Source: Escherichia coli (GTDB lineage: Bacteria > Pseudomonadota > Gammaproteobacteria > Enterobacterales > Enterobacteriaceae). From it: a stretch of 64,000 nt of DNA. Numbering within the stretch: the first letter of the stretch is position 1; the number at the start of each line of letters is the position of its first letter. This document shows positions 1 to 64,000 of the stretch, piece after piece. The stretch lies in the NCBI GenBank assembly GCA_029351405.1, contig GCA_029351405.1_4841.1; one strand, 5' to 3'. Under the pieces are notes generated by a model. That model had not been told where the DNA came from. It did no database searches and was given only the letters and a program-made list of their open reading frames with translations. Both the position numbers and the translations under genes were made by a program.

Positions 1-114
1 TACAGTGTCTATAACCATATTCAGACCAAACCTCTCGCCACCATTGACTTCAGCCAAGATACGGACAATATGACGGTTTCTGTGACGTCGTTGGAACCGA
101 ATGTCAAATGTCAT
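1..114 (-). CDS. partial gene (start codon end only; rest lies beyond the window edge), product unknown
   Basis: Minus-strand ATG at 112-114 preceded by GAAGGA RBS; frame stays open to position 1 (MTFDIRFQRRHRNRH...). Confidence 0.3.
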   Translation of the reverse strand, partial: MTFDIRFQRRHRNRHIVRILAEVNGGERFGLNMVIDTV

Positions 115-134
115 CTGTCCTTCGTTGCGGGTTA

Positions 135-1853
135 CTAAACCTCAAACACGGCATCAGTGAACCAAGCGGGGAAGAACTCTGGGTTGCGCATCATCAGTGA
201 TTCAAAAGAAGAATCAAGGATGTACGTCGCAGCCCAGTCATTCACGCCCCTGACCGAACGCCCACACATCTGAACGATACGCAGTACCGCCATCCTGAAG
301 TACGCCGATGGGTCCACACTGTTGACGTGGGCCACCAGAGGATCACCAAGGTAATCGTATGGCACCTTGATCAAGATCTGAAATCGACTATAATCGCCTT
401 TGAAGTCATACCCCTCTTCCATGGCCGGACTGGCGATGACACAAGGCGTCTTCGTCCTGAACGCGTGTTCCATGATGTCCATCAGAGCCTTACGGGTACG
501 AGGAACGTGAATCATATTCCGGTACTTACTGAACTTTTGTAGAGCCAGGGCGCGGTCATAACTCACGGTGTGGATGATACCAGACTGCCCAGGGTGGAAT
601 GCGATGATTTCATCCACGTATTCGGCCAGCTTCTTCATCTCATAGTCACCCATGTTCGCCGTCATCTTCATGATGGGCATGTAGTTGACTTTCCGGTTCT
701 CAATCGGGATAGGATTGCCGATCTGTATCTTGTGGTACTCACCCTCACGGATACCCAGTGACCGGGCGTACGAGTCAATCCCACAAATGGTCGCCGACAT
801 GTGAACGTGGTAGTCACCCTTGCGGAACAGACCGAACTGGGATACATCAGAGGCGATGACAGGCTTGAACTGAATCATACCCTTGTCCTTCTCCTGTACG
901 ATGAAAGTGCTGGCGTTGGTCTGCCCCATGATACCACAGTAGTCGCTGAGGTTGTGAAGAGTATCAATAATATCAGACAGCTTCATCACCTGGGCTTCAG
1001 TCAGGCGCTCGTCTTCTACCAGTTCCTCAAGAGTTTCCAGCAGGGATTCAACCTTGCCGTGTAGTTCATCAAATATCGCATGCATCTCACCAGACAGGGA
1101 ATACAGCTTGCCCAATTCATAGTTCTCTGTGCGCCTGATGATATCCTTGATGGTCTCCACGATAGGCACTCCCTCGGGGATCGTAAGCAGCCCTTCCACA
1201 GCCTTTGTGCTGTATTCCATGATAGTATGCTCTAGGAGCGTAGAGGGCATTTTATGACACTCGTCAAGGATCAGCATATCGGCGCGGTTTTCCGGCTTCA
1301 TACAGATCGTCGTGCACATCTCCACCATCATGGCGGCGTTGGTGCAGCGCAAGGAGGAGACGTCGGTCCACTGTCGACGCGCCTGAACATATGGGCAACG
1401 ATTCTTACTACAGTGGCCATCACGGCATGCCATACGACACTGAATGGCGTTGTAGTATAGGTCGGGACTGATGTGGCAACGATAGTTCTTCTTGCCCTTC
1501 AGGATGTCTATCGCCACGGCTTTCTCTGCTGCATACTGATCCTGTAAACCTTTGGTCGGCGTCGTGATAGACGTGCGAAACTGACCATACGGGTTGTGCT
1601 CAAGAACCAAATGGCGAAGCACGTTATGGATGGTAGTGCCGATGAGGGATTTACCCACACCAGTCGGAGCCTCGATGATCACGTGTTTGAATTTCTTATT
1701 CACAAGGGCATCAATGGCTTCAACGATGCACTCCATCTGGCCGGGGTTGGCGGTGTCATACGGGAAGAACTCAGTGGCAAGAGACTTGATGCGGTCTATG
1801 CTGACTGGTCCGACGCCGTCAAGCGCCTTGGTATATTGGTTGAATGCTGTCAC
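135..1853 (-). CDS. DinG/XPD (Rad3)-family SF2 helicase with Fe-S cluster domain
   Basis: 572-aa ORF; Walker A APTGVGKS, DECH (DEAH-type) box, four-Cys cluster (CHISPD...CRMACRDGHCSKNRCPY) typical of the XPD/DinG Fe-S domain; GTG start with AGGAGG RBS. Confidence 0.75.
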   Translation of the reverse strand: MTAFNQYTKALDGVGPVSIDRIKSLATEFFPYDTANPGQMECIVEAIDALVNKKFKHVIIEAPTGVGKSLIGTTIHNVLRHLVLEHNPYGQFRTSITTPTKGLQDQYAAEKAVAIDILKGKKNYRCHISPDLYYNAIQCRMACRDGHCSKNRCPYVQARRQWTDVSSLRCTNAAMMVEMCTTICMKPENRADMLILDECHKMPSTLLEHTIMEYSTKAVEGLLTIPEGVPIVETIKDIIRRTENYELGKLYSLSGEMHAIFDELHGKVESLLETLEELVEDERLTEAQVMKLSDIIDTLHNLSDYCGIMGQTNASTFIVQEKDKGMIQFKPVIASDVSQFGLFRKGDYHVHMSATICGIDSYARSLGIREGEYHKIQIGNPIPIENRKVNYMPIMKMTANMGDYEMKKLAEYVDEIIAFHPGQSGIIHTVSYDRALALQKFSKYRNMIHVPRTRKALMDIMEHAFRTKTPCVIASPAMEEGYDFKGDYSRFQILIKVPYDYLGDPLVAHVNSVDPSAYFRMAVLRIVQMCGRSVRGVNDWAATYILDSSFESLMMRNPEFFPAWFTDAVFEV

Positions 1854-1907
1854 TTTCTTCCTCCTATGGGATTCGCCTATAGTTTACCCGATCCCCAAGA
1901 ACGAAAA

Positions 1908-1930
1908 AGCCGGAGTACAATGCTCCGGCT
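1908..1930 (-). terminator. intrinsic terminator hairpin
   Basis: AGCCGGAG-TACAATG-CTCCGGCT with T-runs on both sides, downstream of the HU-like gene. Confidence 0.55.
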
Positions 1931-1981
1931 TTCTCTTTTGCCATGCCCTGATTACAGAGCCTGGCCGCGCGTCAGATAGAA

Positions 1982-2260
1982 TTACTTGCCGTTGGCAGCG
2001 TTCTTCAGACCTTCGCCCACTTTGAATTTCACAACGTTTTTCGCCGCGATCTGAATGGTCTGGCCGTTCAGAGGGTTGCGACCTTCACGCGCTTCTTGGT
2101 GTTTCACTTCGAACGCACCGAAGCCGACCAGCTGTACAGATGCGCCTGCAGCAACTGCAGTCTTAACACCGTCGATAAAGGATGCCACTACTTTCTCCGC
2201 TTCGCCTTTGGTGATATTCTGGGTCGAAGCAATGTGGGCAACAAATTCAGTACGATTCAT
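1982..2260 (-). CDS. HU/IHF-family histone-like DNA-binding protein
   Basis: 92 aa; HU signature GFGxFEV...REGRNPxxGQ and overall length/composition of bacterial HU; GGAG RBS. Confidence 0.85.
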   Translation of the reverse strand: MNRTEFVAHIASTQNITKGEAEKVVASFIDGVKTAVAAGASVQLVGFGAFEVKHQEAREGRNPLNGQTIQIAAKNVVKFKVGEGLKNAANGK

Positions 2261-2353
2261 CTAGATTTCTCCGTTGGGTTAATGTTTACTTTCATGTTCA
2301 CTACAAGAGGACTACAGCTTACCTAACAAAACATATTGAATAAAGCGAAATTA

Positions 2354-2602
2354 TTAGCCTTTCACCACGTCTTCAGTCGTTATCGTGCCATAACATCCAC
2401 AGCGTTCACAAATCACTCTGACGCAAGGCTTAAAAGTCTGAATATTAGACACAGGAACGTTCACCGCCTTTGAAGAAACCTGCATTTCGCGGACTTTAAC
2501 CCGTTGTTCGGCCAGGCGCTCATCGTCCAAGAAGGTGATCGTCTTGTGAGGACAACGCATTGACGATTCACCAACCCAGATTATTGCCATGTTGGGACTC
2601 AT
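2354..2602 (-). CDS. small Cys-rich (zinc-ribbon-like) protein
   Basis: 82 aa, CxH ... CxxCxCxG cysteine pattern; strong GGAGG RBS. Confidence 0.45.
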   Translation of the reverse strand: MSPNMAIIWVGESSMRCPHKTITFLDDERLAEQRVKVREMQVSSKAVNVPVSNIQTFKPCVRVICERCGCYGTITTEDVVKG

Positions 2603-2877
2603 GATTTGACCTCCGATTTGGAGATTAACGATTCCATCTCCTGACGACCAATGACAGTCTCAACTTTGTCTTCTTCAACCATCATTTCATTCAGAAGATC
2701 GTACCCCAGGACTTGTACACCAAAAGACTTTTTGTTCAGTTCTGCCTCAATATTGAGAACTCGCTGAACCGTCAGGCCACCGGAAGAGGACGGTACTGGA
2801 TAGAAGGCGGAACGCACTTGAACACACCCATTTACGCTGTAACGAACCAGCAAGACATCACACCATACACCAGCCAT
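2599..2877 (-). CDS. hypothetical protein
   Basis: 92-aa ORF, ATG with GGAGGTG RBS, tightly packed between neighbours. Confidence 0.45.
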   Translation of the reverse strand: MAGVWCDVLLVRYSVNGCVQVRSAFYPVPSSSGGLTVQRVLNIEAELNKKSFGVQVLGYDLLNEMMVEEDKVETVIGRQEMESLISKSEVKS

Positions 2878-2878
2878 G

Positions 2879-3541
2879 TTACACCTCCACCGCGTGAGAC
2901 TTCAGGAGTTCATCAATCTCTTTCTGTCCCATGTATGAGAACGGGGTGCGCTGGTAGAACGCCCAGAGTACTAACTGGACAACAGCACGGGAACGGGTTT
3001 CGGCCGTCATCACCAGGCCACTGAAATGAGGAGACTCAGCTGTCCATTGTATCTCTTCGCCCAGGTCTTGATTACAGGTCACCGAGATGCGGAACTTGTT
3101 GCACAGATTGTCGACTTCTTTGTACGCATCGGTAGACACACGAAGTTGTTCCGCATGTGCCCACGGAGTTGTGACGATTCTTTCACCCATCACTTTATCA
3201 GAGATAAACCAATCAATACATTCGGTAAACTCACTAAAATGGTCGATACGATAAATGCAGTCTCCCCCTTCCATAGAACGCATGGCATGATAGCGAGCGT
3301 CGATTTCGTTGTTGTGCATCGCGTTGAAGTCGATGAACACGCGACGCGCCAGCACAACATCTTCTGGTTGAAGTGCCAGGAAATCGTTCAGGCGGCTATA
3401 ATGGAGGACATTGGAACCGTCGTGGCCACGTGTGCAATATGCGTAATGGCTACCGATACGGGCGTGGGCAATATAAGACAACGGGGCGAAGAATAATCCG
3501 TCAGGATCAGGACCGACGATAATAGAATAAAGTTTTTCCAT
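2879..3541 (-). CDS. hypothetical protein (220 aa)
   Basis: ORF 2879-3640 trimmed to internal ATG at 3541 (MEKLYS...); shares the CTATATC-ATG-GAAAAA initiation motif. Confidence 0.5.
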   Translation of the reverse strand: MEKLYSIIVGPDPDGLFFAPLSYIAHARIGSHYAYCTRGHDGSNVLHYSRLNDFLALQPEDVVLARRVFIDFNAMHNNEIDARYHAMRSMEGGDCIYRIDHFSEFTECIDWFISDKVMGERIVTTPWAHAEQLRVSTDAYKEVDNLCNKFRISVTCNQDLGEEIQWTAESPHFSGLVMTAETRSRAVVQLVLWAFYQRTPFSYMGQKEIDELLKSHAVEV

Positions 3542-3597
3542 GATATAGTCACTCAAATGAAAGGGCAGCTTTATGATAAGCCGCCCGAGGTTATTGA

Positions 3598-4464
3598 TTA
3601 TTGGAAATCGCCAACATACATGTTCAGCTTGTCGTCCCAATTCAGAACGACACGGATCGTTCCGGTATCTTCTGGGAAGGTCAGTTTGTCACACATGGCG
3701 CGATTAACATAAGTCCCGCTCTGGTTGACGTTGTAGTCCTTGCCTTGCATGATACCAAAACGCTTGAAGTCGCGAGTGACCATCATGTTCAACGTGGTCC
3801 ACGGAATGATGTCACGCAAGGCTTTGCACAGGACGATCTTGCCATCCGACCTGAACGACACAAACAGCTCGTTGGCGATACGACGGCGAGTAGGCGGTTC
3901 AAGTTCACGCAGGGAAATGAATTGTGAATTCTTTACCTTTTCTGCCAGCGCCTGTACTTCTGCTGGATCCGGCTTGAACGGCTCCACTGAAGAGTCAGAC
4001 TTCATCACAACATCACCCTTGCGCTTCTCAACCAATTGCTTCACAGCCTTTTGACTCACGGGCGGGAGGTATTTGGACTTAGGAACAACCGCTGGCTTGA
4101 TGACAGGGCTTGCATCTGGTTTCGCCTTTGGGGTACTCCGAGCCGCACGCAGCTTTTCCTGGGCTTGTAGAATGCGCTCTTGACGAGAAAGCGGAGCCTT
4201 TGGGGTGATCTTCGTACTGAAGTCAGAAACTCCGACCCAGTCACCCTGGTCGTTGCGCTTGGCGACCAGAGTCAGTTTGTGGATGATACCCTGAAGTTTG
4301 CTCTCACGTAAGTTGTCGGCATACCAGAACTTCGCGCCCATCTCGAACTTCTCGGCGAAGATCACGCGAGCGTCTTCGTGTACCAACATAACTTTGGCTG
4401 CGTTGGGGGCAAAAGCCTTATTCTTTTCGATAATCGCCGCAGCGATTGTTTTGGTCAGGAGCAT
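3598..4464 (-). CDS. hypothetical protein (288 aa) with Lys/Pro-rich central linker
   Basis: Long ORF, ATG at 4464 (GTG one codon upstream), AAGGA RBS. Confidence 0.5.
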   Translation of the reverse strand: MLLTKTIAAAIIEKNKAFAPNAAKVMLVHEDARVIFAEKFEMGAKFWYADNLRESKLQGIIHKLTLVAKRNDQGDWVGVSDFSTKITPKAPLSRQERILQAQEKLRAARSTPKAKPDASPVIKPAVVPKSKYLPPVSQKAVKQLVEKRKGDVVMKSDSSVEPFKPDPAEVQALAEKVKNSQFISLRELEPPTRRRIANELFVSFRSDGKIVLCKALRDIIPWTTLNMMVTRDFKRFGIMQGKDYNVNQSGTYVNRAMCDKLTFPEDTGTIRVVLNWDDKLNMYVGDFQ

Positions 4465-4503
4465 CACAGTGTATTCCTTCAGTTCACAATGTAGGGCTAA
4501 ATT

Positions 4504-4833
4504 TTAACCCGAAACTTTATTTTGAAATCCGACAAAGTCCTGGGCAATTCCCCGGCAATACATCAGGTCTTTCTTCGTTTGTGCACTGTTGTCAGCCGCA
4601 GTCAGCATCATGGGAAGGTCCAGCGCATTCTCTATCTGATCAACACTGAACAGATCAAGGCGCTTCAGCTCTCCCTCGAAGTCAGACAGTAGGATAGATG
4701 TGTCTTTGTCATCTGGGTGGAACTGCTGATACGTCTCCATCCATGCCACACATGTGTTCAGTTTGGACGGTGGCGCAGCGTTTACACACCCGGCTATCAG
4801 TACCAACAAGAGCAGGATTTTACATTTCATCAC
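4504..4833 (-). CDS. predicted lipoprotein
   Basis: 109 aa; N-terminus MMKCKILLLLVLIAGC has a hydrophobic core plus lipobox L-I-A-G-C. Confidence 0.55.
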   Translation of the reverse strand: MMKCKILLLLVLIAGCVNAAPPSKLNTCVAWMETYQQFHPDDKDTSILLSDFEGELKRLDLFSVDQIENALDLPMMLTAADNSAQTKKDLMYCRGIAQDFVGFQNKVSG

Positions 4834-5516
4834 TCGTTCTCCTTCATCATATTGTCGCAGTCAACGCGAGTCTGCTGGAGTTCGCGTGACATGCGAGGAT
4901 CATCAAGGTTCACGCTCAGATTCGTGGCCAGGTCTTTCAGACCGTTCTGAACCCTGTCTTCAAAGTAATAATCGTTCTCAACCAACCAGGCTCTGAGACC
5001 GAGAGCGCGAGTGCGCCATTCCTTCTTCAGGACGCGATCAGAGGTCTGCGTAGCGCTGTATTCGAATACTTTGATGCACTGGTTGCCATCGTTGATAAGG
5101 TTCAGGTGGCGGCGACCAACCTGCACACCCTTCTGTAATGCCGGAGAAGGGAGCGAACGACACTGTCTTACGGTCATTCGGCCTTGGGTGCCCATACGCC
5201 CAGTCATGATTAAATCGCCAGCCTCCATGCCTCCACGGTTAAATTCGTCGTCATTGAGGTAGCCCTTGAGGTTATAGGCTCCCTGTTTGTAACGGTTGAA
5301 CTCAATTCCGGCATTGACGACAGCAGTGGAGACGTTGCCTGTGTTCCAGAGTTCAGCGAAGTTCTCTATGGAACCAGACTTGTCGATGGCAACCGCCTGG
5401 GAGAACCCAGCACAATAGGAAAGGTCGGACCACAGTTTATCACCTGTGGAGTTCAGATTGGCAGCGGCGGGTAATGCCAGACCAGCCAGCACAACCCCGA
5501 GGATTAAACGTTTCAT
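4830..5516 (-). CDS. secreted/periplasmic protein (228 aa)
   Basis: ORF 4830-5681 trimmed to ATG 5516 with AGGAGA RBS; N-terminus MKRLILGVVLAGLALPAAA is a classic signal peptide. Confidence 0.55.
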   Translation of the reverse strand: MKRLILGVVLAGLALPAAANLNSTGDKLWSDLSYCAGFSQAVAIDKSGSIENFAELWNTGNVSTAVVNAGIEFNRYKQGAYNLKGYLNDDEFNRGGMEAGDLIMTGRMGTQGRMTVRQCRSLPSPALQKGVQVGRRHLNLINDGNQCIKVFEYSATQTSDRVLKKEWRTRALGLRAWLVENDYYFEDRVQNGLKDLATNLSVNLDDPRMSRELQQTRVDCDNMMKENE

Positions 5517-5595
5517 GGTGATTCTCCTTATTTCATTGGATGAAATGATAGGCGGCTCACCATGTTGAGTAAAGGGTTTCAATAAACTATCGTAT

Positions 5596-6045
5596 TCAGA
5601 AACGGGTATCGCTGACCGTTCTGTATCGCACACCCTGAAACTGTTTAGCGAGTTTAACAAATTCCATCGCTGGTAAATCAACTTTGTAGACCTTCATGCG
5701 CTGTTTGCCGTCCATGTTCAACGCAGCGACAAATCGGTGTGAGCCGTCAACAACGTAATTGTCAGAAGACACCCAAACCCGACCCATAGGTTTCTTATTT
5801 CTGATGTTCTTCATGATCTTCCAGACCTTCATCTTGTTGATTTCGTTCTGGGTAAGACGAAGCATTTTGATGGGCACTTGCGCAGCATCTATGGACACGC
5901 CGTTGTCTTCAAGATATTTGTGAAAATCTTCTTGTTTGTCGGCATCGATTTGCGGCATAGAAGAACGAGAAAGCCCGAGGTTCCCAACAGGAATCCTCAG
6001 GCCGTTAATGATGTTCAACCAGTCAATAAAAGATGTAAGGAACAT
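5596..6045 (-). CDS. ParB-N-like (DGxHR motif) domain protein
   Basis: 149 aa; VVDGSHRFVAA resembles the ParB/sulfiredoxin-fold DGxHR motif; GAGGTG RBS. Confidence 0.4.
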   Translation of the reverse strand: MFLTSFIDWLNIINGLRIPVGNLGLSRSSMPQIDADKQEDFHKYLEDNGVSIDAAQVPIKMLRLTQNEINKMKVWKIMKNIRNKKPMGRVWVSSDNYVVDGSHRFVAALNMDGKQRMKVYKVDLPAMEFVKLAKQFQGVRYRTVSDTRF

Positions 6046-6077
6046 GACACACCTCGGGATATAGGGTTATCCCTTAG

Positions 6078-6236
6078 TTAGCGCATCCATCGATCCTTTC
6101 TCTCTTTCTCCTTGCGTTCGCGACGTTTCTGGTCGGATCGGAATAACCAATAGAAGAAGTTCCCACCCAAGATGAAAACCACCGCGATTATTACTAGGAC
6201 ACCCTTCACAATTTCCCAAACCAATTCTTTATCCAA
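6078..6236 (-). CDS. small single-pass membrane protein
   Basis: Hydrophobic segment VLVIIAVVFILGGNFFYWLF followed by basic tail RSDQKRRERKEKERK; probable TTG start just after upstream stop with GAGGTG RBS. Confidence 0.35.
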   Translation of the reverse strand: MDKELVWEIVKGVLVIIAVVFILGGNFFYWLFRSDQKRRERKEKERKDRWMR

Positions 6237-6237
6237 A

Positions 6238-6525
6238 TTACACCTCGTCTTCTTCAGGTCCACCGTCAATCAGGATACGAGCGGTGTCGAAAGTTTCCCC
6301 ACCCGTGTTCAACAGCTTGGTTAGATCATCAAGAGTACCGACAGGACCAAGATCAGCCTGGCGGAGAACGAACTCTAGAAGCCCGTAGAGCGCTGATTGG
6401 AAACGGGAGTTGTCGATATCGTTCTTGACTTCCATCAGGCGGACAACATTGGCAGACTGGACATAACTCAGCTGAGTCTTACCTTTTGCCATGTCTTTCA
6501 CGGAACGGCGTTGTTCAGGCGTCAT
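6238..6525 (-). CDS. hypothetical protein (95 aa)
   Basis: ATG with G-rich RBS; ATGA overlap with upstream gene. Confidence 0.45.
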   Translation of the reverse strand: MTPEQRRSVKDMAKGKTQLSYVQSANVVRLMEVKNDIDNSRFQSALYGLLEFVLRQADLGPVGTLDDLTKLLNTGGETFDTARILIDGGPEEDEV

Positions 6526-6899
6526 AATGTTCCACCCCCGACAGAGATCAAGAACTCTTCTTGCATGGTCTTGACCGGGTGGTGGTTTCGGATTTCGATC
6601 ATGAAGCCCCAGCCGCCGTCGGCGACGTTGCCAAAGGTCTTGACGCCAAAGGACTTCGTCCCGTTGGAGCAGGAATAGATGTCCAGGACGTATGGGCTAC
6701 CCTGATTGTCGATCCCACGATTCACGTCTTCTGATACGCAGCGCTCAATCATCTTCCCGTTCTTATACAGAACGAGGTCTTGGCCATACGCCTTGAAAGC
6801 ATAAACACCGTTGGTAGACACTCCGGTGATGACAGGAGGGGCGGAAACAGCAGCAAAGGAAGCGCCTAGCAGGGCAACAGCGAGGATTAACTTTTTCAT
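6522..6899 (-). CDS. secreted protein (125 aa)
   Basis: ORF trimmed to ATG 6899; N-terminus MKKLILAVALLGASFAAVSA is a signal peptide; CTATATC-ATG-AAAAA initiation motif. Confidence 0.5.
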   Translation of the reverse strand: MKKLILAVALLGASFAAVSAPPVITGVSTNGVYAFKAYGQDLVLYKNGKMIERCVSEDVNRGIDNQGSPYVLDIYSCSNGTKSFGVKTFGNVADGGWGFMIEIRNHHPVKTMQEEFLISVGGGTL

Positions 6900-6923
6900 G
6901 ATATAGTCTCTTGGTTTCAAATG

Positions 6924-6945
6924 GGCGGGGTATGATTACCCCGCC
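6924..6945 (-). terminator. hairpin GGCGGGGTA-TGAT-TACCCCGCC plus TTTGAAA tail
   Basis: Downstream of the 168-aa gene; same stem as the hairpin at 7484-7504. Confidence 0.45.
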
Positions 6946-6951
6946 GTGGGT

Positions 6952-7458
6952 TTATAGAGTAACAAGTGATACGGTAAAAACCATCGTCCCGTCTGTTGCC
7001 ATTTTTCTTGAAACTGGTATGACGCGAGGCTGGCAGAATATCCATTCTTTCTCCATGGACGCCAAGTCCAGCATATCCATTTCTGATTCATCGCCTTTGT
7101 TCACAAATTTTTCTAGAGAACCATAGACATTAAGCCCCTCCGGGAGTCCGTTTCGATGTTTGTAACAAATGCGGGCAACAGCTTTGGTTCCGTACGATTT
7201 AGAAAATTGTTTGGCCACATGCTTCAGTTCACTGAAGCTAAGACAAGAATCCCATGTCTGGAACATGTCGCCTCGTTCAAACATCATCTCTAAACGCGCA
7301 ACGTCCTCTTTAGGCAGCCCGCGATAAAGTGTGGTCGTCTGTGGTTCGCGTAATTCTTGCACCAGATCACGGACGGCAGGGGAAACAGTACCGGGGCGCA
7401 TTATGTGGGACTTATCATGGACGAGGTAAAATAAATCTTGAATTTGTTGATCGGTCAT
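6952..7458 (-). CDS. hypothetical protein (168 aa)
   Basis: ORF trimmed to ATG 7458 (MTDQQIQ...), AGGAA RBS, flanked by two copies of the same hairpin. Confidence 0.5.
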   Translation of the reverse strand: MTDQQIQDLFYLVHDKSHIMRPGTVSPAVRDLVQELREPQTTTLYRGLPKEDVARLEMMFERGDMFQTWDSCLSFSELKHVAKQFSKSYGTKAVARICYKHRNGLPEGLNVYGSLEKFVNKGDESEMDMLDLASMEKEWIFCQPRVIPVSRKMATDGTMVFTVSLVTL

Positions 7459-7483
7459 GGTATAGTTCCTGCATTTCAAATAG

Positions 7484-7504
7484 ACGGGGTAATCATACCC
7501 CGCC
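7484..7504 (-). terminator. hairpin CGGGGTA-ATCA-TACCCCG plus TTTGAAA tail
   Basis: Downstream of the 63-aa gene; copy of the 6924 hairpin with an inverted loop. Confidence 0.45.
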
Positions 7505-7564
7505 CAAAGTTATAGAATTAACTGATGTGCTTCAGAAGAGCGAAGAGGATCGCGGCCTTGGCCT

Positions 7565-7756
7565 TTACCTTTCCCACGATACCTGTCTCGACATCAACTT
7601 CTTCAGCAACCCACTCTTTCCCTTCTTGCTGATGATAACGTCACGACGCTGTGCGTAGACTTCTTTGGTCGCATACACACGACGGAACCCTTTAGCGCGG
7701 AGCAAGCCCCAATTGCGATCAATTTCTACTGAGGTTTCTACCATTTTGTTCTTCAT
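7565..7756 (-). CDS. hypothetical small protein (63 aa); possible -1 frameshift extension to 7511
   Basis: ATG at 7756; 0-frame stop at 7565; -1 frame stays open to 7511 (see slippery-site feature). Confidence 0.4.
   Translation of the reverse strand: MKNKMVETSVEIDRNWGLLRAKGFRRVYATKEVYAQRRDVIISKKGKSGLLKKLMSRQVSWER
7616..7622 (-). other. candidate -1 ribosomal slippery heptamer G_GGA_AAG
   Basis: Minus-sense codons AAG AAG GGA AAG place GGA and AAG in the zero frame, matching the X_XXY_YYZ pattern; the -1 frame is open for 35 further codons. Confidence 0.25.
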
Positions 7757-7807
7757 GTTATAATCTTACCTTTCAACCCGGTGAACCCATCGTTCGCCAG
7801 TTATTGA

Positions 7808-7837
7808 ATAATAGGACATTCCTTAGAGGAAGTAAAC
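7808..7837 (-). promoter_or_regulatory. sigma70-like promoter (GTTTAC-18 nt-TATTAT)
   Basis: Follows the terminator after the ACP-like gene and precedes the 63-aa gene. Confidence 0.35.
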
Positions 7838-7852
7838 CCCTAAAAGTAAAAA

Positions 7853-7872
7853 TCCCCAACGTTTGTTGGGGA
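7853..7872 (-). terminator. intrinsic terminator after the ACP-like gene
   Basis: TCCCCAAC-GTTT-GTTGGGGA followed on the minus strand by TTTTT. Confidence 0.55.
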
Positions 7873-7878
7873 CTTCTG

Positions 7879-8202
7879 TTATTTGCGCAGGGCAACTACG
7901 AGTTCAGCGAGTTCACCCATGGTCGGGTCATCACCTTTACTGCCCAGCCAACCATCGTCGATTTCGACCTGAAACTCTTCTTCGAGGTCCATTACAATTT
8001 CGATAGCGTCCAGTTCATCACCGCCGAGGTCTTTCTTGGTACGGAGGCCAGCCAGCTTGTCCAGGGCGTCCTCGTTCTGAGATGCCACGTCGTCCAGCAA
8101 TTTGCGCTTGTCATCGTCACGCCACAGATCCAAGTTCAGATTGTCAGTGGCGTACTGAGCCAGATGACGCATGACTTCAACATATGTTGGTTTGCTGCTC
8201 AT
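7879..8202 (-). CDS. acyl carrier protein-like protein (conserved Ser replaced by Glu)
   Basis: 107 aa; KDLGGDELDAIEIVMDLEEEFQVEIDD aligns with the ACP helix II region ([28 protein letters not shown]) but reads DEL instead of DSL; GGGAGA RBS. Confidence 0.7.
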   Translation of the reverse strand: MSSKPTYVEVMRHLAQYATDNLNLDLWRDDDKRKLLDDVASQNEDALDKLAGLRTKKDLGGDELDAIEIVMDLEEEFQVEIDDGWLGSKGDDPTMGELAELVVALRK

Positions 8203-8221
8203 GCTACTTCTCCCAAAGAAT

Positions 8222-8237
8222 GGCGGGTTGCCCCGCC
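8222..8237 (-). terminator. hairpin GGCGGG-TTGC-CCCGCC
   Basis: Between the vWA gene end and the ACP-like gene start. Confidence 0.35.
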
Positions 8238-8244
8238 CGTTGGA

Positions 8245-10446
8245 TTAGATTTTGATTTCTTTCTCTGTCAGTTCGGCAGTGACCTTGTACTTCACCCCAT
8301 CCACTTCAACTTCCATGGTGGACTCTTCCAGGTCGAGGTCGGTGAACCAGCCATGACCAGCAACGATACCATACACCACTTTAGACAGCGTCTTGTTCAG
8401 GGCGCGGACTTCGGTGATGGCCGCCTTGGTAGCAGCGTCGATCCAGTTTTCGATCAGCTGTTTCTGTAGGGCTTCAGGCACGGCAGTGATCATAGGAGAC
8501 TTCACAAATGCTTCGTACTCTTTCAGAGCATTGGCGATGAACAAGTCACCAGCATTGAGTTTCTTGTTCTCGGCGATCTTCTTCTGTACTGCCGCGATGC
8601 TCGGTAGTGAAGATGCCCCGGCGATCTTAACGTTCAGCTCACGGCTCATGTAGACGTCCGTGGAGTCCTTCAGTTCGGTCTTCGGTGAGAAGCCGTAATC
8701 GCGGATGCCGTAGGAGGACAGGAACTCGGCCGCCTCAGCGCCGTACTGTACTGCCAGGCCTTTGGCGTTACCCTTACCAACCAGGGCGTCTCGATAGAAC
8801 TTCAGTACCTTCTGCTTGCCTTTCAGGGCTTCCAGGCGGACATTATCCGCAAAGAACTGAGCAGCACTGATGTTCTTGACCATGGCGCGGTTGACCAGCG
8901 GTACGCTTTCCAGGTTCAGGATGAACACTTCCGGACCACCAAACACGTGGACGCCCATTTCGATCAGCTTCTGTACAACTTCGATATCAGCCTTGAACGG
9001 CAGAGTCTTCACGTTAATGATACCGTCTTTGACGATGGTGTAGTTGCGCCACTGGAAAGTATCCAGTTCTTCAGGCAGGCCAAACTTCTTCTGTGCGAAT
9101 TCAGGCACAGCCACAGTACCGTGTTGAATTGTACGCACACTGATGTTCGGGCGCTCGGAGTTATAGACCAAATCGCTGATTGGCACAACACCCAGGTCGT
9201 TGGTAGGTTCGAACGTCGGGTTCCACTCTTCGTGTTCTGCCAGCTTGAGAGCCAGGGCTTTACGCTCTTCTTTGGACTGAGCATTCGCGATCTGTTCTGC
9301 CAGCTTGTCTTCGGTGTCGTCGGTTTTCTGCACAGTACCGCGCCCGATACTCTTATAGGAGAACATCGGATGCTTGGTAGCAACAGGCACACCAGCTTCA
9401 GCCAGGTACGTCAGCACATCAACGACGGTTGTCGCATCTTCAGCCGGAACCATGTCATAGTCAATACCGTCAACGCCGCGCAGCTGGTCATCAACAATCG
9501 CCTGAACCAGATCGTTCTTGATGTTGGAGTAGTCCTGCTTGGTGAAGCAGTTGCTGTACTGTTTGATGAAGCGAACGTCGCCCGTCTTCTTCAGCGCAGC
9601 CCAAACCAGATCTGCGTCCATAGTGTGTACGCCGTAGAACGCCAGCACGTATGCCGCCTGGATGTCCGTCAGGCTATCCATCTGGTCGATCATGTTAGGG
9701 TTTACAACCCACAGCTTGGTGACGCTCTCAGGGATGCTCACATAGCCGACCGGGTGAGAGTCATCGTCCTGTACCGCCAGCACTGTTGCCACACCGTTTT
9801 CGACGTAGATTGCATGGGTGTAGATGACTGGGACATCAACTTTCACCTTCGGCACTGATGACTTCAGCACGTTTTCCAGTTCGTTCTGGTATTCGGTCTG
9901 ACCTTCGGCAAACACGTGAGTAGCACCGGAGCGTTCGGCCATCTGCGCCAGCAGTTCGCGGTTACAGTACCAGCCGTATTCGATAAATGTAATGTTATCG
10001 AAAGCAAATGGCAGGGTCTCAGCAACCAGTAAGATTTCGTTGGTACGCCAGCAGTTGTCATAACCATCGGTCATGAATGCCAGGTTGTTGACGTAGCCAG
10101 GTTTCTTCAGGTCACGCGCAGTATCCATCGCCAGTTTCAATGGCTCAACGAAACCAGTACAGCCGGATGGTTGCAGGAAACGGTCGATCAGTTTGTTCAG
10201 CTCGCTCAGGTCAGATGCGACACCGATCTGACGCCCGGCAAATACCGTTCCGAAATCACCGCGAGATGAAAAGTAAAGGATGCTCACAGTATCTTCGGGT
10301 TTCACCAGGGAAGGTAGGTTCTCCTTCAGATGCTTACGGACTTCTGGAAGTGAACGATACATGGAACCGGAGATATCCACAACGATTACATGGTTAGACG
10401 GCGCGACGGTCGCAACCGCATTCTTAAATGTTAATGATTCAATCAT
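8245..10446 (-). CDS. von Willebrand factor type A (vWA) domain protein
   Basis: ORF 8245-10584 trimmed to ATG 10446 (MIESLTF...); N-terminal MIDAS motif VVDISGSM ... MTDGYD; about 500-aa uncharacterised C-terminal region. Confidence 0.7.
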   Translation of the reverse strand: MIESLTFKNAVATVAPSNHVIVVDISGSMYRSLPEVRKHLKENLPSLVKPEDTVSILYFSSRGDFGTVFAGRQIGVASDLSELNKLIDRFLQPSGCTGFVEPLKLAMDTARDLKKPGYVNNLAFMTDGYDNCWRTNEILLVAETLPFAFDNITFIEYGWYCNRELLAQMAERSGATHVFAEGQTEYQNELENVLKSSVPKVKVDVPVIYTHAIYVENGVATVLAVQDDDSHPVGYVSIPESVTKLWVVNPNMIDQMDSLTDIQAAYVLAFYGVHTMDADLVWAALKKTGDVRFIKQYSNCFTKQDYSNIKNDLVQAIVDDQLRGVDGIDYDMVPAEDATTVVDVLTYLAEAGVPVATKHPMFSYKSIGRGTVQKTDDTEDKLAEQIANAQSKEERKALALKLAEHEEWNPTFEPTNDLGVVPISDLVYNSERPNISVRTIQHGTVAVPEFAQKKFGLPEELDTFQWRNYTIVKDGIINVKTLPFKADIEVVQKLIEMGVHVFGGPEVFILNLESVPLVNRAMVKNISAAQFFADNVRLEALKGKQKVLKFYRDALVGKGNAKGLAVQYGAEAAEFLSSYGIRDYGFSPKTELKDSTDVYMSRELNVKIAGASSLPSIAAVQKKIAENKKLNAGDLFIANALKEYEAFVKSPMITAVPEALQKQLIENWIDAATKAAITEVRALNKTLSKVVYGIVAGHGWFTDLDLEESTMEVEVDGVKYKVTAELTEKEIKI

Positions 10447-10615
10447 CGTTTTGACCTTTTTGGGCTTTGGAGTGTTTGGAGTTCGCGTCGGCGTTCTCCA
10501 GCATAGTTTCAATGAAATCCCGGTTGTTTTCCATTTGGGCGACCAGAACATCACTGGGGCGGAATGATTTGTCAAGACAATCAAGTCCGGCGCGTTTTAA
10601 TTTGTTGTCGGTCAT
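10439..10615 (-). CDS. small hypothetical protein
   Basis: 58 codons from ATG 10615 (listed ORF begins at a TTG); weak RBS. Confidence 0.25.
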   Translation of the reverse strand: MTDNKLKRAGLDCLDKSFRPSDVLVAQMENNRDFIETMLENADANSKHSKAQKGQNDD

Positions 10616-10660
10616 CAGGCTCTCGTGAGTTATATTTCCCAACTATTTCAACATGGAACT

Positions 10661-10691
10661 ATTATATTACGACAGGCGGTATTGATGTCAA
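10661..10691 (-). promoter_or_regulatory. sigma70-like promoter (TTGACA-17 nt-TAATAT)
   Basis: Minus-strand TTGACATCAATACCGCCTGTCGTAATATAAT in the AT-rich spacer upstream of the vWA operon. Confidence 0.4.
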
Positions 10692-10765
10692 TTAATATAA
10701 TAAAAATACCCGATTGAATATAACCGGGCATTATATTATTGACAGGTTGAAATATTATTCAGAGC

Positions 10766-11638
10766 TTATTTAAAGGAGTCTACAATGGATTTGAAAATAT
10801 AATCTTTGGAGCGCTGTTGTACCGGGAGTTCTCCATACGGAACCATGCAAGGGTGTTGTTTGGTCTGAGGGTCTTTGACTGGGCCATACACCCAACCCTC
10901 AGACTCCTTCTCCGCCATCCATCTCTCATGCGATTCGCTGGGCTTACGATCACCAGTGAGGTGGAAGATAACACCTTTGCAAGCGCTCTCACGTTGCCAG
11001 GCCGGAGATTGTTCCCAAGGCAGTTGAGAGTCGTCACCAACAGACTTACAGTATGCGCGGTTGGCTTCATGACAAATCTTGGCGATGCGCAGAACCAATG
11101 GCGAATAAGTGAGATCGAGTTTGGAGTTGGCGCGCAGGAAATCACTAACAGTCTTACGAGATTTGGCGTTATGAGATTCAACAACAAGTTCCATGTCATC
11201 CGGCCCACAAACGAAAGACGCCAAGAAGCGCTCACCATTTTCCGCTCTGAACGTCACGTCCTGAATCATCACATTGAAGCCGAGGTGATAGGCCGGATAG
11301 AGGGCGCTACGTTCAACAGCGTATTGATCGATCCGGATCTCTGCCGTTTCCGTGGCTTTGGCCAACAGATCTTGTTCAACAAGCGCCCGGTACGTCTCGA
11401 GCTGCCACAGCTGGTCGAAGGTATTATTGTAGGAAATCTCTTTGCCCAGGGCTTCATCGAAGTTGGCAGGGTCTATGGATGTGCTGGGCTTGGTGCCGTG
11501 AACGACGAAGCCGTTATCCATCTTGAAATGACAAGTGATAGCCCGGTGACCGCCGACTTCGCGGTCTTCGTAAATCACCTCAGCGATATGTGACTTCAGG
11601 ACTTCAGGAGTGAGTTTTATGCCAGTACGAGTTGTCAT
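10766..11638 (-). CDS. hypothetical two-domain protein (C-terminal RyR-like region suspected)
   Basis: 290 aa; the C-terminal stretch HERWMAEKESEGWVYGPVKDPQTKQHPCMVPYGELP resembles phage RyR-domain proteins; not verifiable without HMM search. Confidence 0.5.
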   Translation of the reverse strand: MTTRTGIKLTPEVLKSHIAEVIYEDREVGGHRAITCHFKMDNGFVVHGTKPSTSIDPANFDEALGKEISYNNTFDQLWQLETYRALVEQDLLAKATETAEIRIDQYAVERSALYPAYHLGFNVMIQDVTFRAENGERFLASFVCGPDDMELVVESHNAKSRKTVSDFLRANSKLDLTYSPLVLRIAKICHEANRAYCKSVGDDSQLPWEQSPAWQRESACKGVIFHLTGDRKPSESHERWMAEKESEGWVYGPVKDPQTKQHPCMVPYGELPVQQRSKDYIFKSIVDSFK

Positions 11639-11646
11639 GTGTTATC

Positions 11647-12021
11647 CTATGATAGTTGTTTACAGACCTCCACTACTTTACGACACATATCGATATTGAA
11701 CAACCCAATATGACAATCGCGCTTCTTGATCCCCAGCTTATGCGCCAGCCAACTGTAAGCGTCGCTCCTGCTCAACTCTCCGCTTTTCCACAGTGGGTCA
11801 AACGATCTATGGGCTTCCTGCTTAGCAGCACGGAGAGCGGCATTCGCCATCCTTCCCAAAGGTTGTCTGCCGTCGCCATGGGCATGGCAACCGACACGGG
11901 CATCACATGGGGTACATACCCAGAACTTCAGATTGCGGAGGTCAGGACGATGAGGGTAGAGAACATCACCACCGACGAATTCGGCTGGGAGGCCACAGTA
12001 ATCACATATAACAGGTTCCAT
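11647..12021 (-). CDS. zinc-ribbon protein
   Basis: ORF trimmed to ATG 12021; CDYCG ... CTPCD cysteine pairs. Confidence 0.45.
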   Translation of the reverse strand: MEPVICDYCGLPAEFVGGDVLYPHRPDLRNLKFWVCTPCDARVGCHAHGDGRQPLGRMANAALRAAKQEAHRSFDPLWKSGELSRSDAYSWLAHKLGIKKRDCHIGLFNIDMCRKVVEVCKQLS

Positions 12022-12040
12022 ATTCTTTGTCCAAAAGAAA

Positions 12041-12057
12041 CCCCGCACATGGCGGGG
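12041..12057 (-). terminator. hairpin CCCCGC-ACATG-GCGGGG plus T-tract
   Basis: Downstream of the 123-aa gene. Confidence 0.45.
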
Positions 12058-12081
12058 TTGCTCAGGCCGAGGCCAACAGGG

Positions 12082-12453
12082 TTATTTCAGCAGCGCTTCC
12101 AGTTCTTCAATAGATTTGCCTTCCAGCTCCTGCTGTTTCTTACGCTGGATCAGCTCCAGGATAACCTGGTTGTTCGCCTTACGCTCTGCCGCGTCTTTGA
12201 TGTCGTCGCGTTCTTTCAGCTTAACACCGATGATGTGCTTGACAACGTCGAAGCGCAGCTGCAATTCGGAATCAACGTTGCTTTTGGTGCCAATGAAATC
12301 TTCTTCATCGGTTTCTGCTGCTTTCACCTGACGGCTCAGACCTTTCGCCATTTCGTTCAGGGCGGTCAGGCTCAGATCCCAAACCTGCTCAACAGACAGC
12401 AGACCTTTGTTAGACTCGAAGCGCAGTTTCAGACGGGTTACTTTATCAAACAT
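12082..12453 (-). CDS. hypothetical coiled-coil protein
   Basis: 123 aa, charged heptad-like C-terminus; GAGGA RBS. Confidence 0.5.
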   Translation of the reverse strand: MFDKVTRLKLRFESNKGLLSVEQVWDLSLTALNEMAKGLSRQVKAAETDEEDFIGTKSNVDSELQLRFDVVKHIIGVKLKERDDIKDAAERKANNQVILELIQRKKQQELEGKSIEELEALLK

Positions 12454-12497
12454 TTTACTATCCTCAATGATGAATGGGTCACAATTTCAAATCAGGT

Positions 12498-14516
12498 TTA
12501 GAACACAACTTTCACAGTGCGGTTGAACGAGCCGCTCACCTTCACGAACACGTGGTTGCGTTGGGTGGTAGAGAAGCCCAGACCGGACAGCTGCTCAGTG
12601 CTTGGCTGTACTTTAATCTTACCACCTAACATTTCAAAAACCTTGCGGTGTTTATCAAGTTCCGGCTTCAGATATTCGTTATAGAAGCCACGGGTGCCGA
12701 CAGGGTTAGCACAACCTTCCAGGATGAAGAACACGTGCTTGTTGCCAGTCTGCTCACCGTCCCAATGGTTTGGTGAGTTCAGAACCAGCTGTACCTTCTG
12801 GAAGACCGAGGTCTTGATGCCCCAGATTTCCTGAGAGCGAGCGTCGTCCTTCAGGGTAGAACGGATGTCTACCACCTGACCAGCGCGGACATCAATCACA
12901 ACAGCCAGAGTGCGATCTTTGTGCTTCAGACCAGGATGCGAAAAACGCTTGGTCTGGCCTTTGTATTCAACTTCGATTTCGAAGCCCATATCACAGGTTT
13001 CACGCTGGCTGAAGTTAGTGACATAGAACTCGTACAGACCATCACGCAGCTTGCGTTCATCGCTGAAGAAGATGTTCTCCACCGGGCGGCGGTTGGGATC
13101 AATGCCGTCCATACCGTTCATGTCGATATCCAGGGTTGCGCCAGTTGCCGAACGACGGTTGTGATAATACACGTGGTTGTGAAGAGGATCGTTCAGGCTC
13201 AGATCCAGGTCGTCGTTGTTATGCCAAGCCAGTGACACGCGGAGGAAGCTGTCGACATTGCCGCCTGCGGTCTTCACGCGCTCTTTGATAGAGTCGGCCA
13301 CTTCGCCATTGTACGACCAGCTGAAGCCGTTGTTCCACTTGAACAGGTTAGGAGCGCCTGCGGTAGCCGGAGCGATCAGGGACATCAGGTTGCCAATGTG
13401 AGAGTTTTCGACCAGCACTTCCAGGGAATGCGCCTTTGGCAACACGTTGGTCAGGAAGTCGTCGATCGTGATCTCTTCAACCTTGTCCAGGGACTTGGTC
13501 GGAGTCTTCACTTCAGACGCCAGCTGAGCAAACGGGTCCATCTTCTTCTGAGCTGCCAGATCGGCGAACAGAACGTTGTTGATGGTCAGATCGTCATACA
13601 CGGCATAACGGCGACCCAGTGAATCAGTCAGACCCAGCGCTTCGACTTCTTTCTGCGCGTTTTCAATCATAGACTTCGTGACCAGCGCGGTTGGGCGCTT
13701 GTAGTTCGTCGGAGCGACTTTGGTTTCAAAGGACTTCACGGCGGTTTCCAGATCCCGGCCTTCATTGAGGTCTACCAGCAGAGAGCCAATCACGGTATTA
13801 CGAATGCCGTGAGGGGTATGACCGTTTGCACGGTAGCCAGTGCGCCAAGCCCACAGAGCGCGTTTCTCTTCTGCAGTTTGTTCGTACAGGGTCTTGTTCA
13901 CCACAAACGCCTGCACTGCCGCTTTGTGCTCTTCACCGCGATACAGAGAATTCTGGTCGATCAATTCCAGAACGATTTCAGCCGATTCCAGAGACAGTTC
14001 ACGCAGGCCGCGCTCAAACACTTCAATCGCCTGGCGGATTTCACCCTTCTTAGAAGCGATGGCATCTGCCCGCAGAACATAGCTGCCCAGCAGGTCGGTG
14101 TGGAAGTGGTTGTAGGTGCGGACAATACCGTCTTTCATTTCGTGATTCGACCCAACACCAACTTTCTTGGTGTCGTTGAAGTACACGTCGACGATTGCGT
14201 GCTGCTTAACATACGCTGACAGCGCCGCAGCGACAACGTCATATTCGTTACCCAGCTGAATGTTATCCCAGATAGAGATCACGTTCAGGTCGGAGTCGAT
14301 GGTGACCACACCGCCGATGTTACGGATGAATTGTTTACAGCAGGTGCAGTCGTGCTCGGTACGCTCACGGTAGAGCGGGTTGGTACCAGCAGGGAAAGAA
14401 GACAGATACAGATCCCACAGAGCATCTTTATCGATGTTGGTCATGAACAGACCAGTTGCTGACATGGCCAGCACGTTATTGTTGACAGCTACTGCGAAGG
14501 GCTTAAAATCTGACAT
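12498..14516 (-). CDS. large hypothetical protein (672 aa)
   Basis: Uninterrupted ORF, ATG with AGGAAG RBS; no Walker or GHKL motifs seen. Confidence 0.6.
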   Translation of the reverse strand: MSDFKPFAVAVNNNVLAMSATGLFMTNIDKDALWDLYLSSFPAGTNPLYRERTEHDCTCCKQFIRNIGGVVTIDSDLNVISIWDNIQLGNEYDVVAAALSAYVKQHAIVDVYFNDTKKVGVGSNHEMKDGIVRTYNHFHTDLLGSYVLRADAIASKKGEIRQAIEVFERGLRELSLESAEIVLELIDQNSLYRGEEHKAAVQAFVVNKTLYEQTAEEKRALWAWRTGYRANGHTPHGIRNTVIGSLLVDLNEGRDLETAVKSFETKVAPTNYKRPTALVTKSMIENAQKEVEALGLTDSLGRRYAVYDDLTINNVLFADLAAQKKMDPFAQLASEVKTPTKSLDKVEEITIDDFLTNVLPKAHSLEVLVENSHIGNLMSLIAPATAGAPNLFKWNNGFSWSYNGEVADSIKERVKTAGGNVDSFLRVSLAWHNNDDLDLSLNDPLHNHVYYHNRRSATGATLDIDMNGMDGIDPNRRPVENIFFSDERKLRDGLYEFYVTNFSQRETCDMGFEIEVEYKGQTKRFSHPGLKHKDRTLAVVIDVRAGQVVDIRSTLKDDARSQEIWGIKTSVFQKVQLVLNSPNHWDGEQTGNKHVFFILEGCANPVGTRGFYNEYLKPELDKHRKVFEMLGGKIKVQPSTEQLSGLGFSTTQRNHVFVKVSGSFNRTVKVVF

Positions 14517-14630
14517 GATGTAATCTTCCTGTTTCAGTTCAAATGTGCGCCCCGTTTGCCAGGGCGCTTCGTTTAAGTGAGGTCAATATACGCTGGATTG
14601 AGTTATTGAAGAACGAAGTAAAGGGAATCT

Positions 14631-15854
14631 TTATTCAGGTTTCTTCAAACGGTCCAGCAAATTGACGGAACCACGTTTGAGCACGACTTCATCACAGCGC
14701 TTTTTGTATTCCCCACCGCCGTCATAGCTGACCTTGCCCCGAGGTTTTTCACCGCGCCCAACCGCCTCAACACAGCGGGTGTACTTGCTCAGTTCACAGA
14801 ACATGTTCTCCAGCTGCATAACGTTCATGCACTGATCTACAGGCTCTTCAGCCGACCAGAATTGCTCACGAACATACCCATATTGGGAATACACCGCGTC
14901 CTGATTGTCCCGCAACCAGAAGATGCATTCTTCATGCGTCATGCCATCTTTGTCCTGGAACATCAGATCAATCCCTGCGCGACAGCCTGGTCCAGCAACC
15001 GTGAAGTGGTTCTCACTGAAAGGATATCCAGGAATGTACGTGAAATCAACCCAGATCTGATAGGCCAGGAATGGACCAAGCCCTTCGATGTCGTCATACA
15101 TGCGCTGGTATACTTCCAGAGGAGTACCAAGGCGCAGCAAGTCATGGAAATAGTTTGGATACTTGTTGACGAATGCCTTCAGAGAACGGATAACACGCAT
15201 CGGCATGTATGGTTCCCATCCCTCGATGGTATATTCACCAGGATTCTCTTCGACCAGCTTTTTGGCGACCTTGTAGTCCATCTCGTCCACAATACCCTGG
15301 CCAACGCGATACACTTTCACCATCATCCCACCGAAGCGCTGCTCCTTGTGGTTGACAACCAGCTCAGGGAAAGCCAGGCATTGCTTCAGGCCGCCCGTGT
15401 TGAAGGCATTGGTGAATACCTTACCGCCGTCGGCCTCGAACTTCTGAAGTCGTTCGCGGGTTGCATCAAGGTTGATCTTGGCGAATTCTTTGATCGTCAT
15501 CGCGCCGCCGATAGCCTGGATTGGATCCCAGAGGTTGAACATGCGGAACAACACGCAGTTGAACATCTTGTCGGCCATACCCAGAGCATCGTTGTTGACG
15601 ATGTTGTTGATCAGGTTGAGAGACTGCCTGTCGTGCTCTCTCCGGACATTACAGAACTTGACCTGCCGTAATATGGGATTATCAGTCCAAGGAGCAGGAA
15701 GGCGCTGGACATCCTTCTTGACGTGGATCTGATAACGATCGCGCATCCATTCGTAAGACAGGCGGGTATGGGTCGGACTGAGAACCGGTTTGGCCGACTT
15801 TATCTTTTCTTCACGGACACCGCAGTACGGGACGTCTAGGGCTTTATCTTTCAT
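14631..15854 (-). CDS. hypothetical protein (407 aa)
   Basis: ATG with AGAGGA RBS; no recognisable catalytic motif by eye. Confidence 0.6.
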   Translation of the reverse strand: MKDKALDVPYCGVREEKIKSAKPVLSPTHTRLSYEWMRDRYQIHVKKDVQRLPAPWTDNPILRQVKFCNVRREHDRQSLNLINNIVNNDALGMADKMFNCVLFRMFNLWDPIQAIGGAMTIKEFAKINLDATRERLQKFEADGGKVFTNAFNTGGLKQCLAFPELVVNHKEQRFGGMMVKVYRVGQGIVDEMDYKVAKKLVEENPGEYTIEGWEPYMPMRVIRSLKAFVNKYPNYFHDLLRLGTPLEVYQRMYDDIEGLGPFLAYQIWVDFTYIPGYPFSENHFTVAGPGCRAGIDLMFQDKDGMTHEECIFWLRDNQDAVYSQYGYVREQFWSAEEPVDQCMNVMQLENMFCELSKYTRCVEAVGRGEKPRGKVSYDGGGEYKKRCDEVVLKRGSVNLLDRLKKPE

Positions 15855-15922
15855 GGTATCCTCTTAGAATACGAAAACAGAGGCCATTATAGCCTCTGTT
15901 GTTTAGTGAATAACTGTATATC

Positions 15923-16795
15923 TTAATCGATACGGGTCAGTTGGGTGATAGATGATTGCACTGGGCTGGCCACATAGATACGGACGTTGGCTTTCCATTC
16001 ACCCCAGATCAACGGTAGAGTTGGAAAGTTGTCTTCATTGAAAACAAACACGGGAATGTAGCTCTCGACTGTTTCGCCAGAGAACGCCTGGAAGCCCATC
16101 TTGGTGTATCCCACGATCTCGTCAATAAAATCGAACGGCGCGTAGGCAACACCAGCATGTTCGTTGCATCCGAGTCGACCTGGGGTAGCCGTGCCCGTCA
16201 GAATGATTTCGGTGATCTGGCGCTTAGGCTCGGTGGTCAACATATCAGAGAAGTCAGGCTCTTTGAAGGTTGCCATGTTCTTCAGGAACTTGCCAGCCGG
16301 GTATTCTTTGCCGTCGACGGTGATGGTGTTCACCACTTTGATACACGCCTGAGGGAATTCCCCTTCGATGCGCAGACTTTCGCGTGGGAAGCCTTTGTTG
16401 TAGTAGTAATCCAGTGCTGGCACAACTTCACCTTCATTACGGATGAACTTGCTCATGTTAGAGGCATACACGCGTTGTAGGCATTCGTCACCGTCGAAAC
16501 CAGCAATATGAGCCACACCGTCGTTGACTGTTGTGATGTCGCCCTGAGCATCCATGATCTGGCGCATAATGCCTTTGATGTCGACAACAACGGGTTCTTT
16601 CAGGACTCGCGGAGATGCAGTGAACTCAATTTTCACCTCATGGTCGAAATACGCCGCTTCCAGCAGTTCACGGGTTTCTTCCAGCACCAGTTTCGCCTGA
16701 TTGCGGATCTTGTCAAAATTGGGCGACGTGACATCGCCCTTTGCATTACCGAAAGCCAGATTCAGATTCACGTTCTTAGAAAATGTAGTTGTCAT
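15923..16795 (-). CDS. hypothetical protein (290 aa)
   Basis: ATG with GGAG RBS; sits where T4 has gene 43, downstream of regA. Confidence 0.55.
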   Translation of the reverse strand: MTTTFSKNVNLNLAFGNAKGDVTSPNFDKIRNQAKLVLEETRELLEAAYFDHEVKIEFTASPRVLKEPVVVDIKGIMRQIMDAQGDITTVNDGVAHIAGFDGDECLQRVYASNMSKFIRNEGEVVPALDYYYNKGFPRESLRIEGEFPQACIKVVNTITVDGKEYPAGKFLKNMATFKEPDFSDMLTTEPKRQITEIILTGTATPGRLGCNEHAGVAYAPFDFIDEIVGYTKMGFQAFSGETVESYIPVFVFNEDNFPTLPLIWGEWKANVRIYVASPVQSSITQLTRID

Positions 16796-16811
16796 GATTT
16801 AGCGACTCCAG

Positions 16812-17276
16812 TTATTCGCTTTTGGCCTTTGTAGGCCGGATAATGTATTTTGGGACCAGCTTCCATTCAGGAACCTGATCGTGTTTAACCACTTTAATGC
16901 GTGACATATCAGCGGCTTCGGTGACCTGCTCAGGATGAATGACCTTCACCATGTTCCACTGCTCCAGCAGCTTGATGATTCGGTTCATCCTCAGGACATC
17001 TTCGCGGTTAAATCCGTTGTAATGCCCGTCCAGCATAAATAGATGCTTAAAGTGGACGATATAATACTTACCACACTTATGAAGAATATGGCAAGTCTGA
17101 TACAGAGTATTCGGCTCTTGGCGCGTGTTTACCCCAATTCGACTCAGTGTTTCCTTGATCCCCAGGAATATACCTGGCCGATCTTGGTTCAATTGAACTT
17201 CAACCATACAATCAACGATGCTGGCCTCATCGTTGACTGCTGAAATATTCAATATGTCTAGCGTATTACGCGCCAT
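16812..17276 (-). CDS. regA: RegA-like translational repressor
   Basis: 154 aa; LYQTCHILHKCGKYYIVHFKHLFMLDG and WKLVPKYIIRP match the conserved T4 RegA core; position after the clamp-loader genes matches T4 order. Confidence 0.8.
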   Translation of the reverse strand: MARNTLDILNISAVNDEASIVDCMVEVQLNQDRPGIFLGIKETLSRIGVNTRQEPNTLYQTCHILHKCGKYYIVHFKHLFMLDGHYNGFNREDVLRMNRIIKLLEQWNMVKVIHPEQVTEAADMSRIKVVKHDQVPEWKLVPKYIIRPTKAKSE

Positions 17277-17304
17277 GACTCATTCCCCTTTACAATAGTT
17301 TGAA

Positions 17305-17727
17305 CTACTTAGCCTTGCGCGGTTTCGCTTTGGCGTTCAGCTCAGTGCGTCTCATCTTCTCGCGTATCTCGGCCAGGACTTCCTTCGGCAAGAAACGGAC
17401 GTACTCCGATGCCTTCTCCATGCTGATGTAGAAGTACTCTGAGAGTAACTTCACGTCAGGATCAATCGGACCTTTCTTAGACCATTTGTCGTAGCGTTTC
17501 CGAGCCGGAATGGTGTAAAAGGCATATGACCATTGCATCCATGGAGTGATAGCATGTAGCTTATTCATCTGTTGCGCAGCCACTAGAGTGTCTTTGCTCT
17601 GAGCTAAACCACGCCGCGTCATAAACGGGTCGAATCCTTTCAACACTTCTGGGTCATCAGACCGCAAAAGGTTTTCTTTGCTGCTGTTCAGAGCAGCCAG
17701 GTAATCGAACAATCCAAGGGCGGCCAT
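17305..17727 (-). CDS. clamp loader small subunit (gp62-like), assigned by synteny
   Basis: ORF trimmed to ATG 17727, 5 nt after the gp44-like stop; lies between gp44-like and regA as in T4. Confidence 0.5.
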   Translation of the reverse strand: MAALGLFDYLAALNSSKENLLRSDDPEVLKGFDPFMTRRGLAQSKDTLVAAQQMNKLHAITPWMQWSYAFYTIPARKRYDKWSKKGPIDPDVKLLSEYFYISMEKASEYVRFLPKEVLAEIREKMRRTELNAKAKPRKAK

Positions 17728-17731
17728 AATA

Positions 17732-18721
17732 TCACTTCCACTTGATGTTGAGCATGACATTGGTCAGGAAAAACACAGCATGCAACCAGACATCGCCGAC
17801 TTGGCGGTGTTCAATCTGAGACTGACCACATACGCACACCAGATCAGGGATAGACTCATTCTGAACCAACATTTGCTTCTCTTTATCCTGTGGCACACAG
17901 AACTGGAAGAAGCGGGAATAGAAGTCTTCAGTGATATAGTTCTGGTTGTCGGTCACCCACTGCTTCATCCCAGCCCAGTCATTATCCTTCAACATATTCA
18001 CCAACATGCCCATATCGGCCGATTTTAACACAGCCAGTGCACGTTCGTCGATCTTGCCGTAAGTGGTGACGTTATCCTGTAGAACACCCATGATGCGGCG
18101 GTTATCAGGGAAATGGCGCTTGACAATAGCAGCCAACACAGGAGGGTCATACTCAACACCTTCGCTGCGAAGGATTTCAGCACAGCGGCGCATGAACTGA
18201 AGTTTGACCTCATCAGCCTCAGTCTCATTCCAGATAAAGTCGATTTCACGGCAACGAGAGCGCAGAGGTTCGTTCACACGTTGCTTGGCGTTGGTGGTCA
18301 GGATGAATGAACAGTTCTTGGAGACCTTCTCCACAATACCCTTCAGCGACTCCTGCGCCGCCATAGACAGACGCTCTACTTCGTCGAGGATAACGACTTT
18401 GCGACCACCGAATACACTCACACCAGTAGAGTACTGAATCACGCGGTCACGGATAACGTCGATACTGTTGTCCAGGGATGCGTTGATCATCAGTGGTTGC
18501 TTACAACCGATCTCGTTACACACAGCCAGGGCGGAGGTAGTCTTGCCAGTACCAGGCTGAGGGGAGTAGAACAGCATAGACGGGATGTTACCGTTGCCGC
18601 TGGTGATGTAGCCATGGATTTTAGCGCGGACGTCTTGAGGGATGATAATCTCGTCCAGGTTGTCAGGGCGGAAACGGTTCTCCCAGGCGTACTGGTCTTT
18701 TACAATCGTGATATTAGACAT
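17732..18721 (-). CDS. clamp loader large subunit (gp44-like AAA+ ATPase)
   Basis: 329 aa; Walker A PQPGTGKTT, Walker B VVILDEV, SRC motif (SRCREIDF) of RFC-type clamp loaders. Confidence 0.85.
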   Translation of the reverse strand: MSNITIVKDQYAWENRFRPDNLDEIIIPQDVRAKIHGYITSGNGNIPSMLFYSPQPGTGKTTSALAVCNEIGCKQPLMINASLDNSIDVIRDRVIQYSTGVSVFGGRKVVILDEVERLSMAAQESLKGIVEKVSKNCSFILTTNAKQRVNEPLRSRCREIDFIWNETEADEVKLQFMRRCAEILRSEGVEYDPPVLAAIVKRHFPDNRRIMGVLQDNVTTYGKIDERALAVLKSADMGMLVNMLKDNDWAGMKQWVTDNQNYITEDFYSRFFQFCVPQDKEKQMLVQNESIPDLVCVCGQSQIEHRQVGDVWLHAVFFLTNVMLNIKWK

Positions 18722-19377
18722 TATGTATTTCCATGATATAGTTTACAGAACAGAACCCAAGCGTCGTCATCATACGGGTTCCAGCCCTCTTTGAATTTGT
18801 TTAACATACTCGTTGCGGTGTTCTCTTTAATAGAGAACAAACGGGCAATTCTATGGCACCCATCACCAGTAGAAACCCAGTGATCATACACTACCCCAGC
18901 CTTTAACCACATCGGTCTGGTGTTGTGTAGCAGCGCAGCCCCGGTGTCCCAGGGTTTTATTCCTGCGGCGGGGTGGCTTTTACCAGTTCTTCCGTGCATG
19001 GGATGAAGATTCCCAGACTTGCCCTTCAACCAACTCGAGACACCAACTCGGTGATGTTTAGGTCCCGCTGACCTACCGTTGGCGATACCACAACCCCGTG
19101 GCTGAAATGATTTGTTTAAACATTTTGGGTGATCAATGTTCTCACTAATCAACTGCTGCTCTCTCCAATATGCTTCTTCTGGGGAGTCAAACAGTTCTAC
19201 GAATTCTACATCAAAGAAATCAGAACCTTTCTTAGATATGATTTCCTTGACTGTTTGTGAAGAAGTGAAATATGAAGTGAACAATTGTAAAGGATGTGCA
19301 CCCAATTTCGTTCTAGAACCAAAATAGAAAGAACCATCCTTCCCTAACAAATGATATACAAACGGTTGGTTCCTCAT
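18721..19377 (-). CDS. GIY-YIG-like homing endonuclease gene inserted between the clamp and clamp-loader genes
   Basis: ORF trimmed to ATG 19377 with GAGG RBS; N-terminus FVYHLLGKDGSFYFGS resembles the GIY...YIG motif. Confidence 0.45.
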   Translation of the reverse strand: MRNQPFVYHLLGKDGSFYFGSRTKLGAHPLQLFTSYFTSSQTVKEIISKKGSDFFDVEFVELFDSPEEAYWREQQLISENIDHPKCLNKSFQPRGCGIANGRSAGPKHHRVGVSSWLKGKSGNLHPMHGRTGKSHPAAGIKPWDTGAALLHNTRPMWLKAGVVYDHWVSTGDGCHRIARLFSIKENTATSMLNKFKEGWNPYDDDAWVLFCKLYHGNT

Positions 19378-19409
19378 TTCAGCCTCGTGTAGAAGAATCA
19401 TTTCAAATA

Positions 19410-19428
19410 GGCGGGGAACTCCCCCGCC
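19410..19428 (-). terminator. hairpin GGCGGGG-AACT-CCCCGCC plus TATTTGAAA
   Basis: Between the sliding clamp gene and the endonuclease gene. Confidence 0.45.
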
Positions 19429-19458
19429 CACACATTATAGCATCAGGCTGGAGATTGA

Positions 19459-20127
19459 TTACTCAATCTGTGCGCCGACGAAGTAATTGATCGTCGCGTC
19501 GGATGATTGGAAGTTCACCATCTGTAGATCAGCACATGCACGCAGAGTGTAGTTGCCTTCGATCATTTTCAGGTTGGCAACATCCAGCGGCATTACGAAG
19601 TCCGGCAGCGCGGTTTCGCCCAGCTCAACAGTGTAATTGTTGGAGTTGTCCAGGGTAGTGGTGGTTGCAACCAGGCGTGTTTTGCCACCCTGAGCAACCA
19701 GACGCACAGTCTTATGTCCTAGGGTAGAGCAGGCGCGGGTCAGTTCTTTCATCTTCTCTGGAGTGATGATCGCTTCAAAATCGACAGACGGCAGTTCAAT
19801 GGTGTCAGCCGGAACAACAGTGAGTTCTTTAGCAGAACGCCAGAATTGCAGCTGAGAGCTTTCGCCTTTCAACAGGATGTAGTCCTGATGGAATTCGGCT
19901 TTGGCACCTTTGAAGGAAGGTAGGCGCTGGATGGCCAGAAGTTTGGTCAGGTCCAGAATCGGGAACTCAAACGGGAAGTCTTCTTCGATCTGCGCCACGG
20001 CGATCACAGTAGAAGAATCATTAATACTGCGCAGCATCTTGCCCGGTGTCAGAACGATAGATGGGTTGATGGTCTCAAAGTTGGCCAGCAACTGAAGTGT
20101 ACGTTCAGAGAGAGTGATCTCTTGCAT
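19459..20127 (-). CDS. sliding clamp (gp45-like)
   Basis: 222 aa, the size of T4 gp45; N-terminus LQLLANFETINPSIVL resembles gp45; sits upstream of the clamp-loader genes. Confidence 0.7.
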   Translation of the reverse strand: MQEITLSERTLQLLANFETINPSIVLTPGKMLRSINDSSTVIAVAQIEEDFPFEFPILDLTKLLAIQRLPSFKGAKAEFHQDYILLKGESSQLQFWRSAKELTVVPADTIELPSVDFEAIITPEKMKELTRACSTLGHKTVRLVAQGGKTRLVATTTTLDNSNNYTVELGETALPDFVMPLDVANLKMIEGNYTLRACADLQMVNFQSSDATINYFVGAQIE

Positions 20128-20317
20128 TTGTATGTATCCTCAAAATATAGTGGGGGTTCAAGTCATGTTTGACGCAATCTAGTATCGCTGTGTTTTGCTT
20201 ATAGAACAAGTGGCAAATTGCGCTACGCGTTATTAATAAATGCCTTCGGCATTTATGGACTTTATTAAAGATAATAACCTTTATTAATCCTATTCGCTTC
20301 GCTCATAAAACAAATAC

Positions 20318-20344
20318 TCGTTGTTCGCTAACGCTCACAACTCG
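20318..20344 (+). repeat. 27-nt conserved intergenic element, copy 1
   Basis: TCGTTGTTCGCTAACGCTCACAACTCG, followed by TATAAT; 126 nt upstream of the plus-strand gene at 20470. Confidence 0.5.
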
Positions 20345-20469
20345 TATAATACCACGCCGTTGTTCAACAAGAAAGCAGTTTTTATTCAACAGCAAAAATA
20401 ATTTATTTGGTCTAAACATGCACGCGAAATAATATGTATGTCATGTTAACCAACACACGAGAGTAATAT

Positions 20470-20814
20470 ATGAAACAGTTCGTAGGATTATACGCAGTTG
20501 GGTGTAGTAAGCCAGACGCCAACACCCCAGTTTATCTGACACAGCTGGCGTCAGACAAGAACTTACCATCGGAACCGCGATTTGTCCCCCTTGGCTTGAT
20601 GACAGGCCTGAAAGTTGGTCTGTATGTCGGCGTTGTGACGTTTGAAAACGGCATCGAAGCGAAGGTTCTGCCATTCAAATTGGGTAGTGAACAAATGCTG
20701 AAGGATACGATCAGTGAACACCTGAACTCACAATGTCTGGCTTCTCTGGATAAATTGTTCGGCGTAGTATCTGATGAAGGCGAGGCCACCCCCGCCTATG
20801 TGAATCAAGATTAA
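20470..20814 (+). CDS. hypothetical protein (114 aa), plus-strand
   Basis: ATG with GAGAG RBS after a 340-bp AT-rich intergenic region; convergent with the helicase gene. Confidence 0.5.
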   Translation: MKQFVGLYAVGCSKPDANTPVYLTQLASDKNLPSEPRFVPLGLMTGLKVGLYVGVVTFENGIEAKVLPFKLGSEQMLKDTISEHLNSQCLASLDKLFGVVSDEGEATPAYVNQD

Positions 20815-22319
20815 TCGTGATTACCCAGCGCCACCTTCATGAACTCCACAGGGTGGCGCTCTGCCAGGTAAAACTTGTAACGCTCATGAGAGTGCCTAAG
20901 AGCGTGGTTCGTGCTGGCGTTATACGATGCATCATCAACTAAGTCCCATATCCACGCAACGTCCTTAGAGGAGTGCTGACGCATCAGACGACCCAATGTC
21001 TGTATGACGCGGATATATGACTTGCTCGGGTGTGCCAGTACAAGGTGGTGCAGCTTCTTGATTGACACACCCTGCTGCATTGTTCCGTATGATGCTAACA
21101 GGGTGATGTCCTCTCCATCCTCCATCGCTTTCTGTATGCGACGGCGGTCTTCTATCTTCACTTCCCCGTTGATGACAAACACGTTGGGCTTGACTGCGCT
21201 CAGCATATCATACACGACCATCATGTGACCATCAATACGCTCGAACATGATGGCCACGTTTCCTTTCAGATTCAGTGCCATCTTGGCGATCAGTTCGTTG
21301 CGGGACTGGTGTGTAATAAGGTATTCTATTTCCTTGGAATAATCCCCGTCCAGACCAACGGCATCCGCCGGAGTGTGCTTCAGCTGAATCATCTTCACTT
21401 TGATGTCAGTGGCGTACCCGAGATTGATAAGGTCGCGAGCCGTGATGATCTTATGGTACGCCCCGAAGTGAGCCACCACCTGAAGCCCGGCAACTTTGGT
21501 GTTCGCCAGCGTACCTGTAACCCCCAGGCGCTGGTCGGCATAGATGCAGTTGTTTAGGATGTAAGACAGTTTATCAGACTTGGAGGTGTGCACTTCGTCC
21601 ACCACGATATCACCGAACTGGTGGAACCATTCCTTCGGCTGGTCTTGAATGCCTTGCCATGTACTGATGACGATTGGTTTGCTGATCTCCTTTGTCGCGC
21701 CCTCAAAAATCAGCTGGGTGTTAGCAACGGGCTTCCAATCACTGCCATGAGCATACTCTTCGAAGTTGTCGTACAGCTGAGTGACTAGGTGGATTGACGG
21801 CACCACGATAAGCGTCTTCAGAGGACTTTCGAGAGCTTCTCTGCGCCGCCTGTAGTACCGCGCCATGACATACAGAATAAAGGACTTACCGGCACTCGTA
21901 GCCAGTTCACAGACGCATCTGGTTTGACGCATAGCCTTGGCGATGGTGTCGTACTGGTAGTCACGAGTCTCGGCATCGATATATTCGTGATTTTCGGTGC
22001 GGATCTTTGGATGCAGACTGTCGATGAAGTCACGGATTTCTTCATCTGGGATTTCCTGAATGTACTTCAGTGTCGGATCCAGTTCAATTGTGTATCCGTT
22101 GTTCTTACAGAACTTAAATACCTCAAACAGCAGACCGATATCGATTAGACCAGATGACTTGGTAAATAGGCGGACAACCCCGTCCCATTTAGAGAAGGGG
22201 TTGGGAACGAAGTTCGGGTCTTCGAATTTGAAGTAATCATTAAGTTCTTCCCTGATAGAAAGATCTGCGATGCAACGCATGCGGACTTCGTTAACCTTAA
22301 CAATCTGAATGTCTGCCAT
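20811..22319 (-). CDS. UvsW-like SF2 DNA helicase
   Basis: ORF trimmed to ATG 22319 (GGGAG RBS); ATP-binding GKS loop, VVDEVH (DExH) box, C-terminal helicase motifs; late-promoter motif upstream. Confidence 0.75.
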   Translation of the reverse strand: MADIQIVKVNEVRMRCIADLSIREELNDYFKFEDPNFVPNPFSKWDGVVRLFTKSSGLIDIGLLFEVFKFCKNNGYTIELDPTLKYIQEIPDEEIRDFIDSLHPKIRTENHEYIDAETRDYQYDTIAKAMRQTRCVCELATSAGKSFILYVMARYYRRRREALESPLKTLIVVPSIHLVTQLYDNFEEYAHGSDWKPVANTQLIFEGATKEISKPIVISTWQGIQDQPKEWFHQFGDIVVDEVHTSKSDKLSYILNNCIYADQRLGVTGTLANTKVAGLQVVAHFGAYHKIITARDLINLGYATDIKVKMIQLKHTPADAVGLDGDYSKEIEYLITHQSRNELIAKMALNLKGNVAIMFERIDGHMMVVYDMLSAVKPNVFVINGEVKIEDRRRIQKAMEDGEDITLLASYGTMQQGVSIKKLHHLVLAHPSKSYIRVIQTLGRLMRQHSSKDVAWIWDLVDDASYNASTNHALRHSHERYKFYLAERHPVEFMKVALGNHD

Positions 22320-22340
22320 ACAAAATCTCCCAAGGATTAT

Positions 22341-22351
22341 GGGGTATTTAG
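22341..22351 (-). promoter_or_regulatory. late-promoter-like motif CTAAATAcccc
   Basis: Minus-strand CTAAATACCCC about 25 nt upstream of the UvsW-like start. Confidence 0.45.
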
Positions 22352-23094
22352 TGATCCGGCCAGACTCCGTTTTGTTCTTTATCCATGCGATGATACAGAC
22401 GAACACGCTCAAACATCTTTGTCAGAATGTCATCACGGTTGAACTCAATGATGGTTGGTAGAGGGGAAGACTCGTTGGCAATCACGTTGATGAGGCGGGT
22501 GATCTTGACACCGAACATCTGCTGGAACATGACCGAATATAAACACAGCTGGATACTGTAATCCTCGATCATGCCCCGCGTCTTCATAGTGTTCGATGTC
22601 TTGAAGTCGATGACAGCAGGTTTACCCTCATAAACCCCGATAAGGTCTACACGACCTGCAAGACCAAGCACCTCGCTATATAATGGGATCTCCTGAGCAT
22701 AGATCTTTGTCATCTTGTTCAGGTAAGGGAACAGCTGCTTGAACATGAACATGTATTCGCCAGCCGCTTCCAACACTTCTTTCATTGGGCGGTTCTTTAG
22801 ATACAGTTCACACGCAAGGTGCAGCTTCTCCCCTCGGTCAGCACAGCGCATGGTCTCAAGATCAGCGGCCTCTGCGCCCAGCTTCTTCCTCCAAGACTCA
22901 AGCCATTCATGATCTCCAGTGCGTCCCAGCATAGTCGTGACGGATGTCAGTTTAACACCAGACGGTGAAACGTAATGACGACCATTCTCCGTCGTAACAC
23001 ACTCCAGTTCCTTGTAAGGAAGTTCGTATTGCTGGAATGTGTAATGACGGTTTTCGAAGTCATTCAGCTTGCGTAGATCCTGGAGAGATGCCAT
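22348..23094 (-). CDS. PD-(D/E)XK (RecB/Cas4-like) nuclease
   Basis: 248 aa; GRVDLIGVYEGKPAVIDFKTS gives a D ... D-x-K catalytic arrangement. Confidence 0.55.
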   Translation of the reverse strand: MASLQDLRKLNDFENRHYTFQQYELPYKELECVTTENGRHYVSPSGVKLTSVTTMLGRTGDHEWLESWRKKLGAEAADLETMRCADRGEKLHLACELYLKNRPMKEVLEAAGEYMFMFKQLFPYLNKMTKIYAQEIPLYSEVLGLAGRVDLIGVYEGKPAVIDFKTSNTMKTRGMIEDYSIQLCLYSVMFQQMFGVKITRLINVIANESSPLPTIIEFNRDDILTKMFERVRLYHRMDKEQNGVWPDH

Positions 23095-23109
23095 TATGTG
23101 TGATCCTCG

Positions 23110-23562
23110 TTATACACCATCAATATATTTTCTCCACTCAATAGCATTTTTCACTTCGTATCCCAGTTTGTTCAGGCGATCCAAACAAGTCTCTATGAAC
23201 TTGACTTTTGCTTTTTGTTCTTGTAACAGAACAGACAACTCCACATAGTCATCGTCTGCTTTGACCCATGTATCCAGGTCAGACTTCAGGGGGCGAACCT
23301 TCAGGGGGCGCTCTGCGTAGATGTTAGGGGGTAACTCCCCTGCATAGTAGCGGCGCAGATAGAGATCGATCTGGCGGAAGCGTCCGTTGAGAAATTCAAG
23401 ATAACGCCCCTCGCGCAGATAATGCCGCTGTACAGCCATCCAAGAGCGCCCGATTTTCAGCGAGATCTGGTCAAGGTTCATGTCTTCTGGGTCCACTGTG
23501 ATCAGCGGCTCCAGTTCGTTCATGATGTCCTCGGTAGCCATTGTCTGTAGTTGTTCTTTCAT
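23110..23562 (-). CDS. UvsY-like recombination mediator (tentative)
   Basis: 150 aa, next to the UvsW-like gene as in T4; weak resemblance of the C-terminal helical region to UvsY. Confidence 0.4.
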   Translation of the reverse strand: MKEQLQTMATEDIMNELEPLITVDPEDMNLDQISLKIGRSWMAVQRHYLREGRYLEFLNGRFRQIDLYLRRYYAGELPPNIYAERPLKVRPLKSDLDTWVKADDDYVELSVLLQEQKAKVKFIETCLDRLNKLGYEVKNAIEWRKYIDGV

Positions 23563-23592
23563 AAAATATCCCAGCTTGTCAATGTCATAGAA

Positions 23593-24105
23593 TTATACCG
23601 CATTTCGTGGATTAGAATCAATCGCCTTCCCACCAGATAGTGGAACCAGCTGTTGGAACTTGAAGGTCACTGTCGTCACCAGCTGAGGTACAGCCGCGTC
23701 TACGTCCACCAGTACGTTGTCCAAAGCAGTCGGGCGGGCTTCCTCCAGCACGAGAGTGAGGCCAATCGGTCGGTTGAGGTTATCCAGCAATTCAATGGTA
23801 ATGTCCTTGCTGACAGGCAAATCCTTGCCGACGTTGCTGGTAATCCATTGGTGGATCTGTAACCATGATTTCCAGTCCTCGTCTATAACGAAAGTAAATA
23901 CGACGGGATCATAGGTTAAACGCTCTGAAGGTATAGAAACCAACACGTCACCAGGAGACGGACCATCGATGCCTTCGGAGTACACCCCTGGTATACTGAA
24001 GTCGTGGATGTTACGGGTTAGGAGTACAAGGTCTCCGATAGTCAGACGCCACTTATCGGACGCCGCGAAATTAGGGTTTTCGTTCTTAAATTGTACGTTG
24101 GACAT
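23593..24105 (-). CDS. hypothetical protein (170 aa; N-terminus uncertain)
   Basis: ATG 24105 with AAAGGTG RBS; the frame stays open upstream to 24408, so a longer form from ATG 24315/24318 is possible. Confidence 0.45.
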   Translation of the reverse strand: MSNVQFKNENPNFAASDKWRLTIGDLVLLTRNIHDFSIPGVYSEGIDGPSPGDVLVSIPSERLTYDPVVFTFVIDEDWKSWLQIHQWITSNVGKDLPVSKDITIELLDNLNRPIGLTLVLEEARPTALDNVLVDVDAAVPQLVTTVTFKFQQLVPLSGGKAIDSNPRNAV

Positions 24106-24304
24106 AATAGCACCTTTACTGTGGAGATATTTTGTGACCCTGATGCGCGGGATCAGTAGATTGTTGTTGGCATGCTCGATGCTCTTGTTTACGAGCTGTC
24201 GCATCTTTGTCACGCCAATAATTTCTGTTTCCGAACTCTGGAACCCAGAAGTGCGCACTGTACCTGTGACGTTGTCGGCCAGCGTTCCCACTTGTAACAA
24301 GGGT

Positions 24305-24784
24305 ATGCTGGACATCATCGTGCAAGAGTTCCAGCCCTTCCAGAAGCTCGTACCTTTAGGTTGCTTTGATGAGAACACGAGCACCCTCAAGCCATACTGG
24401 AAGACCACAATTCCTCTCCTGCGGCGTGGCGATGAAGGGAAGATTCCATACCTATCAGCAAGTATTTATTACTCTCAGAACAACAGCATCATTATCACCT
24501 TTAATCCATCATTCCATGCCAAGCTGAAGCAACACATAGTTGGGCGACTGGATACAACATCAGATATAATCGTGACGTTCAAGATCATGAATGACTCAGA
24601 TAAACCAGTACGAATCGCAACTCAGGGTGTGTTCGTTAACAACGACGCGGTTGGAAATGGGATGAGTATCTTTGAAGTTAACCCAGGGGGAACGATCTTG
24701 ATCAGACTGAGTAATGTGGGTGTGAACTCCCTGCTGTTGGATGGCATCGAACCAGTGGGAGTTCTTCCGGCGCGGGAGCACTGA
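24305..24784 (+). CDS. hypothetical plus-strand protein (start uncertain)
   Basis: Plus-strand frame open across 24106-24784 where no convincing minus gene exists beyond 24408; candidate ATGs at 24143, 24305 and 24581; C-terminal region looks protein-like. Confidence 0.3.
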   Translation: MLDIIVQEFQPFQKLVPLGCFDENTSTLKPYWKTTIPLLRRGDEGKIPYLSASIYYSQNNSIIITFNPSFHAKLKQHIVGRLDTTSDIIVTFKIMNDSDKPVRIATQGVFVNNDAVGNGMSIFEVNPGGTILIRLSNVGVNSLLLDGIEPVGVLPAREH

Positions 24785-25513
24785 TTACTTCAGCGCGTTC
24801 TTCAGATTATCGGAACCGATGCTGTTGATGACACCTCCGGCGCAGATATCTTTCGCCCACTCTGAGATCACGTTGGCGAAAGAGAAGTTAAGACACTTAC
24901 CAACCATGTCTTGGATATGGGCTAACTCTGCTGCAATACCGTTCGTGATGTCCTGAGCAATAGAGGCTACTGATGCGACAGCAGTGTCGATGGCCTGAGT
25001 AACTTCAGCGGCCAGTGCCTGAATAGCATCAAGACCAGCACTGACACCCTGAGCTACCAACTCAGCCAGCTCATTCATCTTGTTTGTGATAGTTGTGAGA
25101 ACACTTTGCATTGTGTTGATCCACTGTTTGCCGAGGTTCTGAATAACCCCAAATGCATTATTGATCAGATCACAGTTGTTCGGTTCTCGACCTATAGACT
25201 TCAGGGCGGACTTATACGACACAGATGTACCGATGCGGGAATATGCCTCGTTCACTGACTGGTAGCCATAGTTGTTCAAAGTAGTGATGCTGTCGTTGGC
25301 TGAGTTGAACATTGCTGTAGATTCGTTGAGTTTGGCTGTAGTCAACCCACCTGCCGTCAGCGCTTCCTGAATCTGCGTATTTCCGGTGTTAGCCAGTGAC
25401 GCTGTAGTCGCCTTACCACTGGTGATTAACCCCTGTGAGGCGCTGCTGAGGGACGGGAGAGGATTGGTAAAGGCGTTGCCCTGCGATAGGGCGTCATAGA
25501 TCTGTGCGTTCAT
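24785..25513 (-). CDS. late-expressed Ala/Ser/Thr/Asn-rich protein, probably virion-associated
   Basis: 242 aa with composition typical of tail or whisker proteins; CTAAATAcccccc motif upstream. Confidence 0.5.
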   Translation of the reverse strand: MNAQIYDALSQGNAFTNPLPSLSSASQGLITSGKATTASLANTGNTQIQEALTAGGLTTAKLNESTAMFNSANDSITTLNNYGYQSVNEAYSRIGTSVSYKSALKSIGREPNNCDLINNAFGVIQNLGKQWINTMQSVLTTITNKMNELAELVAQGVSAGLDAIQALAAEVTQAIDTAVASVASIAQDITNGIAAELAHIQDMVGKCLNFSFANVISEWAKDICAGGVINSIGSDNLKNALK

Positions 25514-25536
25514 AAGAAAATACCCCCATGGATGAT

Positions 25537-25549
25537 GGGGGGTATTTAG
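25537..25549 (-). promoter_or_regulatory. late-promoter-like motif CTAAATAcccccc
   Basis: Upstream of the 242-aa gene start at 25513. Confidence 0.45.
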
Positions 25550-25552
25550 GGA

Positions 25553-25723
25553 TCATGGTAGTTTGTAAACGAAGTTGGACCAGAACTTACGAACAAACTT
25601 CTTGACATAAACCATTCGGTTGGCGTATTCCCCATCCTTCAGGTCATTGTAGGTCTCGATCCCTACCGCGCCCAAGAAGTACGCCGTGAAGATATAGCAG
25701 AACAGATTGATGACGACAAACAT
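25553..25723 (-). CDS. small hydrophobic protein (56 aa)
   Basis: Not in the ORF track (under 60 aa); ATG 25723 with GGAG RBS; hydrophobic N-terminus MFVVINLFCYIFTAYFLGAV. Confidence 0.3.
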   Translation of the reverse strand: MFVVINLFCYIFTAYFLGAVGIETYNDLKDGEYANRMVYVKKFVRKFWSNFVYKLP

Positions 25724-25764
25724 GATGTATCTCCGCTGTGTGTACTCAAATTATTTATGATATG

Positions 25765-26187
25765 TTACAAAAGACGCTTGGTCTTCGGCTTACCCATTAG
25801 AGTGATATCCACAGGGAGGCCAGCTTTCTTGCAACGGTTGATCATGTCCAGGGTGCCAGTGGACGAACCATCCCACATCGCAATCGGATACACTTCCAGC
25901 TTGGTCTGCCTGACGAGATCCAATGCCTTGTCTAACATGTCCTGATTGCGTTTGTTGCCCATCCCTTTCCCATACTTTTCATAATAGCTCGGAGGTATTG
26001 GCATAGGAGTGATATGAACATAATTGATTTCAGCCCAATCACGGCAAATCGTGTCGACACCCGTGGCCTCACCCTCAATCAGTGTATAGACCTCACGAGG
26101 ATCCAAGAGTTCGTCCAGCTTGGCGAATACCTTATCCCGCTCGGTGATTGAGCGGGAACCCGTAATGAGAACGATATACTTCTTCAT
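25765..26187 (-). CDS. SLOG/DUF2493-like Rossmann-fold protein (tentative)
   Basis: ORF trimmed to ATG 26187; IVLITGSRS ... EGEATGVD ... WDGSSTGT pattern resembles the DprA/LOG-like SLOG family. Confidence 0.4.
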   Translation of the reverse strand: MKKYIVLITGSRSITERDKVFAKLDELLDPREVYTLIEGEATGVDTICRDWAEINYVHITPMPIPPSYYEKYGKGMGNKRNQDMLDKALDLVRQTKLEVYPIAMWDGSSTGTLDMINRCKKAGLPVDITLMGKPKTKRLL

Positions 26188-26191
26188 AGAA

Positions 26192-26512
26192 TCACAGCGC
26201 CCCAAGATTGCCGATTACGTACAGGGAGCACAGAGGAGTGCCTGACGAACGAGGTTCGATCGTCATCCCGCTCAGGCGGATCAGTTCCAGTAAGCCGTCA
26301 GTGGTCTGATACGCGCGTGTCGAACCGTTCGGTCGATATAGCTCCAGCTCAGTTCGCCCTTCCTTTATTGCATTGCGAATGCGAGTGAACACGCTGTGGT
26401 CGCCGAATTTCTGTTTCAGAATATCCAGTTTGGTGGTCAGGCGGCGACGCGATTTGCGCGCACGAGGGTTCTCTTTTACGACCGCTTCTAAAATCGGGAT
26501 GCTGTTAGTCAT
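26192..26512 (-). CDS. hypothetical protein (106 aa)
   Basis: ATG with AGAGGA RBS; sigma70-like promoter about 150 nt upstream. Confidence 0.45.
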   Translation of the reverse strand: MTNSIPILEAVVKENPRARKSRRRLTTKLDILKQKFGDHSVFTRIRNAIKEGRTELELYRPNGSTRAYQTTDGLLELIRLSGMTIEPRSSGTPLCSLYVIGNLGAL

Positions 26513-26660
26513 GATAAAGTCCTCTATTTGTAGGGGATAGGGTATGCGGTTAACATACCCTGTTCAAAGGTTTAGAACAAATTGCTGCAATGTTACTTTG
26601 TAACGAGAGTGGTGATAGTTCCTTCATTTCAGAGTCAGTGTTGTGCTGCTTATGGAATGA

Positions 26661-26689
26661 AGTATATGGGGTTTATTGAAGAAGTAAAC
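26661..26689 (-). promoter_or_regulatory. sigma70-like promoter (GTTTAC-17 nt-TATACT)
   Basis: Minus-strand GGGGTTTACTTCTTCAATAAACCCCATATACT upstream of the 106-aa gene. Confidence 0.35.
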
Positions 26690-26713
26690 CCCGTTTATTG
26701 AATAAATTTAAAT

Positions 26714-26950
26714 TTATTTGAAGCGATCAGGAAGGGTGTCGTGAACCTCGGCGCTCAGCACCAGAAACTTACCATCCGTCGTTGGGAAGCAATAGTCTTT
26801 CTTGATGTGACGCAAGTGTTCAGCTACAGCTGCCACGCAGTCATCTGTCACGTCGGTCTTCTCACCAACCCACATGCTGGTTTTAGTGTTCAACCTGCCC
26901 TGGAATATAGTACCAGTGAGAGGACTTGTGCCGATCTTTTTGATAATCAT
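26714..26950 (-). CDS. hypothetical protein (78 aa)
   Basis: ATG with GAGGTC RBS. Confidence 0.45.
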   Translation of the reverse strand: MIIKKIGTSPLTGTIFQGRLNTKTSMWVGEKTDVTDDCVAAVAEHLRHIKKDYCFPTTDGKFLVLSAEVHDTLPDRFK

Positions 26951-26958
26951 GTTTGACC

Positions 26959-27402
26959 TCAGTTGTTAATGCGGAACAGTTGTGGATAACCACCTGGATG
27001 CCCTTCTCCGGTCACGAAGACCTCGTACCGGGCACCTTTAACCAAACCGGGCAAATTGCCTGAGTCGAGCAGATAGCGGATTTTATCCATAGTGTCCATC
27101 CAGGACTTAGCAGGTTCAGCTTCAGCCTCTCCACGATTGAGGACGAGTTCACCTTCAGAATAATACTTCCCGCTGTCCTTCATGTAGTACAGCTTGATAT
27201 GGATATACTGAGGGGATGGGACCAAACGCCAGCCGTCATCAATCAGATCCTGGCGATCATTATCCAGGGACTGGTAATCGATCTCACCAGACGCCAGACC
27301 ATAGCTGCGCATGTAGCGGAACTTCTCAACACGGTCTTTCACGTCAGAGATGAAGAACTCCTTCGCGGCTGGACTGATAAAAATGTATTTCTCTTTTGAC
27401 AT
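26959..27402 (-). CDS. hypothetical protein (147 aa)
   Basis: ORF trimmed to ATG 27402; GGAAGGAA RBS and CTATATC-ATG initiation motif. Confidence 0.5.
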   Translation of the reverse strand: MSKEKYIFISPAAKEFFISDVKDRVEKFRYMRSYGLASGEIDYQSLDNDRQDLIDDGWRLVPSPQYIHIKLYYMKDSGKYYSEGELVLNRGEAEAEPAKSWMDTMDKIRYLLDSGNLPGLVKGARYEVFVTGEGHPGGYPQLFRINN

Positions 27403-27419
27403 GATATAGTTCCTTCCTT

Positions 27420-27644
27420 TCAAAGAATGATGTGTTTGTCGATATCGGACTGCGTTGCAATCTCCCAGCGGACGATGTTCTCGGTTGTGATGAAATCACG
27501 GTTCAGGTGAGAGGCTGGCACATACACCAATGTGTTGACCATGAAGTAGCGCTGCTCATTGTTCCAGGAGTCAACATAAGCCTCAATAAGGCACACTTCG
27601 ATCACTTCGCCTTTCGGATTCTTCACAGTCTTTTTCAGATACAT
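27420..27644 (-). CDS. hypothetical protein (74 aa)
   Basis: ORF trimmed to ATG 27644 with GAGGG RBS. Confidence 0.4.
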   Translation of the reverse strand: MYLKKTVKNPKGEVIEVCLIEAYVDSWNNEQRYFMVNTLVYVPASHLNRDFITTENIVRWEIATQSDIDKHIIL

Positions 27645-27703
27645 GACACAGCCCTCGGTAGTAGACGGGGCAATAATACCTCTCACCCCGTTATTGAAAA
27701 CTG

Positions 27704-27904
27704 TTATCCTTCTTGTTCTTCCCAACCCCATTCATCTTCCCAAGACTGGCGAGGGGTCTTGCCCGCTTCGTAATCATCACGCCAGGCGTCGGCGTCGGCG
27801 GCTGAACCGCCCTGGCTTTTCGCGACTTTGCACAATACGTCGTGCCACTCACGGAAAGTGGAGTTGGCGACTGTGGTGTTTACAGAATCTTCTTTCAGGC
27901 TCAT
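27704..27904 (-). CDS. hypothetical acidic protein (66 aa)
   Basis: ATG 27904 with GAGGA RBS; Trp/Glu/Asp-rich C-terminus. Confidence 0.4.
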   Translation of the reverse strand: MSLKEDSVNTTVANSTFREWHDVLCKVAKSQGGSAADADAWRDDYEAGKTPRQSWEDEWGWEEQEG

Positions 27905-27963
27905 TGTGATTTCCTCGATTAATAGAGAGGGTAATAATACCCTCATGCAATCTTTGAAACTCT

Positions 27964-28296
27964 TTATCCAGCCAAAGTCATATTCTGGGAACCAACCCCA
28001 TCTTCACATTCTGGATGACATGAAGTGCCCAGTTTTTCATGGATCACATCCAGATGGGTAAAGATAGCGTCGATGATATCGTCTTGGTCAGACTGGACGT
28101 CAATCACCAAGCCGACCAGACCAGGCGCGGCCATTTCTTTATCTTCACCTTTCTGAGCGGTTGGGTAATCACCGTCGAGTTGGATACGGATGTTTCTGAT
28201 ATTAGTAAGGAGGTTGCACAAACGCTCTTTATGAGAACGAGCATTGACCAAGATTTGGGACACGGATTGTGTTGGTGATACGAGGTTGCTTGACAT
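27964..28296 (-). CDS. hypothetical protein (110 aa)
   Basis: ATG with AGGAG RBS; an 11-bp-stem hairpin lies immediately upstream. Confidence 0.45.
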   Translation of the reverse strand: MSSNLVSPTQSVSQILVNARSHKERLCNLLTNIRNIRIQLDGDYPTAQKGEDKEMAAPGLVGLVIDVQSDQDDIIDAIFTHLDVIHEKLGTSCHPECEDGVGSQNMTLAG

Positions 28297-28388
28297 GATT
28301 TATACTCCTGTTGTATGGTTGACCGTACAAGCATACAACAGGCAGGTGTATTGAACAACGCGGGTATTAAATCGACACGATAAAGGAA

Positions 28389-28616
28389 TTAACTCGGAAT
28401 GTGTCTAGCGATCTTCTTGTTGATGTCGTCTAGCAGAATATTCATCGTATCTTTGCAGACCTCTACAGCCAATATCGATTTGGAATTCATGAATGAGCTG
28501 AAGATACCAGATTTCAAACGCCTCAACTCCTTTTCCGCTTCTTCAATCTGTCCCATGATGTATTTCTTCGCGCCCTGTAGCTCTATAGCACGGATGTCTA
28601 TTTCTTTATCGTTCAT
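28389..28616 (-). CDS. hypothetical coiled-coil protein (75 aa)
   Basis: ATG 28616 with GGAGGTC RBS. Confidence 0.45.
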   Translation of the reverse strand: MNDKEIDIRAIELQGAKKYIMGQIEEAEKELRRLKSGIFSSFMNSKSILAVEVCKDTMNILLDDINKKIARHIPS

Positions 28617-28669
28617 GATGACCTCCAATTAGTTTGGCACATCATATAGCGAATCCACATAATGAAAAA

Positions 28670-28685
28670 CCCCGCCGAAGCGGGG
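28670..28685 (-). terminator. hairpin CCCCGC-CGAA-GCGGGG plus T-tract (after the capsid gene)
   Basis: Identical 16-nt hairpin also at 35331 and 48484. Confidence 0.6.
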
Positions 28686-28708
28686 TTTTGTAGGACCAGC
28701 CTGTTAGA

Positions 28709-30040
28709 TTAGAACAAGCCTTTGATCAGCCCTTTACGGAAGTACACGTTGCTGTCCTGGGCGATACCGTCCGCAGTCACATAGACCTGTGGATCCTGGT
28801 TCGCTGGGATCTGAACGAATGGGTTAGCACAAATCCCGTAGCGGGTCTTGAACGCCATACGTGGCGCGAAGGTGGTTTCACCCTGGGTGCGGTACATTTC
28901 CAGCGGCACATACGGCGCGAAGAAGATACCAGCATCCAGCGCGGTCGCGCCTTTGTATGCCAGGGTGATGTACTCTGCTACTGCATACGGGTCGATGTAA
29001 ACGCGCATGCCGTTAGACAGAACACCAGCGAAGGTCTGACCAGTTGGGTCAATCGCCAGCTTGGTGTTTTCCTGCAGCGCCGGAGCATAATCCAGCATGC
29101 CGGACATCGCCAGAGCGGATGCTACGTTCGGAGAGCACAGAACACGGTTGCCTTTACCACGACGGGTGTCAACACCGATGCCGTTCGCTTCAACTTCCAG
29201 CATGAAAGTCATGTACTTCCATTTTTCCAGCGCCCAACGACCGGAGATGTCAGTGGAGATGTCTACGATACCGTTGGTGCCGAATTTTTTGAAGCGTACT
29301 GCGCTGAAGTTCATGGTGCGGATAAACTCACGGTTCATCTCTGCCTGAATTTCAGTTACCATCACGTCGGACAGGATGCTGTCAACGTCTTCGCCGTGGA
29401 TCGCCATCATGTCCTGGCGCAGTTCGTGGCTGTAGTCAGCGTACAGGCCGCGAGACTTCGCAGTCACGGTTGCTTTCTGAACGGTGATACCGACACGTGC
29501 CCATGGGTTGGTGGTGGTGCCCAGCAGTTCAGCGTCGGTAGATGGCATGCCTTTACCGATGGTGGTGGTAGCAGCGCCGGAACCTTCGATCTCAGTCTGG
29601 GTAAAGCCAGATGGGTCGCCAGCCTGAGCAGTGCCGTCACCAGAATAGCCAGAATCAGCTTCCTGCATGAACAGTTCTTTACGGGACTGTGCAGTGTTGG
29701 AACCGTCTGCAACACCTTGGCGAGCACGCAGTGCGAAGATCTGACCGTCAGGACCAGACAGCGGCTGAACGCCGAAGAAGTCCATCGCGATGTTGACCGG
29801 AGCCAGACGTTTGGCCATGTCGATCAGGACTGGCTGCCATTTGCCCACAGAGGCGTTCACGGAGCCAGGAGCGTCGGATTCGCCCAGGTTTTTGGCGTTC
29901 CACTCAGCCTGGTTTTGCAGCAGACGGACGGCAACGTTTTCGGCAGAAAGCGGCTGGATGCTTTCAGATTCTTTCTGAAGAACCGGCAGCCACTGCTCGC
30001 GCATTTGTTCGGTAACAAGTTTCTTAGCCATGATGGTCAT
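28709..30040 (-). CDS. major capsid protein (T4 gp23-like)
   Basis: 443 aa; GVQPLSGPDGQIFALRA, KTRYGICANPFV and C-terminal YFRKGLIKGLF match conserved gp23 blocks; strong hairpin terminator downstream. Start may be ATG 30031. Confidence 0.9.
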   Translation of the reverse strand: MTIMAKKLVTEQMREQWLPVLQKESESIQPLSAENVAVRLLQNQAEWNAKNLGESDAPGSVNASVGKWQPVLIDMAKRLAPVNIAMDFFGVQPLSGPDGQIFALRARQGVADGSNTAQSRKELFMQEADSGYSGDGTAQAGDPSGFTQTEIEGSGAATTTIGKGMPSTDAELLGTTTNPWARVGITVQKATVTAKSRGLYADYSHELRQDMMAIHGEDVDSILSDVMVTEIQAEMNREFIRTMNFSAVRFKKFGTNGIVDISTDISGRWALEKWKYMTFMLEVEANGIGVDTRRGKGNRVLCSPNVASALAMSGMLDYAPALQENTKLAIDPTGQTFAGVLSNGMRVYIDPYAVAEYITLAYKGATALDAGIFFAPYVPLEMYRTQGETTFAPRMAFKTRYGICANPFVQIPANQDPQVYVTADGIAQDSNVYFRKGLIKGLF

Positions 30041-30122
30041 TCCTTACATTGATATTCAGTTAAGTTGAAATTACTTAGTAGTTCAAAATCAAGCCCCCTT
30101 TCGAGGGCTGTGGCTGCTAAAA

Positions 30123-30977
30123 TTAGCCGTTGATGCCGAAGCGACGATTATAGTCGGCCAACTGACGCTTGATAGATTCTTTCAGCTCTTTGTCTGTTTC
30201 GTCTTCATCGTCATTGTCATCGCCTTCTTTCTTAGGCTTTTTGCCTTCTTCGACTTTACCATCTTTGTTGTCGTCATCGCCGTCTTTACCGCCGACTTTG
30301 TCCTGGAAGTCATCGTCATCGTCATCACCTTCTTTCTTCACGGACTTACCTTCTACCAGGTTGCGGAAGGTGTGTACGCGGGAAGCGAATTCGCTTTCGG
30401 TGGTGAACTGCACAGCTTCCAGCAGATTGACAACCGTTGCTTTCTTGGTGTCGACCATACCTTCACAGACACGGGCGATCACAGAGTCACGCAGAGTCGC
30501 ATTCGCGGCTTCTTTGATTTGACGGTTTTCGCTTTCGGCAATCGCAGCACGTCGTTCTGCTTCGGTCAGGCGGGCAGTCAGCGCAGCGATCTGGCCGTTT
30601 TCGTCGGTGGCAAAGTTAATACCAGCTTCTTTCAGAACACCAGTCAGGCCAGTCAGCAGATTTTCAGCCGCTTCACGTTTGATCTGAGCATCGATTGCAG
30701 GAGCGTTCTTGTTAGCCCACTCTTCTACAACCGCGTTCAGGAAGCCATCGACTTTGGTCGCGATTTCCATCAAGTGAGACTCTTTCAGCTGAGCAATCTC
30801 AGCCTGATGAGCTTCAACCAGACGCAGGCGCTCAATGTTGGCAGCGTTTTCGGTTTCTTGAATAGCGGTCAGGCGAGCGGCTTCTACTTTAGATTCCAGC
30901 AGACCAGATACTTTATCCAGGAAGTCGGTGCTGAGGCCGTTAACACCCTCAAACAGTTTTTGCAATTCAGGTTTCAT
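30123..30977 (-). CDS. prohead scaffold protein (gp22-like)
   Basis: 284 aa, coiled-coil and extremely acidic Asp/Glu/Lys-rich C-terminus; lies between protease-like and capsid genes; late-promoter motif upstream. Confidence 0.75.
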   Translation of the reverse strand: MKPELQKLFEGVNGLSTDFLDKVSGLLESKVEAARLTAIQETENAANIERLRLVEAHQAEIAQLKESHLMEIATKVDGFLNAVVEEWANKNAPAIDAQIKREAAENLLTGLTGVLKEAGINFATDENGQIAALTARLTEAERRAAIAESENRQIKEAANATLRDSVIARVCEGMVDTKKATVVNLLEAVQFTTESEFASRVHTFRNLVEGKSVKKEGDDDDDDFQDKVGGKDGDDDNKDGKVEEGKKPKKEGDDNDDEDETDKELKESIKRQLADYNRRFGING

Positions 30978-31003
30978 GATTGTTTCCTTCTGAACGATTT
31001 TCA

Positions 31004-31011
31004 GTATTTAG
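31004..31011 (-). promoter_or_regulatory. late-promoter-like motif CTAAATAC
   Basis: About 30 nt upstream of the scaffold gene start at 30977. Confidence 0.45.
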
Positions 31012-31022
31012 TGAGGCTGAAT

Positions 31023-31691
31023 TCAGCCCAGATGTTTCAATGCGATATCGAGGCGGCGCAGGAAGTCGTCTTCTAACTGAATATTGGTTTTCACCAATGA
31101 ATCGACCACATGCCCCTTAATGTCCTTAGGAACCCAAATTCCTGAAGATTCATCAAGCTGCCATTCCACAGATTCGCTCACAGCCTTTACATAACAAACT
31201 TGTCCAGAAGGACGGTCGACTGCATCAACAGCAGTGAGCATAAAGCCGGGTTGAACGTCATCATAGCCGTTCACTGACTTGGTCTCACCAAGGCCACGTG
31301 TAGACACGGCCAGGTTGAAGTCTGCTTCAGCCAGAGCACGAATGATCTGACCTTTCGGTGTATTCAGGATCCGCGCTCGACCGATAGCGTTGGTGCCTTC
31401 CCAGCGCAAAGATTCGGTTTTGAGTGCAGCGTGTTCGATATCGGGGAAAGGATAATCCGGATGCTTGAGTTCACCGATTGCACGACGATCCTGGATATAC
31501 TCTTTGTCGTATGCTTCGACAGCAGGGATACCCACCTTTTGGAGATCGTAGTTGCGACCATTACGGTTCACCTGGTTACACATCACGAATGGACCTTCGA
31601 TGTACATGGCTTTTCCGCCAGTAGCCGTGGCCGCTTCACCAATCTGAAGGTCTTTCCCTATCGCAGTGATCTCACGCAACAGTTTCATCAT
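31023..31691 (-). CDS. prohead core protease (gp21-like)
   Basis: 222 aa, the size and position of T4 gp21 (between gp68-like and gp22-like). Confidence 0.7.
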   Translation of the reverse strand: MMKLLREITAIGKDLQIGEAATATGGKAMYIEGPFVMCNQVNRNGRNYDLQKVGIPAVEAYDKEYIQDRRAIGELKHPDYPFPDIEHAALKTESLRWEGTNAIGRARILNTPKGQIIRALAEADFNLAVSTRGLGETKSVNGYDDVQPGFMLTAVDAVDRPSGQVCYVKAVSESVEWQLDESSGIWVPKDIKGHVVDSLVKTNIQLEDDFLRRLDIALKHLG

Positions 31692-31698
31692 TCGCTCC

Positions 31699-32004
31699 TT
31701 AACTCAGTCCCATCATACGACGGAACTTCATTGCTTTTTTCTTACGACGCTCGATTTTGCGCTGGTATCCCATACCCATGCGTTTCTTGGCTCGGATCGC
31801 CTTGCGGTTGCCCAGCTTGCGAGTACGGCGCTCACTGGCGACCATCACCTCACAACGGGAACCATCCGCAGACAGTTTGAAACCAGGAGCACACTGCAGA
31901 CGGCGACGGCGTTTGCCTTTTGCGTTCACCTTGTCAATGACTTTCTGCTCATCCATGCGGGAAGCCAGGAAATCAGCGAACGTTGCAACTTCTTCGATTT
32001 CCAT
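31699..32004 (-). CDS. basic prohead core protein (gp68-like, by position)
   Basis: 101 aa, Arg/Lys-rich; AAGAGGAA RBS. Confidence 0.45.
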   Translation of the reverse strand: MEIEEVATFADFLASRMDEQKVIDKVNAKGKRRRRLQCAPGFKLSADGSRCEVMVASERRTRKLGNRKAIRAKKRMGMGYQRKIERRKKKAMKFRRMMGLS

Positions 32005-32016
32005 GATACATTCCTC

Positions 32017-32187
32017 TTACTGGTCGTCGCCGAAAGGACCCATGTCTTGGCTCAGGGAGTTCAAGACATATTCAGTGCCCTGCTGGACCAGTTCTTGGGC
32101 GCGAGCGGACAGTTCCATTTCGCATTCAGCAGTAGCGGCATCAGTATCACCAGCGATGATTGCTTTTACCAGATCGATAGCGGCCAT
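32017..32187 (-). CDS. small acidic prohead core protein (gp67-like, by position)
   Basis: ORF trimmed to ATG 32187; acidic 56-aa product between portal and gp68-like genes. Confidence 0.4.
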   Translation of the reverse strand: MAAIDLVKAIIAGDTDAATAECEMELSARAQELVQQGTEYVLNSLSQDMGPFGDDQ

Positions 32188-32224
32188 GTTCATATCCTCT
32201 AAATGTTTTCTATACTTAGTCGAA

Positions 32225-33919
32225 TTATTCTTCACCACCAGGAGGGTTAGTCGCTGGGATGACGTTAGGTCTGAATTTCAGTGGACTGACTTCCCCGCTG
32301 CCGAAGCCGCCGGACTCATCTGCCTGCACTTCAGGGTATTTGCCTTCTTTCTTCTCTTTCTCGATCTTCTCTTGCTGGTCTTTGATGTCTTCATCGGACA
32401 TACGCAGCAAATTGCGTTGAGCAAAATCGATAGAGAAGAGAGTGCCGATATATGGTTCGATCTGACCGAGAGCCGCCATACGCTGTGACAAGATTTCGTT
32501 CTCTTGTTGTTCACGGATGAAGCTGTCAGAAGTGAATTCGAACTTGACGAACGGCTTGATCTTCTCATTCCAGTCAGCCTGATCTGTAATGCCTTTCAAT
32601 ATCAGCTGGCGGCGCAGAAGTTCCAGGAAGATACCAGAAGAATAACGACGGCGCAGGCTCGCACAGAACTTGTTGAAGCGCAGTTCTTCCTGTGTGATTT
32701 CAGCAAGATTGGAACCACCGATGTTGATGGAACCTTCCTCTTGCAGGCGGCTCTTAGGGATCATCAGAGCCTCGTAGAGCTTCTCGCGGAAGTATACCAC
32801 ATGATCCATTTGACCCAGTTGATCGCCACCGCCTACGTTGGAGATCTCGGTTGCGTTCTGCCCTTCGCGACGTGGTAGCCAGTAGTCCTCAGCGATACCC
32901 ATCAAATGAGTGTTACCAGCCACCTTACCAGTGGTGCGATCATACGCCAGACGGTTCTTGAATTTGCCCATCATGGCTTGCATGTATTCTTCGGCCGACT
33001 TCTTACCCAGCGTACCCACGTCGAGATAGAACGCTCGCTTCTCAGGAGCACGTGTGATCGCATAGATTACCGTTGCATCTTCAGTTGTAACAAGGTTGTT
33101 CAGGGGACGGATAGCCGGGTTCAGCAGGCTTGGCACAACCCCATTCGCCAGAGGCTCTTCACCACTGTCCAGATACACTATGCTCTCATCATCAAACACC
33201 AGCTCTTGCTGTGACGGTTGGAAGTTCTGAGACGTACCGGACTGGCCAGTGAATTGGTTGCGGTTGTAGTTCGGGTTGTAGTAGTATTGAAGTTTTACGT
33301 CATTGATGACTTCGATACCGTCGCGCATCGCTTTTTGAACGATGTATACAGGACGGATACAGCGTGAGTCCATCATGATGAGTTTGGCGATACCCGCTTT
33401 CTTGTTCTTCGGGTCCACTACAACGTGGAATGCCTGACGGCCTTCAATATACCATTTGCGGATCTTCTGATACGCCGTGTTGTCAAAGTCAAGGAGATGC
33501 ATGATCTCTTTGAATGCGTCAGTGATCTTCTCTTTGACTTCTTCTGTGATACCATCTACCTTTTCCAGGTTGATGGTTACAGGAGTCTCTTCCTCTTCAC
33601 AAGTGACGACGTCGTTGACAATGATATCCACAGCCTTACGAATCTCAGGCTGCTGAGCCATAGACTGGTACTCTTCGACCAGCTGTTTGACGTTGAGCAA
33701 CTCATTCTCAACACCAACGAAATTGAATGTGTTCGCGCCGCCCTGGAGGATGATGGAACCATCCTGAGAATCGTCCAGCGCAACAACAGTCGCTTTTGAA
33801 AGCAACTTCTCTTCTTGGTTCGTGACCATCTTGTCGGTATCAATCGGCGCTTCTACTTTGCCGCCTCTACCGAACAGGCCGAAGAACCCATTTCCGAATG
33901 CACCATTACCGAATGCCAT
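32225..33919 (-). CDS. portal vertex protein (gp20-like)
   Basis: 564 aa, the size and position of T4 gp20 (upstream of the prohead core genes, downstream of the tube gene). Confidence 0.85.
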   Translation of the reverse strand: MAFGNGAFGNGFFGLFGRGGKVEAPIDTDKMVTNQEEKLLSKATVVALDDSQDGSIILQGGANTFNFVGVENELLNVKQLVEEYQSMAQQPEIRKAVDIIVNDVVTCEEEETPVTINLEKVDGITEEVKEKITDAFKEIMHLLDFDNTAYQKIRKWYIEGRQAFHVVVDPKNKKAGIAKLIMMDSRCIRPVYIVQKAMRDGIEVINDVKLQYYYNPNYNRNQFTGQSGTSQNFQPSQQELVFDDESIVYLDSGEEPLANGVVPSLLNPAIRPLNNLVTTEDATVIYAITRAPEKRAFYLDVGTLGKKSAEEYMQAMMGKFKNRLAYDRTTGKVAGNTHLMGIAEDYWLPRREGQNATEISNVGGGDQLGQMDHVVYFREKLYEALMIPKSRLQEEGSINIGGSNLAEITQEELRFNKFCASLRRRYSSGIFLELLRRQLILKGITDQADWNEKIKPFVKFEFTSDSFIREQQENEILSQRMAALGQIEPYIGTLFSIDFAQRNLLRMSDEDIKDQQEKIEKEKKEGKYPEVQADESGGFGSGEVSPLKFRPNVIPATNPPGGEE

Positions 33920-33984
33920 GATTAAGTCCTCAACATTTTCTTGTAATTAGTGAGGGGGAATAAGATCCCCCAGCACTGAGGACA

Positions 33985-34518
33985 TTAGAGAGACTTGTCT
34001 GAGATGGCCTGGAAGTAACGCAGGTCAACAGTGAACTGAGTATAAGAGTCCATTGCAGACATGTCCAGTTCCAGCTGACCGAGGTTCTGAGGCCAGGTGC
34101 CCTGAAGGGTCCAAGTCTTGGTGACGTTGTCATTCGCATCCAGCAGTTCCATGATTACATCACGGAAATAATCATCTGGGTTAGCAGACGCACGGTTGTT
34201 GTTGCTGCCGTTGATATACTGCTGCCAGACTTCGAATGCGTTGTACGGGGCGTTGTCCACAACGTTGATAAACGTTACAGGCAGAGCCTCGAAGCGGCGG
34301 TCACCTGGGAATGGAAGTTCACGACCACCCCATGGGACGAGTATTTCCCCGAGCTGGCCTGTTGGGGTATTTGTGGTCACCGCCAACAGCGAAACATCAC
34401 GGATAGTATCGCTTCCAGCCACGAAGGAAGGGAAGTTAACAGTCACACGCCAACGGTGTTGGCGCTGAACGCCACCCCCGCGTGACATAGCTGCTCTGAA
34501 TTCATTAACTGTAGCCAT
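33985..34518 (-). CDS. tail tube protein (gp19-like)
   Basis: 177 aa; C-terminus WTLQGTWPQNLGQLELD ... QFTVDLRYFQ matches the gp19 C-terminal block; AGGAG RBS and late-promoter motif upstream. Confidence 0.8.
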   Translation of the reverse strand: MATVNEFRAAMSRGGGVQRQHRWRVTVNFPSFVAGSDTIRDVSLLAVTTNTPTGQLGEILVPWGGRELPFPGDRRFEALPVTFINVVDNAPYNAFEVWQQYINGSNNNRASANPDDYFRDVIMELLDANDNVTKTWTLQGTWPQNLGQLELDMSAMDSYTQFTVDLRYFQAISDKSL

Positions 34519-34543
34519 GGTCGTTCTCCTCTGAATAGTGTAA

Positions 34544-34551
34544 ATATTTAG
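34544..34551 (-). promoter_or_regulatory. late-promoter-like motif CTAAATAT
   Basis: About 28 nt upstream of the tail tube start at 34518. Confidence 0.45.
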
Positions 34552-34842
34552 TTTTGAAATAAATGGGGGTTAAAATACTCCAAAGTGAAGATATTTATTA
34601 TGTCATTCCCCGATAAAAATTATTCATGCTGGGAACGATGAAACGCAATCCGGGTTTGTTGGATAACATCCGACGACCGAAACTGAATGCCGCTCTTGGG
34701 TTGATAGTAAACTCAGGAAAGAGAAATTCCTTAAACTTGGATACGATGTAGAAGGTAAAACAGAGGATATGCTGGCGATAGAAGCCGGGTTGGGGCGTAT
34801 CTGGGGGTGTGGTCTTATCCGGTATGAACAGGAAAACTAAAA

Positions 34843-34858
34843 CCCCGCCTCAGCGGGG
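34843..34858 (-). terminator. hairpin CCCCGC-CTCA-GCGGGG plus T-tract
   Basis: Downstream of the inserted 118-aa gene. Confidence 0.5.
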
Positions 34859-34865
34859 TAAACTA

Positions 34866-35222
34866 CTATTTGCGAATGCCAACCTGAGCATAATACACAT
34901 GATAATCACCGTGGGTACGGAAGCTGGTGAGGTGGAAGGTGACGAGGTGGCTCCCGAAAGCTACAACTTTGGTATCTGGGGAGCATAAATCATTAGTTAG
35001 TTCACCCAGAACCTTACCACAAAACTCCCCAACAATAGCGTTAAATCTGTCAATGTGTGGACTGGTCACCGTCATTGGACCAACATCTGCACAGTAGATC
35101 CCTTTTATCATCTTTCCCTGGCTGTCGCGTACTGGCTTTGCAGGCTGGTAAGGGTTGACGCGGCGTTTCAGGTTACAGAGGCCGATTTCTTTCAGGATAG
35201 CGTTAATTTCGGTCTTGGTCAT
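34866..35222 (-). CDS. hypothetical protein inserted between sheath and tube genes
   Basis: ORF trimmed to ATG 35222; own promoter-like element and CTATATC-ATG initiation motif; terminator hairpins on both sides. Confidence 0.5.
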   Translation of the reverse strand: MTKTEINAILKEIGLCNLKRRVNPYQPAKPVRDSQGKMIKGIYCADVGPMTVTSPHIDRFNAIVGEFCGKVLGELTNDLCSPDTKVVAFGSHLVTFHLTSFRTHGDYHVYYAQVGIRK

Positions 35223-35269
35223 GATATAGATCCTTCGTTTCAAGTTGGTGTCGTACTGCTTATGTTTAG

Positions 35270-35298
35270 AATTATACGTGAGTTATTGAAGAAGTAAA
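35270..35298 (-). promoter_or_regulatory. promoter-like element (CTTTAC-17 nt-TATAAT)
   Basis: Minus-strand CTTTACTTCTTCAATAACTCACGTATAAT upstream of the inserted 118-aa gene. Confidence 0.35.
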
Positions 35299-35330
35299 GT
35301 AATTCAATAAAATAATCTGGAAAATTTAAA

Positions 35331-35346
35331 ACCCCGCCGAAGCGGG
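35331..35346 (-). terminator. hairpin CCCCGC-CGAA-GCGGGG plus T-tract (after the sheath gene)
   Basis: Same hairpin as at 28670. Confidence 0.6.
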
Positions 35347-35355
35347 GTTTGTTTA

Positions 35356-37251
35356 TCAGGAAGCGGCTACGATACCACCGCCAGTTTCGATCTCGCTGAA
35401 CTCCATGTCCGGACGTACCGCAGCAAAGTCCAGATACACCCAGTTGATGGAGTATTCTGGTTTCAGCCAGATACCCGCGACCATCTGGTTCGCAGCGATA
35501 ACATCAGCGGTGTTATTGTCCTCGTCACACTTCACCATCCCGTCATAGATCGCGCCCATGTTGGCCAACTGGCGGATATATGGGCGGACAGCGTTGCTGA
35601 ACAACCCACGAGTGAATGCATCGTTGTTCTCACCAAGGTAGTATTTGGCGATGGCTGCGATATTCTGCTCTGCCATAATGAACAGACCACGAACGTTGAT
35701 GCGGTCGAACGCAGATGGGCGGGTCAGGCCAGTCTTGTCGCCGTACAACACGATGCCTTCGTTGGAGAAGGTGACGATGCTGTTGATCTGGTTGCGATAC
35801 AGCACAGCACGCTCATCAGAAGACGCAGACCACGCCATTCGATTATAGTTGTTGTATTTACCACGGTTGTGGAACGCTGGAGATTTGTAGATACCCGCGA
35901 TTTCAATGCTTCGCGCCCAAACACCTGCGGTGCCGCCACAAGCCGGAATCCAACGCATTTTGTCGTTGTACTTGTCGTACACATACGCCCAGTTGTCATC
36001 CATGAAGAAGTAGGAGGAGTCGCGAACAAGGCTTTCACGCCAGGCCACAACATCATCCATCTCACGGCCACGGTTTCCGACGACCGTATCGCGAAGAGGA
36101 GACACAAAGGACACTGTGTCTTTACGCTCAGTGGACAGGTCGATCAGTGCCTGCTGCTCAATCAGTTCTTCACAGAAACCGAACACTGGCTTGGCATCAT
36201 ACGCTTCGGCGTTGTTCAGTGCCTGGATAGCCGCAACACGGTTCCCAGTGTAATCGTCTACACCACCTTCGAGTTCAATGACACCAGCAGCCAGGGTAGT
36301 GGCGAAGGTGTACACCCAATTTGAGGTGCCGTTGATCACGTCTTTGAAGTACGCATTGGATCCATCAGATTTCTTAGAACCCTGAGCGGTCTGCACCAGT
36401 TCATACTTCTCGATGATCGTACCGGAAGCGCCAACAGTGGTGACGGCAGCGGTAGCAGTCAGACCATTCGCGTCTGGAACAATCGCAGTCGCAGCCTGAG
36501 GACCGATTGCTTTGTGGGTGACGGTGACGGTGTTGGACTTCACGACAACAGAAGAATACACGTCAGACAGAGACGTCAGCGCGGTTCCGATCTTTGTCGC
36601 CAGAGTCGCCGGAGTATCAGCGTCAGTGTACGCCACGGCTTCCCCAGCAACAGAGATGGAACCAGCAGCGGTGGCAGTACCGGATACAGAGATACGATCA
36701 ACCTGGCTAACAGCGCCAGAAGAGTCTGTGATGCGACCTACTTTGTCAACGATGGCGATATGGTACTCGCCAGCCTGCGGAGCATATGCGAAGTTGTTAC
36801 GGAATTCCCAGGTCGGGAACAGTGCAGCATCACAGATGTTCACAGCAATGTCGTTACCCAGAGAGCCAGCATAGCGGCCTGTCCAAGTAATAGACGCAGA
36901 TGGGGACGCAGTTTCGAAGTCTAGTTTGTTGCGGATAAGGATTGCAGTCTGACCTTTGGTTACAGCGTTGCGTGCCGCCGGACCGACCACACGGGTCACC
37001 CATGCAACAGAGCTGTAAGACAGGAAGTCAGCAATCACCAAGAAGTCGGTGGCAGTTGCATCGTTTGGCTTGAAGAATTTCTTTACCAGACCAGTTTCGC
37101 CACCAGTGACCAACACAGGGAGTTCTGCTTCACCCCATTGGAATTTGCCGACAGTCGCACCCTGAACAACAACGGATGGAGACGTCTGAAGCGTGGCATC
37201 ACGCTCAGTCCACTGTACGGACGGCGCAACGCTGAAGCTTTGAGTTGCCAT
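35356..37251 (-). CDS. tail sheath protein (gp18-like)
   Basis: ORF trimmed to ATG 37251 with GAAGGA RBS; about 630 aa, T4 gp18 size and position; late-promoter motif upstream, hairpin terminator downstream. Confidence 0.85.
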   Translation of the reverse strand: MATQSFSVAPSVQWTERDATLQTSPSVVVQGATVGKFQWGEAELPVLVTGGETGLVKKFFKPNDATATDFLVIADFLSYSSVAWVTRVVGPAARNAVTKGQTAILIRNKLDFETASPSASITWTGRYAGSLGNDIAVNICDAALFPTWEFRNNFAYAPQAGEYHIAIVDKVGRITDSSGAVSQVDRISVSGTATAAGSISVAGEAVAYTDADTPATLATKIGTALTSLSDVYSSVVVKSNTVTVTHKAIGPQAATAIVPDANGLTATAAVTTVGASGTIIEKYELVQTAQGSKKSDGSNAYFKDVINGTSNWVYTFATTLAAGVIELEGGVDDYTGNRVAAIQALNNAEAYDAKPVFGFCEELIEQQALIDLSTERKDTVSFVSPLRDTVVGNRGREMDDVVAWRESLVRDSSYFFMDDNWAYVYDKYNDKMRWIPACGGTAGVWARSIEIAGIYKSPAFHNRGKYNNYNRMAWSASSDERAVLYRNQINSIVTFSNEGIVLYGDKTGLTRPSAFDRINVRGLFIMAEQNIAAIAKYYLGENNDAFTRGLFSNAVRPYIRQLANMGAIYDGMVKCDEDNNTADVIAANQMVAGIWLKPEYSINWVYLDFAAVRPDMEFSEIETGGGIVAAS

Positions 37252-37292
37252 AATCTTATTCCTTCTCTGTAGAGTTTCGCTCAATTTGAAAG

Positions 37293-37300
37293 ATATTTAG
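37293..37300 (-). promoter_or_regulatory. late-promoter-like motif CTAAATAT
   Basis: About 45 nt upstream of the tail sheath start at 37251. Confidence 0.45.
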
Positions 37301-37303
37301 TGA

Positions 37304-39514
37304 TCACCGTCTCAGCCATTCTTCCATAGACATACCAGAGTGTTCATCATAAACCTGAATTCCACCGAACCCTGGGATGTTCTCCACAGAGTGAGGATCT
37401 GGCGTCGACATCATACCCCCAAATGGTAGCATCTGTGATTCTTCCATCGCAGACAACCGTCCTCTCATGTCCGCAGAGATATTTGAATTGGTGAGATCAC
37501 TAAACCATTCTTGTTTCACCGCCCATGCATACAACACGAGGGGCATTACACAGTCATCATGACAACCATCATCGGCTTCATACCTTGTTCCAGTCCATAC
37601 GAATGTACTGAGTTCATCTATCGTGTCCTGGTCATCTATCACCAGCATTTCACGTTCAATCAGGGCTTTCAGGTTGGCACAGCCGTTTGTGCGCACCTTC
37701 TTGTTGGTATTGATACCAGGTTCAGGGCGGCGACCACCGATTCTCTTGCCTGTGCCCTTGGTATCTGTTGTGGTGAAGATGATCTCGGGATATTCAATTT
37801 CCTGGTATAGAATTGTGATTACCTGACCACCCACGTCGTTGTTGGTCTCGACTAGCATCGGGCACGTTCCATACTTCTCGCCCATATCGGCGATTGTGTA
37901 CGCATACATCATTGGAGGTATCGTGTTATTTCGATACTTGGCTGCGATCTTGTGAGGATAGTCTGTGATGTCGATAATGGTCAGCACAGAATAATCCCCT
38001 TCGACACCCTTGCCTGTATCTGCGATACCCATATAGATGCGCTTAGGATCGTAGTCGTGATAAATCTTGGTGAACTCGTTCGGCTCCTGATACAGCTTCG
38101 AGGTCATCTTGTCCAGACACTTGGCAGGTATCAGTGATCCCACAGAACCACGGAACTTAATACCAAATTCTTGATCGAAACGTGCATCACCCAGCTTCGC
38201 CCTTTGTTTGGATTCCCAGTCTGGATCTTTGGTGTACGTTGGAACACGATACCATGGGACCTCTGTGAGTTTGAAGTCGTTGTATTGTGGATGTTCTGGG
38301 TTCGCCTTGGTGACGATGTCGTAGAACAACCCGCGCTGACCTTTCGGCGTACTGGTCAGAATACAACGTGAAGTCTCTGCAGATGCAATCGCCGGGAATG
38401 TAGACTCCCAGAATTCAAAGTCGTTTTCAATGAACGCCACTTCGTCCACATACAGGAGCGATACAGATCGACCACGGATGGAGTCGGAAGATGTCGCATA
38501 GGCGTAGATCTTTGATCCGTTTTCGAACTCGATCAGCGTGGAACCGAACTTCTCACAACCCTGTTGGAGGAAGAATGGCAAATCTTGATATGCTTTGCGA
38601 ATACGATCTAGGATTTCAATCGCCTGCTTCTCTTTGTTCGCCAGTACTGCGATCTCTTTGTCAGAGTGGAACATGGCATACCAGAGCAGGAACGCTGCCA
38701 CGACAGTCGTGTTGTGGCTGAGGAAGCCGTTGGTGTAGTAGCGCTGATCACTAGATTTCACCTGTAGGTCATACATGTGATGCGTCTCACCAGTCTGCCA
38801 AACCTCACGGATTTCTTCTGGACCTTCTGATGTCATGATGTATGACCCAGCATTCAGGTCTTTGGCAAATATCTCCTTCATTTCCGGGGTGAAGAATATG
38901 TGTTCGTCGGCCACGTTAATTCGCCGCCCAGTAACAGTCACAATAACGAATTCCGCATATTTCTTCGTCTTATGCGCTGCGATAACCGGAACCCAGCCAC
39001 TATCGGATTGCACAAAGTAACGTTTGCCGAAGCGGCTGTCCACAAACTTGTCATGGTTGCCAATGGTATTCAGCGGCACAGCGTGATTGACGTCCTCGAA
39101 ACGGCTGTGAAGCTCCCCTATGGTCAGGAGCAACTGCTCTTGGCTGAGAGTATCGTAAACTGTGACAAGCGTGTCACCTTTTACACATTTCCCAGACTGA
39201 CGAGCCTGGACGACCGCATTGAATCGATAGTCCTGGAAGTCATGGAACAACTGCTTCTGATAATCGTGCATGTCAAAGAGGATGAAGCCTTTATCGATGG
39301 TCGTGATCTTGTAGTAGTTGGCGGCGAAGTAATGGGCGTCCATCGCGCACTCGACGAACTCCGATTCCTGCTCATCTGTTAGCATCAACTCCACACGAGG
39401 AGCACGCACAGACGGCTTGCGCATGAACGTTTGGTCCATACGCAGTCTGACGTCTTCTGTCTTAAACCCCGTCTTGAGCGGGGCATATTCTACATCACGC
39501 TTCTGATACGCCAT
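37304..39514 (-). CDS. large terminase subunit (gp17-like) containing a mini-intein
   Basis: ORF trimmed to ATG 39514 with AAGGTGA RBS; Walker A split as ARQSGK / intein / TTVVAAF; T4 gp17 size once the insert is removed. Confidence 0.85.
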   Translation of the reverse strand: MAYQKRDVEYAPLKTGFKTEDVRLRMDQTFMRKPSVRAPRVELMLTDEQESEFVECAMDAHYFAANYYKITTIDKGFILFDMHDYQKQLFHDFQDYRFNAVVQARQSGKCVKGDTLVTVYDTLSQEQLLLTIGELHSRFEDVNHAVPLNTIGNHDKFVDSRFGKRYFVQSDSGWVPVIAAHKTKKYAEFVIVTVTGRRINVADEHIFFTPEMKEIFAKDLNAGSYIMTSEGPEEIREVWQTGETHHMYDLQVKSSDQRYYTNGFLSHNTTVVAAFLLWYAMFHSDKEIAVLANKEKQAIEILDRIRKAYQDLPFFLQQGCEKFGSTLIEFENGSKIYAYATSSDSIRGRSVSLLYVDEVAFIENDFEFWESTFPAIASAETSRCILTSTPKGQRGLFYDIVTKANPEHPQYNDFKLTEVPWYRVPTYTKDPDWESKQRAKLGDARFDQEFGIKFRGSVGSLIPAKCLDKMTSKLYQEPNEFTKIYHDYDPKRIYMGIADTGKGVEGDYSVLTIIDITDYPHKIAAKYRNNTIPPMMYAYTIADMGEKYGTCPMLVETNNDVGGQVITILYQEIEYPEIIFTTTDTKGTGKRIGGRRPEPGINTNKKVRTNGCANLKALIEREMLVIDDQDTIDELSTFVWTGTRYEADDGCHDDCVMPLVLYAWAVKQEWFSDLTNSNISADMRGRLSAMEESQMLPFGGMMSTPDPHSVENIPGFGGIQVYDEHSGMSMEEWLRR
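38711..39187 (-). mobile_element. mini-intein (159 aa) within the terminase P-loop
   Basis: Insert begins CVKGDTLV, ends GFLSHN, followed by Thr; excision recreates QSGKTT; no endonuclease domain. Confidence 0.7.
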
Positions 39515-40211
39515 CGTCTTCACCTTCTTCCTTCGGCTCTGCCTGAACGTCGATTACATCTTCTTCGGGATCAGGTCCTTTGGATGCAGCTTTCGCTGCA
39601 GTACGTTCTTCAGCACGTTTACGGGCGTCTTCGATGGTCTTCAGTAGATCACGAGAAGACCTGGCCTGTTTACCGACGTTGACCGTGGTTGTGCCATCAG
39701 GGGACGTGGTGACCTCGACGGTTGTTTCGTCTCCAGGAGGTGGCTCTCTGTCGCCCGTGACCGCCTTGATAGTTTTCTGGTTCTCCATCAGGTCTTTGTT
39801 CAGACCGCGCATGAGTTCACCCAACTCTTTGAAGACTGTGAAAGCACGGGGTGCTTCAGTCGTCGTCGCAAGTTTGGCTGCCTGTCCCATCATGAACATC
39901 GTGGCTTCCTGCATGGCATAAGTCGTGTCACGGATGCGTTTGTAGTCGGTGGTGGCATCAGTGTCTTCGAAGTCTGGAACCTTAGATTCCTTGGGCTTCA
40001 GCTCTTCTGGGTCCAATGAAGGAGGAAACACCACAGGCTCATACCCCGCAGTCTCATACCCCGCAGGCTTTTCACCCAACCATTCGCCTGTATCCGGATC
40101 GTAATCTTTTCCGGCCATAGGCGAGGTCTTCTCCATGACTTCTTGAGCGACCTCATCCCGCGCTTGGATAGCACTGAGGGTGGATAATAGGCGTTCTGAC
40201 ATAGCACTCAT
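39495..40211 (-). CDS. small terminase subunit (gp16-like, tentative)
   Basis: ATG 40211 with GGAG RBS; lies immediately upstream of the large terminase gene and overlaps its start. Confidence 0.5.
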   Translation of the reverse strand: MSAMSERLLSTLSAIQARDEVAQEVMEKTSPMAGKDYDPDTGEWLGEKPAGYETAGYEPVVFPPSLDPEELKPKESKVPDFEDTDATTDYKRIRDTTYAMQEATMFMMGQAAKLATTTEAPRAFTVFKELGELMRGLNKDLMENQKTIKAVTGDREPPPGDETTVEVTTSPDGTTTVNVGKQARSSRDLLKTIEDARKRAEERTAAKAASKGPDPEEDVIDVQAEPKEEGEDDGVSEA

Positions 40212-40213
40212 AA

Positions 40214-40909
40214 TCAATCTCCAGGATGATGTACACCGTCTTTGTCAACACGGAACCACTCCGGCAGTTCCGTCCACGGTGTTTTCAAATCATTAGACAT
40301 TTCGATAATTATCTCTTTGATCCCGTTAGGATCCCCGCCTCCACCGTTGTCCACCCAATAGTCATACCCGTAGATGAAGCCGCTCAGCTGGAACATGAAG
40401 GAGCAGTCGACGTGTGGTGAATCAGAAGCATCCCCTTCCCAGTTATCGGACATCTGGTGGCTGATCAGTTGGATCTTGATCTTCTGGTCTTGCTGTAGTG
40501 TATCGTTGTCCTTGATACCACAGTCTAGAGAGGGGGTGAATACCGAATAAACCTGCTCTAGCACCTGTAACATCTCAATCAATTTCTTGGTTCGGATATT
40601 GTACTCAAAATCGATAATCAGGGGGATTCGCTGCTTCGCCCCTGCTGTTGGTGTCGATTGTCGATTGTGGTACGTCTTCGTCACCTGTTTGTTGATCTCA
40701 AACTGACCAAAAGAGAAAGTCGCAAATGGAAGCATGTTGGACGGCACGTTCCTGTTGAGGTCATTGCGTCTCCCGATGGCCATGTGTAATGGGACTTCCA
40801 TAAGACCACGCTCTGTGTTCACCTTCAGATCAGACATAATGGTGGCAAACAGATTGATGTATTTCATCAATGAATCATGGTAGAAGTAATTTTCAAATGG
40901 TCTGGCCAT
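40214..40909 (-). CDS. tail completion/sheath stabiliser (gp15-like, by synteny)
   Basis: 231 aa in the position of T4 gene 15. Confidence 0.4.
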   Translation of the reverse strand: MARPFENYFYHDSLMKYINLFATIMSDLKVNTERGLMEVPLHMAIGRRNDLNRNVPSNMLPFATFSFGQFEINKQVTKTYHNRQSTPTAGAKQRIPLIIDFEYNIRTKKLIEMLQVLEQVYSVFTPSLDCGIKDNDTLQQDQKIKIQLISHQMSDNWEGDASDSPHVDCSFMFQLSGFIYGYDYWVDNGGGGDPNGIKEIIIEMSNDLKTPWTELPEWFRVDKDGVHHPGD

Positions 40910-40911
40910 GA

Positions 40912-41562
40912 TTATTCTCCAAAGTCGATCTTCATATTGTCTGTTGCAAGCCCCTTCTCAAGATCATCTGCTAAAGCATTGTCGGTCTGTAGAGAAGAAT
41001 CCTTGTACACGTCCGGTTCGTTCTCTTCGTCCAAGATGGACAGACGTTTGTCAATATCGTCGATCTCCGGAACGCCCGTATCGAAGTTTTCGTTGCCGTA
41101 CTGGAACAACGTGCACGGCAGAGAGAACGTATACCATTTGCCAAATTGCATGAAGTCTTCATCGTTGTTCGGGTTGTTGACCTTGAAGATCTTGTTCGCC
41201 AGTGGTAGATAGATCAGGTCACCTTCCTGAGGTTGTTGTTCAATCCCAACACCGTTGCCTATCACCTCGGCAAATCGGCGGCGCGAGATAGAGAACGTCA
41301 CTTCGTCTTGCAATTGGATACCCCCAAACTTCTCCCACATCTGGGTGTTGAAGCCCTGATAATCCTGCATGTACGCTTCGATGTCGAACGCCTGGTCGAA
41401 CCTGTGGTTAGCATCGTTGGTGATAGGAAATTTTTCAACGATGGAACGGGGTATATACTTGATGTCTATCCCGCGCAACTCAATCATTTCCTGTACCAAA
41501 TCTTCAATCAGCTTCTGTGTGCCTTGGTGATTGGTGGCGTTGAAATATTTAGAAGTGGCCAT
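40912..41562 (-). CDS. neck protein (gp14-like, by synteny)
   Basis: 216 aa; late-promoter motif upstream. Confidence 0.4.
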   Translation of the reverse strand: MATSKYFNATNHQGTQKLIEDLVQEMIELRGIDIKYIPRSIVEKFPITNDANHRFDQAFDIEAYMQDYQGFNTQMWEKFGGIQLQDEVTFSISRRRFAEVIGNGVGIEQQPQEGDLIYLPLANKIFKVNNPNNDEDFMQFGKWYTFSLPCTLFQYGNENFDTGVPEIDDIDKRLSILDEENEPDVYKDSSLQTDNALADDLEKGLATDNMKIDFGE

Positions 41563-41583
41563 ATCGATACCCTCAATTTTGAA

Positions 41584-41592
41584 GGTATTTAG
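41584..41592 (-). promoter_or_regulatory. late-promoter-like motif CTAAATACC
   Basis: About 25 nt upstream of the gp14-like start at 41562. Confidence 0.4.
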
Positions 41593-41621
41593 TCGAAGTT
41601 TATTCTTTTGAGGAATAGCTC

Positions 41622-41834
41622 ATGCAAGTGGAAGACATTAAAGAAGTTCGCAGCGGTCGTCGCGTCCGAATCATCTGTGTAGACGCCAAGATTGGAGGTG
41701 GTGATTACGACATCGTCGGTCTGGTGAAAGAAGTAGATGGCACAGACTTCATTGAGTGGTGGAACTCCAAAGACAAGACAGAAGACGGTCTGCTGCGTGG
41801 TAGTGGCAACGGAAACCTGGATTTGAAAATCTAA
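41622..41834 (+). CDS. small plus-strand hypothetical protein (70 aa)
   Basis: ATG with GAGGAA RBS; strong hairpin plus T-run terminator directly downstream. Confidence 0.5.
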   Translation: MQVEDIKEVRSGRRVRIICVDAKIGGGDYDIVGLVKEVDGTDFIEWWNSKDKTEDGLLRGSGNGNLDLKI

Positions 41835-41836
41835 AA

Positions 41837-41862
41837 GAAGGGCGGGTTCCCGCCCTTCTTTT
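41837..41862 (+). terminator. bidirectional intrinsic terminator
   Basis: GAAGGGCGGG-TT-CCCGCCCTTC followed by TTTT; after the plus-strand 70-aa gene and the gp13-like gene. Confidence 0.6.
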
Positions 41863-42619
41863 ACCCCATGTAGAAGTCGATAGGGTACTGCTGGCCAGTG
41901 CGCAGTTCTTCCTCTAAACGCTCGATCTCCGCTTCAGCCTCACTGAACATAGTATCACCATCCAGCTCAATACCGCCAGGGAGACGGATGCCTCTTGCCT
42001 TCTTGAGCACTTCCGCCCAGCGGCGCTTGACCAACGCAGTTGCATATGCCTTCAGCCACATATCATTCCATGCTTCTTCATTACCCTCAACCTCTGGGTC
42101 GATGTTCTGGAAGCATTTGAACGCCAACACCTCGTCCTTTATCAGGGCGAATTGTGGGTAGAGTTTGCGCTGGAATTTCTTGTAAACGAAGGTGCGCTTC
42201 ACGTTCAGTACACTGGTGATGTCAGACAAACGCTGTTGCATTGAAACATAGTCGACCAAGCGGATGGAAACGAGGGCGGCCTTTGGTACCAACATGGCTT
42301 GGGCCATCTGCCATTGAGGGGTTGCCCAGTTACCGATCGATTCAATCGGAGGGCCAACGATGACTTCAACCACGTCGTCGATGTCTTTGGGGAACTCGAT
42401 GTAACCGTTGGTGATAGTTTCTTCAGTCACCTGGTGAACAAAGAATGCGTCCTGACTGCCATCACGATGATACTCCCAAAACTTCTGTAGAGCATCGTCT
42501 ACAGCATCCGAAACTTGCGTTGGGTCAAGGTTGATCTGAATTACAGGTGCCCCCAATTTCTTGAGAATGTAATTCATAAATCCTTTACGATCAACAATAG
42601 AATTAACGGCCATTGCCAT
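41861..42619 (-). CDS. neck protein (gp13-like, by synteny)
   Basis: 252 aa in the position of T4 gene 13. Confidence 0.4.
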   Translation of the reverse strand: MAMAVNSIVDRKGFMNYILKKLGAPVIQINLDPTQVSDAVDDALQKFWEYHRDGSQDAFFVHQVTEETITNGYIEFPKDIDDVVEVIVGPPIESIGNWATPQWQMAQAMLVPKAALVSIRLVDYVSMQQRLSDITSVLNVKRTFVYKKFQRKLYPQFALIKDEVLAFKCFQNIDPEVEGNEEAWNDMWLKAYATALVKRRWAEVLKKARGIRLPGGIELDGDTMFSEAEAEIERLEEELRTGQQYPIDFYMG

Positions 42620-42941
42620 TCCCCTTGTTGCTCTGGATATCAGCGACGGTGATACGTAAAGTGCGAACGTCGTCGGATAGACTGTTGCTATTGAGTTTCA
42701 ACTCAGCAACGTTCTGCTTGACGTAGTTAACGTCTGTGTTTAACACAGCAATCTTCTCATTCATATCGTTCACCTTGGTGAGGATTAGGTCGACCTTGTT
42801 GGAGTCACGCTCAACCACATCAAGGCGATTCTCAAATTTACCCATCATCCAAACAACCGAGCCAACAGAGACTATCGTCGCCGTCAGCACCCCAGTGAGG
42901 ATCGCTTTCACATCGATCACAGTGTCAGTTTGGGTTGCCAT
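42603..42941 (-). CDS. membrane-anchored coiled-coil protein (112 aa)
   Basis: ORF trimmed to ATG 42941 with GGAGGTC RBS; hydrophobic helix AILTGVLTATIVSVGSVVWMMG followed by heptad-like region. Confidence 0.4.
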   Translation of the reverse strand: MATQTDTVIDVKAILTGVLTATIVSVGSVVWMMGKFENRLDVVERDSNKVDLILTKVNDMNEKIAVLNTDVNYVKQNVAELKLNSNSLSDDVRTLRITVADIQSNKGNGNGR

Positions 42942-43173
42942 CTTGACCTCCTGACGGGAGTTCAATCCCGAGGTGTTCTGCCATGAGTTGTACCATCGCT
43001 GTCAGTTGATCTATTTGCGCTGCCTGCGCTGCAATAGTTCTGTCCTTTTCTTCCTGATTTCGACGAGCGTTCAGTGCTGCCAAACCGGCAGCATTGTCTG
43101 TGCAGATGATAGCCCCAGGGCAAGAGCTACTTCTCATCATCGATGCATGCCCTTGTACTTTTACACCACGCAT
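42925..43173 (-). CDS. hypothetical protein (82 aa)
   Basis: ATG with AGAGGA RBS. Confidence 0.4.
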   Translation of the reverse strand: MRGVKVQGHASMMRSSSCPGAIICTDNAAGLAALNARRNQEEKDRTIAAQAAQIDQLTAMVQLMAEHLGIELPSGGQDGNPN

Positions 43174-43222
43174 GATAATATCCTCTGTTAATGGCGGGGC
43201 AACCCCGCCTTGTTAATACTAC

Positions 43223-46200
43223 TTATGCCAGAGCAATCAAACGGAAATCTTTGAATGACGGCGGTGCTGTGCGGTTGCCTCTGACCAGCAGGCGGATCTT
43301 CAGACCAACGAAAGGATTGGTGCTGTCTACAGTCTTGTCATACTCATATTCGAAGAATGTAGAACCGTCATTGACCAGAGGGGATGTCGGTGTCACAGTT
43401 TCCCATGCCACATTATCCATCTCCTGGCCTGCGCGCAGCAGTTTAACCTGCACAGTCATTGAAGACTGAGAAGGTAGCATCGCGCCGAAGTATTGCTTCA
43501 GAGTGGTGCAAGGGTTATCGAATCCAATATCCTTGGTCACATAGCTGAACACATCTTCAAACGGATCCACACCGTAGGTGTTGAAGATGATAGTGAAATC
43601 ATCACCGTCGATCATTGGAGCCGTGTAGACATTACTCTCGTTGCGAGTCATGGTTGCACGAACCTGGAAGTCGCCCACCTGACGATAGATACCTTCCGTC
43701 GGCAGAGACACGTCTGTATCGGATTCGAACTCAACCCAATCAGAGAATGAGTTGGAGGTCGCATCGCGATAGCGGTATTCCAGTTTCAATACAGATCCTT
43801 CTAGAGCTGAATTGGTGACGCTTGCGTAGAACATGTCTACCAAGTAGTTGCCTAGGAAAGAAGCCGCTTCACCACCAATCTGACCGTCGGAGTCGGCGTT
43901 GGAACTCAGAACAAATTTGAACGTCGTGAACGTCGCATCAGTCACAGTGTGTCGAGCGTTCAGTTGCTCAGGAGTGAAACCACAACCACCCGTCAACCCA
44001 GACAGAGTAACACTTTCACCCGCAGTCAGGCCATGCCCCGGAGCGTACACAGTAACAGTTGAAGAACCGTTGACACATTTCACGGTGTTCAGACCCAGAG
44101 GGCGGATCTTCGGACCGACTTTAGCATCGAAGGTCACGATGTTTGAACCAGCGGAGAAGTTACAGCGATACACACGGAACTTCATATCGGCAGTCTGGTT
44201 TGGAGTCCAGGTCGTACCATTTGAAGATGTGAAGAACACGCCAGTGTACGGCTGTTTGGCAATGAACTCGTTGGTCAGCAAGTTCTTCTTACCCATCTCT
44301 GCGATGTATGCGTTGTAGTCCTGAGTGTTGGCCAAGAGAACAATCGCGAACTCAGTCTGCGCCTGCAGATACACAGGATAATCAAACTTGAACATCGTCG
44401 GCACAGAAGAGTCTGTGGAGATGGAAACTTCTGATGGATTCAGAGTCTTACGAGTGACGACAGTCGTCGCTGGCAGACCATTGCTCATCTCGCGGATTTC
44501 CAGAGTGATCGGGATATCACGGGACTTGGTAGAGAAGAACACTTCGATGCCTTCGATGTATTCGCCGCCGATATTGGTGGCAACCATGAAGGACTGGGCG
44601 ATAGGATCTTTCCACTTCGCGACTTCAACCGTCTCTGTTTTGTTTTCAGTAGACTTGGTCGCAGTGTATCCCAGGACGCGAGTGTTGACATAAGTCTTCT
44701 GGATGCCCTGTTTCTTGCCGAAGGACTTATGAACAGCCTCAGCATTGGTCAGGGTATCATCAGCAGACTTGCTGTCCACAGGACTGTCAGTCAGACGGAA
44801 GACGTTGTCACCCGTGTTAAACTTGATAGTCTCGTTCTGGGGAACCGCAAACACACCTTTGATGTTACCGTTGGCATCAGTGTTCAACGCACCACCCAGT
44901 ACACCACCGTTTGGGGTACAGTACGCGCTCACATCACGCCCAGAGAAGAACGGATACACACGAGTGAACGGACGCAGGCCTGTGGCTTCGAAGTTGATGT
45001 TCGTTTTGCGCATGTATGGGATTACCTGCGTTTCAACGATCTGCTCACCAGTCAGGGTAGTGGTCGTCCTGTCGGTGTACGTGTACGTGGTAATGTCACG
45101 GGTGGACACAGTCGTGCGGTAGCGGTAGCCCCACCATACACCACCCGCACCATGCGGTTCCCACACACGCTCAGACACGGACACAGTACGCCATGTGCCA
45201 TACACAGAACCTTCTTTGATCGCACCACGGGTGTTGATCGTTTCGTTGATCACACGTGGAGTAACATAGTAGTTCTCAAACCAGTAATCAGTAGTTGGGT
45301 TCAGTTTCAGGAATCCTTCCCAGTTGAACACCGCATACGGGTTCACGTTGATGGTCGTGGTTGCATAGTCCTGGCGGACAGAGATCTCACGGGTGTAGTT
45401 GCATACAACCATGCCATCCTGAACGTTGTTCCAACCGACTGGCGTCAGGTCAATCGCGTTCTGCTGAACAAACGGGCGTAGGCGACCATTGTCAGTGTCG
45501 ATTGAGCCCACCCAGTCTGCAGACAAATCGTCGATCAGACGGAAGTCTTTGAATGGGTCTGCTGCGATACCGTTCTTGAAGCGCGGGTTGCCAGTAATTG
45601 GATCGAACACCTGTTGTGTCATCGCCGAGGATTCCAGCTGAGACAGTGAGGTGTAATATTCGACATTGGAGATACGGGTCTCCAGTTTACCGATATCGCG
45701 CATCGTGTAGCGGCGGTTGTCGATAGTGCGAATCTGGATGTCGTCAATGTTGGCCGTGTATGGTGGGATCATCAATTCATACAGGCGCATGCCGTTGTCT
45801 GGGATCGCAGGGGAAGCCAGGTTGTTGGAACTCACACCACGAGCAACGTTGAACACACCGTTGTCTGCCAGATACACAGCATCAATACGAGGCAGATAGT
45901 ACTCTGCATCTAGGATGATCGCGGTGTTCGGGCGAACCATGTCCGTGTCAGACGCTCCGCTGGTGATCTTAGGACGGAAGTCCAGGCTGTCGGCCAACCC
46001 ATACACAGTACCAGAACTGGATGAAACATAGTTCGGGATGTCTGGGTAGTTGATGGACGAATAGGAGTCCGCTGTGAAGAAATCACCAGAGCTGTGAGCG
46101 AAATACTGATACACCACCGTGAACGTCCCTGAAATGGCTCCAGTGGACGATATGAGGTTAGAAAGGTAGTATGCCGCATCGCGTTGACCGCCGTCCAGAG

Positions 46201-48061
46201 TGAAGTTAGAGGTGACGTCAGCACCATTTGCGTTCTTCACGCTGACCAGCTTGTAGCCGTCGTGGTTCCCAAGTTGTGCGCTGGCTGTCTCAGTAAACGT
46301 TACAGTCTCGGTGGCTTCGGTAACAGTCTTGGTCTTGATCGTCGCTGTGGTGCGGACCATCAATGCCAACAGGTTGATAGACTGGTTGGCATACCCCGCG
46401 CCCAGGGAAATCTGCAGTGCTGAACCAACCGGAGTACCAGCCAGGGACAGCCCCGAAGAGATATCAAACTGAGCTGCAGTGCCATCTGCTTTCGCTGCGG
46501 AGTACAGTGAAAACTCAGGGCTGAAGCTGTAACCCAGAGGAGCAGAAATTGAGCCTGCACCAGCAGCGTTCAACGTGATCTTGTTTGACCGCAGGACGGT
46601 GTAGTTGATGTCGATGGTGCCTGTAGGTGCTAGGGTCTTCACACCAAATACAGGCAGAGGGAAGATCAGGTCAATTGCTGAACTCTGACTGAACTGATTG
46701 GACTCCAGTTCACAAGAGAACATCGTTGTACCACTTTCTTCATAAGCGACTTTGGTCACCGTGCCCATGTCCCCAGTCACAACCAGGTCGCGCATATACA
46801 GACGGAATTCAGTACCGGAGCGCTCTGCCGAAATCAACAGGGCGGTGGCCTGCACATCGCTGGATGCGTTCAGGAACTTGTAGCGGATTGTGCGGGAGAC
46901 AACCGGAACCCCTTTGGAGTTCTTGGACACCAGATAGTTGCCAGTCGAAACAGCCACAGGATTGTTGTTCAGGATATCAGTGTCACGGGCTTTGTCAATT
47001 ATGACCAGCTCTTCGCCGAGGTTTTCGATACGACGACCACGAACGTAGGAAATGCCTGGCTTCATAACCGCCACGAATTTGCTTTCATCACCACCTTCAG
47101 CCGGAGTGTAAACGCCGCCGTTGTTGTTATCTTTCAGATGTTCGCGTAGGTCGATCTGGTGGGTAGAGACGTTGTAATCCCCGTTGGTCTCATAGGTACG
47201 CTGAGCCATGGCGTCTTCGAGGATGTTGTATGTTGACTGGGTGACCATGGACTGAATGCGACCGTCTTTCACCTTCGCCAGTTCAACGAAGTCGGCCACT
47301 TCTTCATCATAACCGTAGCGAGACAACACGAGGTCGACGCGTAGGCGATGCGCACCAGGGGCTTTAGAGTTCGGAGTACCCTGAGCATTGGAGAACAGAC
47401 TTTCATCTTCTGCTTCGGTCACGATTGTTTCTGTAACTTTGAAGCCAATGCGGTGAGATGTAGAGTTCGATGCGTTGTCTACGATCAAAGTGGTTGGTTC
47501 AACATCCAGGAACATACCACGAACGAAATAAACACCCTTTGTCATGCGAGCGACAATCGAACCACCAACAGTATCGGCCACACCATAGCCGACACGGATG
47601 AAGTTATCGTTCACGTCATAGGTGTTGAAGTACAGATTGTCGCCAGCTTCGAAACCGTCTGAACTACCACTCTCAGTCATCTCTAAGATGGCATACATTG
47701 TATCCGGCTCAGCTGGGTAACGTTCCAGAGACAGGACGCGTGCTTTCGCATTGTTGTCCTTGCCCAGAACATAGAGTTCGGAGATACCTTCCAGATCAGT
47801 GAATTCACTACCACCAGCCAGAGTGAACTTCATGGACACAGCAGTGTTGGTGATCGTCAGGCCGCCGGGGATAACCATTGAACCGTCTTTGAACAGATGG
47901 TTGCCAAGTTTCTCCAGTTGATCCTGGAAGATAGTCTGCATCTGGTTCAGTTCACGAGTCTGAACTTTGATAGGTGCCGGACGGAACAGGATGCGTGAAA
48001 AACGCTTCTCTGGATTCCAGTCATCCCAATATGGGCGGCGGTTGAGGTTCATTTCTTGCAT
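43223..48061 (-). CDS. large virion structural protein (1612 aa), probably baseplate/tail-associated
   Basis: Single uninterrupted 4.8-kb ORF with GGAG RBS and late-promoter motif upstream; lies between the neck genes and the tailspike genes; family not identifiable by eye. Confidence 0.65.
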   Translation of the reverse strand: MQEMNLNRRPYWDDWNPEKRFSRILFRPAPIKVQTRELNQMQTIFQDQLEKLGNHLFKDGSMVIPGGLTITNTAVSMKFTLAGGSEFTDLEGISELYVLGKDNNAKARVLSLERYPAEPDTMYAILEMTESGSSDGFEAGDNLYFNTYDVNDNFIRVGYGVADTVGGSIVARMTKGVYFVRGMFLDVEPTTLIVDNASNSTSHRIGFKVTETIVTEAEDESLFSNAQGTPNSKAPGAHRLRVDLVLSRYGYDEEVADFVELAKVKDGRIQSMVTQSTYNILEDAMAQRTYETNGDYNVSTHQIDLREHLKDNNNGGVYTPAEGGDESKFVAVMKPGISYVRGRRIENLGEELVIIDKARDTDILNNNPVAVSTGNYLVSKNSKGVPVVSRTIRYKFLNASSDVQATALLISAERSGTEFRLYMRDLVVTGDMGTVTKVAYEESGTTMFSCELESNQFSQSSAIDLIFPLPVFGVKTLAPTGTIDINYTVLRSNKITLNAAGAGSISAPLGYSFSPEFSLYSAAKADGTAAQFDISSGLSLAGTPVGSALQISLGAGYANQSINLLALMVRTTATIKTKTVTEATETVTFTETASAQLGNHDGYKLVSVKNANGADVTSNFTLDGGQRDAAYYLSNLISSTGAISGTFTVVYQYFAHSSGDFFTADSYSSINYPDIPNYVSSSSGTVYGLADSLDFRPKITSGASDTDMVRPNTAIILDAEYYLPRIDAVYLADNGVFNVARGVSSNNLASPAIPDNGMRLYELMIPPYTANIDDIQIRTIDNRRYTMRDIGKLETRISNVEYYTSLSQLESSAMTQQVFDPITGNPRFKNGIAADPFKDFRLIDDLSADWVGSIDTDNGRLRPFVQQNAIDLTPVGWNNVQDGMVVCNYTREISVRQDYATTTINVNPYAVFNWEGFLKLNPTTDYWFENYYVTPRVINETINTRGAIKEGSVYGTWRTVSVSERVWEPHGAGGVWWGYRYRTTVSTRDITTYTYTDRTTTTLTGEQIVETQVIPYMRKTNINFEATGLRPFTRVYPFFSGRDVSAYCTPNGGVLGGALNTDANGNIKGVFAVPQNETIKFNTGDNVFRLTDSPVDSKSADDTLTNAEAVHKSFGKKQGIQKTYVNTRVLGYTATKSTENKTETVEVAKWKDPIAQSFMVATNIGGEYIEGIEVFFSTKSRDIPITLEIREMSNGLPATTVVTRKTLNPSEVSISTDSSVPTMFKFDYPVYLQAQTEFAIVLLANTQDYNAYIAEMGKKNLLTNEFIAKQPYTGVFFTSSNGTTWTPNQTADMKFRVYRCNFSAGSNIVTFDAKVGPKIRPLGLNTVKCVNGSSTVTVYAPGHGLTAGESVTLSGLTGGCGFTPEQLNARHTVTDATFTTFKFVLSSNADSDGQIGGEAASFLGNYLVDMFYASVTNSALEGSVLKLEYRYRDATSNSFSDWVEFESDTDVSLPTEGIYRQVGDFQVRATMTRNESNVYTAPMIDGDDFTIIFNTYGVDPFEDVFSYVTKDIGFDNPCTTLKQYFGAMLPSQSSMTVQVKLLRAGQEMDNVAWETVTPTSPLVNDGSTFFEYEYDKTVDSTNPFVGLKIRLLVRGNRTAPPSFKDFRLIALA

Positions 48062-48094
48062 TTTGATGCTCCATCGATAGGTGCCATTATAGAG

Positions 48095-48102
48095 ATATTT
48101 AG
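48095..48102 (-). promoter_or_regulatory. late-promoter-like motif CTAAATAT
   Basis: About 35 nt upstream of the 1612-aa gene start at 48061. Confidence 0.45.
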
Positions 48103-48483
48103 TATACAGCCAACCGAGGAATAGAAAGAAATAAGCCCGAAGGGGCTTTGTTTATCTTTCTGCGGTTATGGTCATGGATTCGAGACCTCTGCCATTTGTG
48201 GTGGTACAGCCAGGGAATGGAGAACGCAAACAAGACGAACCAATGGAACCACAGTAGTAGGTTCAGACGCTAGTGTTAAGGTACAAGGTACGGACATTGC
48301 TAACAGAGACAACGTATTGGCTACTTACACACTTGGTTCTACAGACCCTTTCATGGTGGATGGTGTTCAGTTGGGTATGTTTAATATATATCTGGACAAG
48401 TAATCACCTTAACAGCAGTATCGGTTAGGGTAATGCAAACAGTAAACTCTATATAAAAAGTATTATTAATATGTAAATAATAA

Positions 48484-48499
48484 CCCCGCCGAAGCGGGG
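48484..48499 (-). terminator. hairpin CCCCGC-CGAA-GCGGGG (after the first tailspike gene)
   Basis: Third copy of the same hairpin. Confidence 0.55.
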
Positions 48500-48505
48500 T
48501 TATTA

Positions 48506-50455
48506 TTATCCAATAACAGTCCCATCAGTAAGGCTTGTTGGCGGGGAACCAAATTTACGTACTAACTGATTTGATGAGTTTTTAAACAAATAGAATTTAC
48601 TACCAAACTCCATACATGGAATACCCGTTCCCGTGGTAGTAGCCAGACCCATGTTGGTAGCGATGTATGCTTTGCCATCTAAATTGATGGCGTTATTAAC
48701 GTTGTTTACACCGTGATAGTTACTAATAGAGCTTACCCAATCTGATGCTGTGGTTTTCGGGTTAATAACGTTCATAGCATTCGAAGATGCGGTTAGCGTG
48801 TCTATACGTAAGTTATCAATAGTAAATTTCCCGTAGTTGTCTATGGTGAATGCAGTTGCTGGATTACGTATATCAATGTTACGCCCTACAAACTCACTAA
48901 TGTTCTTTATTCTCGGAGCGGTTTTAACTCCGGTCAAGGTGCAAGTATAGTTCTCGACTTTGACGACCCCAAAGGTATCTCCTCCGTTAGTCGTGTTTAT
49001 ACTGAGAGCATTCTGCACGTTTTCACTTGTTACATTTAAAATTTTAGCATCAATTACGCCAGAGTTCTCAATATTAACGTCAGCGTTAGCACCGTTTATG
49101 TACACACCATCGAGTGTAGCTTTACGAGTAAGTGGAGAGTTGCTCGGATACATGCTAATGATAACCCCCATCGTATTATGACGAACTGATGGGTTATCTT
49201 CATCCTCTACCGTATTCTGGTGATAGATTCTTGTACCTTGCCCTATGTACACGTCATAGCTTCCAGATAGACGCATACCCCACTTGCCTTTCTTACTCCC
49301 GATATTGTTGCAATATGCACCGAGAACAACCCCAGACGATATCTGGAATACAGGGCTGCCGTCAGAATTGTCTTCAGAGGTCATCAATATTGGCTCTCTC
49401 CAGCGGGATACCTGATATGACCCGCCGATTACCTTGAAGTTAGCGGTACTGTAGAAGGCCATGCCGTTACGGTCAGTATCATAAGTGCGACAACGCGTCA
49501 CCTGCACATCAGTACAGAACTTAAACATTATCCCTGGCTGGCCGCCACGAGAACCATAAGCATTAATTACCGAGCAGTCAGTTAATTTAATGCGGGTGGC
49601 CTGGTGAAACCAGAAACCATTAAATGTTGACGTATCTACTGTCGTGTCCCACGTCACATTAGACTTATTACCATCAATAACAAGTCCATTTACGATGATA
49701 TCATAATGCTCAGGATTACCTGCGTCATAAGTATAAGCCTTACGGTTAGTTATCCCGGTGGAAATGCTTGGGTAGTGACCGGGTTTTAATTTTAGCGTAC
49801 ATCCATAAGCATTAATTGTTGTGCCAGGCTTAACAATTAAAGGCGTACCATCCCAGTAAAGTGTACGGGCTGGGAAAGTTACATGTGTTGCTCCAGAGTT
49901 TAGTGCCTCTTGTATAGCTGCCGTGTGGTCAGTTGCCGATTCCATTGATGAAGTAATGAACATGTCAACAGATACATATACACCATAAGTGACACCGACG
50001 CTAACCCACGCCCCTAATTTAATCTCACCTGTGCTATTTGGGGTTGAACCAGGGTAAACAATTTTAGGTAACTCACCATCCCAGCGATATTTACCACCCC
50101 CATGGGTAAGTATTTCATTCTTAGTGTTAATGGTAGCACCTGTAATAAAGGAACCAGTAACAGTTACAAACTCTTCTCGTTCTACAGCCAGTTCACCCAA
50201 ATCAACAGTACCCTCAGAATGAACCAGGACTGCTTGCGCACTAAGGCTAACAGCAGTGGTTCCTACTGGAAGTACAGGTAATGAGTAAGCACGCTGAGTA
50301 GCCTTATCATAGATTACTTTATAACCACCCAAGTCTACACCTACAGAAAAATAGACTACTTCGTTCTGCTTAACACCAAACTTACGGGCAATGGCTTGCT
50401 TATTGGTAAGAATACCAGTAGAGCCTTTACCGCCTTGTGAGAACATTTCGTTCAT
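48506..50455 (-). CDS. tailspike protein (649 aa) with beta-helix-type repeats
   Basis: N-terminus MNEMFSQGGKGSTGILTNKQAIARKFGV; Asn/Gly/Thr/Val-rich coils in the body; hairpin terminator downstream; AT-rich distal part. Confidence 0.7.
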   Translation of the reverse strand: MNEMFSQGGKGSTGILTNKQAIARKFGVKQNEVVYFSVGVDLGGYKVIYDKATQRAYSLPVLPVGTTAVSLSAQAVLVHSEGTVDLGELAVEREEFVTVTGSFITGATINTKNEILTHGGGKYRWDGELPKIVYPGSTPNSTGEIKLGAWVSVGVTYGVYVSVDMFITSSMESATDHTAAIQEALNSGATHVTFPARTLYWDGTPLIVKPGTTINAYGCTLKLKPGHYPSISTGITNRKAYTYDAGNPEHYDIIVNGLVIDGNKSNVTWDTTVDTSTFNGFWFHQATRIKLTDCSVINAYGSRGGQPGIMFKFCTDVQVTRCRTYDTDRNGMAFYSTANFKVIGGSYQVSRWREPILMTSEDNSDGSPVFQISSGVVLGAYCNNIGSKKGKWGMRLSGSYDVYIGQGTRIYHQNTVEDEDNPSVRHNTMGVIISMYPSNSPLTRKATLDGVYINGANADVNIENSGVIDAKILNVTSENVQNALSINTTNGGDTFGVVKVENYTCTLTGVKTAPRIKNISEFVGRNIDIRNPATAFTIDNYGKFTIDNLRIDTLTASSNAMNVINPKTTASDWVSSISNYHGVNNVNNAINLDGKAYIATNMGLATTTGTGIPCMEFGSKFYLFKNSSNQLVRKFGSPPTSLTDGTVIG

Positions 50456-50479
50456 ATAAACCTCTTTGTTTTTCTAAGA

Positions 50480-50501
50480 ACCCACCCACTTACGAGGGTG
50501 G
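50480..50501 (-). terminator. hairpin CCCACCC-ACTTACGA-GGGTGGG between tailspike genes
   Basis: 7-bp GC-rich stem downstream of the 892-aa tailspike gene. Confidence 0.4.
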
Positions 50502-50513
50502 GGGAATGGTTGA

Positions 50514-53177
50514 TTAGCTTAAGGGTTTCAATTCCCAACGTTTGTCATAGTAATGTGCAAACCCGCAGTAGGATACAGACAGATGAACGATTGCATTTGT
50601 TAGGCTTGCTGTAGGCAATGCGATTCTAACAAATGTTTTACCGTCACGTACTAGTTTGGTTACAGTTACCCCGGAAAGGGATTTATCACCAGCAATCATA
50701 TTGGACCAAACTGCACCAGAGGCTACATTTTCCTGTGTGCTACCGGATAGCCCAAACAGAATACTGCCCCCAGTCTCTGTACCAGCCAAACCATTTTTGT
50801 TAACTGGAATGATATCTGCACGTCCTGCAACGAAGCAACCATCCGGAATTTTAGTCTCTTCCCCTACAGCACAAAGGAATATATCTAAAGCCCTGTTCCA
50901 TGGAACCAGTACAGTAGCTTCCTTGTGGTCAACACTTCTGAAGAAGGAATTACTATTAGAATGGATTGCTGACAAAGTAGTACCCGTGTACGAGTTACGA
51001 CCTTGTACAATATCTTCTCCATATACCCTGCCCCGGTAAAGGTTGCCACGGTTATATGTAGATATTGTGTAGGAACCATCGCTAACTTTTAAAAATTCAA
51101 AATTACTATTTAATGTAACACTACGCCCAATATACTGGTTGCTTGGAGAAGTGGTATTCTCCATCAATTTGATAGCATAGTCAGAGTTAACGTAACCACT
51201 GTCAAAAATAATCCTCCCAGCCTGATACTCATTAGCAGGCAACTCAATAAAATGAGTTACACCAGTATTCATTTTAGACTGAATCCAACAAGAAACATCT
51301 CTGAATACGATTGTTGTTTGTGCAGCAGGGGAGGCTAACTGTGAGAAGTCTAACGCCACTGGCCCGTTTATCCCTTCAATACCAAAACCAGAGAAAGAAA
51401 GGCTACGAATATCCCCATAGAATTTATGAGGTAAAATGCAACCATCTGCTGCAATGTTGCTGGTAGCAACATACATAACAGGCATTCCATTATTGGCTGG
51501 CTCGTATGTAGTACGATTAATGGCAGCTCCCCATAAAAAGCCAATGTCACAATGGTGTGCCCAAATAGATGACATATCCGTACTAGTGCTTCCATTGATA
51601 CCAAAACCATAGGTACAGTCATATGCATACAAATTGGTCATAACACTGACAAAGCAAGCCATAGGCAAAGCGAACTTATAGTGGTAAAAGTCCACGTCAT
51701 ACACATTAAATGTTTTACCACCACCACCTATGCCATTACTTAAGTCGAATGAACTAATAACAAGAGGGCTACCTACGTAATCAGAATCAGCATTACGGAA
51801 AGAAAGGCGACCAATAGTAATATTGTGTCCCCATCTGGTAGAGATGAATCCACCCTTACCTGATGTATAAATAATACTTTGTCTCTGACCAAGACCCGTA
51901 ATGGATAGAGATTTACCAGTCCAACGCTCATTACTAATATCAATCTGTGTATCACCAATATACATTGGTTGGGTAATTTTGATATTCAACCCATTAGCTA
52001 CAGCATATGAATATGTTGCTAACAAAGCATCCCCATCATTGTGTACACCAGACAGGTCAGCAGCCCCCATACTTGGTGCTTTAGGATAAGGTGTGCCTTG
52101 AATAGTACTCCCGTCAATATATGGAGCATCCATCCACGCACCAAACATAGATGGGGTAACTTCGGTGCTACCACGTAAATCACGTACCCAACGCTTGCCG
52201 GATGCAGTAACAATAGTCATACCATTGTCATCTGCTGATGTAACAGATGGTTTATATACAAAGTATCCACCACCCAAATCACCTGCATTGGTTGCAATCA
52301 TACCGTCAGTATGGGCTTCTACATAAATACGCTGTTCAGCATAAGTAGGCTCAATTGTTCGCAGTACTGCAATATTGGGGCATGTACCAATCAGCTTACT
52401 ACCATCAGGCTTACTCAGGTCTACCCTAAGACCAGCACCAGAATTAGGAATTTCCATCAAATCTACGGTAATGTTACCCGGGCTGTAGGTTAACTGACCA
52501 TTAGACACAGAACTAATATAGACATTGGTCGGTAATGAAGGCAGGCCATAAATTTTCTGAGAAGCTGCATCGAAGATAACTTTCTTACTATTGAGTACTT
52601 GAGATGTATCCGTACTAAGAATTACCTCAGAATCTTTTACATTAGCTGAACGGGCGATTTCTTGAATACTGCGGTCAAACAACGGACTGATATTCGGTTG
52701 TTTAACAGACATTTCAGCGACTACCCAAACGCCTGCAGTCAGCGCAGTTTGTAAAGACACTTTCCCTGTCGTGCTGTCATAGGAATATTCAATTTCGGGT
52801 GTTTTGTACTCACCACCGATATAAAGAGATTGGACTCCATAAGATGTGTAATCAGGAGTGAACTCGGTTTCACCTCCCACGGCCTGAAACTTGTAGATTC
52901 GAATCCCAGTTTTATAATCTTCTGGAGACAGAATCTTATCAAACAGACAGAACACAACGTCACCTTTGGATAATGCACACCCGAGATTCAACGTATTTCC
53001 ATCGATTTCAAAGTTGTCTAACGGAACTTGCATACCACCGTTGATTGTGACTATACCAGTGATAGGGTAGAAAGGGAGGGAGATAAACTTCTCTCCGCCC
53101 GTTGCGGTATAAGTGTATGGAATCTGGTGCGGGGCTGTTACAACCGCTCCAAAAATGCTCTCGACGTTTCTGGTCAT
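50514..53177 (-). CDS. tailspike protein (about 890 aa)
   Basis: ATG 53177 (alternative 53192) after the 39-nt leader repeat; long parallel-beta-helix-like body; central and C-terminal parts about 30-35% GC. Confidence 0.7.
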   Translation of the reverse strand: MTRNVESIFGAVVTAPHQIPYTYTATGGEKFISLPFYPITGIVTINGGMQVPLDNFEIDGNTLNLGCALSKGDVVFCLFDKILSPEDYKTGIRIYKFQAVGGETEFTPDYTSYGVQSLYIGGEYKTPEIEYSYDSTTGKVSLQTALTAGVWVVAEMSVKQPNISPLFDRSIQEIARSANVKDSEVILSTDTSQVLNSKKVIFDAASQKIYGLPSLPTNVYISSVSNGQLTYSPGNITVDLMEIPNSGAGLRVDLSKPDGSKLIGTCPNIAVLRTIEPTYAEQRIYVEAHTDGMIATNAGDLGGGYFVYKPSVTSADDNGMTIVTASGKRWVRDLRGSTEVTPSMFGAWMDAPYIDGSTIQGTPYPKAPSMGAADLSGVHNDGDALLATYSYAVANGLNIKITQPMYIGDTQIDISNERWTGKSLSITGLGQRQSIIYTSGKGGFISTRWGHNITIGRLSFRNADSDYVGSPLVISSFDLSNGIGGGGKTFNVYDVDFYHYKFALPMACFVSVMTNLYAYDCTYGFGINGSTSTDMSSIWAHHCDIGFLWGAAINRTTYEPANNGMPVMYVATSNIAADGCILPHKFYGDIRSLSFSGFGIEGINGPVALDFSQLASPAAQTTIVFRDVSCWIQSKMNTGVTHFIELPANEYQAGRIIFDSGYVNSDYAIKLMENTTSPSNQYIGRSVTLNSNFEFLKVSDGSYTISTYNRGNLYRGRVYGEDIVQGRNSYTGTTLSAIHSNSNSFFRSVDHKEATVLVPWNRALDIFLCAVGEETKIPDGCFVAGRADIIPVNKNGLAGTETGGSILFGLSGSTQENVASGAVWSNMIAGDKSLSGVTVTKLVRDGKTFVRIALPTASLTNAIVHLSVSYCGFAHYYDKRWELKPLS

Positions 53178-53184
53178 TTGAAGA

Positions 53185-53223
53185 TACCCCATAGAGGATT
53201 TGCCAATATGGGGTATTTAGTGA
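53185..53223 (-). repeat. 39-nt leader repeat, copy A
   Basis: TACCCCATAGAGGATTTGCCAATATGGGGTATTTAGTGA, identical to 55365-55403; contains the late-promoter motif and inverted repeat CCCCATA/TATGGGG. Confidence 0.8.
53211..53220 (-). promoter_or_regulatory. late-promoter-like motif CTAAATACCC within the 39-nt leader repeat
   Basis: Upstream of the tailspike gene starting at 53177. Confidence 0.5.
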
Positions 53224-53256
53224 ATGGATAAGGAGTCGCAGGACTACCCACTTGTT

Positions 53257-55359
53257 TTATCTGATTACGAATTTGCCCAGGCTAATATCGTTAATCAGCG
53301 TAGCCACTATGTTTGCCAGTTGGGGTGTTGTTAACGTATTCACATCGCCGCCGCGTAAAGTACCTGCGTTTGTAAACGGATACGCTTGCGGTCGTTCACT
53401 GTTGAAGAACTGGTTCCCCTGCTCGTACCTGTGAGCTGGTACAGTTGTATAAAGTATTCCGTTCGTTGTAACAGGCACCGAGCAGTTGACAATGTTCACA
53501 TGACCAGCCACACCAACACATTCAATAGGACGCTCAACCGTACCGAATGGCTGAACACCCACAAGGCGGTTTATGTTCAGGCTCTGTGATGCCTGCGCAT
53601 ACAGATAAGAACTAGGCTTACCATTAATACCACGAATGTTCCAGTTATCTACTTCAATATGCCGTGCATTATGAATCTGACATAGTGCTGTTCCGTCTGT
53701 ATCAGGGGATGCACCAACAATACGCACGTTCTTCATAGTGATGTCTGAAGTCGCTGTTGAGTTCGCCCCGCAGTTAATCATAACAGCTTTAGAACCTGGT
53801 TGTGTGCAGTGGATTGTCAACCCATCGAATTCAATATCCCCTAGATTTACCGTGTGAGAGGAGCCATCCTTACGCAAAAAGAACACGGCCCAATCTGTGT
53901 GGCCTGATATTAAGATATTACTAAATCGCAGGCGTGTGCAGACTACCGGATAATATCGGCAGAGGATTGGCTGTGAGCAATTCTTGATTATGATGTTGTC
54001 ATACGTCACATCGCTTGAACCTTCAATGGCAATTCCAGCGTTACAAGCCTCAATATAAACCCCAGTTACGCTTCCGTTTGTAAAGTTTGCACGGATGCCG
54101 TGTGATTCGCAGTTCTTGATTGTTACATTACTGATGTTTACACGTGTAATTGCAGTACCATCACCACCGCCAACACCAGTTACCAAGTCATCAGACTGAA
54201 GACGAAGACCATTACCGCCAGAACCATTAATGCTGATGTCATGAATCATTACGTTAAGTGTGCGAGCTGGGCGAGCTGAATCCACAAATACAGAAGATGC
54301 CCATGTGGTTCTAGTACGGATATGATGGATATGTGCTTCTGTAGCGTTACCTACAATAATTGCCATGCCTTGACGATTGCTGCCGTCCGGCTGTTGGATT
54401 TTCCCACGTCCACAATCGTGTGAATACAGATTGTCAGCCAACGCCCAGCGACCATAATCCATTGTTACGTTACTGTTCCACGCACCTTGTAATTCACACC
54501 CTGAAAGCTCAAGCGTGCCAGCGGATTGCATAGCCAAACCAACACCAGGGTCAAATGACGCATCCTGACGGTAAAAATCAAACAAGAAATTACCGACGAT
54601 GCGTATATCGTAGGCAGTGTAGTCAAACTCCTGGTTTGTATCATTCCAAGTCCGTGGTGACCTTAGCCAAAACTGACGGGAATCAACAGTTACTTTTGGC
54701 AGAAGCGGTTTAAGCTGAATGTCTCCCTGAATCGTGAAGATCCCTTCAACTTTCACGGGAGAATACCCAATGTAAATATTACCAGCCTTTGGTAACAAAC
54801 GGGCAAGCTGTGCGTCATTCTGGGCGATCTTCCAACCCGTGATCACTTCGTTGAAGAATGATACTGGGTACAACTCATACACACCATTAATCGTGGTCTG
54901 ATCAAAACTGGTGACAGTCACGGGTTCCGTCAGAGAAGAACTCATCATCATCAGATTGCCATCAATTCTGACGAACATTACTCCTGACGGGATAATATCC
55001 CCGACGGCCAAGGAAAGATTATTTTCCGTGGGGAAACAAGTTCCGCCATAGTATCCTGGTGTCGCAACCTGGGAAGTTTCATCGTATTTCTTCCAGGCTT
55101 CTCCAGATATCCCACCAGTTGATTGCGGTGTTGAGTTTTTGTCTACAGTCTTGGGCAAAGACCCACCCCAGGTGTAACACTGGGCACCATTGACATGCCA
55201 CACGGCGTCAGTTGCAGACGCCACAGTAGCACCATCTTCAAAACTACCGTCAACCAAATTAAGGCCTAAATCCGACAAAGCCCGCCGCCACAATTCACGC
55301 GGGTTTTTGTTGATTTCTTTGGCTGTTGAACCTTTCGGCTGATTGAATTGCGGATTCAT
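53257..55359 (-). CDS. tailspike protein (about 700 aa)
   Basis: ATG 55359 after the second copy of the 39-nt leader; N-terminus MNPQFNQPKGSTAKEINK; NxTxxN beta-helix-like repeats. Confidence 0.7.
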   Translation of the reverse strand: MNPQFNQPKGSTAKEINKNPRELWRRALSDLGLNLVDGSFEDGATVASATDAVWHVNGAQCYTWGGSLPKTVDKNSTPQSTGGISGEAWKKYDETSQVATPGYYGGTCFPTENNLSLAVGDIIPSGVMFVRIDGNLMMMSSSLTEPVTVTSFDQTTINGVYELYPVSFFNEVITGWKIAQNDAQLARLLPKAGNIYIGYSPVKVEGIFTIQGDIQLKPLLPKVTVDSRQFWLRSPRTWNDTNQEFDYTAYDIRIVGNFLFDFYRQDASFDPGVGLAMQSAGTLELSGCELQGAWNSNVTMDYGRWALADNLYSHDCGRGKIQQPDGSNRQGMAIIVGNATEAHIHHIRTRTTWASSVFVDSARPARTLNVMIHDISINGSGGNGLRLQSDDLVTGVGGGDGTAITRVNISNVTIKNCESHGIRANFTNGSVTGVYIEACNAGIAIEGSSDVTYDNIIIKNCSQPILCRYYPVVCTRLRFSNILISGHTDWAVFFLRKDGSSHTVNLGDIEFDGLTIHCTQPGSKAVMINCGANSTATSDITMKNVRIVGASPDTDGTALCQIHNARHIEVDNWNIRGINGKPSSYLYAQASQSLNINRLVGVQPFGTVERPIECVGVAGHVNIVNCSVPVTTNGILYTTVPAHRYEQGNQFFNSERPQAYPFTNAGTLRGGDVNTLTTPQLANIVATLINDISLGKFVIR

Positions 55360-55364
55360 GATAA

Positions 55365-55403
55365 TACCCCATAGAGGATTTGCCAATATGGGGTATTTAG
55401 TGA
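55365..55403 (-). repeat. 39-nt leader repeat, copy B
   Basis: Identical to 53185-53223; 5 nt upstream of the tailspike start codon. Confidence 0.8.
55391..55400 (-). promoter_or_regulatory. late-promoter-like motif CTAAATACCC within the 39-nt leader repeat
   Basis: Upstream of the tailspike gene starting at 55359. Confidence 0.5.
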
Positions 55404-55437
55404 GATCAAGGAGCCTTATAACACTCTCTTCATAGTG

Positions 55438-58434
55438 TTACAAATTACCACCAGATACCCATGTACCTGGGGTTCCTGCTACAGTACATATCCACTCTTT
55501 GGGACTACCTACAGCTGGTGAACTGTTAATGCATTTTGCACCACGAGGCCAGGTCAATGTGGTTGGTGCTGCGGTATCATATAGAACCGGTAGTGCACTA
55601 CCTTGTTTCACCAAGCTACCAAGCCATGCAGGAACAGTCGCAACGTCCCACCTGTTACCAGACATTTGCAGTGCACCTACACCATCGCCGTACATGCGAA
55701 TTGCCTCACTGGTTGTATTAAAGCTGCGGCAGTCTCTAATGGTTAAGCTCTGGTTATTCCACGAGATATTACGTGCGAAGCCCTGGAAAGTGACGTTGGT
55801 AATAGCGCAAGCAGCAGTAACCGTAATTGCATAATCACTGGTGCCAGTACCTGCATGAACAGCATCGATACCCTCGTACTTAGCAACACCTATCGAGCCG
55901 CCGGACGCGTCAGTTATCGTCGAAGAGTATGTTGCGCAGTTTCTGAAAATAGTGTTATTCGCAGAGTTACCGAACGCATGAGTAACGTTGTTAATACTCA
56001 CATTTTCAACAATAATATTATCGCCATTACTGCACTGAATAGCTCGTGAGTCATAAATATCCCCATATTTTGTCAGGCTCCCGCCATTAAAGTGGCATCT
56101 TTGACCCTGAAGAGCGACCATAGGACTACCGCTGAAAGATTGATTCCATCGGTGTACATGGCAGTTTGTCAACTCGATGCCAAGCAAATTACCAGAATCG
56201 TTGTATACATAGATATCTATCTTCTGATTATCACCAGCAATGTGGTCAATAATGTGAATGTATCTTGTCGGAGCATCATCACCGCTCTGAGAGTAAACGC
56301 GAATACCATATTCGCTGTTGCCGAATGTCTGGTTTCCTTTGAAGATTGTGCCGGTGCTCTTCCAGATAATGCAACCACGGCCTGTTGCGTTTATCTCTGT
56401 ATCACTCAGGTATCCGTTGGAATTGCTGATTGAATTGATAACTTCATTGAATGTTCCGTAACGGTCTTCAAGCCCCATACCCCAGTTATTTTCAGATATG
56501 CAATCCTGAATCTTGCAACGAGTGCAATTGATCATCTGAATGCCTGAGCCAGGCACCTTTCTGACGGTCATTCCTATAACAGAGCTATGGGAGGTATCAG
56601 CAACTAACACAGCAGACACTACACTGCTTGCTCCAGCCCTGATACCTGTTCCAACGATATTACCACCACGCGCCTGTGTATTCGAACCACGGATAGCGAA
56701 AATATAGTTCGACAATGTAGTACCCTGAATCAGCCTTGCCGCGCCAAAGTCAATACGGCGGGCTTCATGCGCCGTGATTGTTGCGTCCAGCAGGTAATCA
56801 CCATCAGGGAAACTAATTCGTTTAGCTGCTGCGAATGCAGCGTTAATGGCAGAGGAACATGGCGTAACGCCGTCCGGTACTGCACCTGCCATTAACGGAT
56901 TTACAGTGTCAGCATTAATACGAATCCATGCCGCTCCCCCAGGAGTCTTGAATACAGTAACGCCGTTGTCGGTGTAAGAGCTACCGTCGAGCACTGCTCG
57001 TAACTGCCCGCCACCGTATCGTGTGCCGGAACTGTACTCGCGCAGTGTTATGCGCTGTTTATCAAATGACGGCTCTATGTTCCTCAGCGCGGTTACGGTC
57101 AATGCCTCCCCGAGTAATTTATCTCCGTCTTGCGCGGCTAAATCAGAGCGTAGTACATCAGTGTATTCATTTGATACAGGCAACAAACTAACAACAACAC
57201 CTCCAGGCGCATATGTCAGGGTGCTTCCGCTCACAGATACGATGGACGCGCCTGTTGGGATACCAGAAGGCAGACCCCAGATCTTCTGTGCAACGACATC
57301 ATAGATAACCGTCTTTCCGTCCAGTTTGGTGATGGTATCGGACGACAAAATAACCTGAGAATTCGGCACGTTCACGGAACGCGCCACTTCGTTTGGTGTA
57401 CGGTCGATCTGATTGTACAGTGTTGGGTCGCCATTGATGACGACAACAACTTCATCACCAGCTTCGAGTTCGTCGGCCAGCGTGATGATCTTCGTAACGG
57501 AGTCATAAGTGAAGCCCAGGCCTTTCTGCTGGCGGGATCCATCGATAAAGATCTCAGAAACATCTTCGGCATCCACGTCCAACTCGATCTCAGTTTCACC
57601 GCCCGCAGCTGATCCGCTATTGTATATCCAAGTGATAACCGTACCGCCGCCGGAACCACCGGAGCCATCGCCCAACTGGATCGGGACATATTGGATGACC
57701 TGCAGCTCGGAACCTGATGGGATTGATGGACTGAAGTCGACATTGTAACCATTGAGGGAATACTTTGACTCCAGCAGGCGCTTCCCGTCAACATACACAT
57801 CAACAATGGACGGCTGTGTGGTGAGAGTTACCTGAGCTGTGTCTGATGCAACTGTCTCAGTGAAGATGGTACGACTGTAAACGCGCCCCTGGCCAAGACC
57901 GACACCAGCAGTCACAATCCAACCACGCGCGTCTCCAGACCAGGTAAAGGTCGCAGATACACTATCTGTGGAGAGAGTCATAGGCTCTACAGAGCCGTAC
58001 ATTGGGCGTCCGTTTGGATCGATGGTCAGAGGATACAGTGAGAACTTTCCATACAAGTCACAGACTGTAACAGAATCGCCAATGCGCGTAGGGGAAGGGA
58101 ACACCACCGTAGAGACGCCTGTGGAGTTGTCTACCAGATAGCCTCGCCCTTCAGTGAGCGTTGCCGTAGAGGCATGCGGAAGGGCTTCCCAGCGGATACC
58201 ACCGCCACCCAGTGGCAACCAACCACCATTTTCGTAATAACCTTCGAATTCGTCGGAGTCGGCATTGTAGCGAACGGAAGACGGGAGCCCTGCGCTGGCA
58301 TTACCCTCGGGTAAAGTCAGGACAGCATCTGGTCCATGCTCAATCGTACCCGTGTTGAGGATACCAGCCAAAGTAGACTGCTCTTCAGCCGCCAGACCGA
58401 GAGGGAAAACAGGCTGTGTTGGTTTATTAGCCAT
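55438..58434 (-). CDS. tailspike protein (about 1000 aa) with conserved N-terminal anchor region
   Basis: ATG 58434 (MANKPTQPVFPLGLAAEE...); Gly-rich linker GDGSGGSGGG; long beta-helix-like C-terminal part; late-promoter motif upstream. Confidence 0.75.
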   Translation of the reverse strand: MANKPTQPVFPLGLAAEEQSTLAGILNTGTIEHGPDAVLTLPEGNASAGLPSSVRYNADSDEFEGYYENGGWLPLGGGGIRWEALPHASTATLTEGRGYLVDNSTGVSTVVFPSPTRIGDSVTVCDLYGKFSLYPLTIDPNGRPMYGSVEPMTLSTDSVSATFTWSGDARGWIVTAGVGLGQGRVYSRTIFTETVASDTAQVTLTTQPSIVDVYVDGKRLLESKYSLNGYNVDFSPSIPSGSELQVIQYVPIQLGDGSGGSGGGTVITWIYNSGSAAGGETEIELDVDAEDVSEIFIDGSRQQKGLGFTYDSVTKIITLADELEAGDEVVVVINGDPTLYNQIDRTPNEVARSVNVPNSQVILSSDTITKLDGKTVIYDVVAQKIWGLPSGIPTGASIVSVSGSTLTYAPGGVVVSLLPVSNEYTDVLRSDLAAQDGDKLLGEALTVTALRNIEPSFDKQRITLREYSSGTRYGGGQLRAVLDGSSYTDNGVTVFKTPGGAAWIRINADTVNPLMAGAVPDGVTPCSSAINAAFAAAKRISFPDGDYLLDATITAHEARRIDFGAARLIQGTTLSNYIFAIRGSNTQARGGNIVGTGIRAGASSVVSAVLVADTSHSSVIGMTVRKVPGSGIQMINCTRCKIQDCISENNWGMGLEDRYGTFNEVINSISNSNGYLSDTEINATGRGCIIWKSTGTIFKGNQTFGNSEYGIRVYSQSGDDAPTRYIHIIDHIAGDNQKIDIYVYNDSGNLLGIELTNCHVHRWNQSFSGSPMVALQGQRCHFNGGSLTKYGDIYDSRAIQCSNGDNIIVENVSINNVTHAFGNSANNTIFRNCATYSSTITDASGGSIGVAKYEGIDAVHAGTGTSDYAITVTAACAITNVTFQGFARNISWNNQSLTIRDCRSFNTTSEAIRMYGDGVGALQMSGNRWDVATVPAWLGSLVKQGSALPVLYDTAAPTTLTWPRGAKCINSSPAVGSPKEWICTVAGTPGTWVSGGNL

Positions 58435-58467
58435 TTCAAATACCCCTAAATGTGTTCGTTTCATCTA

Positions 58468-58478
58468 GGGGTATTTAG
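58468..58478 (-). promoter_or_regulatory. late-promoter-like motif CTAAATACCCC
   Basis: Upstream of the tailspike gene starting at 58434. Confidence 0.5.
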
Positions 58479-58480
58479 TT

Positions 58481-59671
58481 TTAGAAAGAAGCTACAATAG
58501 AATAATCGACCGAACAAGCAGTTGTTGTATTCGCATTAACAACGGAAATTCTCAATTTACCACCCACCACAGAACCTGTGAACGTCACTGTACCGCTCGT
58601 ACTTTTCTGAACCAACAACTCCGATTTGATAGTTCCGTCGCGAGTTATGGTTACTCGATATGTATCAACAACGTTACCTGTTCCCCATTGCGCGGTCACC
58701 AGTATTTGACAAAGGTTCACCAAATCAAAATCTGGAAGAGCCGTCGTCCCAGAAGCCGAAACCGTGTAAGAAGACAAATTCGTTTTGGTACGATAAACGG
58801 CGTTCCCTAAACTATTGTCGACAGAGGCCATCTTGGCATTATACGTTGATACACTAACTTTATCACTGGAAAGAGAACTGATGCTGTTATCCAGAGATGC
58901 CATCTTCGTGTTGTACGTGCTAACCTCGACTTTATTACCCAGAGACGTATTGATATTGGAGATACTCAAATCCAATGACGTCATCTTCGTGTTGTAAGTC
59001 GATGTGTTGACTTTCCCGTTCAACGACGTGTTGATGCTATTAATCTGGGACTCTAGACTCAGCATATCTGCGTCATACGCTGTCGTTGTCACATATCCAT
59101 TAAATCGGTTATCTGCAAACAACGCATCAAAAAATGCAGTCATTGTCCAATAACGCGCTCCAGAATCTGTTTGTACTGGAATTGAAGTCGGCAGCGTTGA
59201 TCCGGTATACGCAGACAATCTGGTGAAGTCCAAATTGAATTTGTAATATCCGGATGACAACAACTCCCCAGCCAAACCAGAACCAGGTGGGGTAGTGTCT
59301 TCACTGACACCATGCTTTCTCAACATGCTCAGGTTAACACCATCTGTCGCTACTATAGGCTCATCCGCGATAGACAGTTTCTTTCCAGCCGGAACAGTCA
59401 GGCCGCCGTTGGCTGTCAACAACGCAGCAAAAGTCTTGTTCCCGTTGATAATTTGTTCACCACCGTCGGTGCGGATCACTTTGTTTTCCAGTGTGTCGTA
59501 GATATTATCCACAGAACGCTTCAGCTCATACGTCAAATGAGCTGACGGAGGGAACAACGAATCATCAACAGCGAAATCGTTGATAACATCAGTCTTGCTT
59601 ATTTTATCGTCAACAGAAGAAAGGATTGCATCAATCTGCTGACCTGTGTATTGACTCAGAAAATCGGCCAT
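58481..59671 (-). CDS. tail fibre-like protein with tandem 22-aa repeats
   Basis: 396 aa; three or four tandem copies of ...KV.VSTYNTKM.SLD.SIS...; AAGGAG RBS. Confidence 0.55.
   Translation of the reverse strand: MADFLSQYTGQQIDAILSSVDDKISKTDVINDFAVDDSLFPPSAHLTYELKRSVDNIYDTLENKVIRTDGGEQIINGNKTFAALLTANGGLTVPAGKKLSIADEPIVATDGVNLSMLRKHGVSEDTTPPGSGLAGELLSSGYYKFNLDFTRLSAYTGSTLPTSIPVQTDSGARYWTMTAFFDALFADNRFNGYVTTTAYDADMLSLESQINSINTSLNGKVNTSTYNTKMTSLDLSISNINTSLGNKVEVSTYNTKMASLDNSISSLSSDKVSVSTYNAKMASVDNSLGNAVYRTKTNLSSYTVSASGTTALPDFDLVNLCQILVTAQWGTGNVVDTYRVTITRDGTIKSELLVQKSTSGTVTFTGSVVGGKLRISVVNANTTTACSVDYSIVASF
58802..59065 (-). repeat. tandem in-frame coding repeats (about 66 bp units) inside the fibre gene
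   Basis: Protein repeats ...VSTYNTKMTSLD... three to four times; the DNA shows matching periodicity. Confidence 0.6.
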
Positions 59672-59673
59672 TT

Positions 59674-60528
59674 TTAACTCCTTGAACTTTCTAGGAATAC
59701 AGTAAACCCAGCAGGATGGAAGTGCTGACGGAAGACGCGATCAAACACACCTTCAAAATCAGATACGTTGCCAGGAACTCTTATCACATACGTGAATTCA
59801 TCATAGTAGTAATCGTCACGCATTCCTGTCGCGCCGTCACATTCAAAGTTGTCGTCCAGGCCACCAATTTCTTCCTTGGGATAATACACACTCACTGGGC
59901 AACCAAAGTAAATCCAGAAGAACAATTCAATCGCTTTCTTCGTCCCGCGAATGCGATAAATGTGTTTAAGTAACTTCAACCAGCGTACATGGTCCAGTGT
60001 CCGGCGTTCAGTTCCCTCGACATACACAGAGAGAGTGTCTCCGTCTGAAGTCACCAAACTGTCCGAACCAACTGGCACAAACTTCCCGAACTCCAGGAAG
60101 GACTTATCAACCGTTCTCTGGAATCCAAAATCAGCATACCAATCGTCGATGCGTTCGTTCTTGTCTTCCATTGAGATTAATGGCCGACCGTCCACGTCCA
60201 GCAAATCTTCGAAGTCTAGCGCCATCATGTTCTCAAACGTGCGCGTCAGGAACTTGTCTTCCAAGAAGTCTTTGGCCTCAGTACCTGGCGTCTTGCGCTT
60301 CTTGATGTCAATCAACTGCTCAATAGGAGACTGATCCGTATTTGGGTTCACCCAACCACCAGTGTCTGCCAGATACGCCAAGATCTCCTCTTCGGTGAAT
60401 CCCTGCTGGCGATACAACCAGTTGAAGAACGTATCCATAAACTCGATGAATACTGGGAATTCATTCTGGTAAAACAATGGGGTTTCATATTTCACCCCAT
60501 TGTGTCCGTTATTAAGATCTTTGGACAT
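59674..60528 (-). CDS. baseplate-associated protein (tentative)
   Basis: 284 aa; GGAGGTG RBS; translationally coupled between the gp6-like gene and the fibre gene. Confidence 0.45.
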   Translation of the reverse strand: MSKDLNNGHNGVKYETPLFYQNEFPVFIEFMDTFFNWLYRQQGFTEEEILAYLADTGGWVNPNTDQSPIEQLIDIKKRKTPGTEAKDFLEDKFLTRTFENMMALDFEDLLDVDGRPLISMEDKNERIDDWYADFGFQRTVDKSFLEFGKFVPVGSDSLVTSDGDTLSVYVEGTERRTLDHVRWLKLLKHIYRIRGTKKAIELFFWIYFGCPVSVYYPKEEIGGLDDNFECDGATGMRDDYYYDEFTYVIRVPGNVSDFEGVFDRVFRQHFHPAGFTVFLESSRS

Positions 60529-62290
60529 AACGCACCTCCGGCTCCACAGTTACAGCACCGATGCGGAGCACCTGATTCTGTGTGGCCTGAATGTTCTGGT
60601 CAAGACCGTCTGGAGACACAATTATTGTCACACCCTCAGTGTTGTAGTTGGATACTATGATACGCTGGAGTTCAACAACGCCAGTCACATAATCAACCGT
60701 TCCAACAGCTTGTACCAGATATTCCTTGGTCGTGTCTGTTGTACTCACCTTGTACATATTCAGGACACCACTGACGTCGCGTATGTAGTAAGTGAATTCG
60801 ACCTCGGCCGGAAGCGGCTTAAACCCACTGATACGCACAGAACCAGACGCAATTGAGCGCCCATAATCGAATGTGAAGCTGTCCAGCACCCCATAGTCTG
60901 GCTTGAAATGGCGCTTATACTTCACAGAAGTGATGTTTGACACTATCGATCTGTCCATGTCGGTGATGGCCGACTGTAACTGCTCTTTATCGAACAGTTC
61001 GTCGAATCCTTCTAGATTCCCCAAACCCCAGTTGACAACACCGTTCTTCACGACTGTCTTCAACTGCTCTTCGGTATAGGACGTGGAAGTCGGATCCCAG
61101 AACACGCGGGTGGTGACATCAACATAAGTCAGTTCAGCGTCGACAATCTTGGGTGTGATCGTGCCCACATTGTACTTGTCCAACTTCGACACGATATCTG
61201 CCTTCTCAGCGTCCGAGAGCGCCTCACCAACAGAAGGTATCACAGCAATGTAAACGTATCCGGAGTCGGGCGGAGAGAGCGTGTCGCCGCCATATGCTTT
61301 GGCGCGGGAGACGTTGGAGAACAGACGCTCGGTCAACACAGCATAATCGACTTCGGCTACCGCCGCACCCTCAGTCTGATAAGCCAGCGGAGCAAGGCGC
61401 TTGATGTCCTCAATGCTCTCTGGGTCCTTACCACCGGAAGAACGTTCTGACACCAGCTCAACATCTACAAGGTTGAATCCCCCGATGGAAGACGCGGAGG
61501 ACAAGGCGGTAATATCATTGCCGTCTGCACCAGCTGTCTCCAGATACTGGAGATACACGACGTTCCCGTCTTCTACTCGCTTACAGATATACCCATCACC
61601 GAATTCGAACGTGTACATCCCGTCCAACCCCAGCTCAACGAAGTAAAGTTGCGCATACTGGCTCAAATCGAACGGGCTGACGTATCGTGAGAAGGTAGAC
61701 CGCACGTCAGATGTCTCAGATTCCTGTACCTGTACCACCATATGGTCGATGTCCACGGAAGAAGATGGTATCACATAGGTAGAGATCGCGCTGCCTTCCA
61801 CATCATAGGACTTGTACAGCCAGTTACCCTGTATGAGTTTGATGTTCTCGAACTTGTAAGAGCCGTCTACAAGAGAGGCACTCACAGGTTGGTCAACCGT
61901 GAAGTTATAGGATTTGCCATCCTTCACCCCAATGAACATCGCGCGGCGATCCATTACAATCGTGTCTGGAGCCGTGCTGGCGTCATATGGAGTGACTGTG
62001 ACGTTTGCGTACAGGTACGCTGCCTGGTAGTTGTGAGGGGTGTAAGATAAGAACCCCGCCGCCAGACCGACATTAGAACGCTGTTGAGCAGAGTGAAGAT
62101 GGCTTTCGCCATTCAGCATATTCTGCATGAACCCGATAGAGTTGGCATCCGAGGCCAAGATACGCACGATTGCACTGAGACCAGAACCTTCAAAGTCATA
62201 ATCCTTGAAAGTTGGATCAGCTTTCATGCGCTTCTTGATAAGATACTCGAAAGCCCTGACATCGAGTGAAGGGACTGTTTGCGTGGCCAT
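60512..62290 (-). CDS. baseplate wedge protein (gp6/J-like, tentative)
   Basis: ORF trimmed to ATG 62290 with GGAG RBS; about 590 aa; late-promoter motif upstream; first gene of the minus-strand structural block. Confidence 0.5.
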   Translation of the reverse strand: MATQTVPSLDVRAFEYLIKKRMKADPTFKDYDFEGSGLSAIVRILASDANSIGFMQNMLNGESHLHSAQQRSNVGLAAGFLSYTPHNYQAAYLYANVTVTPYDASTAPDTIVMDRRAMFIGVKDGKSYNFTVDQPVSASLVDGSYKFENIKLIQGNWLYKSYDVEGSAISTYVIPSSSVDIDHMVVQVQESETSDVRSTFSRYVSPFDLSQYAQLYFVELGLDGMYTFEFGDGYICKRVEDGNVVYLQYLETAGADGNDITALSSASSIGGFNLVDVELVSERSSGGKDPESIEDIKRLAPLAYQTEGAAVAEVDYAVLTERLFSNVSRAKAYGGDTLSPPDSGYVYIAVIPSVGEALSDAEKADIVSKLDKYNVGTITPKIVDAELTYVDVTTRVFWDPTSTSYTEEQLKTVVKNGVVNWGLGNLEGFDELFDKEQLQSAITDMDRSIVSNITSVKYKRHFKPDYGVLDSFTFDYGRSIASGSVRISGFKPLPAEVEFTYYIRDVSGVLNMYKVSTTDTTKEYLVQAVGTVDYVTGVVELQRIIVSNYNTEGVTIIVSPDGLDQNIQATQNQVLRIGAVTVEPEVRYVQRS

Positions 62291-62329
62291 GATAATCTCC
62301 ATCACCTGAGTTTGAATATGGTGTTGAAG

Positions 62330-62337
62330 ATATTTAG
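62330..62337 (-). promoter_or_regulatory. late-promoter-like motif CTAAATAT
   Basis: About 45 nt upstream of the gp6-like start at 62290. Confidence 0.45.
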
Positions 62338-62464
62338 CCAACGGGAATCAAAACGCTCGCGCGCGTTTAATTTATTCGAATATAACTCGCGAGGGGGCTG
62401 ACGCCCTCGCTCGTAACACCGCCCTATGCGGGCAGCACCATTCCACAGCCATGGAGGCTGCTTC

Positions 62465-62491
62465 TCGTTGTTCGTTAACACTCACAACTCG
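62465..62491 (+). repeat. 27-nt conserved intergenic element, copy 2
   Basis: TCGTTGTTCGTTAACACTCACAACTCG (2 mismatches to copy 1); 165 nt upstream of the plus-strand gene at 62656. Confidence 0.5.
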
Positions 62492-62655
62492 AAGGGCACT
62501 GCGTTAGGATACAGTTTCTTGATGTTGTAGAAAAGTAGTTTTTACCTATTAATAATCACTGTCATTATTTTATTGGTCATTCCTGTGTTTATATTCAATA
62601 AACATACTCCCAATATAATAACGGAGACATTTAATCAATCCAGTGAGGCTCCGGA

Positions 62656-63225
62656 ATGCACATTAACACAGCAATCATGAAACACATTATTCCTTTGTTA
62701 GCAAAATACGAAGGGGAACGCGCCACGAATATCCCTTTTGAAACAATCACCGATGAAGTAAAACGCCTGACAGGTAAAAGTATCAATTTCCGTCGCGTTA
62801 TTGAATCTGCGTTAGAGTTGGCCCGTTCTGATTTACGAAATCCAACATTTTCATTTAACATTGACATAACTTCTTCACTTCGACAAGAATTGGAAGAATC
62901 ATCACAAGCACGGCGCGATCGCTTCCGTCATTTATATGTTCGTAACGAATTCTCTGAAGGTCGTATTGGTATGAAACTGGAGTCTATTCGTTCTGACATT
63001 TGCTTCACTGTCAACTACGTTTTAGAGCCAGAAAGTGGGCGCATTTATTTTGGCGCGATTATCGGTTTCTATGGGAACTCTATTAATGGTTGGGCTGAAC
63101 GCGTTGGATTAAAAGAAACCCAGAACACTCATTCCACACCTTCTACCCATTATATGACGCATGAAGCTGCTGGCGAATATGTTTACCTTCTGCGTCGTAT
63201 TGTGAAGTTAGAAGTGTTAAAATAA
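62656..63225 (+). CDS. hypothetical protein (189 aa), plus-strand
   Basis: ATG with GAGG RBS after a 314-bp intergenic region with hairpins. Confidence 0.5.
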   Translation: MHINTAIMKHIIPLLAKYEGERATNIPFETITDEVKRLTGKSINFRRVIESALELARSDLRNPTFSFNIDITSSLRQELEESSQARRDRFRHLYVRNEFSEGRIGMKLESIRSDICFTVNYVLEPESGRIYFGAIIGFYGNSINGWAERVGLKETQNTHSTPSTHYMTHEAAGEYVYLLRRIVKLEVLK

Positions 63226-63282
63226 CGCTTTATTCAATAAATAATTGCAGTAAAGTTAGTTGCATGGAAGGGAGGGAACACT

Positions 63283-63429
63283 ATGTTTTACATGATGTTA
63301 CTCCTCATCCTCCTGATCGGGATTACCTTTACTCTCCTGGGTCTACCCGATCAGTCCGGTAAACAGTCGCCCACTTCGGCGCATCCGGTTTTGTGCGAAG
63401 GTTCGCCCGCACTGCTGTGGACAGTGTAG
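63283..63429 (+). CDS. small hydrophobic protein (48 aa)
   Basis: Not in the ORF track; ATG with GGGAGGGAA RBS; MFYMMLLLILLIGITFTLLGL membrane-like N-terminus. Confidence 0.35.
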   Translation: MFYMMLLLILLIGITFTLLGLPDQSGKQSPTSAHPVLCEGSPALLWTV

Positions 63430-63631
63430 CTCAAAGAGGAGAGGACTTTTCAAATTAGCTGGGCTGTAGTAAAGTATTAAACACGAGGCGAATAGCGCGG
63501 TGGGAGTAGGGCTGGAACCCGAAACCAGGAAAGCCCAGTCTCAGGGCACCGTGACGAATAGAGGCGTAATATCAACCTCGCTGGTGTCGGTGGACGCACT
63601 TGACCGTCGGAGAACGAAACTCCCTGTTGTA

Positions 63632-63721
63632 GCGTGATTAGCTCAGAATCAGAGAGCACCCCGTTGGCAAGTCGACACCAACGTATAAGGGGAGGTCGGG
63701 GGCGCTAATCTCCATCACGCC
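63632..63721 (+). other. tRNA-like element (not a canonical tRNA)
   Basis: 7-bp acceptor-like pairing GCGTGAT/ATCACGC, U8, D-arm-like TAGCTCAGAATCAGAGAGC, but no canonical anticodon or T arm. Confidence 0.2.
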
Positions 63722-64000
63722 GACAACATTATGAGTCTTCCATAGAGGGTTCATAATGTTGCGTCAAAGGGCAACAAGGTTCCTGTTGGTTGAATTAACT
63801 TGATTCATAGTTCCTACTGATCTTCCCGGATTCGAAGGAGCACCAACAGGCGAGGCCGGATGCGTAAGTTCCGGTAAATCGATGGTGACACCCTCGCCAA
63901 CAAAAATAAAAGGTTTTATCAATAACGGGTTACAAAGTATAGTTAACCCACTGAAGCGAAAAGCTGTTTGGACATTAGACAAACACTTCGATGTGAACCC

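What the first reader, a model, noticed from the sequence alone, without database searches (positions are those of the whole stretch)
18721..19377. GIY-YIG-like endonuclease gene inserted between the sliding clamp and clamp-loader genes
In T4 the order is 45-44-62-regA. Here a 218-aa ORF with an N-terminal VYHLLGKDGSFYFGS (GIY...YIG-like) motif sits between the gp45-like and gp44-like genes, with its own hairpin and RBS, and overlaps the gp44-like start by one nucleotide. This is the typical footprint of a free-standing homing endonuclease that has invaded a conserved operon.
Basis: partly seen in the sequence, partly recalled or inferred. Interest (0 to 1): 0.5.

Follow-up and report, generated by a model that had tools for sequence, protein, structure and literature searches.

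The report
Mobile GIY-YIG endonuclease gene in clamp operon
A selfish, Seg-type GIY-YIG homing endonuclease gene has slipped exactly between the ribosome-binding site and the start codon of the clamp-loader gene of an Ackermannviridae phage; this is an ordinary kind of element, but a very clean example.

Summary
The 218-aa ORF is real. It lies at 19377..18721 on the minus strand, between gp45 and gp44, and shares one nucleotide with gp44 (TAATG). The window is an Agtrevirus-like Ackermannviridae phage, 98.9% identical to Escherichia phage YX22.

**Mobility.**
- Only 16 of 273 related phage records carry the gene. The closest relatives, 98% identical, lack exactly 656 bp.
- Synonymous divergence of the gene is 8-16 times lower than that of the flanking genes.
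- dN/dS is 0.09-0.18.
- Limestoneviruses keep a 51-nt remnant, a deletion scar.

**Correction.** The hairpin and RBS are not the insert's own. They are gp44's native signals, captured by the insert. gp44 now starts from a weak GGAA inside the endonuclease's 3' end, by coupling.

**Candidate immunity site.** One synonymous position (gp44 nt 42, GAG vs GAA) separates all 10 carriers from all 21 non-carriers.

This is a new member of a known kind; interest is modest.

The parts
18721..19377 (-). Homing endonuclease CDS (218 aa, ATG 19377, TAA 18723-18721)
   Evidence: ORF found. PHROG 314 'homing endonuclease', 6.8e-16. 782 homologues. dN/dS 0.09-0.18.
18722..19377 (-). The inserted segment: exactly 656 bp absent from HEG-less relatives. 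The boundary can slide within a repeated AATG.
   Evidence: Junction comparison with A221, Ag3, EspM4VN, pertopsoe, SKML-39, MK-13, fGh-Ecl02 and ChubbyThor.
19078..19377 (-). GIY-YIG catalytic domain (aa 1-100): VYH = 'GIY', YFG = 'YIG'; Y8, Y18, G20, R22, Y36, S39, S40, E73, N88
18943..19077 (-). Low-confidence linker (aa 101-145) with two degenerate NUMOD3-like GxxxHPxxG repeats
   Evidence: pLDDT 41-65. Aligns with NUMOD3 repeats of homologues. 23/57 homologues hit Pfam NUMOD3. No direct Pfam hit for this protein.
18724..18942 (-). C-terminal helical DNA-binding-type domain (aa 146-218), helix-turn-helix-like
19378..19458 (-). Native gp45-gp44 spacer (81 nt), now driving the endonuclease. 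Contains TGCTATAAT (19434-19442), hairpin (19410-19429) and SD GAGG (19383-19386).
   Evidence: Same spacer in HEG-less A221 and Ag3, differing only in the hairpin loop at 19420. Hairpin conserved, with variable loop, across HEG-less Agtrevirus and Kuttervirus.
18729..18732 (-). Weak SD-like GGAA inside the endonuclease 3' end, 8 nt before the gp44 ATG; replacement initiation signal for gp44
   Evidence: Read directly from the sequence. In Limestoneviruses the native RBS is deleted and only this remnant (GGGA variant) precedes gp44. Function is inferred.
18668..18686 (-). Candidate recognition/immunity region in gp44 codons 12-18. Position 18680 (gp44 nt 42) is G (GAG) on the coding strand in all carriers and A (GAA) in all non-carriers.
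   Evidence: It is the only perfectly separating column among about 2,100 aligned columns of gp45, gp44 and gp62: 10 HEG+ against 20 HEG-. One further HEG- metagenome contig also has GAA. The role is inferred, not tested.
18404..18707 (-). Possible co-conversion tract in the 5' third of gp44
   Evidence: 19 mismatches to A221 in 304 nt, against 1 in the preceding 500 nt. Kutterviruses S115 and rabagast carry Agtrevirus-type gp44 codons 6-17 next to the insert. Similar mismatch clusters occur elsewhere in the window, so this is suggestive only.
19459..20127 (-). gp45-like sliding clamp (upstream neighbour)
17732..18721 (-). gp44-like clamp loader (downstream neighbour; start overlaps the endonuclease stop)

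Best explanation
The ORF is an intact, free-standing, Seg-type GIY-YIG homing endonuclease gene that has recently moved between Ackermannviridae lineages.

**Architecture (shown).** The protein has an N-terminal GIY-YIG nuclease domain, a flexible linker with degenerate NUMOD3-like repeats, and a C-terminal helix-turn-helix-type DNA-binding domain. This is the same modular plan as I-TevI and the T4 Seg proteins.

**Insertion (shown).** The gene sits exactly between gp44's ribosome-binding site and gp44's ATG. It is therefore translated from gp44's native initiation region. It hands ribosomes on to gp44 through a TAATG overlap plus a weak GGAA in its own 3' end.

**Mechanism (inferred).**
1. 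In a mixed infection the enzyme binds and cuts the insert-less allele of a related phage, within the first ~55 nt of gp44.
2. The break is repaired from the insert-carrying genome. This copies the gene and a short stretch of gp44 (co-conversion).
3. Carriers protect themselves through sequence differences in that stretch. The synonymous G at gp44 nt 42 (GAG instead of GAA) is the prime candidate.
For: **Fold and family**
- Foldseek top three hits are I-TevI, prob 1.0, TM 0.63-0.68.
- The family profile scores 46-64 bits against T4 SegA, SegB, SegC, SegD, SegE and I-TevII, and 181 bits against LIMEstone1 F-LimVI.
- 37/57 homologues hit Pfam SegE_GIY-YIG and 23/57 hit NUMOD3.
- Y8, Y18, G20, Y36, E73 and N88 are (near-)invariant; R22 is R or K in 55/56.

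**Sporadic, precise insertion**
- 16 of 273 records carry it. A221, RPN242 and AV101, at 98% identity, do not.
- The indel is exactly 656 bp, and the native spacer is intact in the empty sites.

**Recent transfer**
- Window vs pSal-SNUABM-02: dS 0.056 for the gene, against 0.92 (gp44) and 0.51 (gp45).
- Window vs Kuttervirus allotria: dS 0.195, against 1.64 and 1.43.
- dN/dS is 0.09-0.18. GC is 44%, against 50-51% in the flanks.

**Loss**
- Limestoneviruses retain the last ~51 nt, fused at an AATGA microhomology (also metagenome contig L040).

**Target side**
- A single separating column lies at gp44 nt 42.
- Foreign gp44 codons 6-17 lie next to the insert in S115 and rabagast, and foreign codons 12-17 in allotria and KE31.
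- No associated site exists in gp45 or the spacer.
Against: - Direct Pfam scores for this protein are below the curated cut-offs: GIY-YIG 14.6 vs 22.6 bits; SegE_GIY-YIG 18 vs 25.
- There is no direct PDB sequence hit and no NCBIfam hit.
- The structure is a prediction with mean pLDDT 75.8 and a disordered linker.
- The equivalent of I-TevI's Arg27 is unresolved. hhalign places it opposite L32. R22 is a candidate only.
- No cleavage, target site or homing was tested.
- The nt-42 association rests on roughly 3-4 independent lineage contrasts, and the site lies only 42 nt from the insert. Hitch-hiking cannot be excluded.
- Divergence clusters like the one next to the insert occur elsewhere in the window.
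- These phages carry hypermodified thymidines (PMC8472413). The effect on cleavage is unknown.
Confidence: 0.85

Rival explanations
1. A domesticated, no longer mobile GIY-YIG nuclease that the phage keeps for another job. Examples would be degrading host or competitor DNA, as T4 EndoII does, or pure exclusion of co-infecting relatives without self-propagation.
For: - Strong purifying selection, dN/dS 0.09-0.18.
- The gene is wired into an essential, highly regulated replication operon.
Against: - The family profile does not hit EndoII but does hit SegA-E and I-TevII.
- The gene is missing from 94% of relatives, including 98%-identical ones.
- Its dS is 8-16 times lower than that of its flanks, so it has moved.
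- It has a sequence-specific-type C-terminal DNA-binding module.
Confidence: 0.07
2. A decaying or catalytically dead endonuclease relic, retained only because gp44 translation now depends on reading through it.
For: - gp44 lost direct access to its native RBS and is coupled by TAATG.
- Homing endonuclease genes are expected to degenerate after fixation.
- A deletion scar exists in Limestoneviruses.
Against: - All ten copies examined are intact 218-aa ORFs.
- Every conserved catalytic-type residue is present.
- dN/dS is 0.09-0.18 across both domains, which would not be expected for a mere spacer.
- Limestoneviruses show gp44 can be expressed with only the last ~51 nt, so the full ORF is not needed for gp44.
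Confidence: 0.05
3. An ancestral Ackermannviridae gene at this position that has been lost many times, with no horizontal movement.
For: - It is present in two subfamilies: Aglimvirinae, and Cvivirinae (Kuttervirus).
- Loss is documented by the Limestonevirus scar.
Against: - Empty sites carry the intact native spacer, joined seamlessly to the gp44 ATG, with no scar.
- Synonymous divergence of the gene between subfamilies (0.195) is far below that of gp44 and gp45 (1.4-1.6).
- Sister phages at 99.4% identity differ by presence/absence: allotria vs pertopsoe.
Confidence: 0.03

Closest known systems
T4 Seg endonucleases (SegA-E; for biology also SegF and SegG): free-standing GIY-YIG homing endonucleases
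   Same: - Homologous catalytic domain: the family profile scores SegA 64, SegE 58, SegC 56, SegB 54 and SegD 46 bits.
- The closest Pfam model is SegE_GIY-YIG.
- About 200-220 aa, free-standing, and packed tightly between conserved genes. T4 segF likewise overlaps gene 56.
- Sporadic among relatives.
- From established knowledge (SegF: Belle et al. 2002; SegG: Liu et al. 2003; SegB: PMC2330249, cited), these enzymes cut the neighbouring gene of insert-less relatives and spread by repair with co-conversion.
   Different: - Different signature after the YIG motif: YFTSS here, against GYMGSG in Seg proteins.
- Different phage family (Ackermannviridae, not Straboviridae) and different locus. T4 has nothing between 45 and 44.
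- Inserted precisely between a host gene's RBS and its ATG.
- Activity untested.
F-LimVI of Dickeya phage LIMEstone1 and its Ackermannviridae paralogues (annotated GIY-YIG / I-TevI-like; PMC3296691)
   Same: - Closest full-length paralogue family: about 36% identity over 95% of the length; 181 bits to the family profile.
- Same three-part architecture.
- Same virus family, which is known to carry 14-25 homing endonuclease genes.
   Different: - Different insertion site, about 3.5 kb away.
- The LIMEstone1 paper lists 14 endonucleases, none at the 45/44 junction.
- Here LIMEstone1 is shown to carry only a 51-nt remnant at that junction.
I-TevI (T4 td intron endonuclease), the structural archetype
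   Same: - Same spacing between the conserved Glu and Asn, 15 residues (E73-N88 vs E75-N90).
- Nuclease, long linker, then a C-terminal HTH.
   Different: - Only 16-20% identity, with a weak profile match (11.7 bits; hhalign E 1e-4).
- Not intron-encoded.
- No zinc finger is apparent in the linker.
- The Arg27 equivalent is unresolved.

Membership tests
GIY-YIG nuclease superfamily | Alpha/beta fold with a three-stranded antiparallel sheet carrying the GIY and YIG strands | tested here: met
   [not shown]
GIY-YIG nuclease superfamily | Two motif tyrosines and the glycine (GIY ... YIG) | tested here: met
   VY8H ... Y18FG20. Y8, Y18 and G20 are present in 56/56 aligned homologues. hhalign pairs them with I-TevI Y6, Y17 and G19.
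GIY-YIG nuclease superfamily | Metal-binding Glu and structural Asn | tested here: met
   E73 is present in 56/57 and N88 in 55/56 homologues. Their 15-residue spacing equals that of I-TevI E75-N90. Residue-by-residue superposition was not inspected.
GIY-YIG nuclease superfamily | Conserved catalytic Arg | tested here: inconclusive
   R22 is R or K in 55/56 homologues. However, hhalign places I-TevI R27 opposite L32. Spatial equivalence was not checked.
GIY-YIG nuclease superfamily | Match to curated sequence models (Pfam PF01541 / PF19835) | tested here: inconclusive
   The protein itself is below the cut-offs: 14.6 vs 22.6 and 18 vs 25 bits. 37/57 homologues hit PF19835, and the family profile hits T4 SegA-E at 46-64 bits.
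Free-standing (Seg-type) homing endonuclease genes | Not within an intron or intein; located between conserved genes | tested here: met
   It lies between gp45 and gp44, and both flanking genes are intact.
Free-standing (Seg-type) homing endonuclease genes | Sporadic presence among close relatives, with a precise empty site | tested here: met
   16 of 273 records carry it. The indel is exactly 656 bp. Allotria vs pertopsoe are 99.4% identical in the flanks.
Free-standing (Seg-type) homing endonuclease genes | Evidence of horizontal movement independent of the flanks | tested here: met
   dS is 0.056 against 0.92/0.51 in one comparison, and 0.195 against 1.64/1.43 in another.
Free-standing (Seg-type) homing endonuclease genes | Co-conversion of flanking markers | tested here: inconclusive
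   Foreign gp44 codons 6-17 lie next to the insert in Kutterviruses S115 and rabagast. There is a divergence cluster at 18404-18707 vs A221. The patterns are consistent but patchy, and similar clusters occur elsewhere.
Free-standing (Seg-type) homing endonuclease genes | Site-specific cleavage of the insert-less allele, immunity of the carrier, and super-Mendelian inheritance | not testable with these tools
   Only a candidate immunity position was found (gp44 nt 42).
I-TevI-like modular architecture | Catalytic domain, flexible linker, and C-terminal HTH DNA-binding domain; NUMOD3 repeats | tested here: inconclusive
   [not shown]

The most novel reading that the evidence does not exclude
The cassette is more than a passenger. 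It has replaced the translation-initiation region of an essential gene: it uses gp44's native RBS for itself and supplies gp44 with a substitute RBS in its own 3' end. Limestoneviruses still depend on that remnant after deleting the rest. Separately, a single synonymous nucleotide in gp44 (nt 42, GAA to GAG) is the determinant that makes carriers immune to their own endonuclease. Together these would give a one-nucleotide, directly testable target/immunity switch for a new Seg-like enzyme acting on hypermodified DNA.
Probability: 0.35. Interest if true: 0.45.

Novelty: new member of a known kind. Interest (0 to 1): 0.3.

Why it matters
Free-standing homing endonucleases drive mosaicism and marker exclusion among related phages. 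Ackermannviridae are widely used as biocontrol and therapy candidates and are known to be rich in such genes, yet none has been characterised biochemically in the papers found here.

This locus shows all stages of the gain-spread-loss cycle in public genomes:
- empty site;
- intact insert in two subfamilies;
- deletion scar.

It also offers a specific, cheap experiment: one synonymous base as the predicted immunity switch.

The locus further shows how an insert can rewire translation of an essential replication gene without harming it. None of this changes the general picture of homing endonuclease biology.

Tried and rejected
- **Direct PDB sequence search.** The only hit was a designed beta-propeller (Scone-E), through the chance repeat GKDGTIYFGS. 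Rejected as spurious.
- **NCBIfam.** No hit.
- **PADLOC.** Only a weak 'HEase' model (E 0.0035). No defence-system assignment.
- **Word-indexed homologue search.** Returned just two near-identical proteins. The exhaustive search was needed.
- **PDB search with the family profile.** Only a marginal hit (E 0.15) to a UPF0213 GIY-YIG-type protein.
- **Paralogue search within the 64-kb window.** None found.
- **IMG/VR scan with the protein.** One extra carrier.
- **Metagenome scan for the gp44 target motif.** 11 loci, of which only 2 were true gp44. Both lack the intact endonuclease gene and both have GAA; one has an empty site and one carries the Limestone-type scar. This added little power.
- **Long-range RNA stem sequestering the RBS.** CAGCCU pairs with AGGCUG around the hairpin in the minimum-energy fold. 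The z-score is only -1.18, and the 5' arm is absent in Kutterviruses. Not adopted.
- **The hairpin as an intrinsic terminator.** The scan did not call it, because the T-run is too weak.
- **The 236-aa GTG-initiated ORF.** Rejected in favour of the ATG at 19377.
Full report
**1. What is in the sequence**

The ORF exists as described, on the minus strand. Its ATG is at 19377 and its TAA at 18723-18721, giving 218 aa that begin MRNQPFVYHLLGKDGSFYFGS.

Its neighbours, all on the same strand, are:
- gp45-like sliding clamp, 20127..19459: PHROG 223, 1e-64.
- gp44-like clamp loader, 18721..17732: PHROG 168, 1.5e-104; Pfam Gp44_lid.
- gp62 (Phage_clamp_A).
- regA (Translat_reg, 2e-34).

T4 itself has 45-44-62-regA, with a 50-nt spacer and no gene between 45 and 44. 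The stop overlaps gp44's start as TAATG.

The window belongs to the Ackermannviridae, subfamily Aglimvirinae, and is Agtrevirus-like. It is 98.9% identical across this region to Escherichia phage YX22.

**2. Is it a GIY-YIG enzyme?**

Direct searches are weak:
- Pfam GIY-YIG scores 14.6 bits (cut-off 22.6).
- SegE_GIY-YIG scores 18 bits (cut-off 25).
- NCBIfam returns nothing.
- The PDB sequence search returns nothing meaningful.
- PHROGs is clearer: phrog_314 'homing endonuclease', 6.8e-16, plus three C-terminal-domain families.

An exhaustive phmmer search found 782 homologues at E<=1e-3. The N-terminal region (about aa 1-100) and the C-terminal region (about aa 128-215) match different proteins independently, so the protein is modular.

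In a 57-sequence alignment, 37 members hit Pfam SegE_GIY-YIG, 23 hit NUMOD3 and 2 hit the I-TevI DNA-binding domain. Y8, Y18, G20, Y36, S39, S40, E73 and N88 are invariant or nearly so. R22 is R or K in 55/56 sequences.

A profile of that alignment gave these scores against proteins translated from the T4 and LIMEstone1 records:

| Protein | Bits |
|---|---|
| LIMEstone1 F-LimVI | 181 |
| T4 SegA | 64 |
| I-TevII | 61 |
| SegE | 58 |
| SegC | 56 |
| SegB | 54 |
| SegD | 46 |
| SegG | 20 |
| I-TevI | 12 |
| T4 EndoII | no hit |

An AlphaFold2 model built on the alignment has mean pLDDT 75.8:
- N-domain: pLDDT 80-95, with beta-beta-alpha-beta-alpha topology.
- Linker, aa 101-145: pLDDT 41-65.
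- C-domain: five helices, pLDDT 85-91.

hhalign pairs Y8, Y18 and G20 with I-TevI Y6, Y17 and G19. Its first 60 residues were later confirmed against the T4 record.

The equivalent of I-TevI Arg27 is not settled. The linker's GKSGNLHPMHGRTGKSHPAAG aligns with NUMOD3 repeats of homologues, but it does not itself pass Pfam.

Conclusion: this is a Seg-like member of the GIY-YIG superfamily with an I-TevI-like three-part plan.

**3. Is it an insertion?**

Of 273 phage records matching the region, only 16 contain the ORF (14 distinct genomes once RefSeq duplicates are removed). The same 16 are the only tblastn hits at 81% identity or above.

The closest relatives, A221, RPN242 and AV101, are 98% identical and lack it. 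Kuttervirus allotria carries it, while pertopsoe, 99.4% identical in the flanks, does not.

Junction comparison shows an exact 656-bp indel. In insert-less phages the 81-nt gp45-gp44 spacer runs ...CACGAGGCTGAA|ATGTCTAAT. In the window the same spacer runs ...CACGAGGCTGAA|ATGAGGAAC, and the insert ends ...ACATA|ATGTCTAAT.

The spacer contains TGCTATAAT, the GGGCGGGG/CCCCGCC hairpin and the GAGG RBS. It is therefore gp44's native leader, present with or without the insert, and its hairpin is conserved across Agtrevirus and Kuttervirus. The insert has captured gp44's initiation region. gp44 now follows a TAATG overlap and a weak GGAA located 8 nt upstream, inside the endonuclease's last codons.

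**4. Evidence of movement, selection and loss**

Synonymous divergence between the window and other carriers is much lower for the endonuclease than for its neighbours:

| Comparison | Endonuclease dS | gp44 dS | gp45 dS |
|---|---|---|---|
| vs pSal-SNUABM-02 | 0.056 | 0.92 | 0.51 |
| vs allotria (other subfamily) | 0.195 | 1.64 | 1.43 |

The sliding-window identity profile shows the same pattern. dN/dS is 0.09-0.18, and all ten copies examined are intact 218-aa ORFs. GC content is 44%, against 50-51% in the flanks.

The gene is itself mosaic. CAU_YEP3 is 96% identical in the 5' part but 74% in the rest, and S115 differs mainly in the C-terminal domain.

LIMEstone1 has no endonuclease at this site. 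Its spacer reads ...TTTGAAATGACAGTGCTTGGGTTCTATTCTGTAAACTATATCATGGGAATTCATA|ATG. This is the native spacer fused, at an AATGA microhomology, to the last ~51 nt of the CAU_YEP3/S115-type allele, with the native RBS deleted. The other Limestoneviruses listed show the same ~25-nt-longer junction, and a metagenome contig carries the identical scar. Two things follow. The element was once present in that lineage and was lost. The endonuclease's 3' tail is also sufficient to start gp44 translation; that second point is an inference from the essential nature of the clamp loader.

**5. Where does it probably cut?**

I compared 10 carriers with 20 non-carriers. Across gp45 (669 nt), gp44 (990 nt) and the gp44 end plus gp62 stretch (459 nt), exactly one column separates the two groups. 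It is gp44 nt 42, the third position of codon 14: GAG in carriers and GAA in non-carriers (window 18680). The scar-bearing Limestoneviruses have GAA, as does one further non-carrier metagenome contig.

In Kutterviruses S115 and rabagast, gp44 codons 6-17 are of the Agtrevirus type. In allotria and KE31 only codons 12-17 are foreign, while codons 3-10, which lie between the insert and that patch, are native. CAU_YEP3 keeps only the G at nt 42. The foreign tract ends by about codon 20. No associated site exists in gp45 or the spacer.

Against A221, the window has 19 mismatches in 18404-18707, compared with 1 in the preceding 500 nt. Similar clusters occur elsewhere in the window, however.

My reading is inferred, at about 0.4-0.5 confidence. 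The enzyme recognises or cuts the empty allele within the first ~55 nt of gp44, repair co-converts a short stretch, and the G at nt 42 contributes to self-immunity. The contrasts number only three or four independent lineages, and the site is tightly linked to the insert. Hitch-hiking remains possible.

**6. Comparison with what is known**

Aglimvirinae genomes are already reported to contain 14-25 homing endonuclease genes (PMC8472413). LIMEstone1's 14 were catalogued with GIY-YIG, HNH and Hef-like classes, and none was listed at the 45/44 junction (PMC3296691).

RefSeq and PHROG-based annotation already label this ORF 'homing endonuclease' in allotria, rabagast, KE31 and CAU_YEP3. It is 'hypothetical protein' in YX22, PC3, SW16-7 and others. 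The SW16-7 paper lists the three clamp-related CDSs on either side (CDS148, 149 and 151) and does not mention the gene between them.

I found no biochemical characterisation in the library. The element is thus a new, uncharacterised member of a well-known kind. The closest experimentally studied relatives are the T4 Seg enzymes. Their mode of action is cleavage of a neighbouring gene in insert-less relatives, followed by marker exclusion and co-conversion. That knowledge comes from the literature, not from tests here.

**7. Verdict**

- The mechanism is well supported up to 'active-looking, recently mobile Seg-type GIY-YIG homing endonuclease gene' (0.85).
- The target, the immunity site and translational coupling are inferred.
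- Interest is modest (0.3). The finding is unsurprising to a specialist, but it is an unusually tidy natural series: empty site, intact insert and scar, with a one-base, testable immunity prediction.

Noticed in passing
L010 (Dickeya phage LIMEstone1) 5423-5526; also L015, L040: The gp45-gp44 spacer of Limestoneviruses contains the last ~51 nt of this endonuclease gene. The remnant is fused to the native spacer at an AATGA microhomology, and the native gp44 RBS is deleted. The record annotates a 'putative middle promoter' inside this remnant. It looks like a deletion scar of a former insert.
   Followed up: partly
window 19378-19458 (minus strand): In the minimum-energy RNA fold, CAGCCU near the start of the spacer pairs with the RBS region AGGCUG, enclosing the conserved hairpin. 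A TGCTATAAT -10-like element lies between the two arms. This resembles T4-style RBS sequestration relieved by an internal promoter. The z-score is only -1.18, and the 5' arm is absent in Kutterviruses.
   Followed up: partly
window 18724-19377 vs L005, L011, L004: The endonuclease gene is itself mosaic. CAU_YEP3 is 96% identical at the 5' end but 74% over the rest. S115 diverges mainly in the C-terminal DNA-binding domain. This suggests recombination between endonuclease alleles or domain swapping.
   Followed up: partly
window 20470-20814 (+ strand ORF) and surroundings 20250-20810: The region between gp45 and the UvsW-like helicase holds a small opposite-strand ORF. It is the most divergent stretch of the neighbourhood: 46-53% identity to pSal-SNUABM-02 and the Kutterviruses, where the flanks are 75-95%. 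It is annotated inconsistently in relatives ('hypothetical', 'clamp loader subunit').
   Followed up: no
L010 583-1368, L011 373-1296, L005 1104-1322 (corresponding to about window 14520-14630): Relatives carry other homing endonuclease genes or fragments (F-LimVI, an HNH-like ORF, a 72-aa fragment) about 3.5 kb downstream of regA. YX22 has only a 115-nt spacer at that position, and the window appears to as well. This is a second sporadic insertion site nearby.
   Followed up: no
L010 6907-9501 vs window 20811-22412: The UvsW-like helicase gene is split in LIMEstone1 by a putative intron carrying I-LimI. The window has a single uninterrupted ORF.
   Followed up: no
L001 (Escherichia phage A221) 2512-2688: regA is annotated as only 177 nt in A221, against 465 nt in the window and other relatives. 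This may be a frameshift or an annotation problem in that record.
   Followed up: no
window 15200-15300: There is a sharp cluster of 36 mismatches to the otherwise 98-100% identical phage A221 within 100 nt. This is another local mosaic patch unrelated to the insert.
   Followed up: no

What the first reader, a model, noticed from the sequence alone, without database searches (positions are those of the whole stretch)
20318..62491. 27-nt element conserved upstream of both plus-strand transcription units
TCGTTGTTCG(C/T)TAAC(G/A)CTCACAACTCG occurs at 20318-20344 and 62465-62491, in each case 125-165 nt upstream of the first plus-strand gene in long AT-rich spacers that also carry stable hairpins. 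It is a candidate operator or promoter-associated site for the few rightward early transcripts.
Basis: seen in the sequence. Interest (0 to 1): 0.4.

Follow-up and report, generated by a model that had tools for sequence, protein, structure and literature searches.

The report
Conserved G·A-mismatch hairpin module, Ackermannviridae
The repeated 27-mer is real and is the core of a conserved, strand-specific stem-loop that sits in a promoter–hairpins–AT-rich module found three times per genome in ViI-like (Ackermannviridae) phages; it looks more like a replication-origin or leader-RNA signal pointing leftward than like an operator for the rightward genes.

Summary
Observation confirmed: a 28-nt element (26/28 identical) lies at 20317-20344 and 62464-62491, with none expected by chance. 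The window is an Ackermannviridae phage, and the element is conserved family-wide at the same two loci. It is not a sequence-specific duplex operator. Across six genera the stems change completely but stay complementary (99% of cells pair). Matching insertions occur on both arms, and stems differ between the two sites within one genome. Two 2x2 internal loops are invariant: TC/TC on the plus strand, which is tandem G·A on the minus strand. All single-sided changes are G·T on the minus strand, and the minus strand folds about 5 kcal/mol better. Each copy is part of a ~250-nt module (minus sense): A-tract, -35/-10-like signal, long hairpin, short hairpin C-GA-GC-loop-GC-GA-G (core GCGAAGC/GCGTAGC, the 'mini-hairpin DNA' motif), AT-rich tract, CGCGCG box, late promoter, operon. 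A third module without the long hairpin lies outside the window. Function is unproven. My best guess (~0.35) is a T4 oriF/oriG-like transcript-primed origin whose displaced strand folds into G·A hairpins. The main rival (~0.3) is a structured leader or small RNA.

The parts
20317..20344 (-). Long two-tier hairpin, site 1. Minus strand reads C|GA|GTTGT|GA|GC-GTTA-GC|GA|ACAAC|GA|G; the apex is GCGTTAGC.
   Evidence: The covariance model scores it 51.1 bits. As RNA the minus strand folds at -11.2 kcal/mol (z -3.95) and the plus strand at -6.1.
62464..62491 (-). Long two-tier hairpin, site 2. Minus strand reads C|GA|GTTGT|GA|GT-GTTA-AC|GA|ACAAC|GA|G.
   Evidence: The model scores it 50.9 bits. The two differences from site 1 are one compensatory pair change (C-G to U-A).
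20293..20305 (-). Short hairpin, site 1. Minus strand reads T|GA|GC-GAA-GC|GA|A, with core GCGAAGC. It has the same frame as the upper tier of the long hairpin.
   Evidence: (weak model hit to model positions 8-25). The core is GCGAAGC or GCGTAGC in all 12 unexpanded copies at sites 1 and 2 across genera.
62386..62413 (-). Expanded version of the short hairpin, site 2: C|GA|GCGAGGG-loop-CCCTCGC|GA|G. It is followed on the minus strand by a U-rich stretch and is terminator-like.
   Evidence: Other genera have the 13-nt form CGAGCG(A/T)AGCGAG at this position.
62446..62460 (-). Accessory hairpin CAGCC-N5-GGCTG between the long and short hairpins. It is present at enteric-phage site 2 and at site 3.
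   Evidence: It shows compensatory changes relative to site 3 (ATGCC..GGCAT).
62421..62433 (-). Accessory hairpin GCCC-N5-GGGC.
   Evidence: It covaries across genera: GCCC/GGGC, GCCT/AGGC and GTCT/AGAC.
20346..20384 (-). Leftward promoter-like signal, site 1. Minus sense: TAAAAA (20384-20379), N4, TTTCTT (20374-20369), N17, TATTAT (20351-20346), then 1 nt, then the hairpin.
   Evidence: The geometry is conserved in 5 genera. The composite pattern has 4 hits in the whole RPN242 genome, 3 of them at the modules, against 0.23 expected. No transcription start has been mapped.
62506..62544 (-). Leftward promoter-like signal, site 2. Minus sense: TAAAAA (62544-62539), N4, TTTTCT (62534-62529), N17, TATCCT (62511-62506), then 14 nt, then the hairpin.
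   Evidence: In other genera the -10-like hexamer varies as TATCTT, TATGCT, TATCGT, TACAGT and TACACT, always keeping T-A...T.
20236..20292 (-). AT-rich tract following the short hairpin (80% A+T in the first 40 nt). It ends in the hairpin ATAAATGCC-GAAG-GGCATTTAT (20256-20236).
   Evidence: Composition and position are conserved across genera, but sequence and length are not. The terminal hairpin is absent in Taipeivirus, Miltonvirus and Nezavisimistyvirus.
62366..62385 (-). AT-rich tract following the expanded short hairpin at site 2.
62351..62368 (.). CGCGCG box (minus-sense consensus AACGCGCGAG), here inside the hairpin AAACGC-N6-GCGTTT. The diverged site 1 counterpart lies at 20220-20229.
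   Evidence: It is present at both sites in all genera examined.
62332..62338 (-). Late-promoter motif CTAAATA in front of the baseplate-wedge gene (ATG at 62290). The gp45 counterparts are at about 20176-20187 and 20140-20152.
   Evidence: (C)ACTAAATA recurs directly upstream of structural genes in the window. The AG3 paper also predicts a late promoter for gp6 (PMC3121705).
20470..20814 (+). Neighbouring + ORF (114 aa, phrog_4255, unknown function). It is not shown to be part of the element.
62656..63225 (+). Neighbouring + ORF (189 aa, phrog_3788, unknown function). It is not shown to be part of the element.

Best explanation
Shown: the 28-mer is a strand-specific stem-loop. It consists of a closing pair, a 2x2 loop, a 5-8 bp stem, a second 2x2 loop, a 2-bp stem and a 3-4 nt loop. 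Its two internal loops are invariant and read as tandem G·A on the minus strand. It is the most conserved piece of a ~250-nt module. In minus sense the module runs: A-tract, -35/-10-like signal, long hairpin, short hairpin of the same frame, AT-rich tract of variable sequence, CGCGCG box, late promoter, operon. The module occurs three times per genome and always points toward the downstream operon (gp45/clamp-loader/regA replication genes; baseplate-wedge and tail-fibre genes; baseplate hub). The long hairpin is present at two of the three.

Inferred, as the most likely mechanism: each module works like a T4 oriF/oriG-type origin. A host-RNA-polymerase transcript starts at the module's leftward promoter and forms a persistent RNA-DNA hybrid over the hairpin and AT-rich region. 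The displaced non-template (minus) DNA strand folds into compact G·A-stabilised hairpins of the 'mini-hairpin DNA' type seen at primase entry sites of ssDNA phages. These hairpins resist single-strand binding protein, keep the bubble open and mark where the T4-like helicase/primase is loaded. The AT-rich tract serves as the unwinding element. The steps from 'transcript' onward are inference.
For: Structure. The count of structure pairs on the Infernal alignment gives 92% paired and a covariation score of 0.354, against 0.20±0.03 in shuffles (0/500 reach it) and <=0.09 when partners are slid. The hand-registered count gives 112/113 stem cells paired on the minus strand, with the upper GA/GA loop in 13/13 copies and the lower in 12/12 of the CGAG-type copies. 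Stems are entirely different in Serratia 3M and Erwinia phiEa2809 site 2, and matching insertions occur on both arms in KNP4 and phiEa2809 site 1.

Strand. There are 5 G·T wobbles on the minus strand and 0 on the plus strand. The minus strand folds 5-6 kcal/mol better.

DNA rather than RNA. (a) The short hairpin core is GCGAAGC or GCGTAGC in 12/12 copies at sites 1-2. The long apex is GCGTTAGC (window), GCGTCAGC (phiEa2809) and GCGGAGC (KNP4). GCGNAGC/GCGNNAGC is the mini-hairpin DNA motif: Tm 76.5 C as DNA and 39 C as RNA, poor SSB binding, and found at the G4 and St-1/alpha3 (GCGTTAGC) primase sites, in RSF1010 ssiA and in N4 promoters (PMC13037366). (b) At site 1 the -10-like hexamer ends 1 nt before the hairpin in five genera, and the lower stem covaries into it (A..T vs T..A). 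An RNA started there could not contain the whole hairpin, but the non-template DNA strand can.

Origin-like anatomy. T4 oriF/oriG consist of a promoter with a sigma70-type -10 plus a downstream A+T-rich unwinding element. A persistent R-loop forms, the non-template strand is single-stranded, and the primosome gains access to it (PMC3016281). Here the tract after the short hairpin is 55-90% A+T, with conserved composition but not conserved sequence or length. The phage has the full T4-type replisome, including UvsW, RNase H, helicase loader and primase.

Copy number and position. There are 2 full and 1 partial module per genome. Site 2 lies at the main strand-divergence point, within 0.7 kb of the cumulative GC-skew minimum. 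The promoter-like composite occurs almost only at the modules: 3 of 4 genome hits, against 0.23 expected.
Against: There are no experimental data on transcription starts, R-loops or replication initiation for any member of this family.

The GC-skew extremum is confounded with the change in gene orientation.

The -35-like hexamers are weak (2-4 of 6), and the generic sigma70 scan did not call these promoters.

The GNA/GNNA apex is not universal: GCTTTGC in Kuttervirus/Taipeivirus site 1, GCAAAGC in 3M, and TTCA/AAA loops at site 3. The mini-hairpin DNA argument is therefore suggestive only.

G·U wobbles, covarying accessory hairpins and a position downstream of a promoter are equally what a functional RNA would show. 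Tandem G·A in a C-GA-G context is also stable in RNA.

T4 origins contain no such hairpins. In T4 the unwinding element can be replaced by heterologous sequence, so strong conservation of a specific hairpin frame is not predicted by the T4 model alone.

Nearest-neighbour DNA folding gives only -3 to -4.5 kcal/mol.
Confidence: 0.35

Rival explanations
1. The hairpins act as RNA. The leftward promoter makes a structured leader or a ~110-150 nt small RNA containing the long hairpin, any accessory hairpins and the short hairpin. The tandem-G·A loops are a binding surface for RNA polymerase or a phage protein. Two possible roles follow. One is processive antitermination, like HK022 put or lambda nut, letting early transcription read through the following terminator-like hairpins into the gp45 replication operon and the baseplate operons. 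The other is control of RNA stability or processing.
For: The promoter-like signal is conserved immediately upstream in the same sense at all three modules. At sites 2 and 3 the predicted start lies 7-20 nt before the first hairpin. Single-sided changes are G·U on this strand. The RNA folds are -51 kcal/mol (z -3.3) for 62500-62375 and -33 kcal/mol (z -3.95) for 20346-20225. The accessory hairpins covary. Terminator-like hairpins follow in several genera. The family lacks MotA/AsiA, and anti-termination has been proposed for its delayed-early genes (PMC3184105). The copy number and the two-hairpin layout recall putL/putR.
Against: At site 1 the -10-like hexamer ends 1 nt before the hairpin in five genera, and the covarying lower stem includes it. 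A transcript from that promoter would therefore lack the 5' arm. The 13-nt short hairpin has no predicted stability as RNA (0 kcal/mol), although it is invariant in frame. No consistent terminator follows at site 1 in Taipeivirus, Miltonvirus or Nezavisimistyvirus. The AU-rich tract is conserved only in composition. There is no Rfam match, even at E<=1.
Confidence: 0.3
2. One reading: a duplex operator or promoter-associated site, bound by a dimeric protein, that controls the rightward + strand ORFs.
For: The element has dyad symmetry, lies upstream of a + ORF at both sites, has two copies only and sits in intergenic DNA. The phage encodes an HU-like DNA-binding protein (window 1982-2260).
Against: Half-site sequences differ between sites 1 and 2 within one genome and are completely replaced in other genera, while complementarity is kept. 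Insertions occur symmetrically in both arms. The invariant positions are exactly the non-complementary TC/TC dinucleotides. There is a strand asymmetry (5 G·T vs 0). The element lies 63 bp upstream of the best + strand -35 at site 1. Neither adjacent ORF product has a recognisable DNA-binding fold.
Confidence: 0.05
3. An N4-like single-stranded hairpin promoter. The minus strand is the template, its hairpin is recognised by a polymerase, and transcription runs rightward into the + ORFs and the tRNA/early arm.
For: The short hairpin is effectively a 5-'pair' stem with a 3-nt GAA/GTA loop. The KNP4 long apex GCGGAGC equals the N4 promoter mini-hairpin quoted in PMC13037366. The structure is on the strand that would be the template for rightward RNA.
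Against: No single-subunit or virion RNA polymerase is annotated among the 197 features of RPN242. The only giant virion ORF in the window (1612 aa) is a DUF4815/phage-spike tail protein. At site 3 the module faces the same way as its downstream genes and has no opposite-strand ORF. The + ORFs start 125-165 nt away and have their own sigma70-like signals.
Confidence: 0.04
4. A non-functional repeat: a remnant of a duplication, gene conversion or a small mobile element (MITE-like).
For: The flanking module is homologous at three loci, so duplication did occur at some time.
Against: The element is kept at the same loci in 270+ genomes of at least six genera. Compensatory changes, invariant loops and fixed spacing persist while the surrounding intergenic sequence diverges. 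There are no terminal repeats, no target duplications and no extra copies.
Confidence: 0.03

Closest known systems
Phage T4 oriF(uvsY) / oriG(34) R-loop origins
   Same: Both have a promoter with a sigma70-type -10 followed by an A+T-rich tract, in a phage with the same replisome (gp43/45/44-62/41/61/59/32, UvsW, RNase H). Both occur a few times per genome, with one copy feeding replication/recombination genes and another lying in front of late tail genes. In both, the non-template strand is expected to be single-stranded (PMC3016281).
   Different: T4 origins use a MotA box, have no conserved hairpins, and their unwinding element is sequence-independent. Here a specific two-hairpin frame lies between the promoter and the AT tract, and the upstream motif (TAAAAACTNCTTTYCT) is unrelated to a MotA box. 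Origin activity is untested.
Primase / single-strand initiation hairpins of G4, St-1, alpha3 and RSF1010 ssiA ('mini-hairpin DNA', GCGNAGC/GCGNNAGC)
   Same: The apices match on the minus strand: GCGTTAGC (identical to St-1/alpha3), GCGTCAGC, GCGGAGC, and GCGAAGC/GCGTAGC in every short hairpin at sites 1-2. Both use sheared G·A pairs, and both have two or more neighbouring hairpins on one strand (PMC13037366).
   Different: Those elements act on permanently single-stranded genomes or at plasmid oriV, with DnaG or RepB' primase. Here the genome is duplex and T4-like. The extra tandem-GA internal loops are not part of the known motif, and several copies have non-GNA loops (TTT, AAA, TTCA).
HK022 put / lambda nut antitermination RNAs
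   Same: Both comprise two conserved stem-loops just downstream of early promoters, occur a few times per genome, and lie ahead of terminator-like hairpins and long operons.
   Different: There is no sequence or Rfam similarity. At site 1 the hairpin overlaps the predicted start. There is no evidence for antitermination.
Phage N4 early promoters (template-strand hairpins read by virion RNAP)
   Same: Both are small hairpins with 3-nt purine-rich loops that occur 2-3 times per genome and are strand-specific.
   Different: No vRNAP homologue is present. The orientation relative to downstream genes argues against this mechanism.

Membership tests
T4 oriF/oriG-type R-loop origin | A promoter with a sigma70-type -10 that fires early or middle | tested here: inconclusive
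   A TAnnnT hexamer lies 17 nt after a TTTYYW hexamer and an A-tract, conserved in 14 site/genus combinations and at site 3. The -35 is weak and no transcription start has been mapped.
T4 oriF/oriG-type R-loop origin | [quoted passage not shown] | tested here: met
   The 40 nt after the short hairpin are 55-90% A+T, with conserved composition but variable sequence and length. Both modules are among the 4 most AT-rich 120-nt windows of the genome.
T4 oriF/oriG-type R-loop origin | A MotA box at -30 | tested here: not met
   The upstream motif is TAAAAACTNCTTTYCT. The family has no MotA/AsiA homologues according to PMC3184105.
T4 oriF/oriG-type R-loop origin | A persistent R-loop and autonomous replication of origin plasmids in infected cells | not testable with these tools
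   This needs wet-lab assays.
Mini-hairpin DNA (GCGNAGC / GCGNNAGC) | The sequence motif with a C-G closed GNA or GNNA loop | tested here: inconclusive
   Met in 12/12 unexpanded short hairpins at sites 1-2 and in RPN242 site 3. Met in 3/13 long apices strictly, and in 10/13 if T-A is allowed for the closing pair. Not met in CBA120/May site 1 (GCTTTGC), 3M site 2 (GCAAAGC), Det7 site 3 (GCTTCAGC) and T765 site 3 (GCAAAGC).
Mini-hairpin DNA (GCGNAGC / GCGNNAGC) | Forms in single-stranded DNA in vivo | not testable with these tools
   Nearest-neighbour DNA parameters do not model it (PMC13037366 says the same).
put / nut-type antitermination RNA | The element lies wholly within the transcript of an upstream early promoter | tested here: inconclusive
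   Compatible at sites 2 and 3 (hairpins start 14-20 nt after the -10-like hexamer). Not compatible at site 1, where only 1 nt separates them and the lower stem overlaps the hexamer.
put / nut-type antitermination RNA | Similarity to known put/boxB models | tested here: not met
   No Rfam family matches at gathering score or at E<=1.
Palindromic duplex operator | The same half-site sequence at all sites bound by one protein in a genome | tested here: not met
   phiEa2809 has GTTGTG.. at site 1 and GTTATTTC.. at site 2. Miltonvirus has GTTGTTGT.. and GTAGTTC... The invariant bases are the unpaired GA/GA.
N4-type hairpin promoter | A virion-packaged T7-like RNA polymerase encoded by the phage | tested here: not met
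   None is annotated in RPN242. The 1612-aa ORF is DUF4815/phage spike.
Intrinsic terminator | A G+C-rich stem directly followed by a U tract | tested here: not met
   No T run follows the 28-mer on either strand.

The most novel reading that the evidence does not exclude
The modules are a previously unrecognised kind of phage origin or enhancer. An early transcript forms an R-loop whose displaced strand is locked open by tandem-G·A DNA hairpins. The resulting primer-template junction starts replication. It also serves as the dedicated loading site for the gp45 sliding clamp, which then tracks into the late promoter lying 60-150 bp downstream of every module. This would physically couple origin firing to activation of the adjacent late operons.
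Probability: 0.08. Interest if true: 0.85.

Novelty: new variant of a known kind. Interest (0 to 1): 0.55.

Why it matters
Ackermannviridae (ViI, CBA120, Det7, LIMEstone, Klebsiella Taipeiviruses) are widely used therapeutic and biocontrol phages. Their early promoters, middle-gene control and replication origins are all unknown; the CBA120 genome paper states that early promoters could not be identified. This analysis pins down three short loci per genome that carry the family's most conserved non-coding signal. It defines their structure and strand, and it gives a covariance model and explicit mutations (GA/GA to Watson-Crick, arm swaps, inversion) with which origin function and RNA function can be separated experimentally. 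If the DNA-hairpin reading holds, it would link the mini-hairpin DNA motif of ssDNA-phage primase sites to a large duplex T4-like genome.

Tried and rejected
1. A loose IMG/VR scan (CGTTGT-N12-ACAACTCG) returned mostly chance hits. L022 and L076 looked like covarying variants but lie inside a repetitive ORF of an unrelated AT-rich virus and were discarded. L031 is a true phiEa2809-like orthologue.

2. A genome-wide family of TC/TC hairpins was rejected: 49 loose hits against about 36 in shuffles. The strict two-tier descriptor gives only the two sites plus chance-level coding hits.

3. Extension of ungapped similarity beyond 28 nt was not found. The wider homology became visible only after comparing genera.

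4. gp45-based searches of viral and metagenome contigs found no element next to distant gp45 genes (marine T4-likes, Vibrio phages, 130-kb ERZ contigs). It appears limited to the enterobacterial Ackermannviridae genera.

5. Rfam gave nothing.

6. The neighbouring + ORFs were tested as candidate binding or initiator proteins. They are not paralogues, have no Pfam or PDB sequence hits, and fold searches were uninformative.

7. The N4-like vRNAP idea was checked and rejected.

8. The generic sigma70/terminator scans did not call the leftward promoter. It rests on conservation and geometry only.

9. GC skew fits an origin at site 2 but is confounded by gene orientation.

10. MAFFT and Infernal both mis-register the two longest-stem copies, so the final pair count was done on a hand-registered alignment.

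Full report
**1. Observation.** The motif is present exactly where stated. With up to three mismatches it has two matches in the window and none in 100 dinucleotide-preserving shuffles. Local alignment adds one 5' base, giving a 28-mer at 20317-20344 and 62464-62491 with 26/28 identity and no further ungapped similarity. The two differing positions (12 and 17) face each other across a dyad: C·G in one copy and T·A in the other.

**2. Context.** The window is an Ackermannviridae myophage, closest to Escherichia phages A221 and RPN242. Almost all genes from 135 to about 62300 are on the minus strand.
- Site 1 lies between the sliding-clamp gene gp45 (19459-20127, minus) and a 114-aa + ORF, which is followed by uvsW.
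- Site 2 lies between the baseplate-wedge gene and a 189-aa + ORF, which is followed by tRNAs.
- In the complete RPN242 genome, site 2 sits at the main divergence point between a + arm (133.1 kb across the record ends to 24.0 kb) and a minus arm. Site 1 lies inside the minus arm.
- A 39-nt query hits 274 phage records at 503 places, about two per genome, in Kuttervirus, Taipeivirus, Agtrevirus and Limestonevirus.

**3. It is a hairpin, not a duplex half-site pair.** I fetched orthologous intergenic regions through the neighbouring proteins rather than through the motif. They show the following, written for the + strand:
- Kuttervirus, Taipeivirus and Limestonevirus site 1: GTTGC..ACAAC.
- CBA120 and May: a 3-nt loop (GC-AAA-GC).
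- Limestonevirus and Agtrevirus site 2: the outer C-G replaced by T-A.
- phiEa2809 site 1: one extra pair.
- Serratia KNP4: three extra positions on both arms.
- Serratia 3M site 2 (GCAGTTC..GAACTAC) and phiEa2809 site 2 (GTCATTTC..GAAATAAC): entirely different stems that are still complementary.

Within one genome the two sites have different stems, so a single sequence-reading dimer is not a plausible explanation.

A covariance model built from 13 distinct copies finds exactly two strong hits in the whole RPN242 genome. On its alignment, 92% of cells pair. The covariation score is 0.354, against 0.20±0.03 in shuffles (0/500 reach it) and <=0.09 with slid partners. Two long-stem copies are mis-registered there. 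On a hand-registered alignment, 112 of 113 stem cells pair.

**4. Strand.** The invariant non-complementary dinucleotides are TC/TC on the + strand, which is 5'-GA-3'/5'-GA-3' (tandem G·A) on the minus strand. The upper loop is GA/GA in 13/13 copies and the lower in 12/13. All five single-sided departures are G·T on the minus strand and C·A on the plus strand. These represent four or five independent events, so the evidence is suggestive (p about 0.03-0.06) rather than conclusive. As RNA the minus strand folds at -11.2 and -9.1 kcal/mol, and the plus strand at -6.1 and -3.5.

**5. The element is the core of a larger module.** Read in minus sense and anchored on the hairpin, all 14 site/genus combinations share the following order:
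- TAAAAA, N4, a TTTCTT/TTTTCT/TTTTCA/TTGGAC hexamer, N17, a TAnnnT hexamer;
- then 1 nt (site 1) or 14-20 nt (site 2) before the long hairpin;
- then 8-21 nt, or about 50 nt carrying two further covarying hairpins at enteric site 2;
- then a 13-nt short hairpin C|GA|GC-loop-GC|GA|G. This is at 20293-20305 in the window; at 62386-62413 the 2-bp stem is expanded to 7 bp;
- then a tract of 55-90% A+T whose sequence and length are not conserved;
- then an AACGCGCGAG box;
- then the family's late-promoter motif (C)ACTAAATA, defined from structural-gene upstream regions;
- then the operon.

The covariance model itself weakly recognises the short hairpins as the upper tier of the long one. The loose TC/TC hairpin class is not enriched genome-wide.

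**6. A third module.** Following up the unexplained '2 places per record', I found that window 62407-62458 matches RPN242 45,089-45,140 on the other strand. That locus lies upstream of the + strand baseplate-hub gene. It has the same promoter-like geometry (TTTTCA-N17-TACAGT), both accessory hairpins (one with compensatory changes), the short GCGAAGC hairpin, an AT-rich tract and a late promoter. It has no long hairpin. It is conserved in 272 records. In Det7 and T765 the GA frame is kept but the loop differs (TTCA, AAA). All three modules point toward their downstream operon. The composite promoter-like pattern has four hits in the genome, three of them the modules, against 0.23 expected.

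**7. RNA or DNA?** Three points favour DNA:
- The short hairpin core is GCGAAGC or GCGTAGC in all 12 unexpanded copies at sites 1-2, and several long apices are GCGTTAGC, GCGTCAGC or GCGGAGC. GCGNAGC/GCGNNAGC is the 'mini-hairpin DNA' motif. It is extraordinarily stable as DNA but not as RNA, binds SSB poorly, and is found at the primase start sites of G4 and St-1/alpha3 (GCGTTAGC), in RSF1010 ssiA and in N4 promoters (PMC13037366).
- As RNA the short hairpin has no predicted stability.
- At site 1 the -10-like hexamer ends 1 nt before the hairpin in five genera, and the lower stem covaries into it. A transcript from that signal cannot contain the full hairpin, but the non-template DNA strand can.

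Other points favour RNA or are neutral:
- The hairpins lie downstream of a promoter-like signal.
- G·U wobbles occur on the transcribed-sense strand.
- The accessory hairpins covary.
- Terminator-like hairpins follow in some genera.
- The minus-strand RNA folds are stable.
- Not all loops are GNA/GNNA.

**8. Mechanism.** T4 oriF and oriG consist of a promoter with a sigma70-type -10 and a downstream A+T-rich unwinding element. The transcript forms a persistent R-loop, the non-template strand is single-stranded, and the primosome is thought to enter there (PMC3016281). The modules have that anatomy plus hairpins on what would be the displaced strand. The phage has the complete T4-type replication set. 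I therefore favour an origin-like role at about 0.35, with the hairpins holding the displaced strand open and marking primosome entry. A structured leader or small RNA, put/nut-like or otherwise, is nearly as likely at about 0.3. A duplex operator, an N4-type promoter and a functionless repeat are each unlikely, for the reasons given under the rival explanations. Nothing beyond the structure, strand preference, copy number and module anatomy is shown. Transcription, R-loop formation and initiation are inference.

**10. Novelty.** Genome papers on CBA120, AG3 and LIMEstone report only generic sigma70 and late-promoter searches and state that early promoters are unidentified. Neither the motif strings nor any transcript or origin mapping for the family was found in the searchable literature. 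Rfam has no matching family. The element therefore appears undescribed. Its parts (promoter plus unwinding element, G·A mini-hairpins) belong to known kinds, so I rate it a new variant of a known kind.

Noticed in passing
L154 (RPN242, OL656110) 45,030-45,210, outside the window: A third copy of the module sits upstream of the + strand baseplate-hub/tail-lysozyme gene, in the opposite genomic orientation. It has the promoter-like signal, two accessory hairpins, the short GCGAAGC hairpin, an AT tract, a further covarying hairpin (GGAAGC..GCTTCC vs GGATGC..GCATCC) and a late promoter, but no long hairpin. It is conserved in 272 phage records.
   Followed up: partly
window 31022-30978, 37303-37252, 53256-53193, 55437-55360, 48505-48062, 62338-62332, 20152-20140 (minus sense): A recurring (C)ACTAAATA motif lies directly upstream of structural genes. 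It is the likely late-promoter consensus of this family (compare T4 TATAAATA).
   Followed up: partly
window 35355-35223, 26713-26513, 7878-7757 (minus sense): A second recurring signal, GGGTTTACTTCTTCAATAA..N..TATAAT (TTTACT-N16/17-TATAAT/TATACT/TATTAT), often sits right after strong terminators (AACCCCGCTTCGGCGGGGTT). It is a candidate early or middle promoter class.
   Followed up: no
window 1982-2260 (-): A 92-aa HU/IHF-family DNA-binding protein (PF00216, E 6e-30) is encoded by a phage whose DNA is expected to carry hypermodified thymidine (an aGPT-pyrophosphorylase is annotated in RPN242). This recalls SPO1 TF1. HU-type proteins prefer distorted DNA, so it is a conceivable partner of the hairpins. 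Untested.
   Followed up: no
window 62351-62368 and 20220-20229; all genera: A conserved alternating CGCGCG box (AACGCGCGAG) bounds the AT-rich tract of every module. Its alternating purine-pyrimidine sequence could be Z-DNA-prone, or it could form a small hairpin. No explanation yet.
   Followed up: no
L022 11787-11812 and L076 7604-7629: An unrelated AT-rich (giant-virus-like) contig carries CGTTGTTCACTGACGTTCACAACTCG inside a repetitive ORF. It mimics the element, including a complementary centre. I judged it coincidental.
   Followed up: partly
RPN242 26,924 (+) and 16,318 (+): One extra strict GAGCGAGAGCGA hit lies inside the DNA-ligase region, and one extra hit of the promoter-like composite lies at 16,318. 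Neither was examined, and both are probably chance.
   Followed up: no
[not shown]
   Followed up: partly
window vs RPN242: RPN242 carries homing-endonuclease genes (for example gp141 and gp149 GIY-YIG) that shift coordinates relative to the window. The window phage lacks some of these insertions.
   Followed up: no

What the first reader, a model, noticed from the sequence alone, without database searches (positions are those of the whole stretch)
22341..62337. Recurrent CTAAATAcccc motif marks a late-promoter family
At least eleven minus-strand genes are preceded 25-45 nt upstream of their start by CTAAATA(C/T)C, often extended to CTAAATACCCC. They are the UvsW-like helicase, the 242-aa protein, scaffold, tail tube, sheath, gp14-like, the 1612-aa protein, three tailspikes and the gp6-like gene. 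The motif resembles the T4 late promoter TATAAATA and is absent from the early-looking small-gene region, where sigma70-like TTGACA/GTTTAC...TATAAT elements appear instead.
Basis: partly seen in the sequence, partly recalled or inferred. Interest (0 to 1): 0.45.

Follow-up and report, generated by a model that had tools for sequence, protein, structure and literature searches.

The report
Late promoters, half hidden in hairpins
The repeated CTAAATA signal is the already published late-gene promoter of this phage family (Ackermannviridae), and its "CCCC" tail is best read as one arm of an RNA hairpin that hides the next gene's ribosome-binding site, the same trick phage T4 uses for its lysozyme gene.

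Summary
CTAAATA occurs 12 times, all on the minus strand (4.55 expected over both strands). Eleven copies lie 23-42 nt before gene starts, and none lies in the early regions. The window is an Agtrevirus-like Ackermannviridae phage, about 98% identical to Escherichia phage AV101. The late-promoter reading is supported. The motif sits at orthologous sites in six genera, AV101 encodes gp55 and gp33 homologues, and the window itself encodes gp45. It is not new: "CTAAATAcCcc" is quoted as a regulatory motif in the genome paper of a related Ackermannviridae phage, and CTAAATA is the predicted late promoter of Aeromonas phage Aeh1.

- The conserved core is TAAATA. The major capsid (CTAAGTA) and portal (CTAATTA) promoters were missed.
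- The C/T-rich tail is not promoter sequence. At six genes (three tailspikes, gp14, gp6, the 242-aa protein) it forms the 5' arm of a stable hairpin (-10 to -21 kcal/mol). The 3' arm is that gene's Shine-Dalgarno sequence, and the stems show compensatory changes.
- With T4-type spacing, late transcripts start inside the stem and escape it, as at T4 gene e.

Start sites are inferred, not measured. Interest is low to moderate.

The parts
62331..62337 (-). Late promoter core CTAAATA before the gp6-like baseplate wedge gene (ATG 62290)
   Evidence: Invariant in 6 phages.
62295..62331 (-). Leader hairpin. The arm ATCTTCA pairs with TGGAGAT, which holds the Shine-Dalgarno GGAG of gp6.
   Evidence: -11.6 kcal/mol, z = -2.7. 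An IME250 U-to-C change turns a G-U pair into G-C. P(SD unpaired) rises from 0.12 in read-through RNA to 0.55 in late-start RNA.
58472..58478 (-). Late promoter CTAAATA(CCCC) before the 998-aa tailspike in the TSP4 position (ATG 58434)
   Evidence: Conserved in 7 phages.
58437..58477 (-). Leader hairpin of 16 bp. TAAATACCCCTAGATG pairs with CATTTAGGGGTATTTG, and the 3' arm covers the Shine-Dalgarno AGGGG.
   Evidence: -21 kcal/mol, z = -8.1. The loop varies and the inner stem changes compensatorily: 2 pairs and CCCCTAGAA/TTCTAGGGG in Ea2809. P(SD unpaired) rises from 0.00 to 0.41.
55394..55400 (-). Late promoter CTAAATA(CCCC) before the 700-aa tailspike (ATG 55359)
55363..55397 (-). Leader hairpin. 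AATACCCCATA pairs with TATGGGGTATT, and the 3' arm is the Shine-Dalgarno sequence.
   Evidence: -17.5 kcal/mol, z = -5.5. The same design occurs in CBA120 and Ea2809 with different loops.
53214..53220 (-). Late promoter CTAAATA(CCCC) before the 887-aa tailspike (ATG 53177)
53184..53216 (-). Leader hairpin. It is an identical 40-nt copy of the 55403-55364 block.
   Evidence: -16.3 kcal/mol, z = -5.2. The identical block is shown.
48096..48102 (-). Late promoter CTAAATA before the 1612-aa VriC-like structural protein (ATG 48061). A terminator lies just upstream at 48133-48148.
   Evidence: The CTCTAT/ATGGAG pairing is weak (z = -1.0).
41586..41592 (-). Late promoter CTAAATA before the gp14-like neck protein (ATG 41562)
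41567..41588 (-). Leader hairpin. ATACCTTCA pairs with TGAGGGTAT, and the 3' arm is the Shine-Dalgarno sequence. The left arm is nearly the same as at T4 gene e (TAAATACCTTC).
   Evidence: -10.2 kcal/mol, z = -4.5. T4 comparison. The hairpin is absent in Ea2809.
41546..41552 (-). CTAAATA inside gp14 codons 4-6. Judged a coding coincidence, not a promoter.
   Evidence: Not conserved in CBA120.
37294..37300 (-). Late promoter CTAAATA before the tail sheath gene (ATG 37251)
   Evidence: The TCTTTC/GAAGGA pairing is weak (z = -0.9).
34545..34551 (-). Late promoter CTAAATA before the tail tube gene (ATG 34518). No hairpin.
   Evidence: Relatives carry CTAATTA or CTAAATA at this site.
33944..33950 (-). 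Variant late promoter CTAATTA before the portal gene (ATG 33919).
   Evidence: It is orthologous to CTAAATA in Serratia phage 3M and Erwinia phage Ea2809.
31005..31011 (-). Late promoter CTAAATA before the scaffold gp22 gene (ATG 30977)
   Evidence: CTAAATACTGAAAA is invariant in 8 phages.
30072..30078 (-). Variant late promoter CTAAGTA before the major capsid gene (ATG 30040, or 30031 as relatives annotate it). It follows a terminator at 30092-30109.
   Evidence: It is orthologous to CTAAATA in 3M and Ea2809. Terminator.
25543..25549 (-). Late promoter CTAAATA(CCCCCC) before the 242-aa DUF7217 structural protein (ATG 25513)
   Evidence: The orthologous sites read TTAAATA, CATAAATA and AATAAATA in other genera.
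25518..25547 (-). Leader hairpin. AAATACCCCC pairs with GGGGGTATTT, and the 3' arm is the Shine-Dalgarno sequence. It is followed by TTTTCTT, so it also looks like a terminator.
   Evidence: -13.9 kcal/mol, z = -2.8. In 14 distinct sequences 100% of cells are paired, and 3 of 10 pairs carry compensatory double changes. The terminator scan also picks it up.
22345..22351 (-). Late promoter CTAAATA(CCCC) before the uvsW helicase gene (ATG 22319). Its TAA is the stop codon of the upstream nuclease gene.
   Evidence: A weak CCCA/TGGG stem (z = -1.0) is replaced in Ea2809 and 3M by stems of different sequence (z = -2.8 and -2.7).
25752..25759 (-). Candidate extra late promoter CATAAATA, 28 nt before the 56-aa gene (ATG 25723)
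   Evidence: Not tested in relatives.
19459..20127 (-). gp45-like sliding clamp gene, a cofactor of T4-type late transcription. It is the only one of the three late-transcription factors encoded inside the window.
   Evidence: PHROG 223, E = 1e-64. AV101 annotates the ortholog as a sliding clamp.

Best explanation
The window is the late-gene region of an Agtrevirus-like Ackermannviridae phage. It carries at least 13 T4-type late promoters. Each is a single -10-like element with the invariant core TAAATA, usually CTAAATA, and twice the variants CTAAGTA or CTAATTA. No -35 element is conserved. By inference, host RNA polymerase carrying the phage gp55-like sigma factor reads these elements together with gp33 and the gp45 clamp, and transcription starts at the A found 6-7 nt downstream.

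The "cCcc" or pyrimidine-rich tail of the published motif is not needed for promoter function. The capsid, portal, tube and scaffold promoters all lack it. At six genes (three tailspikes, gp14, gp6 and the 242-aa DUF7217 protein) the last three bases of TAAATA plus the next 5-13 nt form the 5' arm of a stable hairpin, and the 3' arm is that gene's own Shine-Dalgarno sequence. A weaker version occurs at uvsW, sheath and the 1612-aa protein.

Transcripts that arrive from upstream contain both arms, fold, and hide the ribosome-binding site. At the 242-aa gene they may also terminate. Transcripts that start at the embedded late promoter begin inside the 5' arm, cannot fold, and are translated. Each such gene is therefore insulated from upstream transcription and expressed only from its own late promoter. 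This is the design proven for T4 genes e, soc, 49 and I-TevI and for Aeh1 mobE.

Shown here: motif statistics, conservation, hairpin stability, covariation, and the factor genes. Inferred: the start-site position, gp55 dependence, and translational repression on long transcripts. The overall confidence of 0.6 combines about 0.9 that these are late promoters with about 0.6 that the hairpins act as described.
For: Promoter evidence:
- 12 of 12 copies are on the coding strand, and 11 of 12 lie within 60 nt upstream of starts (P = 7e-13).
- The motif is conserved at orthologous sites in six genera.
- An A occupies the 6th or 7th nt downstream at 13 of 13 sites.
- gp55 and gp33 are encoded in the 98%-identical phage AV101, and gp45 in the window.
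- Literature support: PMC1524935, PMC7283392, PMC3121705.

Hairpin evidence:
- Six leaders fold to -10.2 to -21 kcal/mol with z = -2.7 to -8.1.
- In read-through RNA the Shine-Dalgarno sequence has P(unpaired) of 0.00-0.19, rising to 0.41-0.55 when the RNA starts at the predicted +1.
- These six genes rank 1, 2, 3, 5, 6 and 9 of 67 genes for Shine-Dalgarno occlusion. Late-promoter genes differ from the rest at P = 2e-4.
- Each 5' arm pairs better with its own Shine-Dalgarno region than with those of other genes (permutation P = 1.4e-4).
- At the 242-aa gene, 10 pairs are 100% paired in 14 distinct sequences, and 3 pairs carry double compensatory changes: CAT/ATG, CAC/GTG and TGA/TCA.
- The TSP4 inner stem covaries.
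- Loop length and sequence vary freely.
- The split between genes with a hairpin and the hairpin-free capsid, portal, tube and scaffold genes is the same in the distant phages Ea2809 and 3M.
- Positive control: the T4 gene e leader, TTATAAATACCTTC...GGAGGTATTATG, gives -13.3 kcal/mol and z = -4.7 in the same pipeline. Its left arm is nearly identical to that of the window's gp14 leader.
- The T4 and Aeh1 mechanism is documented in PMC3014915 and PMC2988022.
- Early-type promoters at 27698, 28355 and 28666 can feed read-through into the 242-aa gene.
Against: - No transcription start sites or time-resolved transcripts exist for any Ackermannviridae phage in the searchable literature. The +1 position is carried over from T4 and Aeh1.
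- For the tailspike cluster the only upstream transcription I can identify is itself late. The classic purpose of blocking early translation therefore does not obviously apply there.
- Four hairpins (1612-aa protein, sheath, scaffold, uvsW) are no better than shuffled sequence in this window (z about -1).
- The gp14 and gp6 hairpins show no two-sided covariation, and the gp14 hairpin is missing in Ea2809.
- Covariation rests on two divergent lineages only.
- The hairpin at the 242-aa gene fits an intrinsic terminator equally well.
- Single-mismatch variants of CTAAATA are not strand-biased overall (52 vs 48). The capsid and portal variants therefore rest on orthology alone.
Confidence: 0.6

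Rival explanations
1. The motif is a late promoter. The hairpins are ordinary intergenic terminators or 3'-end stabilisers of the upstream genes, and they happen to overlap the promoter.
For: The hairpin at the 242-aa gene is followed by TATTTTCTT and is picked up by the terminator scan. Genuine terminators stand directly before the capsid and 1612-aa-protein promoters. In AV101 one CTAAATA sits in the loop of a terminator.
Against: Only the 242-aa hairpin has a U-run. The tailspike, gp14 and gp6 hairpins are followed by TATTAT, TATCGA or TATC. In every case the 3' arm is the Shine-Dalgarno sequence of the downstream gene, 7-9 nt before the ATG, and each 5' arm matches its own Shine-Dalgarno region best. 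Neither feature is expected of a terminator.
Confidence: 0.2
2. Late transcripts start at or before the 5' arm. The hairpin would then be a 5'-terminal stem-loop that protects late mRNAs from RNase E or 5'-end-dependent decay.
For: The hairpins begin within a few nt of the promoter core, and 5' stem-loops are known mRNA stabilisers (general knowledge). No start-site data exclude this reading.
Against: A start there would break the T4/Aeh1 spacing, in which the motif begins at -12 (PMC1524935). It would also ignore the conserved A at the 6th or 7th nt. Stems of 13-16 bp would permanently bury the Shine-Dalgarno sequence of essential tailspike genes (P(unpaired) 0.00-0.02). The most highly expressed late genes (capsid, tube, portal) have no such stem.
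Confidence: 0.1
3. The inverted repeats are DNA operators for a dimeric regulator that binds over the late promoter, comparable to I-TevI autorepression at its late promoter.
For: The palindromic arms overlap the promoter. I-TevI provides a precedent (PMC2988022).
Against: Arm spacing varies from 4 to about 16 nt between sites and between orthologs. Arm sequences differ between genes while staying complementary within each gene. That is the signature of RNA pairing, not of a fixed protein-binding site.
Confidence: 0.04
4. CTAAATA is not a promoter. It is a post-transcriptional signal in polycistronic late RNA, such as a nuclease processing site or a translational operator.
For: Its position 23-42 nt before start codons would also suit an RNA-level signal. 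regA is encoded in the window region.
Against: It closely resembles the T4 late promoter TATAAATA and the predicted Aeh1 late promoter CTAAATA. The phage family encodes gp55, gp33 and gp45. The motif follows strong terminators at the capsid and 1612-aa-protein genes, where a new transcript has to start.
Confidence: 0.03

Closest known systems
Regulatory motif CTAAATAcCcc, quoted for the Ackermannviridae phage EspM4VN (PMC7283392). From memory, it was first defined by Adriaenssens et al. 2012 for the proposed genus Viunalikevirus; that paper could not be read here.
   Same: The sequence is identical, the phage family is the same, and the motif sits at the same orthologous positions. The companion early-type motif TTCAAT-N14-TATAAT is also present and enriched.
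   Different: Nothing differs for the motif itself. The accessible papers do not say that the cCcc tail pairs with the Shine-Dalgarno sequence, or that the capsid and portal genes use one-base variants.
T4 late promoter TATAAATA (gp55, gp33, gp45) and the predicted Aeh1 late promoter CTAAATA (Nolan et al. 2006, PMC1524935)
   Same: A single -10-like element with the TAAATA core and no -35 element. It lies upstream of virion genes. The genome encodes gp55, gp33 and gp45 homologues. C at -12 matches Aeh1.
   Different: The T at -13/-12 of T4 is replaced by C at most sites. CTAAGTA and CTAATTA variants occur at the capsid and portal genes. Activity has not been measured.
Hairpin-embedded late promoters that sequester the ribosome-binding site: T4 e, soc, 49, I-TevI/II/III and segB, and Aeh1 mobE (PMC3014915, PMC2988022)
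   Same: The 5' arm of the stem overlaps or abuts the late promoter, and the 3' arm covers the Shine-Dalgarno sequence. Stability is similar (T4 e -13.3 kcal/mol against -10 to -21 here). The T4 e arm TAAATACCTTC/GGAGGTAT is almost the same as the window's gp14 arm TAAATACCTTC/GAGGGTAT.
   Different: Here the design sits on virion genes, including three tandem tailspike genes whose upstream transcription is probably also late. In T4 it sits on a lysis gene or homing endonucleases embedded in early operons. Function is untested here.

Membership tests
T4-type (gp55-dependent) late promoter | A single conserved -10-like element TATAAATA or close variant, with no conserved -35 element | tested here: met
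   TAAATA is invariant at 11 sites and in orthologs. Information content upstream of the motif is 0.1-1.1 bits per position and shows no -35 element.
T4-type (gp55-dependent) late promoter | Located on the coding strand just upstream of late (virion or late-function) genes | tested here: met
   11 of 12 copies lie within 60 nt upstream of starts of structural genes or uvsW (P = 7e-13). No copies occur in the early blocks.
T4-type (gp55-dependent) late promoter | The phage encodes the gp55 sigma factor, the gp33 co-activator and the gp45 clamp | tested here: met
   gp45 is in the window (PHROG 223, E = 1e-64). gp55 (PHROG 234, E = 3e-52) and gp33 (PF16805, E = 9e-18) are in the 98%-identical phage AV101. 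There gp55 lies about 1.2 kb beyond the position corresponding to the window's start, and gp33 about 27 kb beyond it. The window's own genome outside the 64 kb was not available.
T4-type (gp55-dependent) late promoter | Transcripts start 6-7 nt downstream, late in infection, and depend on gp55 and DNA replication | not testable with these tools
   Indirect evidence only: an A at the 6th or 7th nt at 13 of 13 sites. No start-site data for the family were found.
Regulatory motif CTAAATAcCcc reported in Ackermannviridae | The motif is present in a genome of this family | tested here: met
   5 full CTAAATACCCC copies and 12 core copies. The window is 98% identical to Aglimvirinae phages.
Hairpin-embedded late promoter with a sequestered ribosome-binding site (T4 e type) | A stable stem-loop that includes the Shine-Dalgarno sequence and/or the AUG | tested here: met
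   Six leaders have z = -2.7 to -8.1, with P(SD unpaired) of 0.00-0.19 in read-through RNA. Covariation is seen at the 242-aa gene and at TSP4. The test is not met at the capsid, portal and tube genes, and is weak at four others.
Hairpin-embedded late promoter with a sequestered ribosome-binding site (T4 e type) | The late promoter is placed so that late transcripts lack the 5' arm | tested here: inconclusive
   The geometry fits if +1 is the 6th nt after the motif, as in T4 and Aeh1. Only 0-5 nt of the arm would then be transcribed. The start site itself was not measured.
Hairpin-embedded late promoter with a sequestered ribosome-binding site (T4 e type) | Longer transcripts from upstream promoters read into the gene | tested here: inconclusive
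   Early-type promoters at 27698, 28355 and 28666 lie upstream of the 242-aa gene, and no other terminator is predicted between them and the gene. The tailspike genes follow one another without terminators, but their upstream promoters are late.
Hairpin-embedded late promoter with a sequestered ribosome-binding site (T4 e type) | Translation is repressed on the long transcripts and relieved on the late ones | not testable with these tools
   Needs reporter fusions or toeprinting.
Intrinsic (rho-independent) terminator | A G+C-rich stem followed directly by a U-run | tested here: not met
   The feature is met only by the 242-aa hairpin (CCCCC...GGGGG TATTTTCTT). The tailspike, gp14 and gp6 hairpins have no U-run.

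The most novel reading that the evidence does not exclude
Ackermannviridae use promoter-embedded anti-Shine-Dalgarno hairpins as translational insulators on tandem late genes. Each tailspike gene, and also gp14, gp6 and the DUF7217 protein, would be translated only from the transcript started at its own promoter. Read-through from the promoters upstream would then not inflate the output of downstream genes. That would fix the stoichiometry of the branched tailspike complex. It would also make each promoter-hairpin-gene unit a self-contained cassette that can be swapped between phages. The 40-nt leader is identical between two tailspike genes of the window and nearly identical across genera.
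Probability: 0.3. Interest if true: 0.45.

Novelty: new member of a known kind. Interest (0 to 1): 0.3.

Why it matters
The motif itself adds nothing new, because it is already reported for this phage family. Three practical points follow from the analysis.

- **Annotation.** Tools and readers that use CTAAATAcCcc as the promoter consensus will miss the strongest late promoters. The capsid, portal, tube and scaffold promoters lack the C-tail or carry one-base variants. The same consensus will also over-weight a tail that belongs to the mRNA leader.
- **Engineering.** People who swap or add tailspike genes in these phages should carry the whole promoter-hairpin-Shine-Dalgarno unit. Otherwise an inserted gene may be silent on read-through RNA or may upset expression of its neighbours. 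This kind of engineering is already practised; one study added the tsp2 promoter to its construct (PMC11414711).
- **Biology.** The analysis extends the T4 gene e type of "late promoter inside an anti-Shine-Dalgarno hairpin" to virion genes of a second phage family. It also gives a testable idea of how tandem late genes can be uncoupled.

Tried and rejected
- **Generic sigma-70 scan.** No enrichment in any third of the window.
- **One-mismatch variants of CTAAATA.** 52 on the minus strand against 48 on the plus strand, so there is no overall signal. Only the two variants supported by orthology (capsid and portal) were kept.
- **Pfam.** It did not recognise the gp45 or gp55 homologues. PHROGs did.
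- **The search for related loci with the 242-aa protein.** It returned only 9 close relatives. tblastn against phage records showed that the family's diversity was already covered by the six genera fetched, plus distant Felixounavirus homologues that were not used.
- **Pattern scan of viral contigs for CTAAATACCCC-N8-38-GGGGTA.** It returned more than 120 stretches. By my rough estimate many are chance matches in unrelated contigs, so they were not analysed.
- **Literature.** The 2012 Viunalikevirus paper, Miller et al. 2003 and Gibb & Edgell 2009 are not held. No Ackermannviridae transcriptome or start-site paper was found. The family review and the tailspike papers do not mention promoters or hairpins.
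- **DNA operator and 5'-stabiliser readings.** Both were considered and ranked low, for the reasons given under the rival explanations.
- **Technical limit.** Several fetched loci were not exported to the Python sandbox. Cross-phage comparisons were therefore made through DNA alignment references and pasted leader sequences.

Full report
**What the window is.** A 9-kb slice is 97.6-98.2% identical to Escherichia phages RPN242, A221 and AV101. [quoted passage not shown] Nearly all genes run on the minus strand. The order follows AV101: helicase, a block of small genes, regA, clamp loader, gp45, uvsW, uvsY, gp3, more small genes, capsid, scaffold, protease, portal, tube, sheath, terminase, gp15, gp14, gp13, the 1612-aa VriC-like protein, four tailspikes and the baseplate genes.

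**Checking the observation.**
- CTAAATA occurs 12 times, all on the minus strand. 4.55 are expected over both strands, and 0 of 100 shuffles reached 12.
- CTAAATAYC occurs 9 times against 0.52 expected.
The gap from motif end to ATG is 23-42 nt.
- The twelfth copy (41546-41552) lies in codons 4-6 of gp14 and is not conserved in CBA120.
- With a curated list of 72 genes, 11 of 12 copies fall in the 6.3% of the window that lies within 60 nt upstream of a minus-strand start (P = 7e-13). Density is 2.1 per kb in non-coding DNA and 0.03 per kb in coding DNA. No copy lies below 22,300 or in the small-gene block 25,560-28,700.
Those criteria were equal frequency in coding DNA and equal frequency on the opposite strand.

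Two corrections are needed.
- The longer pattern CTAAATA(C/T)C fits 9 genes, not 11.
- The early regions are not enriched for generic TTGACA-N16-18-TATAAT sites. They are enriched for TTCAAT-N14-TATAAT (22 matches against 5.1 expected). By my reading of the coordinates against the gene list, most of the 14 minus-strand hits lie a few tens of nt before gene starts.

**Is it a late promoter?** I fetched about 45 kb of the same region from seven relatives. These were AV101, MK-13 (Agtrevirus), XF4 (Limestonevirus), CBA120 (Kuttervirus), IME250 (Taipeivirus), Serratia phage 3M (Miltonvirus) and Erwinia phage Ea2809 (Nezavisimistyvirus). I then aligned the region upstream of each gene.
- The motif stands at the orthologous position in all of them while the flanks diverge.
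- The invariant part is TAAATA. At the 242-aa gene the preceding base gives TTAAATA in CBA120 and IME250, CATAAATA in 3M, and AATAAATA in Ea2809.
- Late genes elsewhere in AV101 use TATAAATA (gp54), CTTAAATA (gp2) and CATAAATA (gp5).
- Two late promoters were missed because they differ by one base. The major capsid gene has CTAAGTA (30072-30078) and the portal gene has CTAATTA (33944-33950). Both read CTAAATA in 3M and Ea2809.
- All 13 sites have an A at the 6th or 7th nt after the motif (P = 4e-5). This is where T4-type late transcripts start, and the Aeh1 motif is described as beginning at -12 (PMC1524935).
- The machinery is present. gp45 is in the window. gp55 and gp33 are in AV101, where gp55 lies about 1.2 kb beyond the position corresponding to the window's start.
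- The literature reports all three factors for AG3, CBA120 and ViI.

CTAAATA was proposed as the Aeh1 late promoter in 2006. CTAAATAcCcc, together with TTCAAT[N14]TATAAT, is quoted as a regulatory motif in the genome paper of the related phage EspM4VN (PMC7283392). In 2011 the late promoter of this group was still described as unidentified. From memory, the motif comes from the 2012 Viunalikevirus genus proposal, which I could not open.

**What the CCCC tail is.** Reading the leaders showed that the bases after TAAATA are complementary to the G-run that lies 7-9 nt before each ATG, which is the Shine-Dalgarno sequence.

Folding each leader from motif to ATG gave three groups:

| Gene | Energy (kcal/mol) | z-score |
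|---|---|---|
| TSP4 | -21 | -8.1 |
| TSP3 | -17.5 | -5.5 |
| TSP2 | -16.3 | -5.2 |
| gp14 | -10.2 | -4.5 |
| 242-aa protein | -13.9 | -2.8 |
| gp6 | -11.6 | -2.7 |
| 1612-aa protein, sheath, scaffold, uvsW | weak | about -1 |
| tube, capsid, portal | none | none |

Further tests of the pairing:
- In an RNA that reads through from 30 nt upstream, P(SD unpaired) is 0.00-0.19 for the six strong cases. It rises to 0.41-0.55 when the RNA starts at the 6th nt after the motif.
- Against all 67 minus-strand genes, the six rank 1, 2, 3, 5, 6 and 9 for Shine-Dalgarno occlusion. Late-promoter genes as a class differ from the rest (P = 2e-4).
- Each 5' arm pairs better with its own Shine-Dalgarno region than with those of the other late genes (permutation P = 1.4e-4). 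The effect is therefore more than pyrimidine-rich meeting purine-rich sequence.
- At the 242-aa gene, the 10-bp stem is 100% paired in 14 distinct sequences. Three pairs carry compensatory double changes: CAT/ATG, CAC/GTG in 3M, and TGA/TCA in Ea2809. The loop varies freely.
- The inner stem of TSP4 also changes compensatorily.
- At uvsW the weak CCCA/TGGG stem of the window is replaced in Ea2809 and 3M by stems of different sequence.
- The same division into hairpin genes and hairpin-free head and tail genes holds in Ea2809 and largely in 3M.

**Mechanism.** With T4-type spacing, the 5' arm occupies roughly -8 to +5. The late transcript then contains at most a few of its bases and cannot form the stem. 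Only longer transcripts from upstream can.

This is the arrangement proven for T4 genes e, soc, 49 and I-TevI and reported for segB and Aeh1 mobE (PMC3014915; PMC2988022). As a positive control I ran the T4 gene e leader through the same pipeline. TTATAAATACCTTC...GGAGGTATTATG folds to -13.3 kcal/mol with z = -4.7. Its arm, TAAATACCTTC/GGAGGTAT, is almost the same as the window's gp14 arm, TAAATACCTTC/GAGGGTAT.

For the 242-aa gene the logic matches T4. Early-type promoters at 27698, 28355 and 28666 drive the small genes that run into it. That hairpin also has a U-run, so it may terminate as well as mask.

For the tandem tailspike genes the upstream transcription is itself late. The likely role there is insulation of each gene from read-through. 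This part is the most speculative.

There is a suggestive pattern: promoters that directly follow a real terminator (capsid, 1612-aa protein, tube) lack a strong hairpin. The numbers are too small to test.

**Rival readings.**
- Terminators or 3'-end stabilisers: about 0.2. Only one hairpin has a U-run, and this reading does not explain why the 3' arm is always the Shine-Dalgarno sequence.
- 5'-terminal stabilising stem-loops: about 0.1. This would bury the ribosome-binding site of essential genes and break the T4 spacing.
- DNA operators: about 0.04. The spacing between arms varies, and arm sequences differ per gene while remaining complementary.
- An RNA-level signal rather than a promoter: about 0.03.

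**Verdict.** The added value has two parts. One is a corrected consensus: a TAAATA core and two extra promoters. The other is the reading of the cCcc tail as the anti-Shine-Dalgarno arm of T4 gene e-type hairpins. That is a new set of members of a known regulatory kind, and I did not find it described for this family. My confidence is about 0.9 that these are late promoters and about 0.6 that the hairpins act as described.

Noticed in passing
window 3573-35290 (for example 28330-28355, 28641-28666, 27673-27698, 23592-23617, 19434-19459) and 62594-62619 (+): The early-type promoter family TTCAAT(A)-N14-TATAAT is enriched: 22 matches at up to 2 mismatches against 5.1 expected. By my reading of the coordinates, most of the 14 minus-strand hits lie a few tens of nt before gene starts. 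There is one perfect copy on the plus strand before the divergent gene 62656-63225. The generic TTGACA-TATAAT scan shows no enrichment.
   Followed up: partly
window 55364-55403 and 53184-53223 (-): The leaders of two adjacent tailspike genes share an identical 40-nt block (TCACTAAATACCCCATATTGGCAAATCCTCTATGGGGTAT). Nearly the same leader stands before tailspike-type genes in CBA120 and in the distant Erwinia phage Ea2809. It could serve as a recombination boundary for tailspike cassettes.
   Followed up: partly
window 48086-48126 (-): The late promoter of the 1612-aa protein is overlapped by two sigma-70-like elements. One is TTCTAT-N14-TATACT, whose -10 runs into CTAAATA. The other is TTGGCT-N16-TATAAT, whose -10 lies just downstream. 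The gene might therefore also be transcribed before the late phase.
   Followed up: no
window 34539-35350 (-): The slot between sheath and tube is variable. AV101, XF4, CBA120, IME250 and 3M carry a homing-endonuclease or hypothetical gene here, while the window has only a 125-aa ORF (34866-35243) flanked by two terminators. The tube promoter region also differs from the closest relatives (CTAAATATTTACAC against CTAATTAGAATTG). A second candidate, AATAAATA, lies at 34592-34599.
   Followed up: no
L018 (AV101 44000-86000) about 31440-31470 (-): A CTAAATA copy sits in the loop of a terminator-like hairpin (CCCCC-TAAATACA-GGGGG followed by TTTCTTTTT) before a MobD.6-like gene. This may be another way of combining a terminator with a late promoter.
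   Followed up: no
window 22345-22351 (-): The TAA inside the uvsW promoter CTAAATA is the stop codon of the upstream PD-(D/E)XK nuclease gene (22348-23094). The promoter therefore overlaps the end of a coding region.
   Followed up: yes
window 24785-25513 (-): The 242-aa protein is a full-length DUF7217 (PF23854, E = 3e-91). The XF4 record labels its ortholog an "unknown structural protein". tblastn finds homologues at 26-31% identity across Felixounavirus-type phages.
   Followed up: partly
window 30031-30040 (-): The major capsid ORF has two in-frame ATGs. Relatives annotate the second one (30031), and its spacing from the AAGGA Shine-Dalgarno sequence is better.
   Followed up: no
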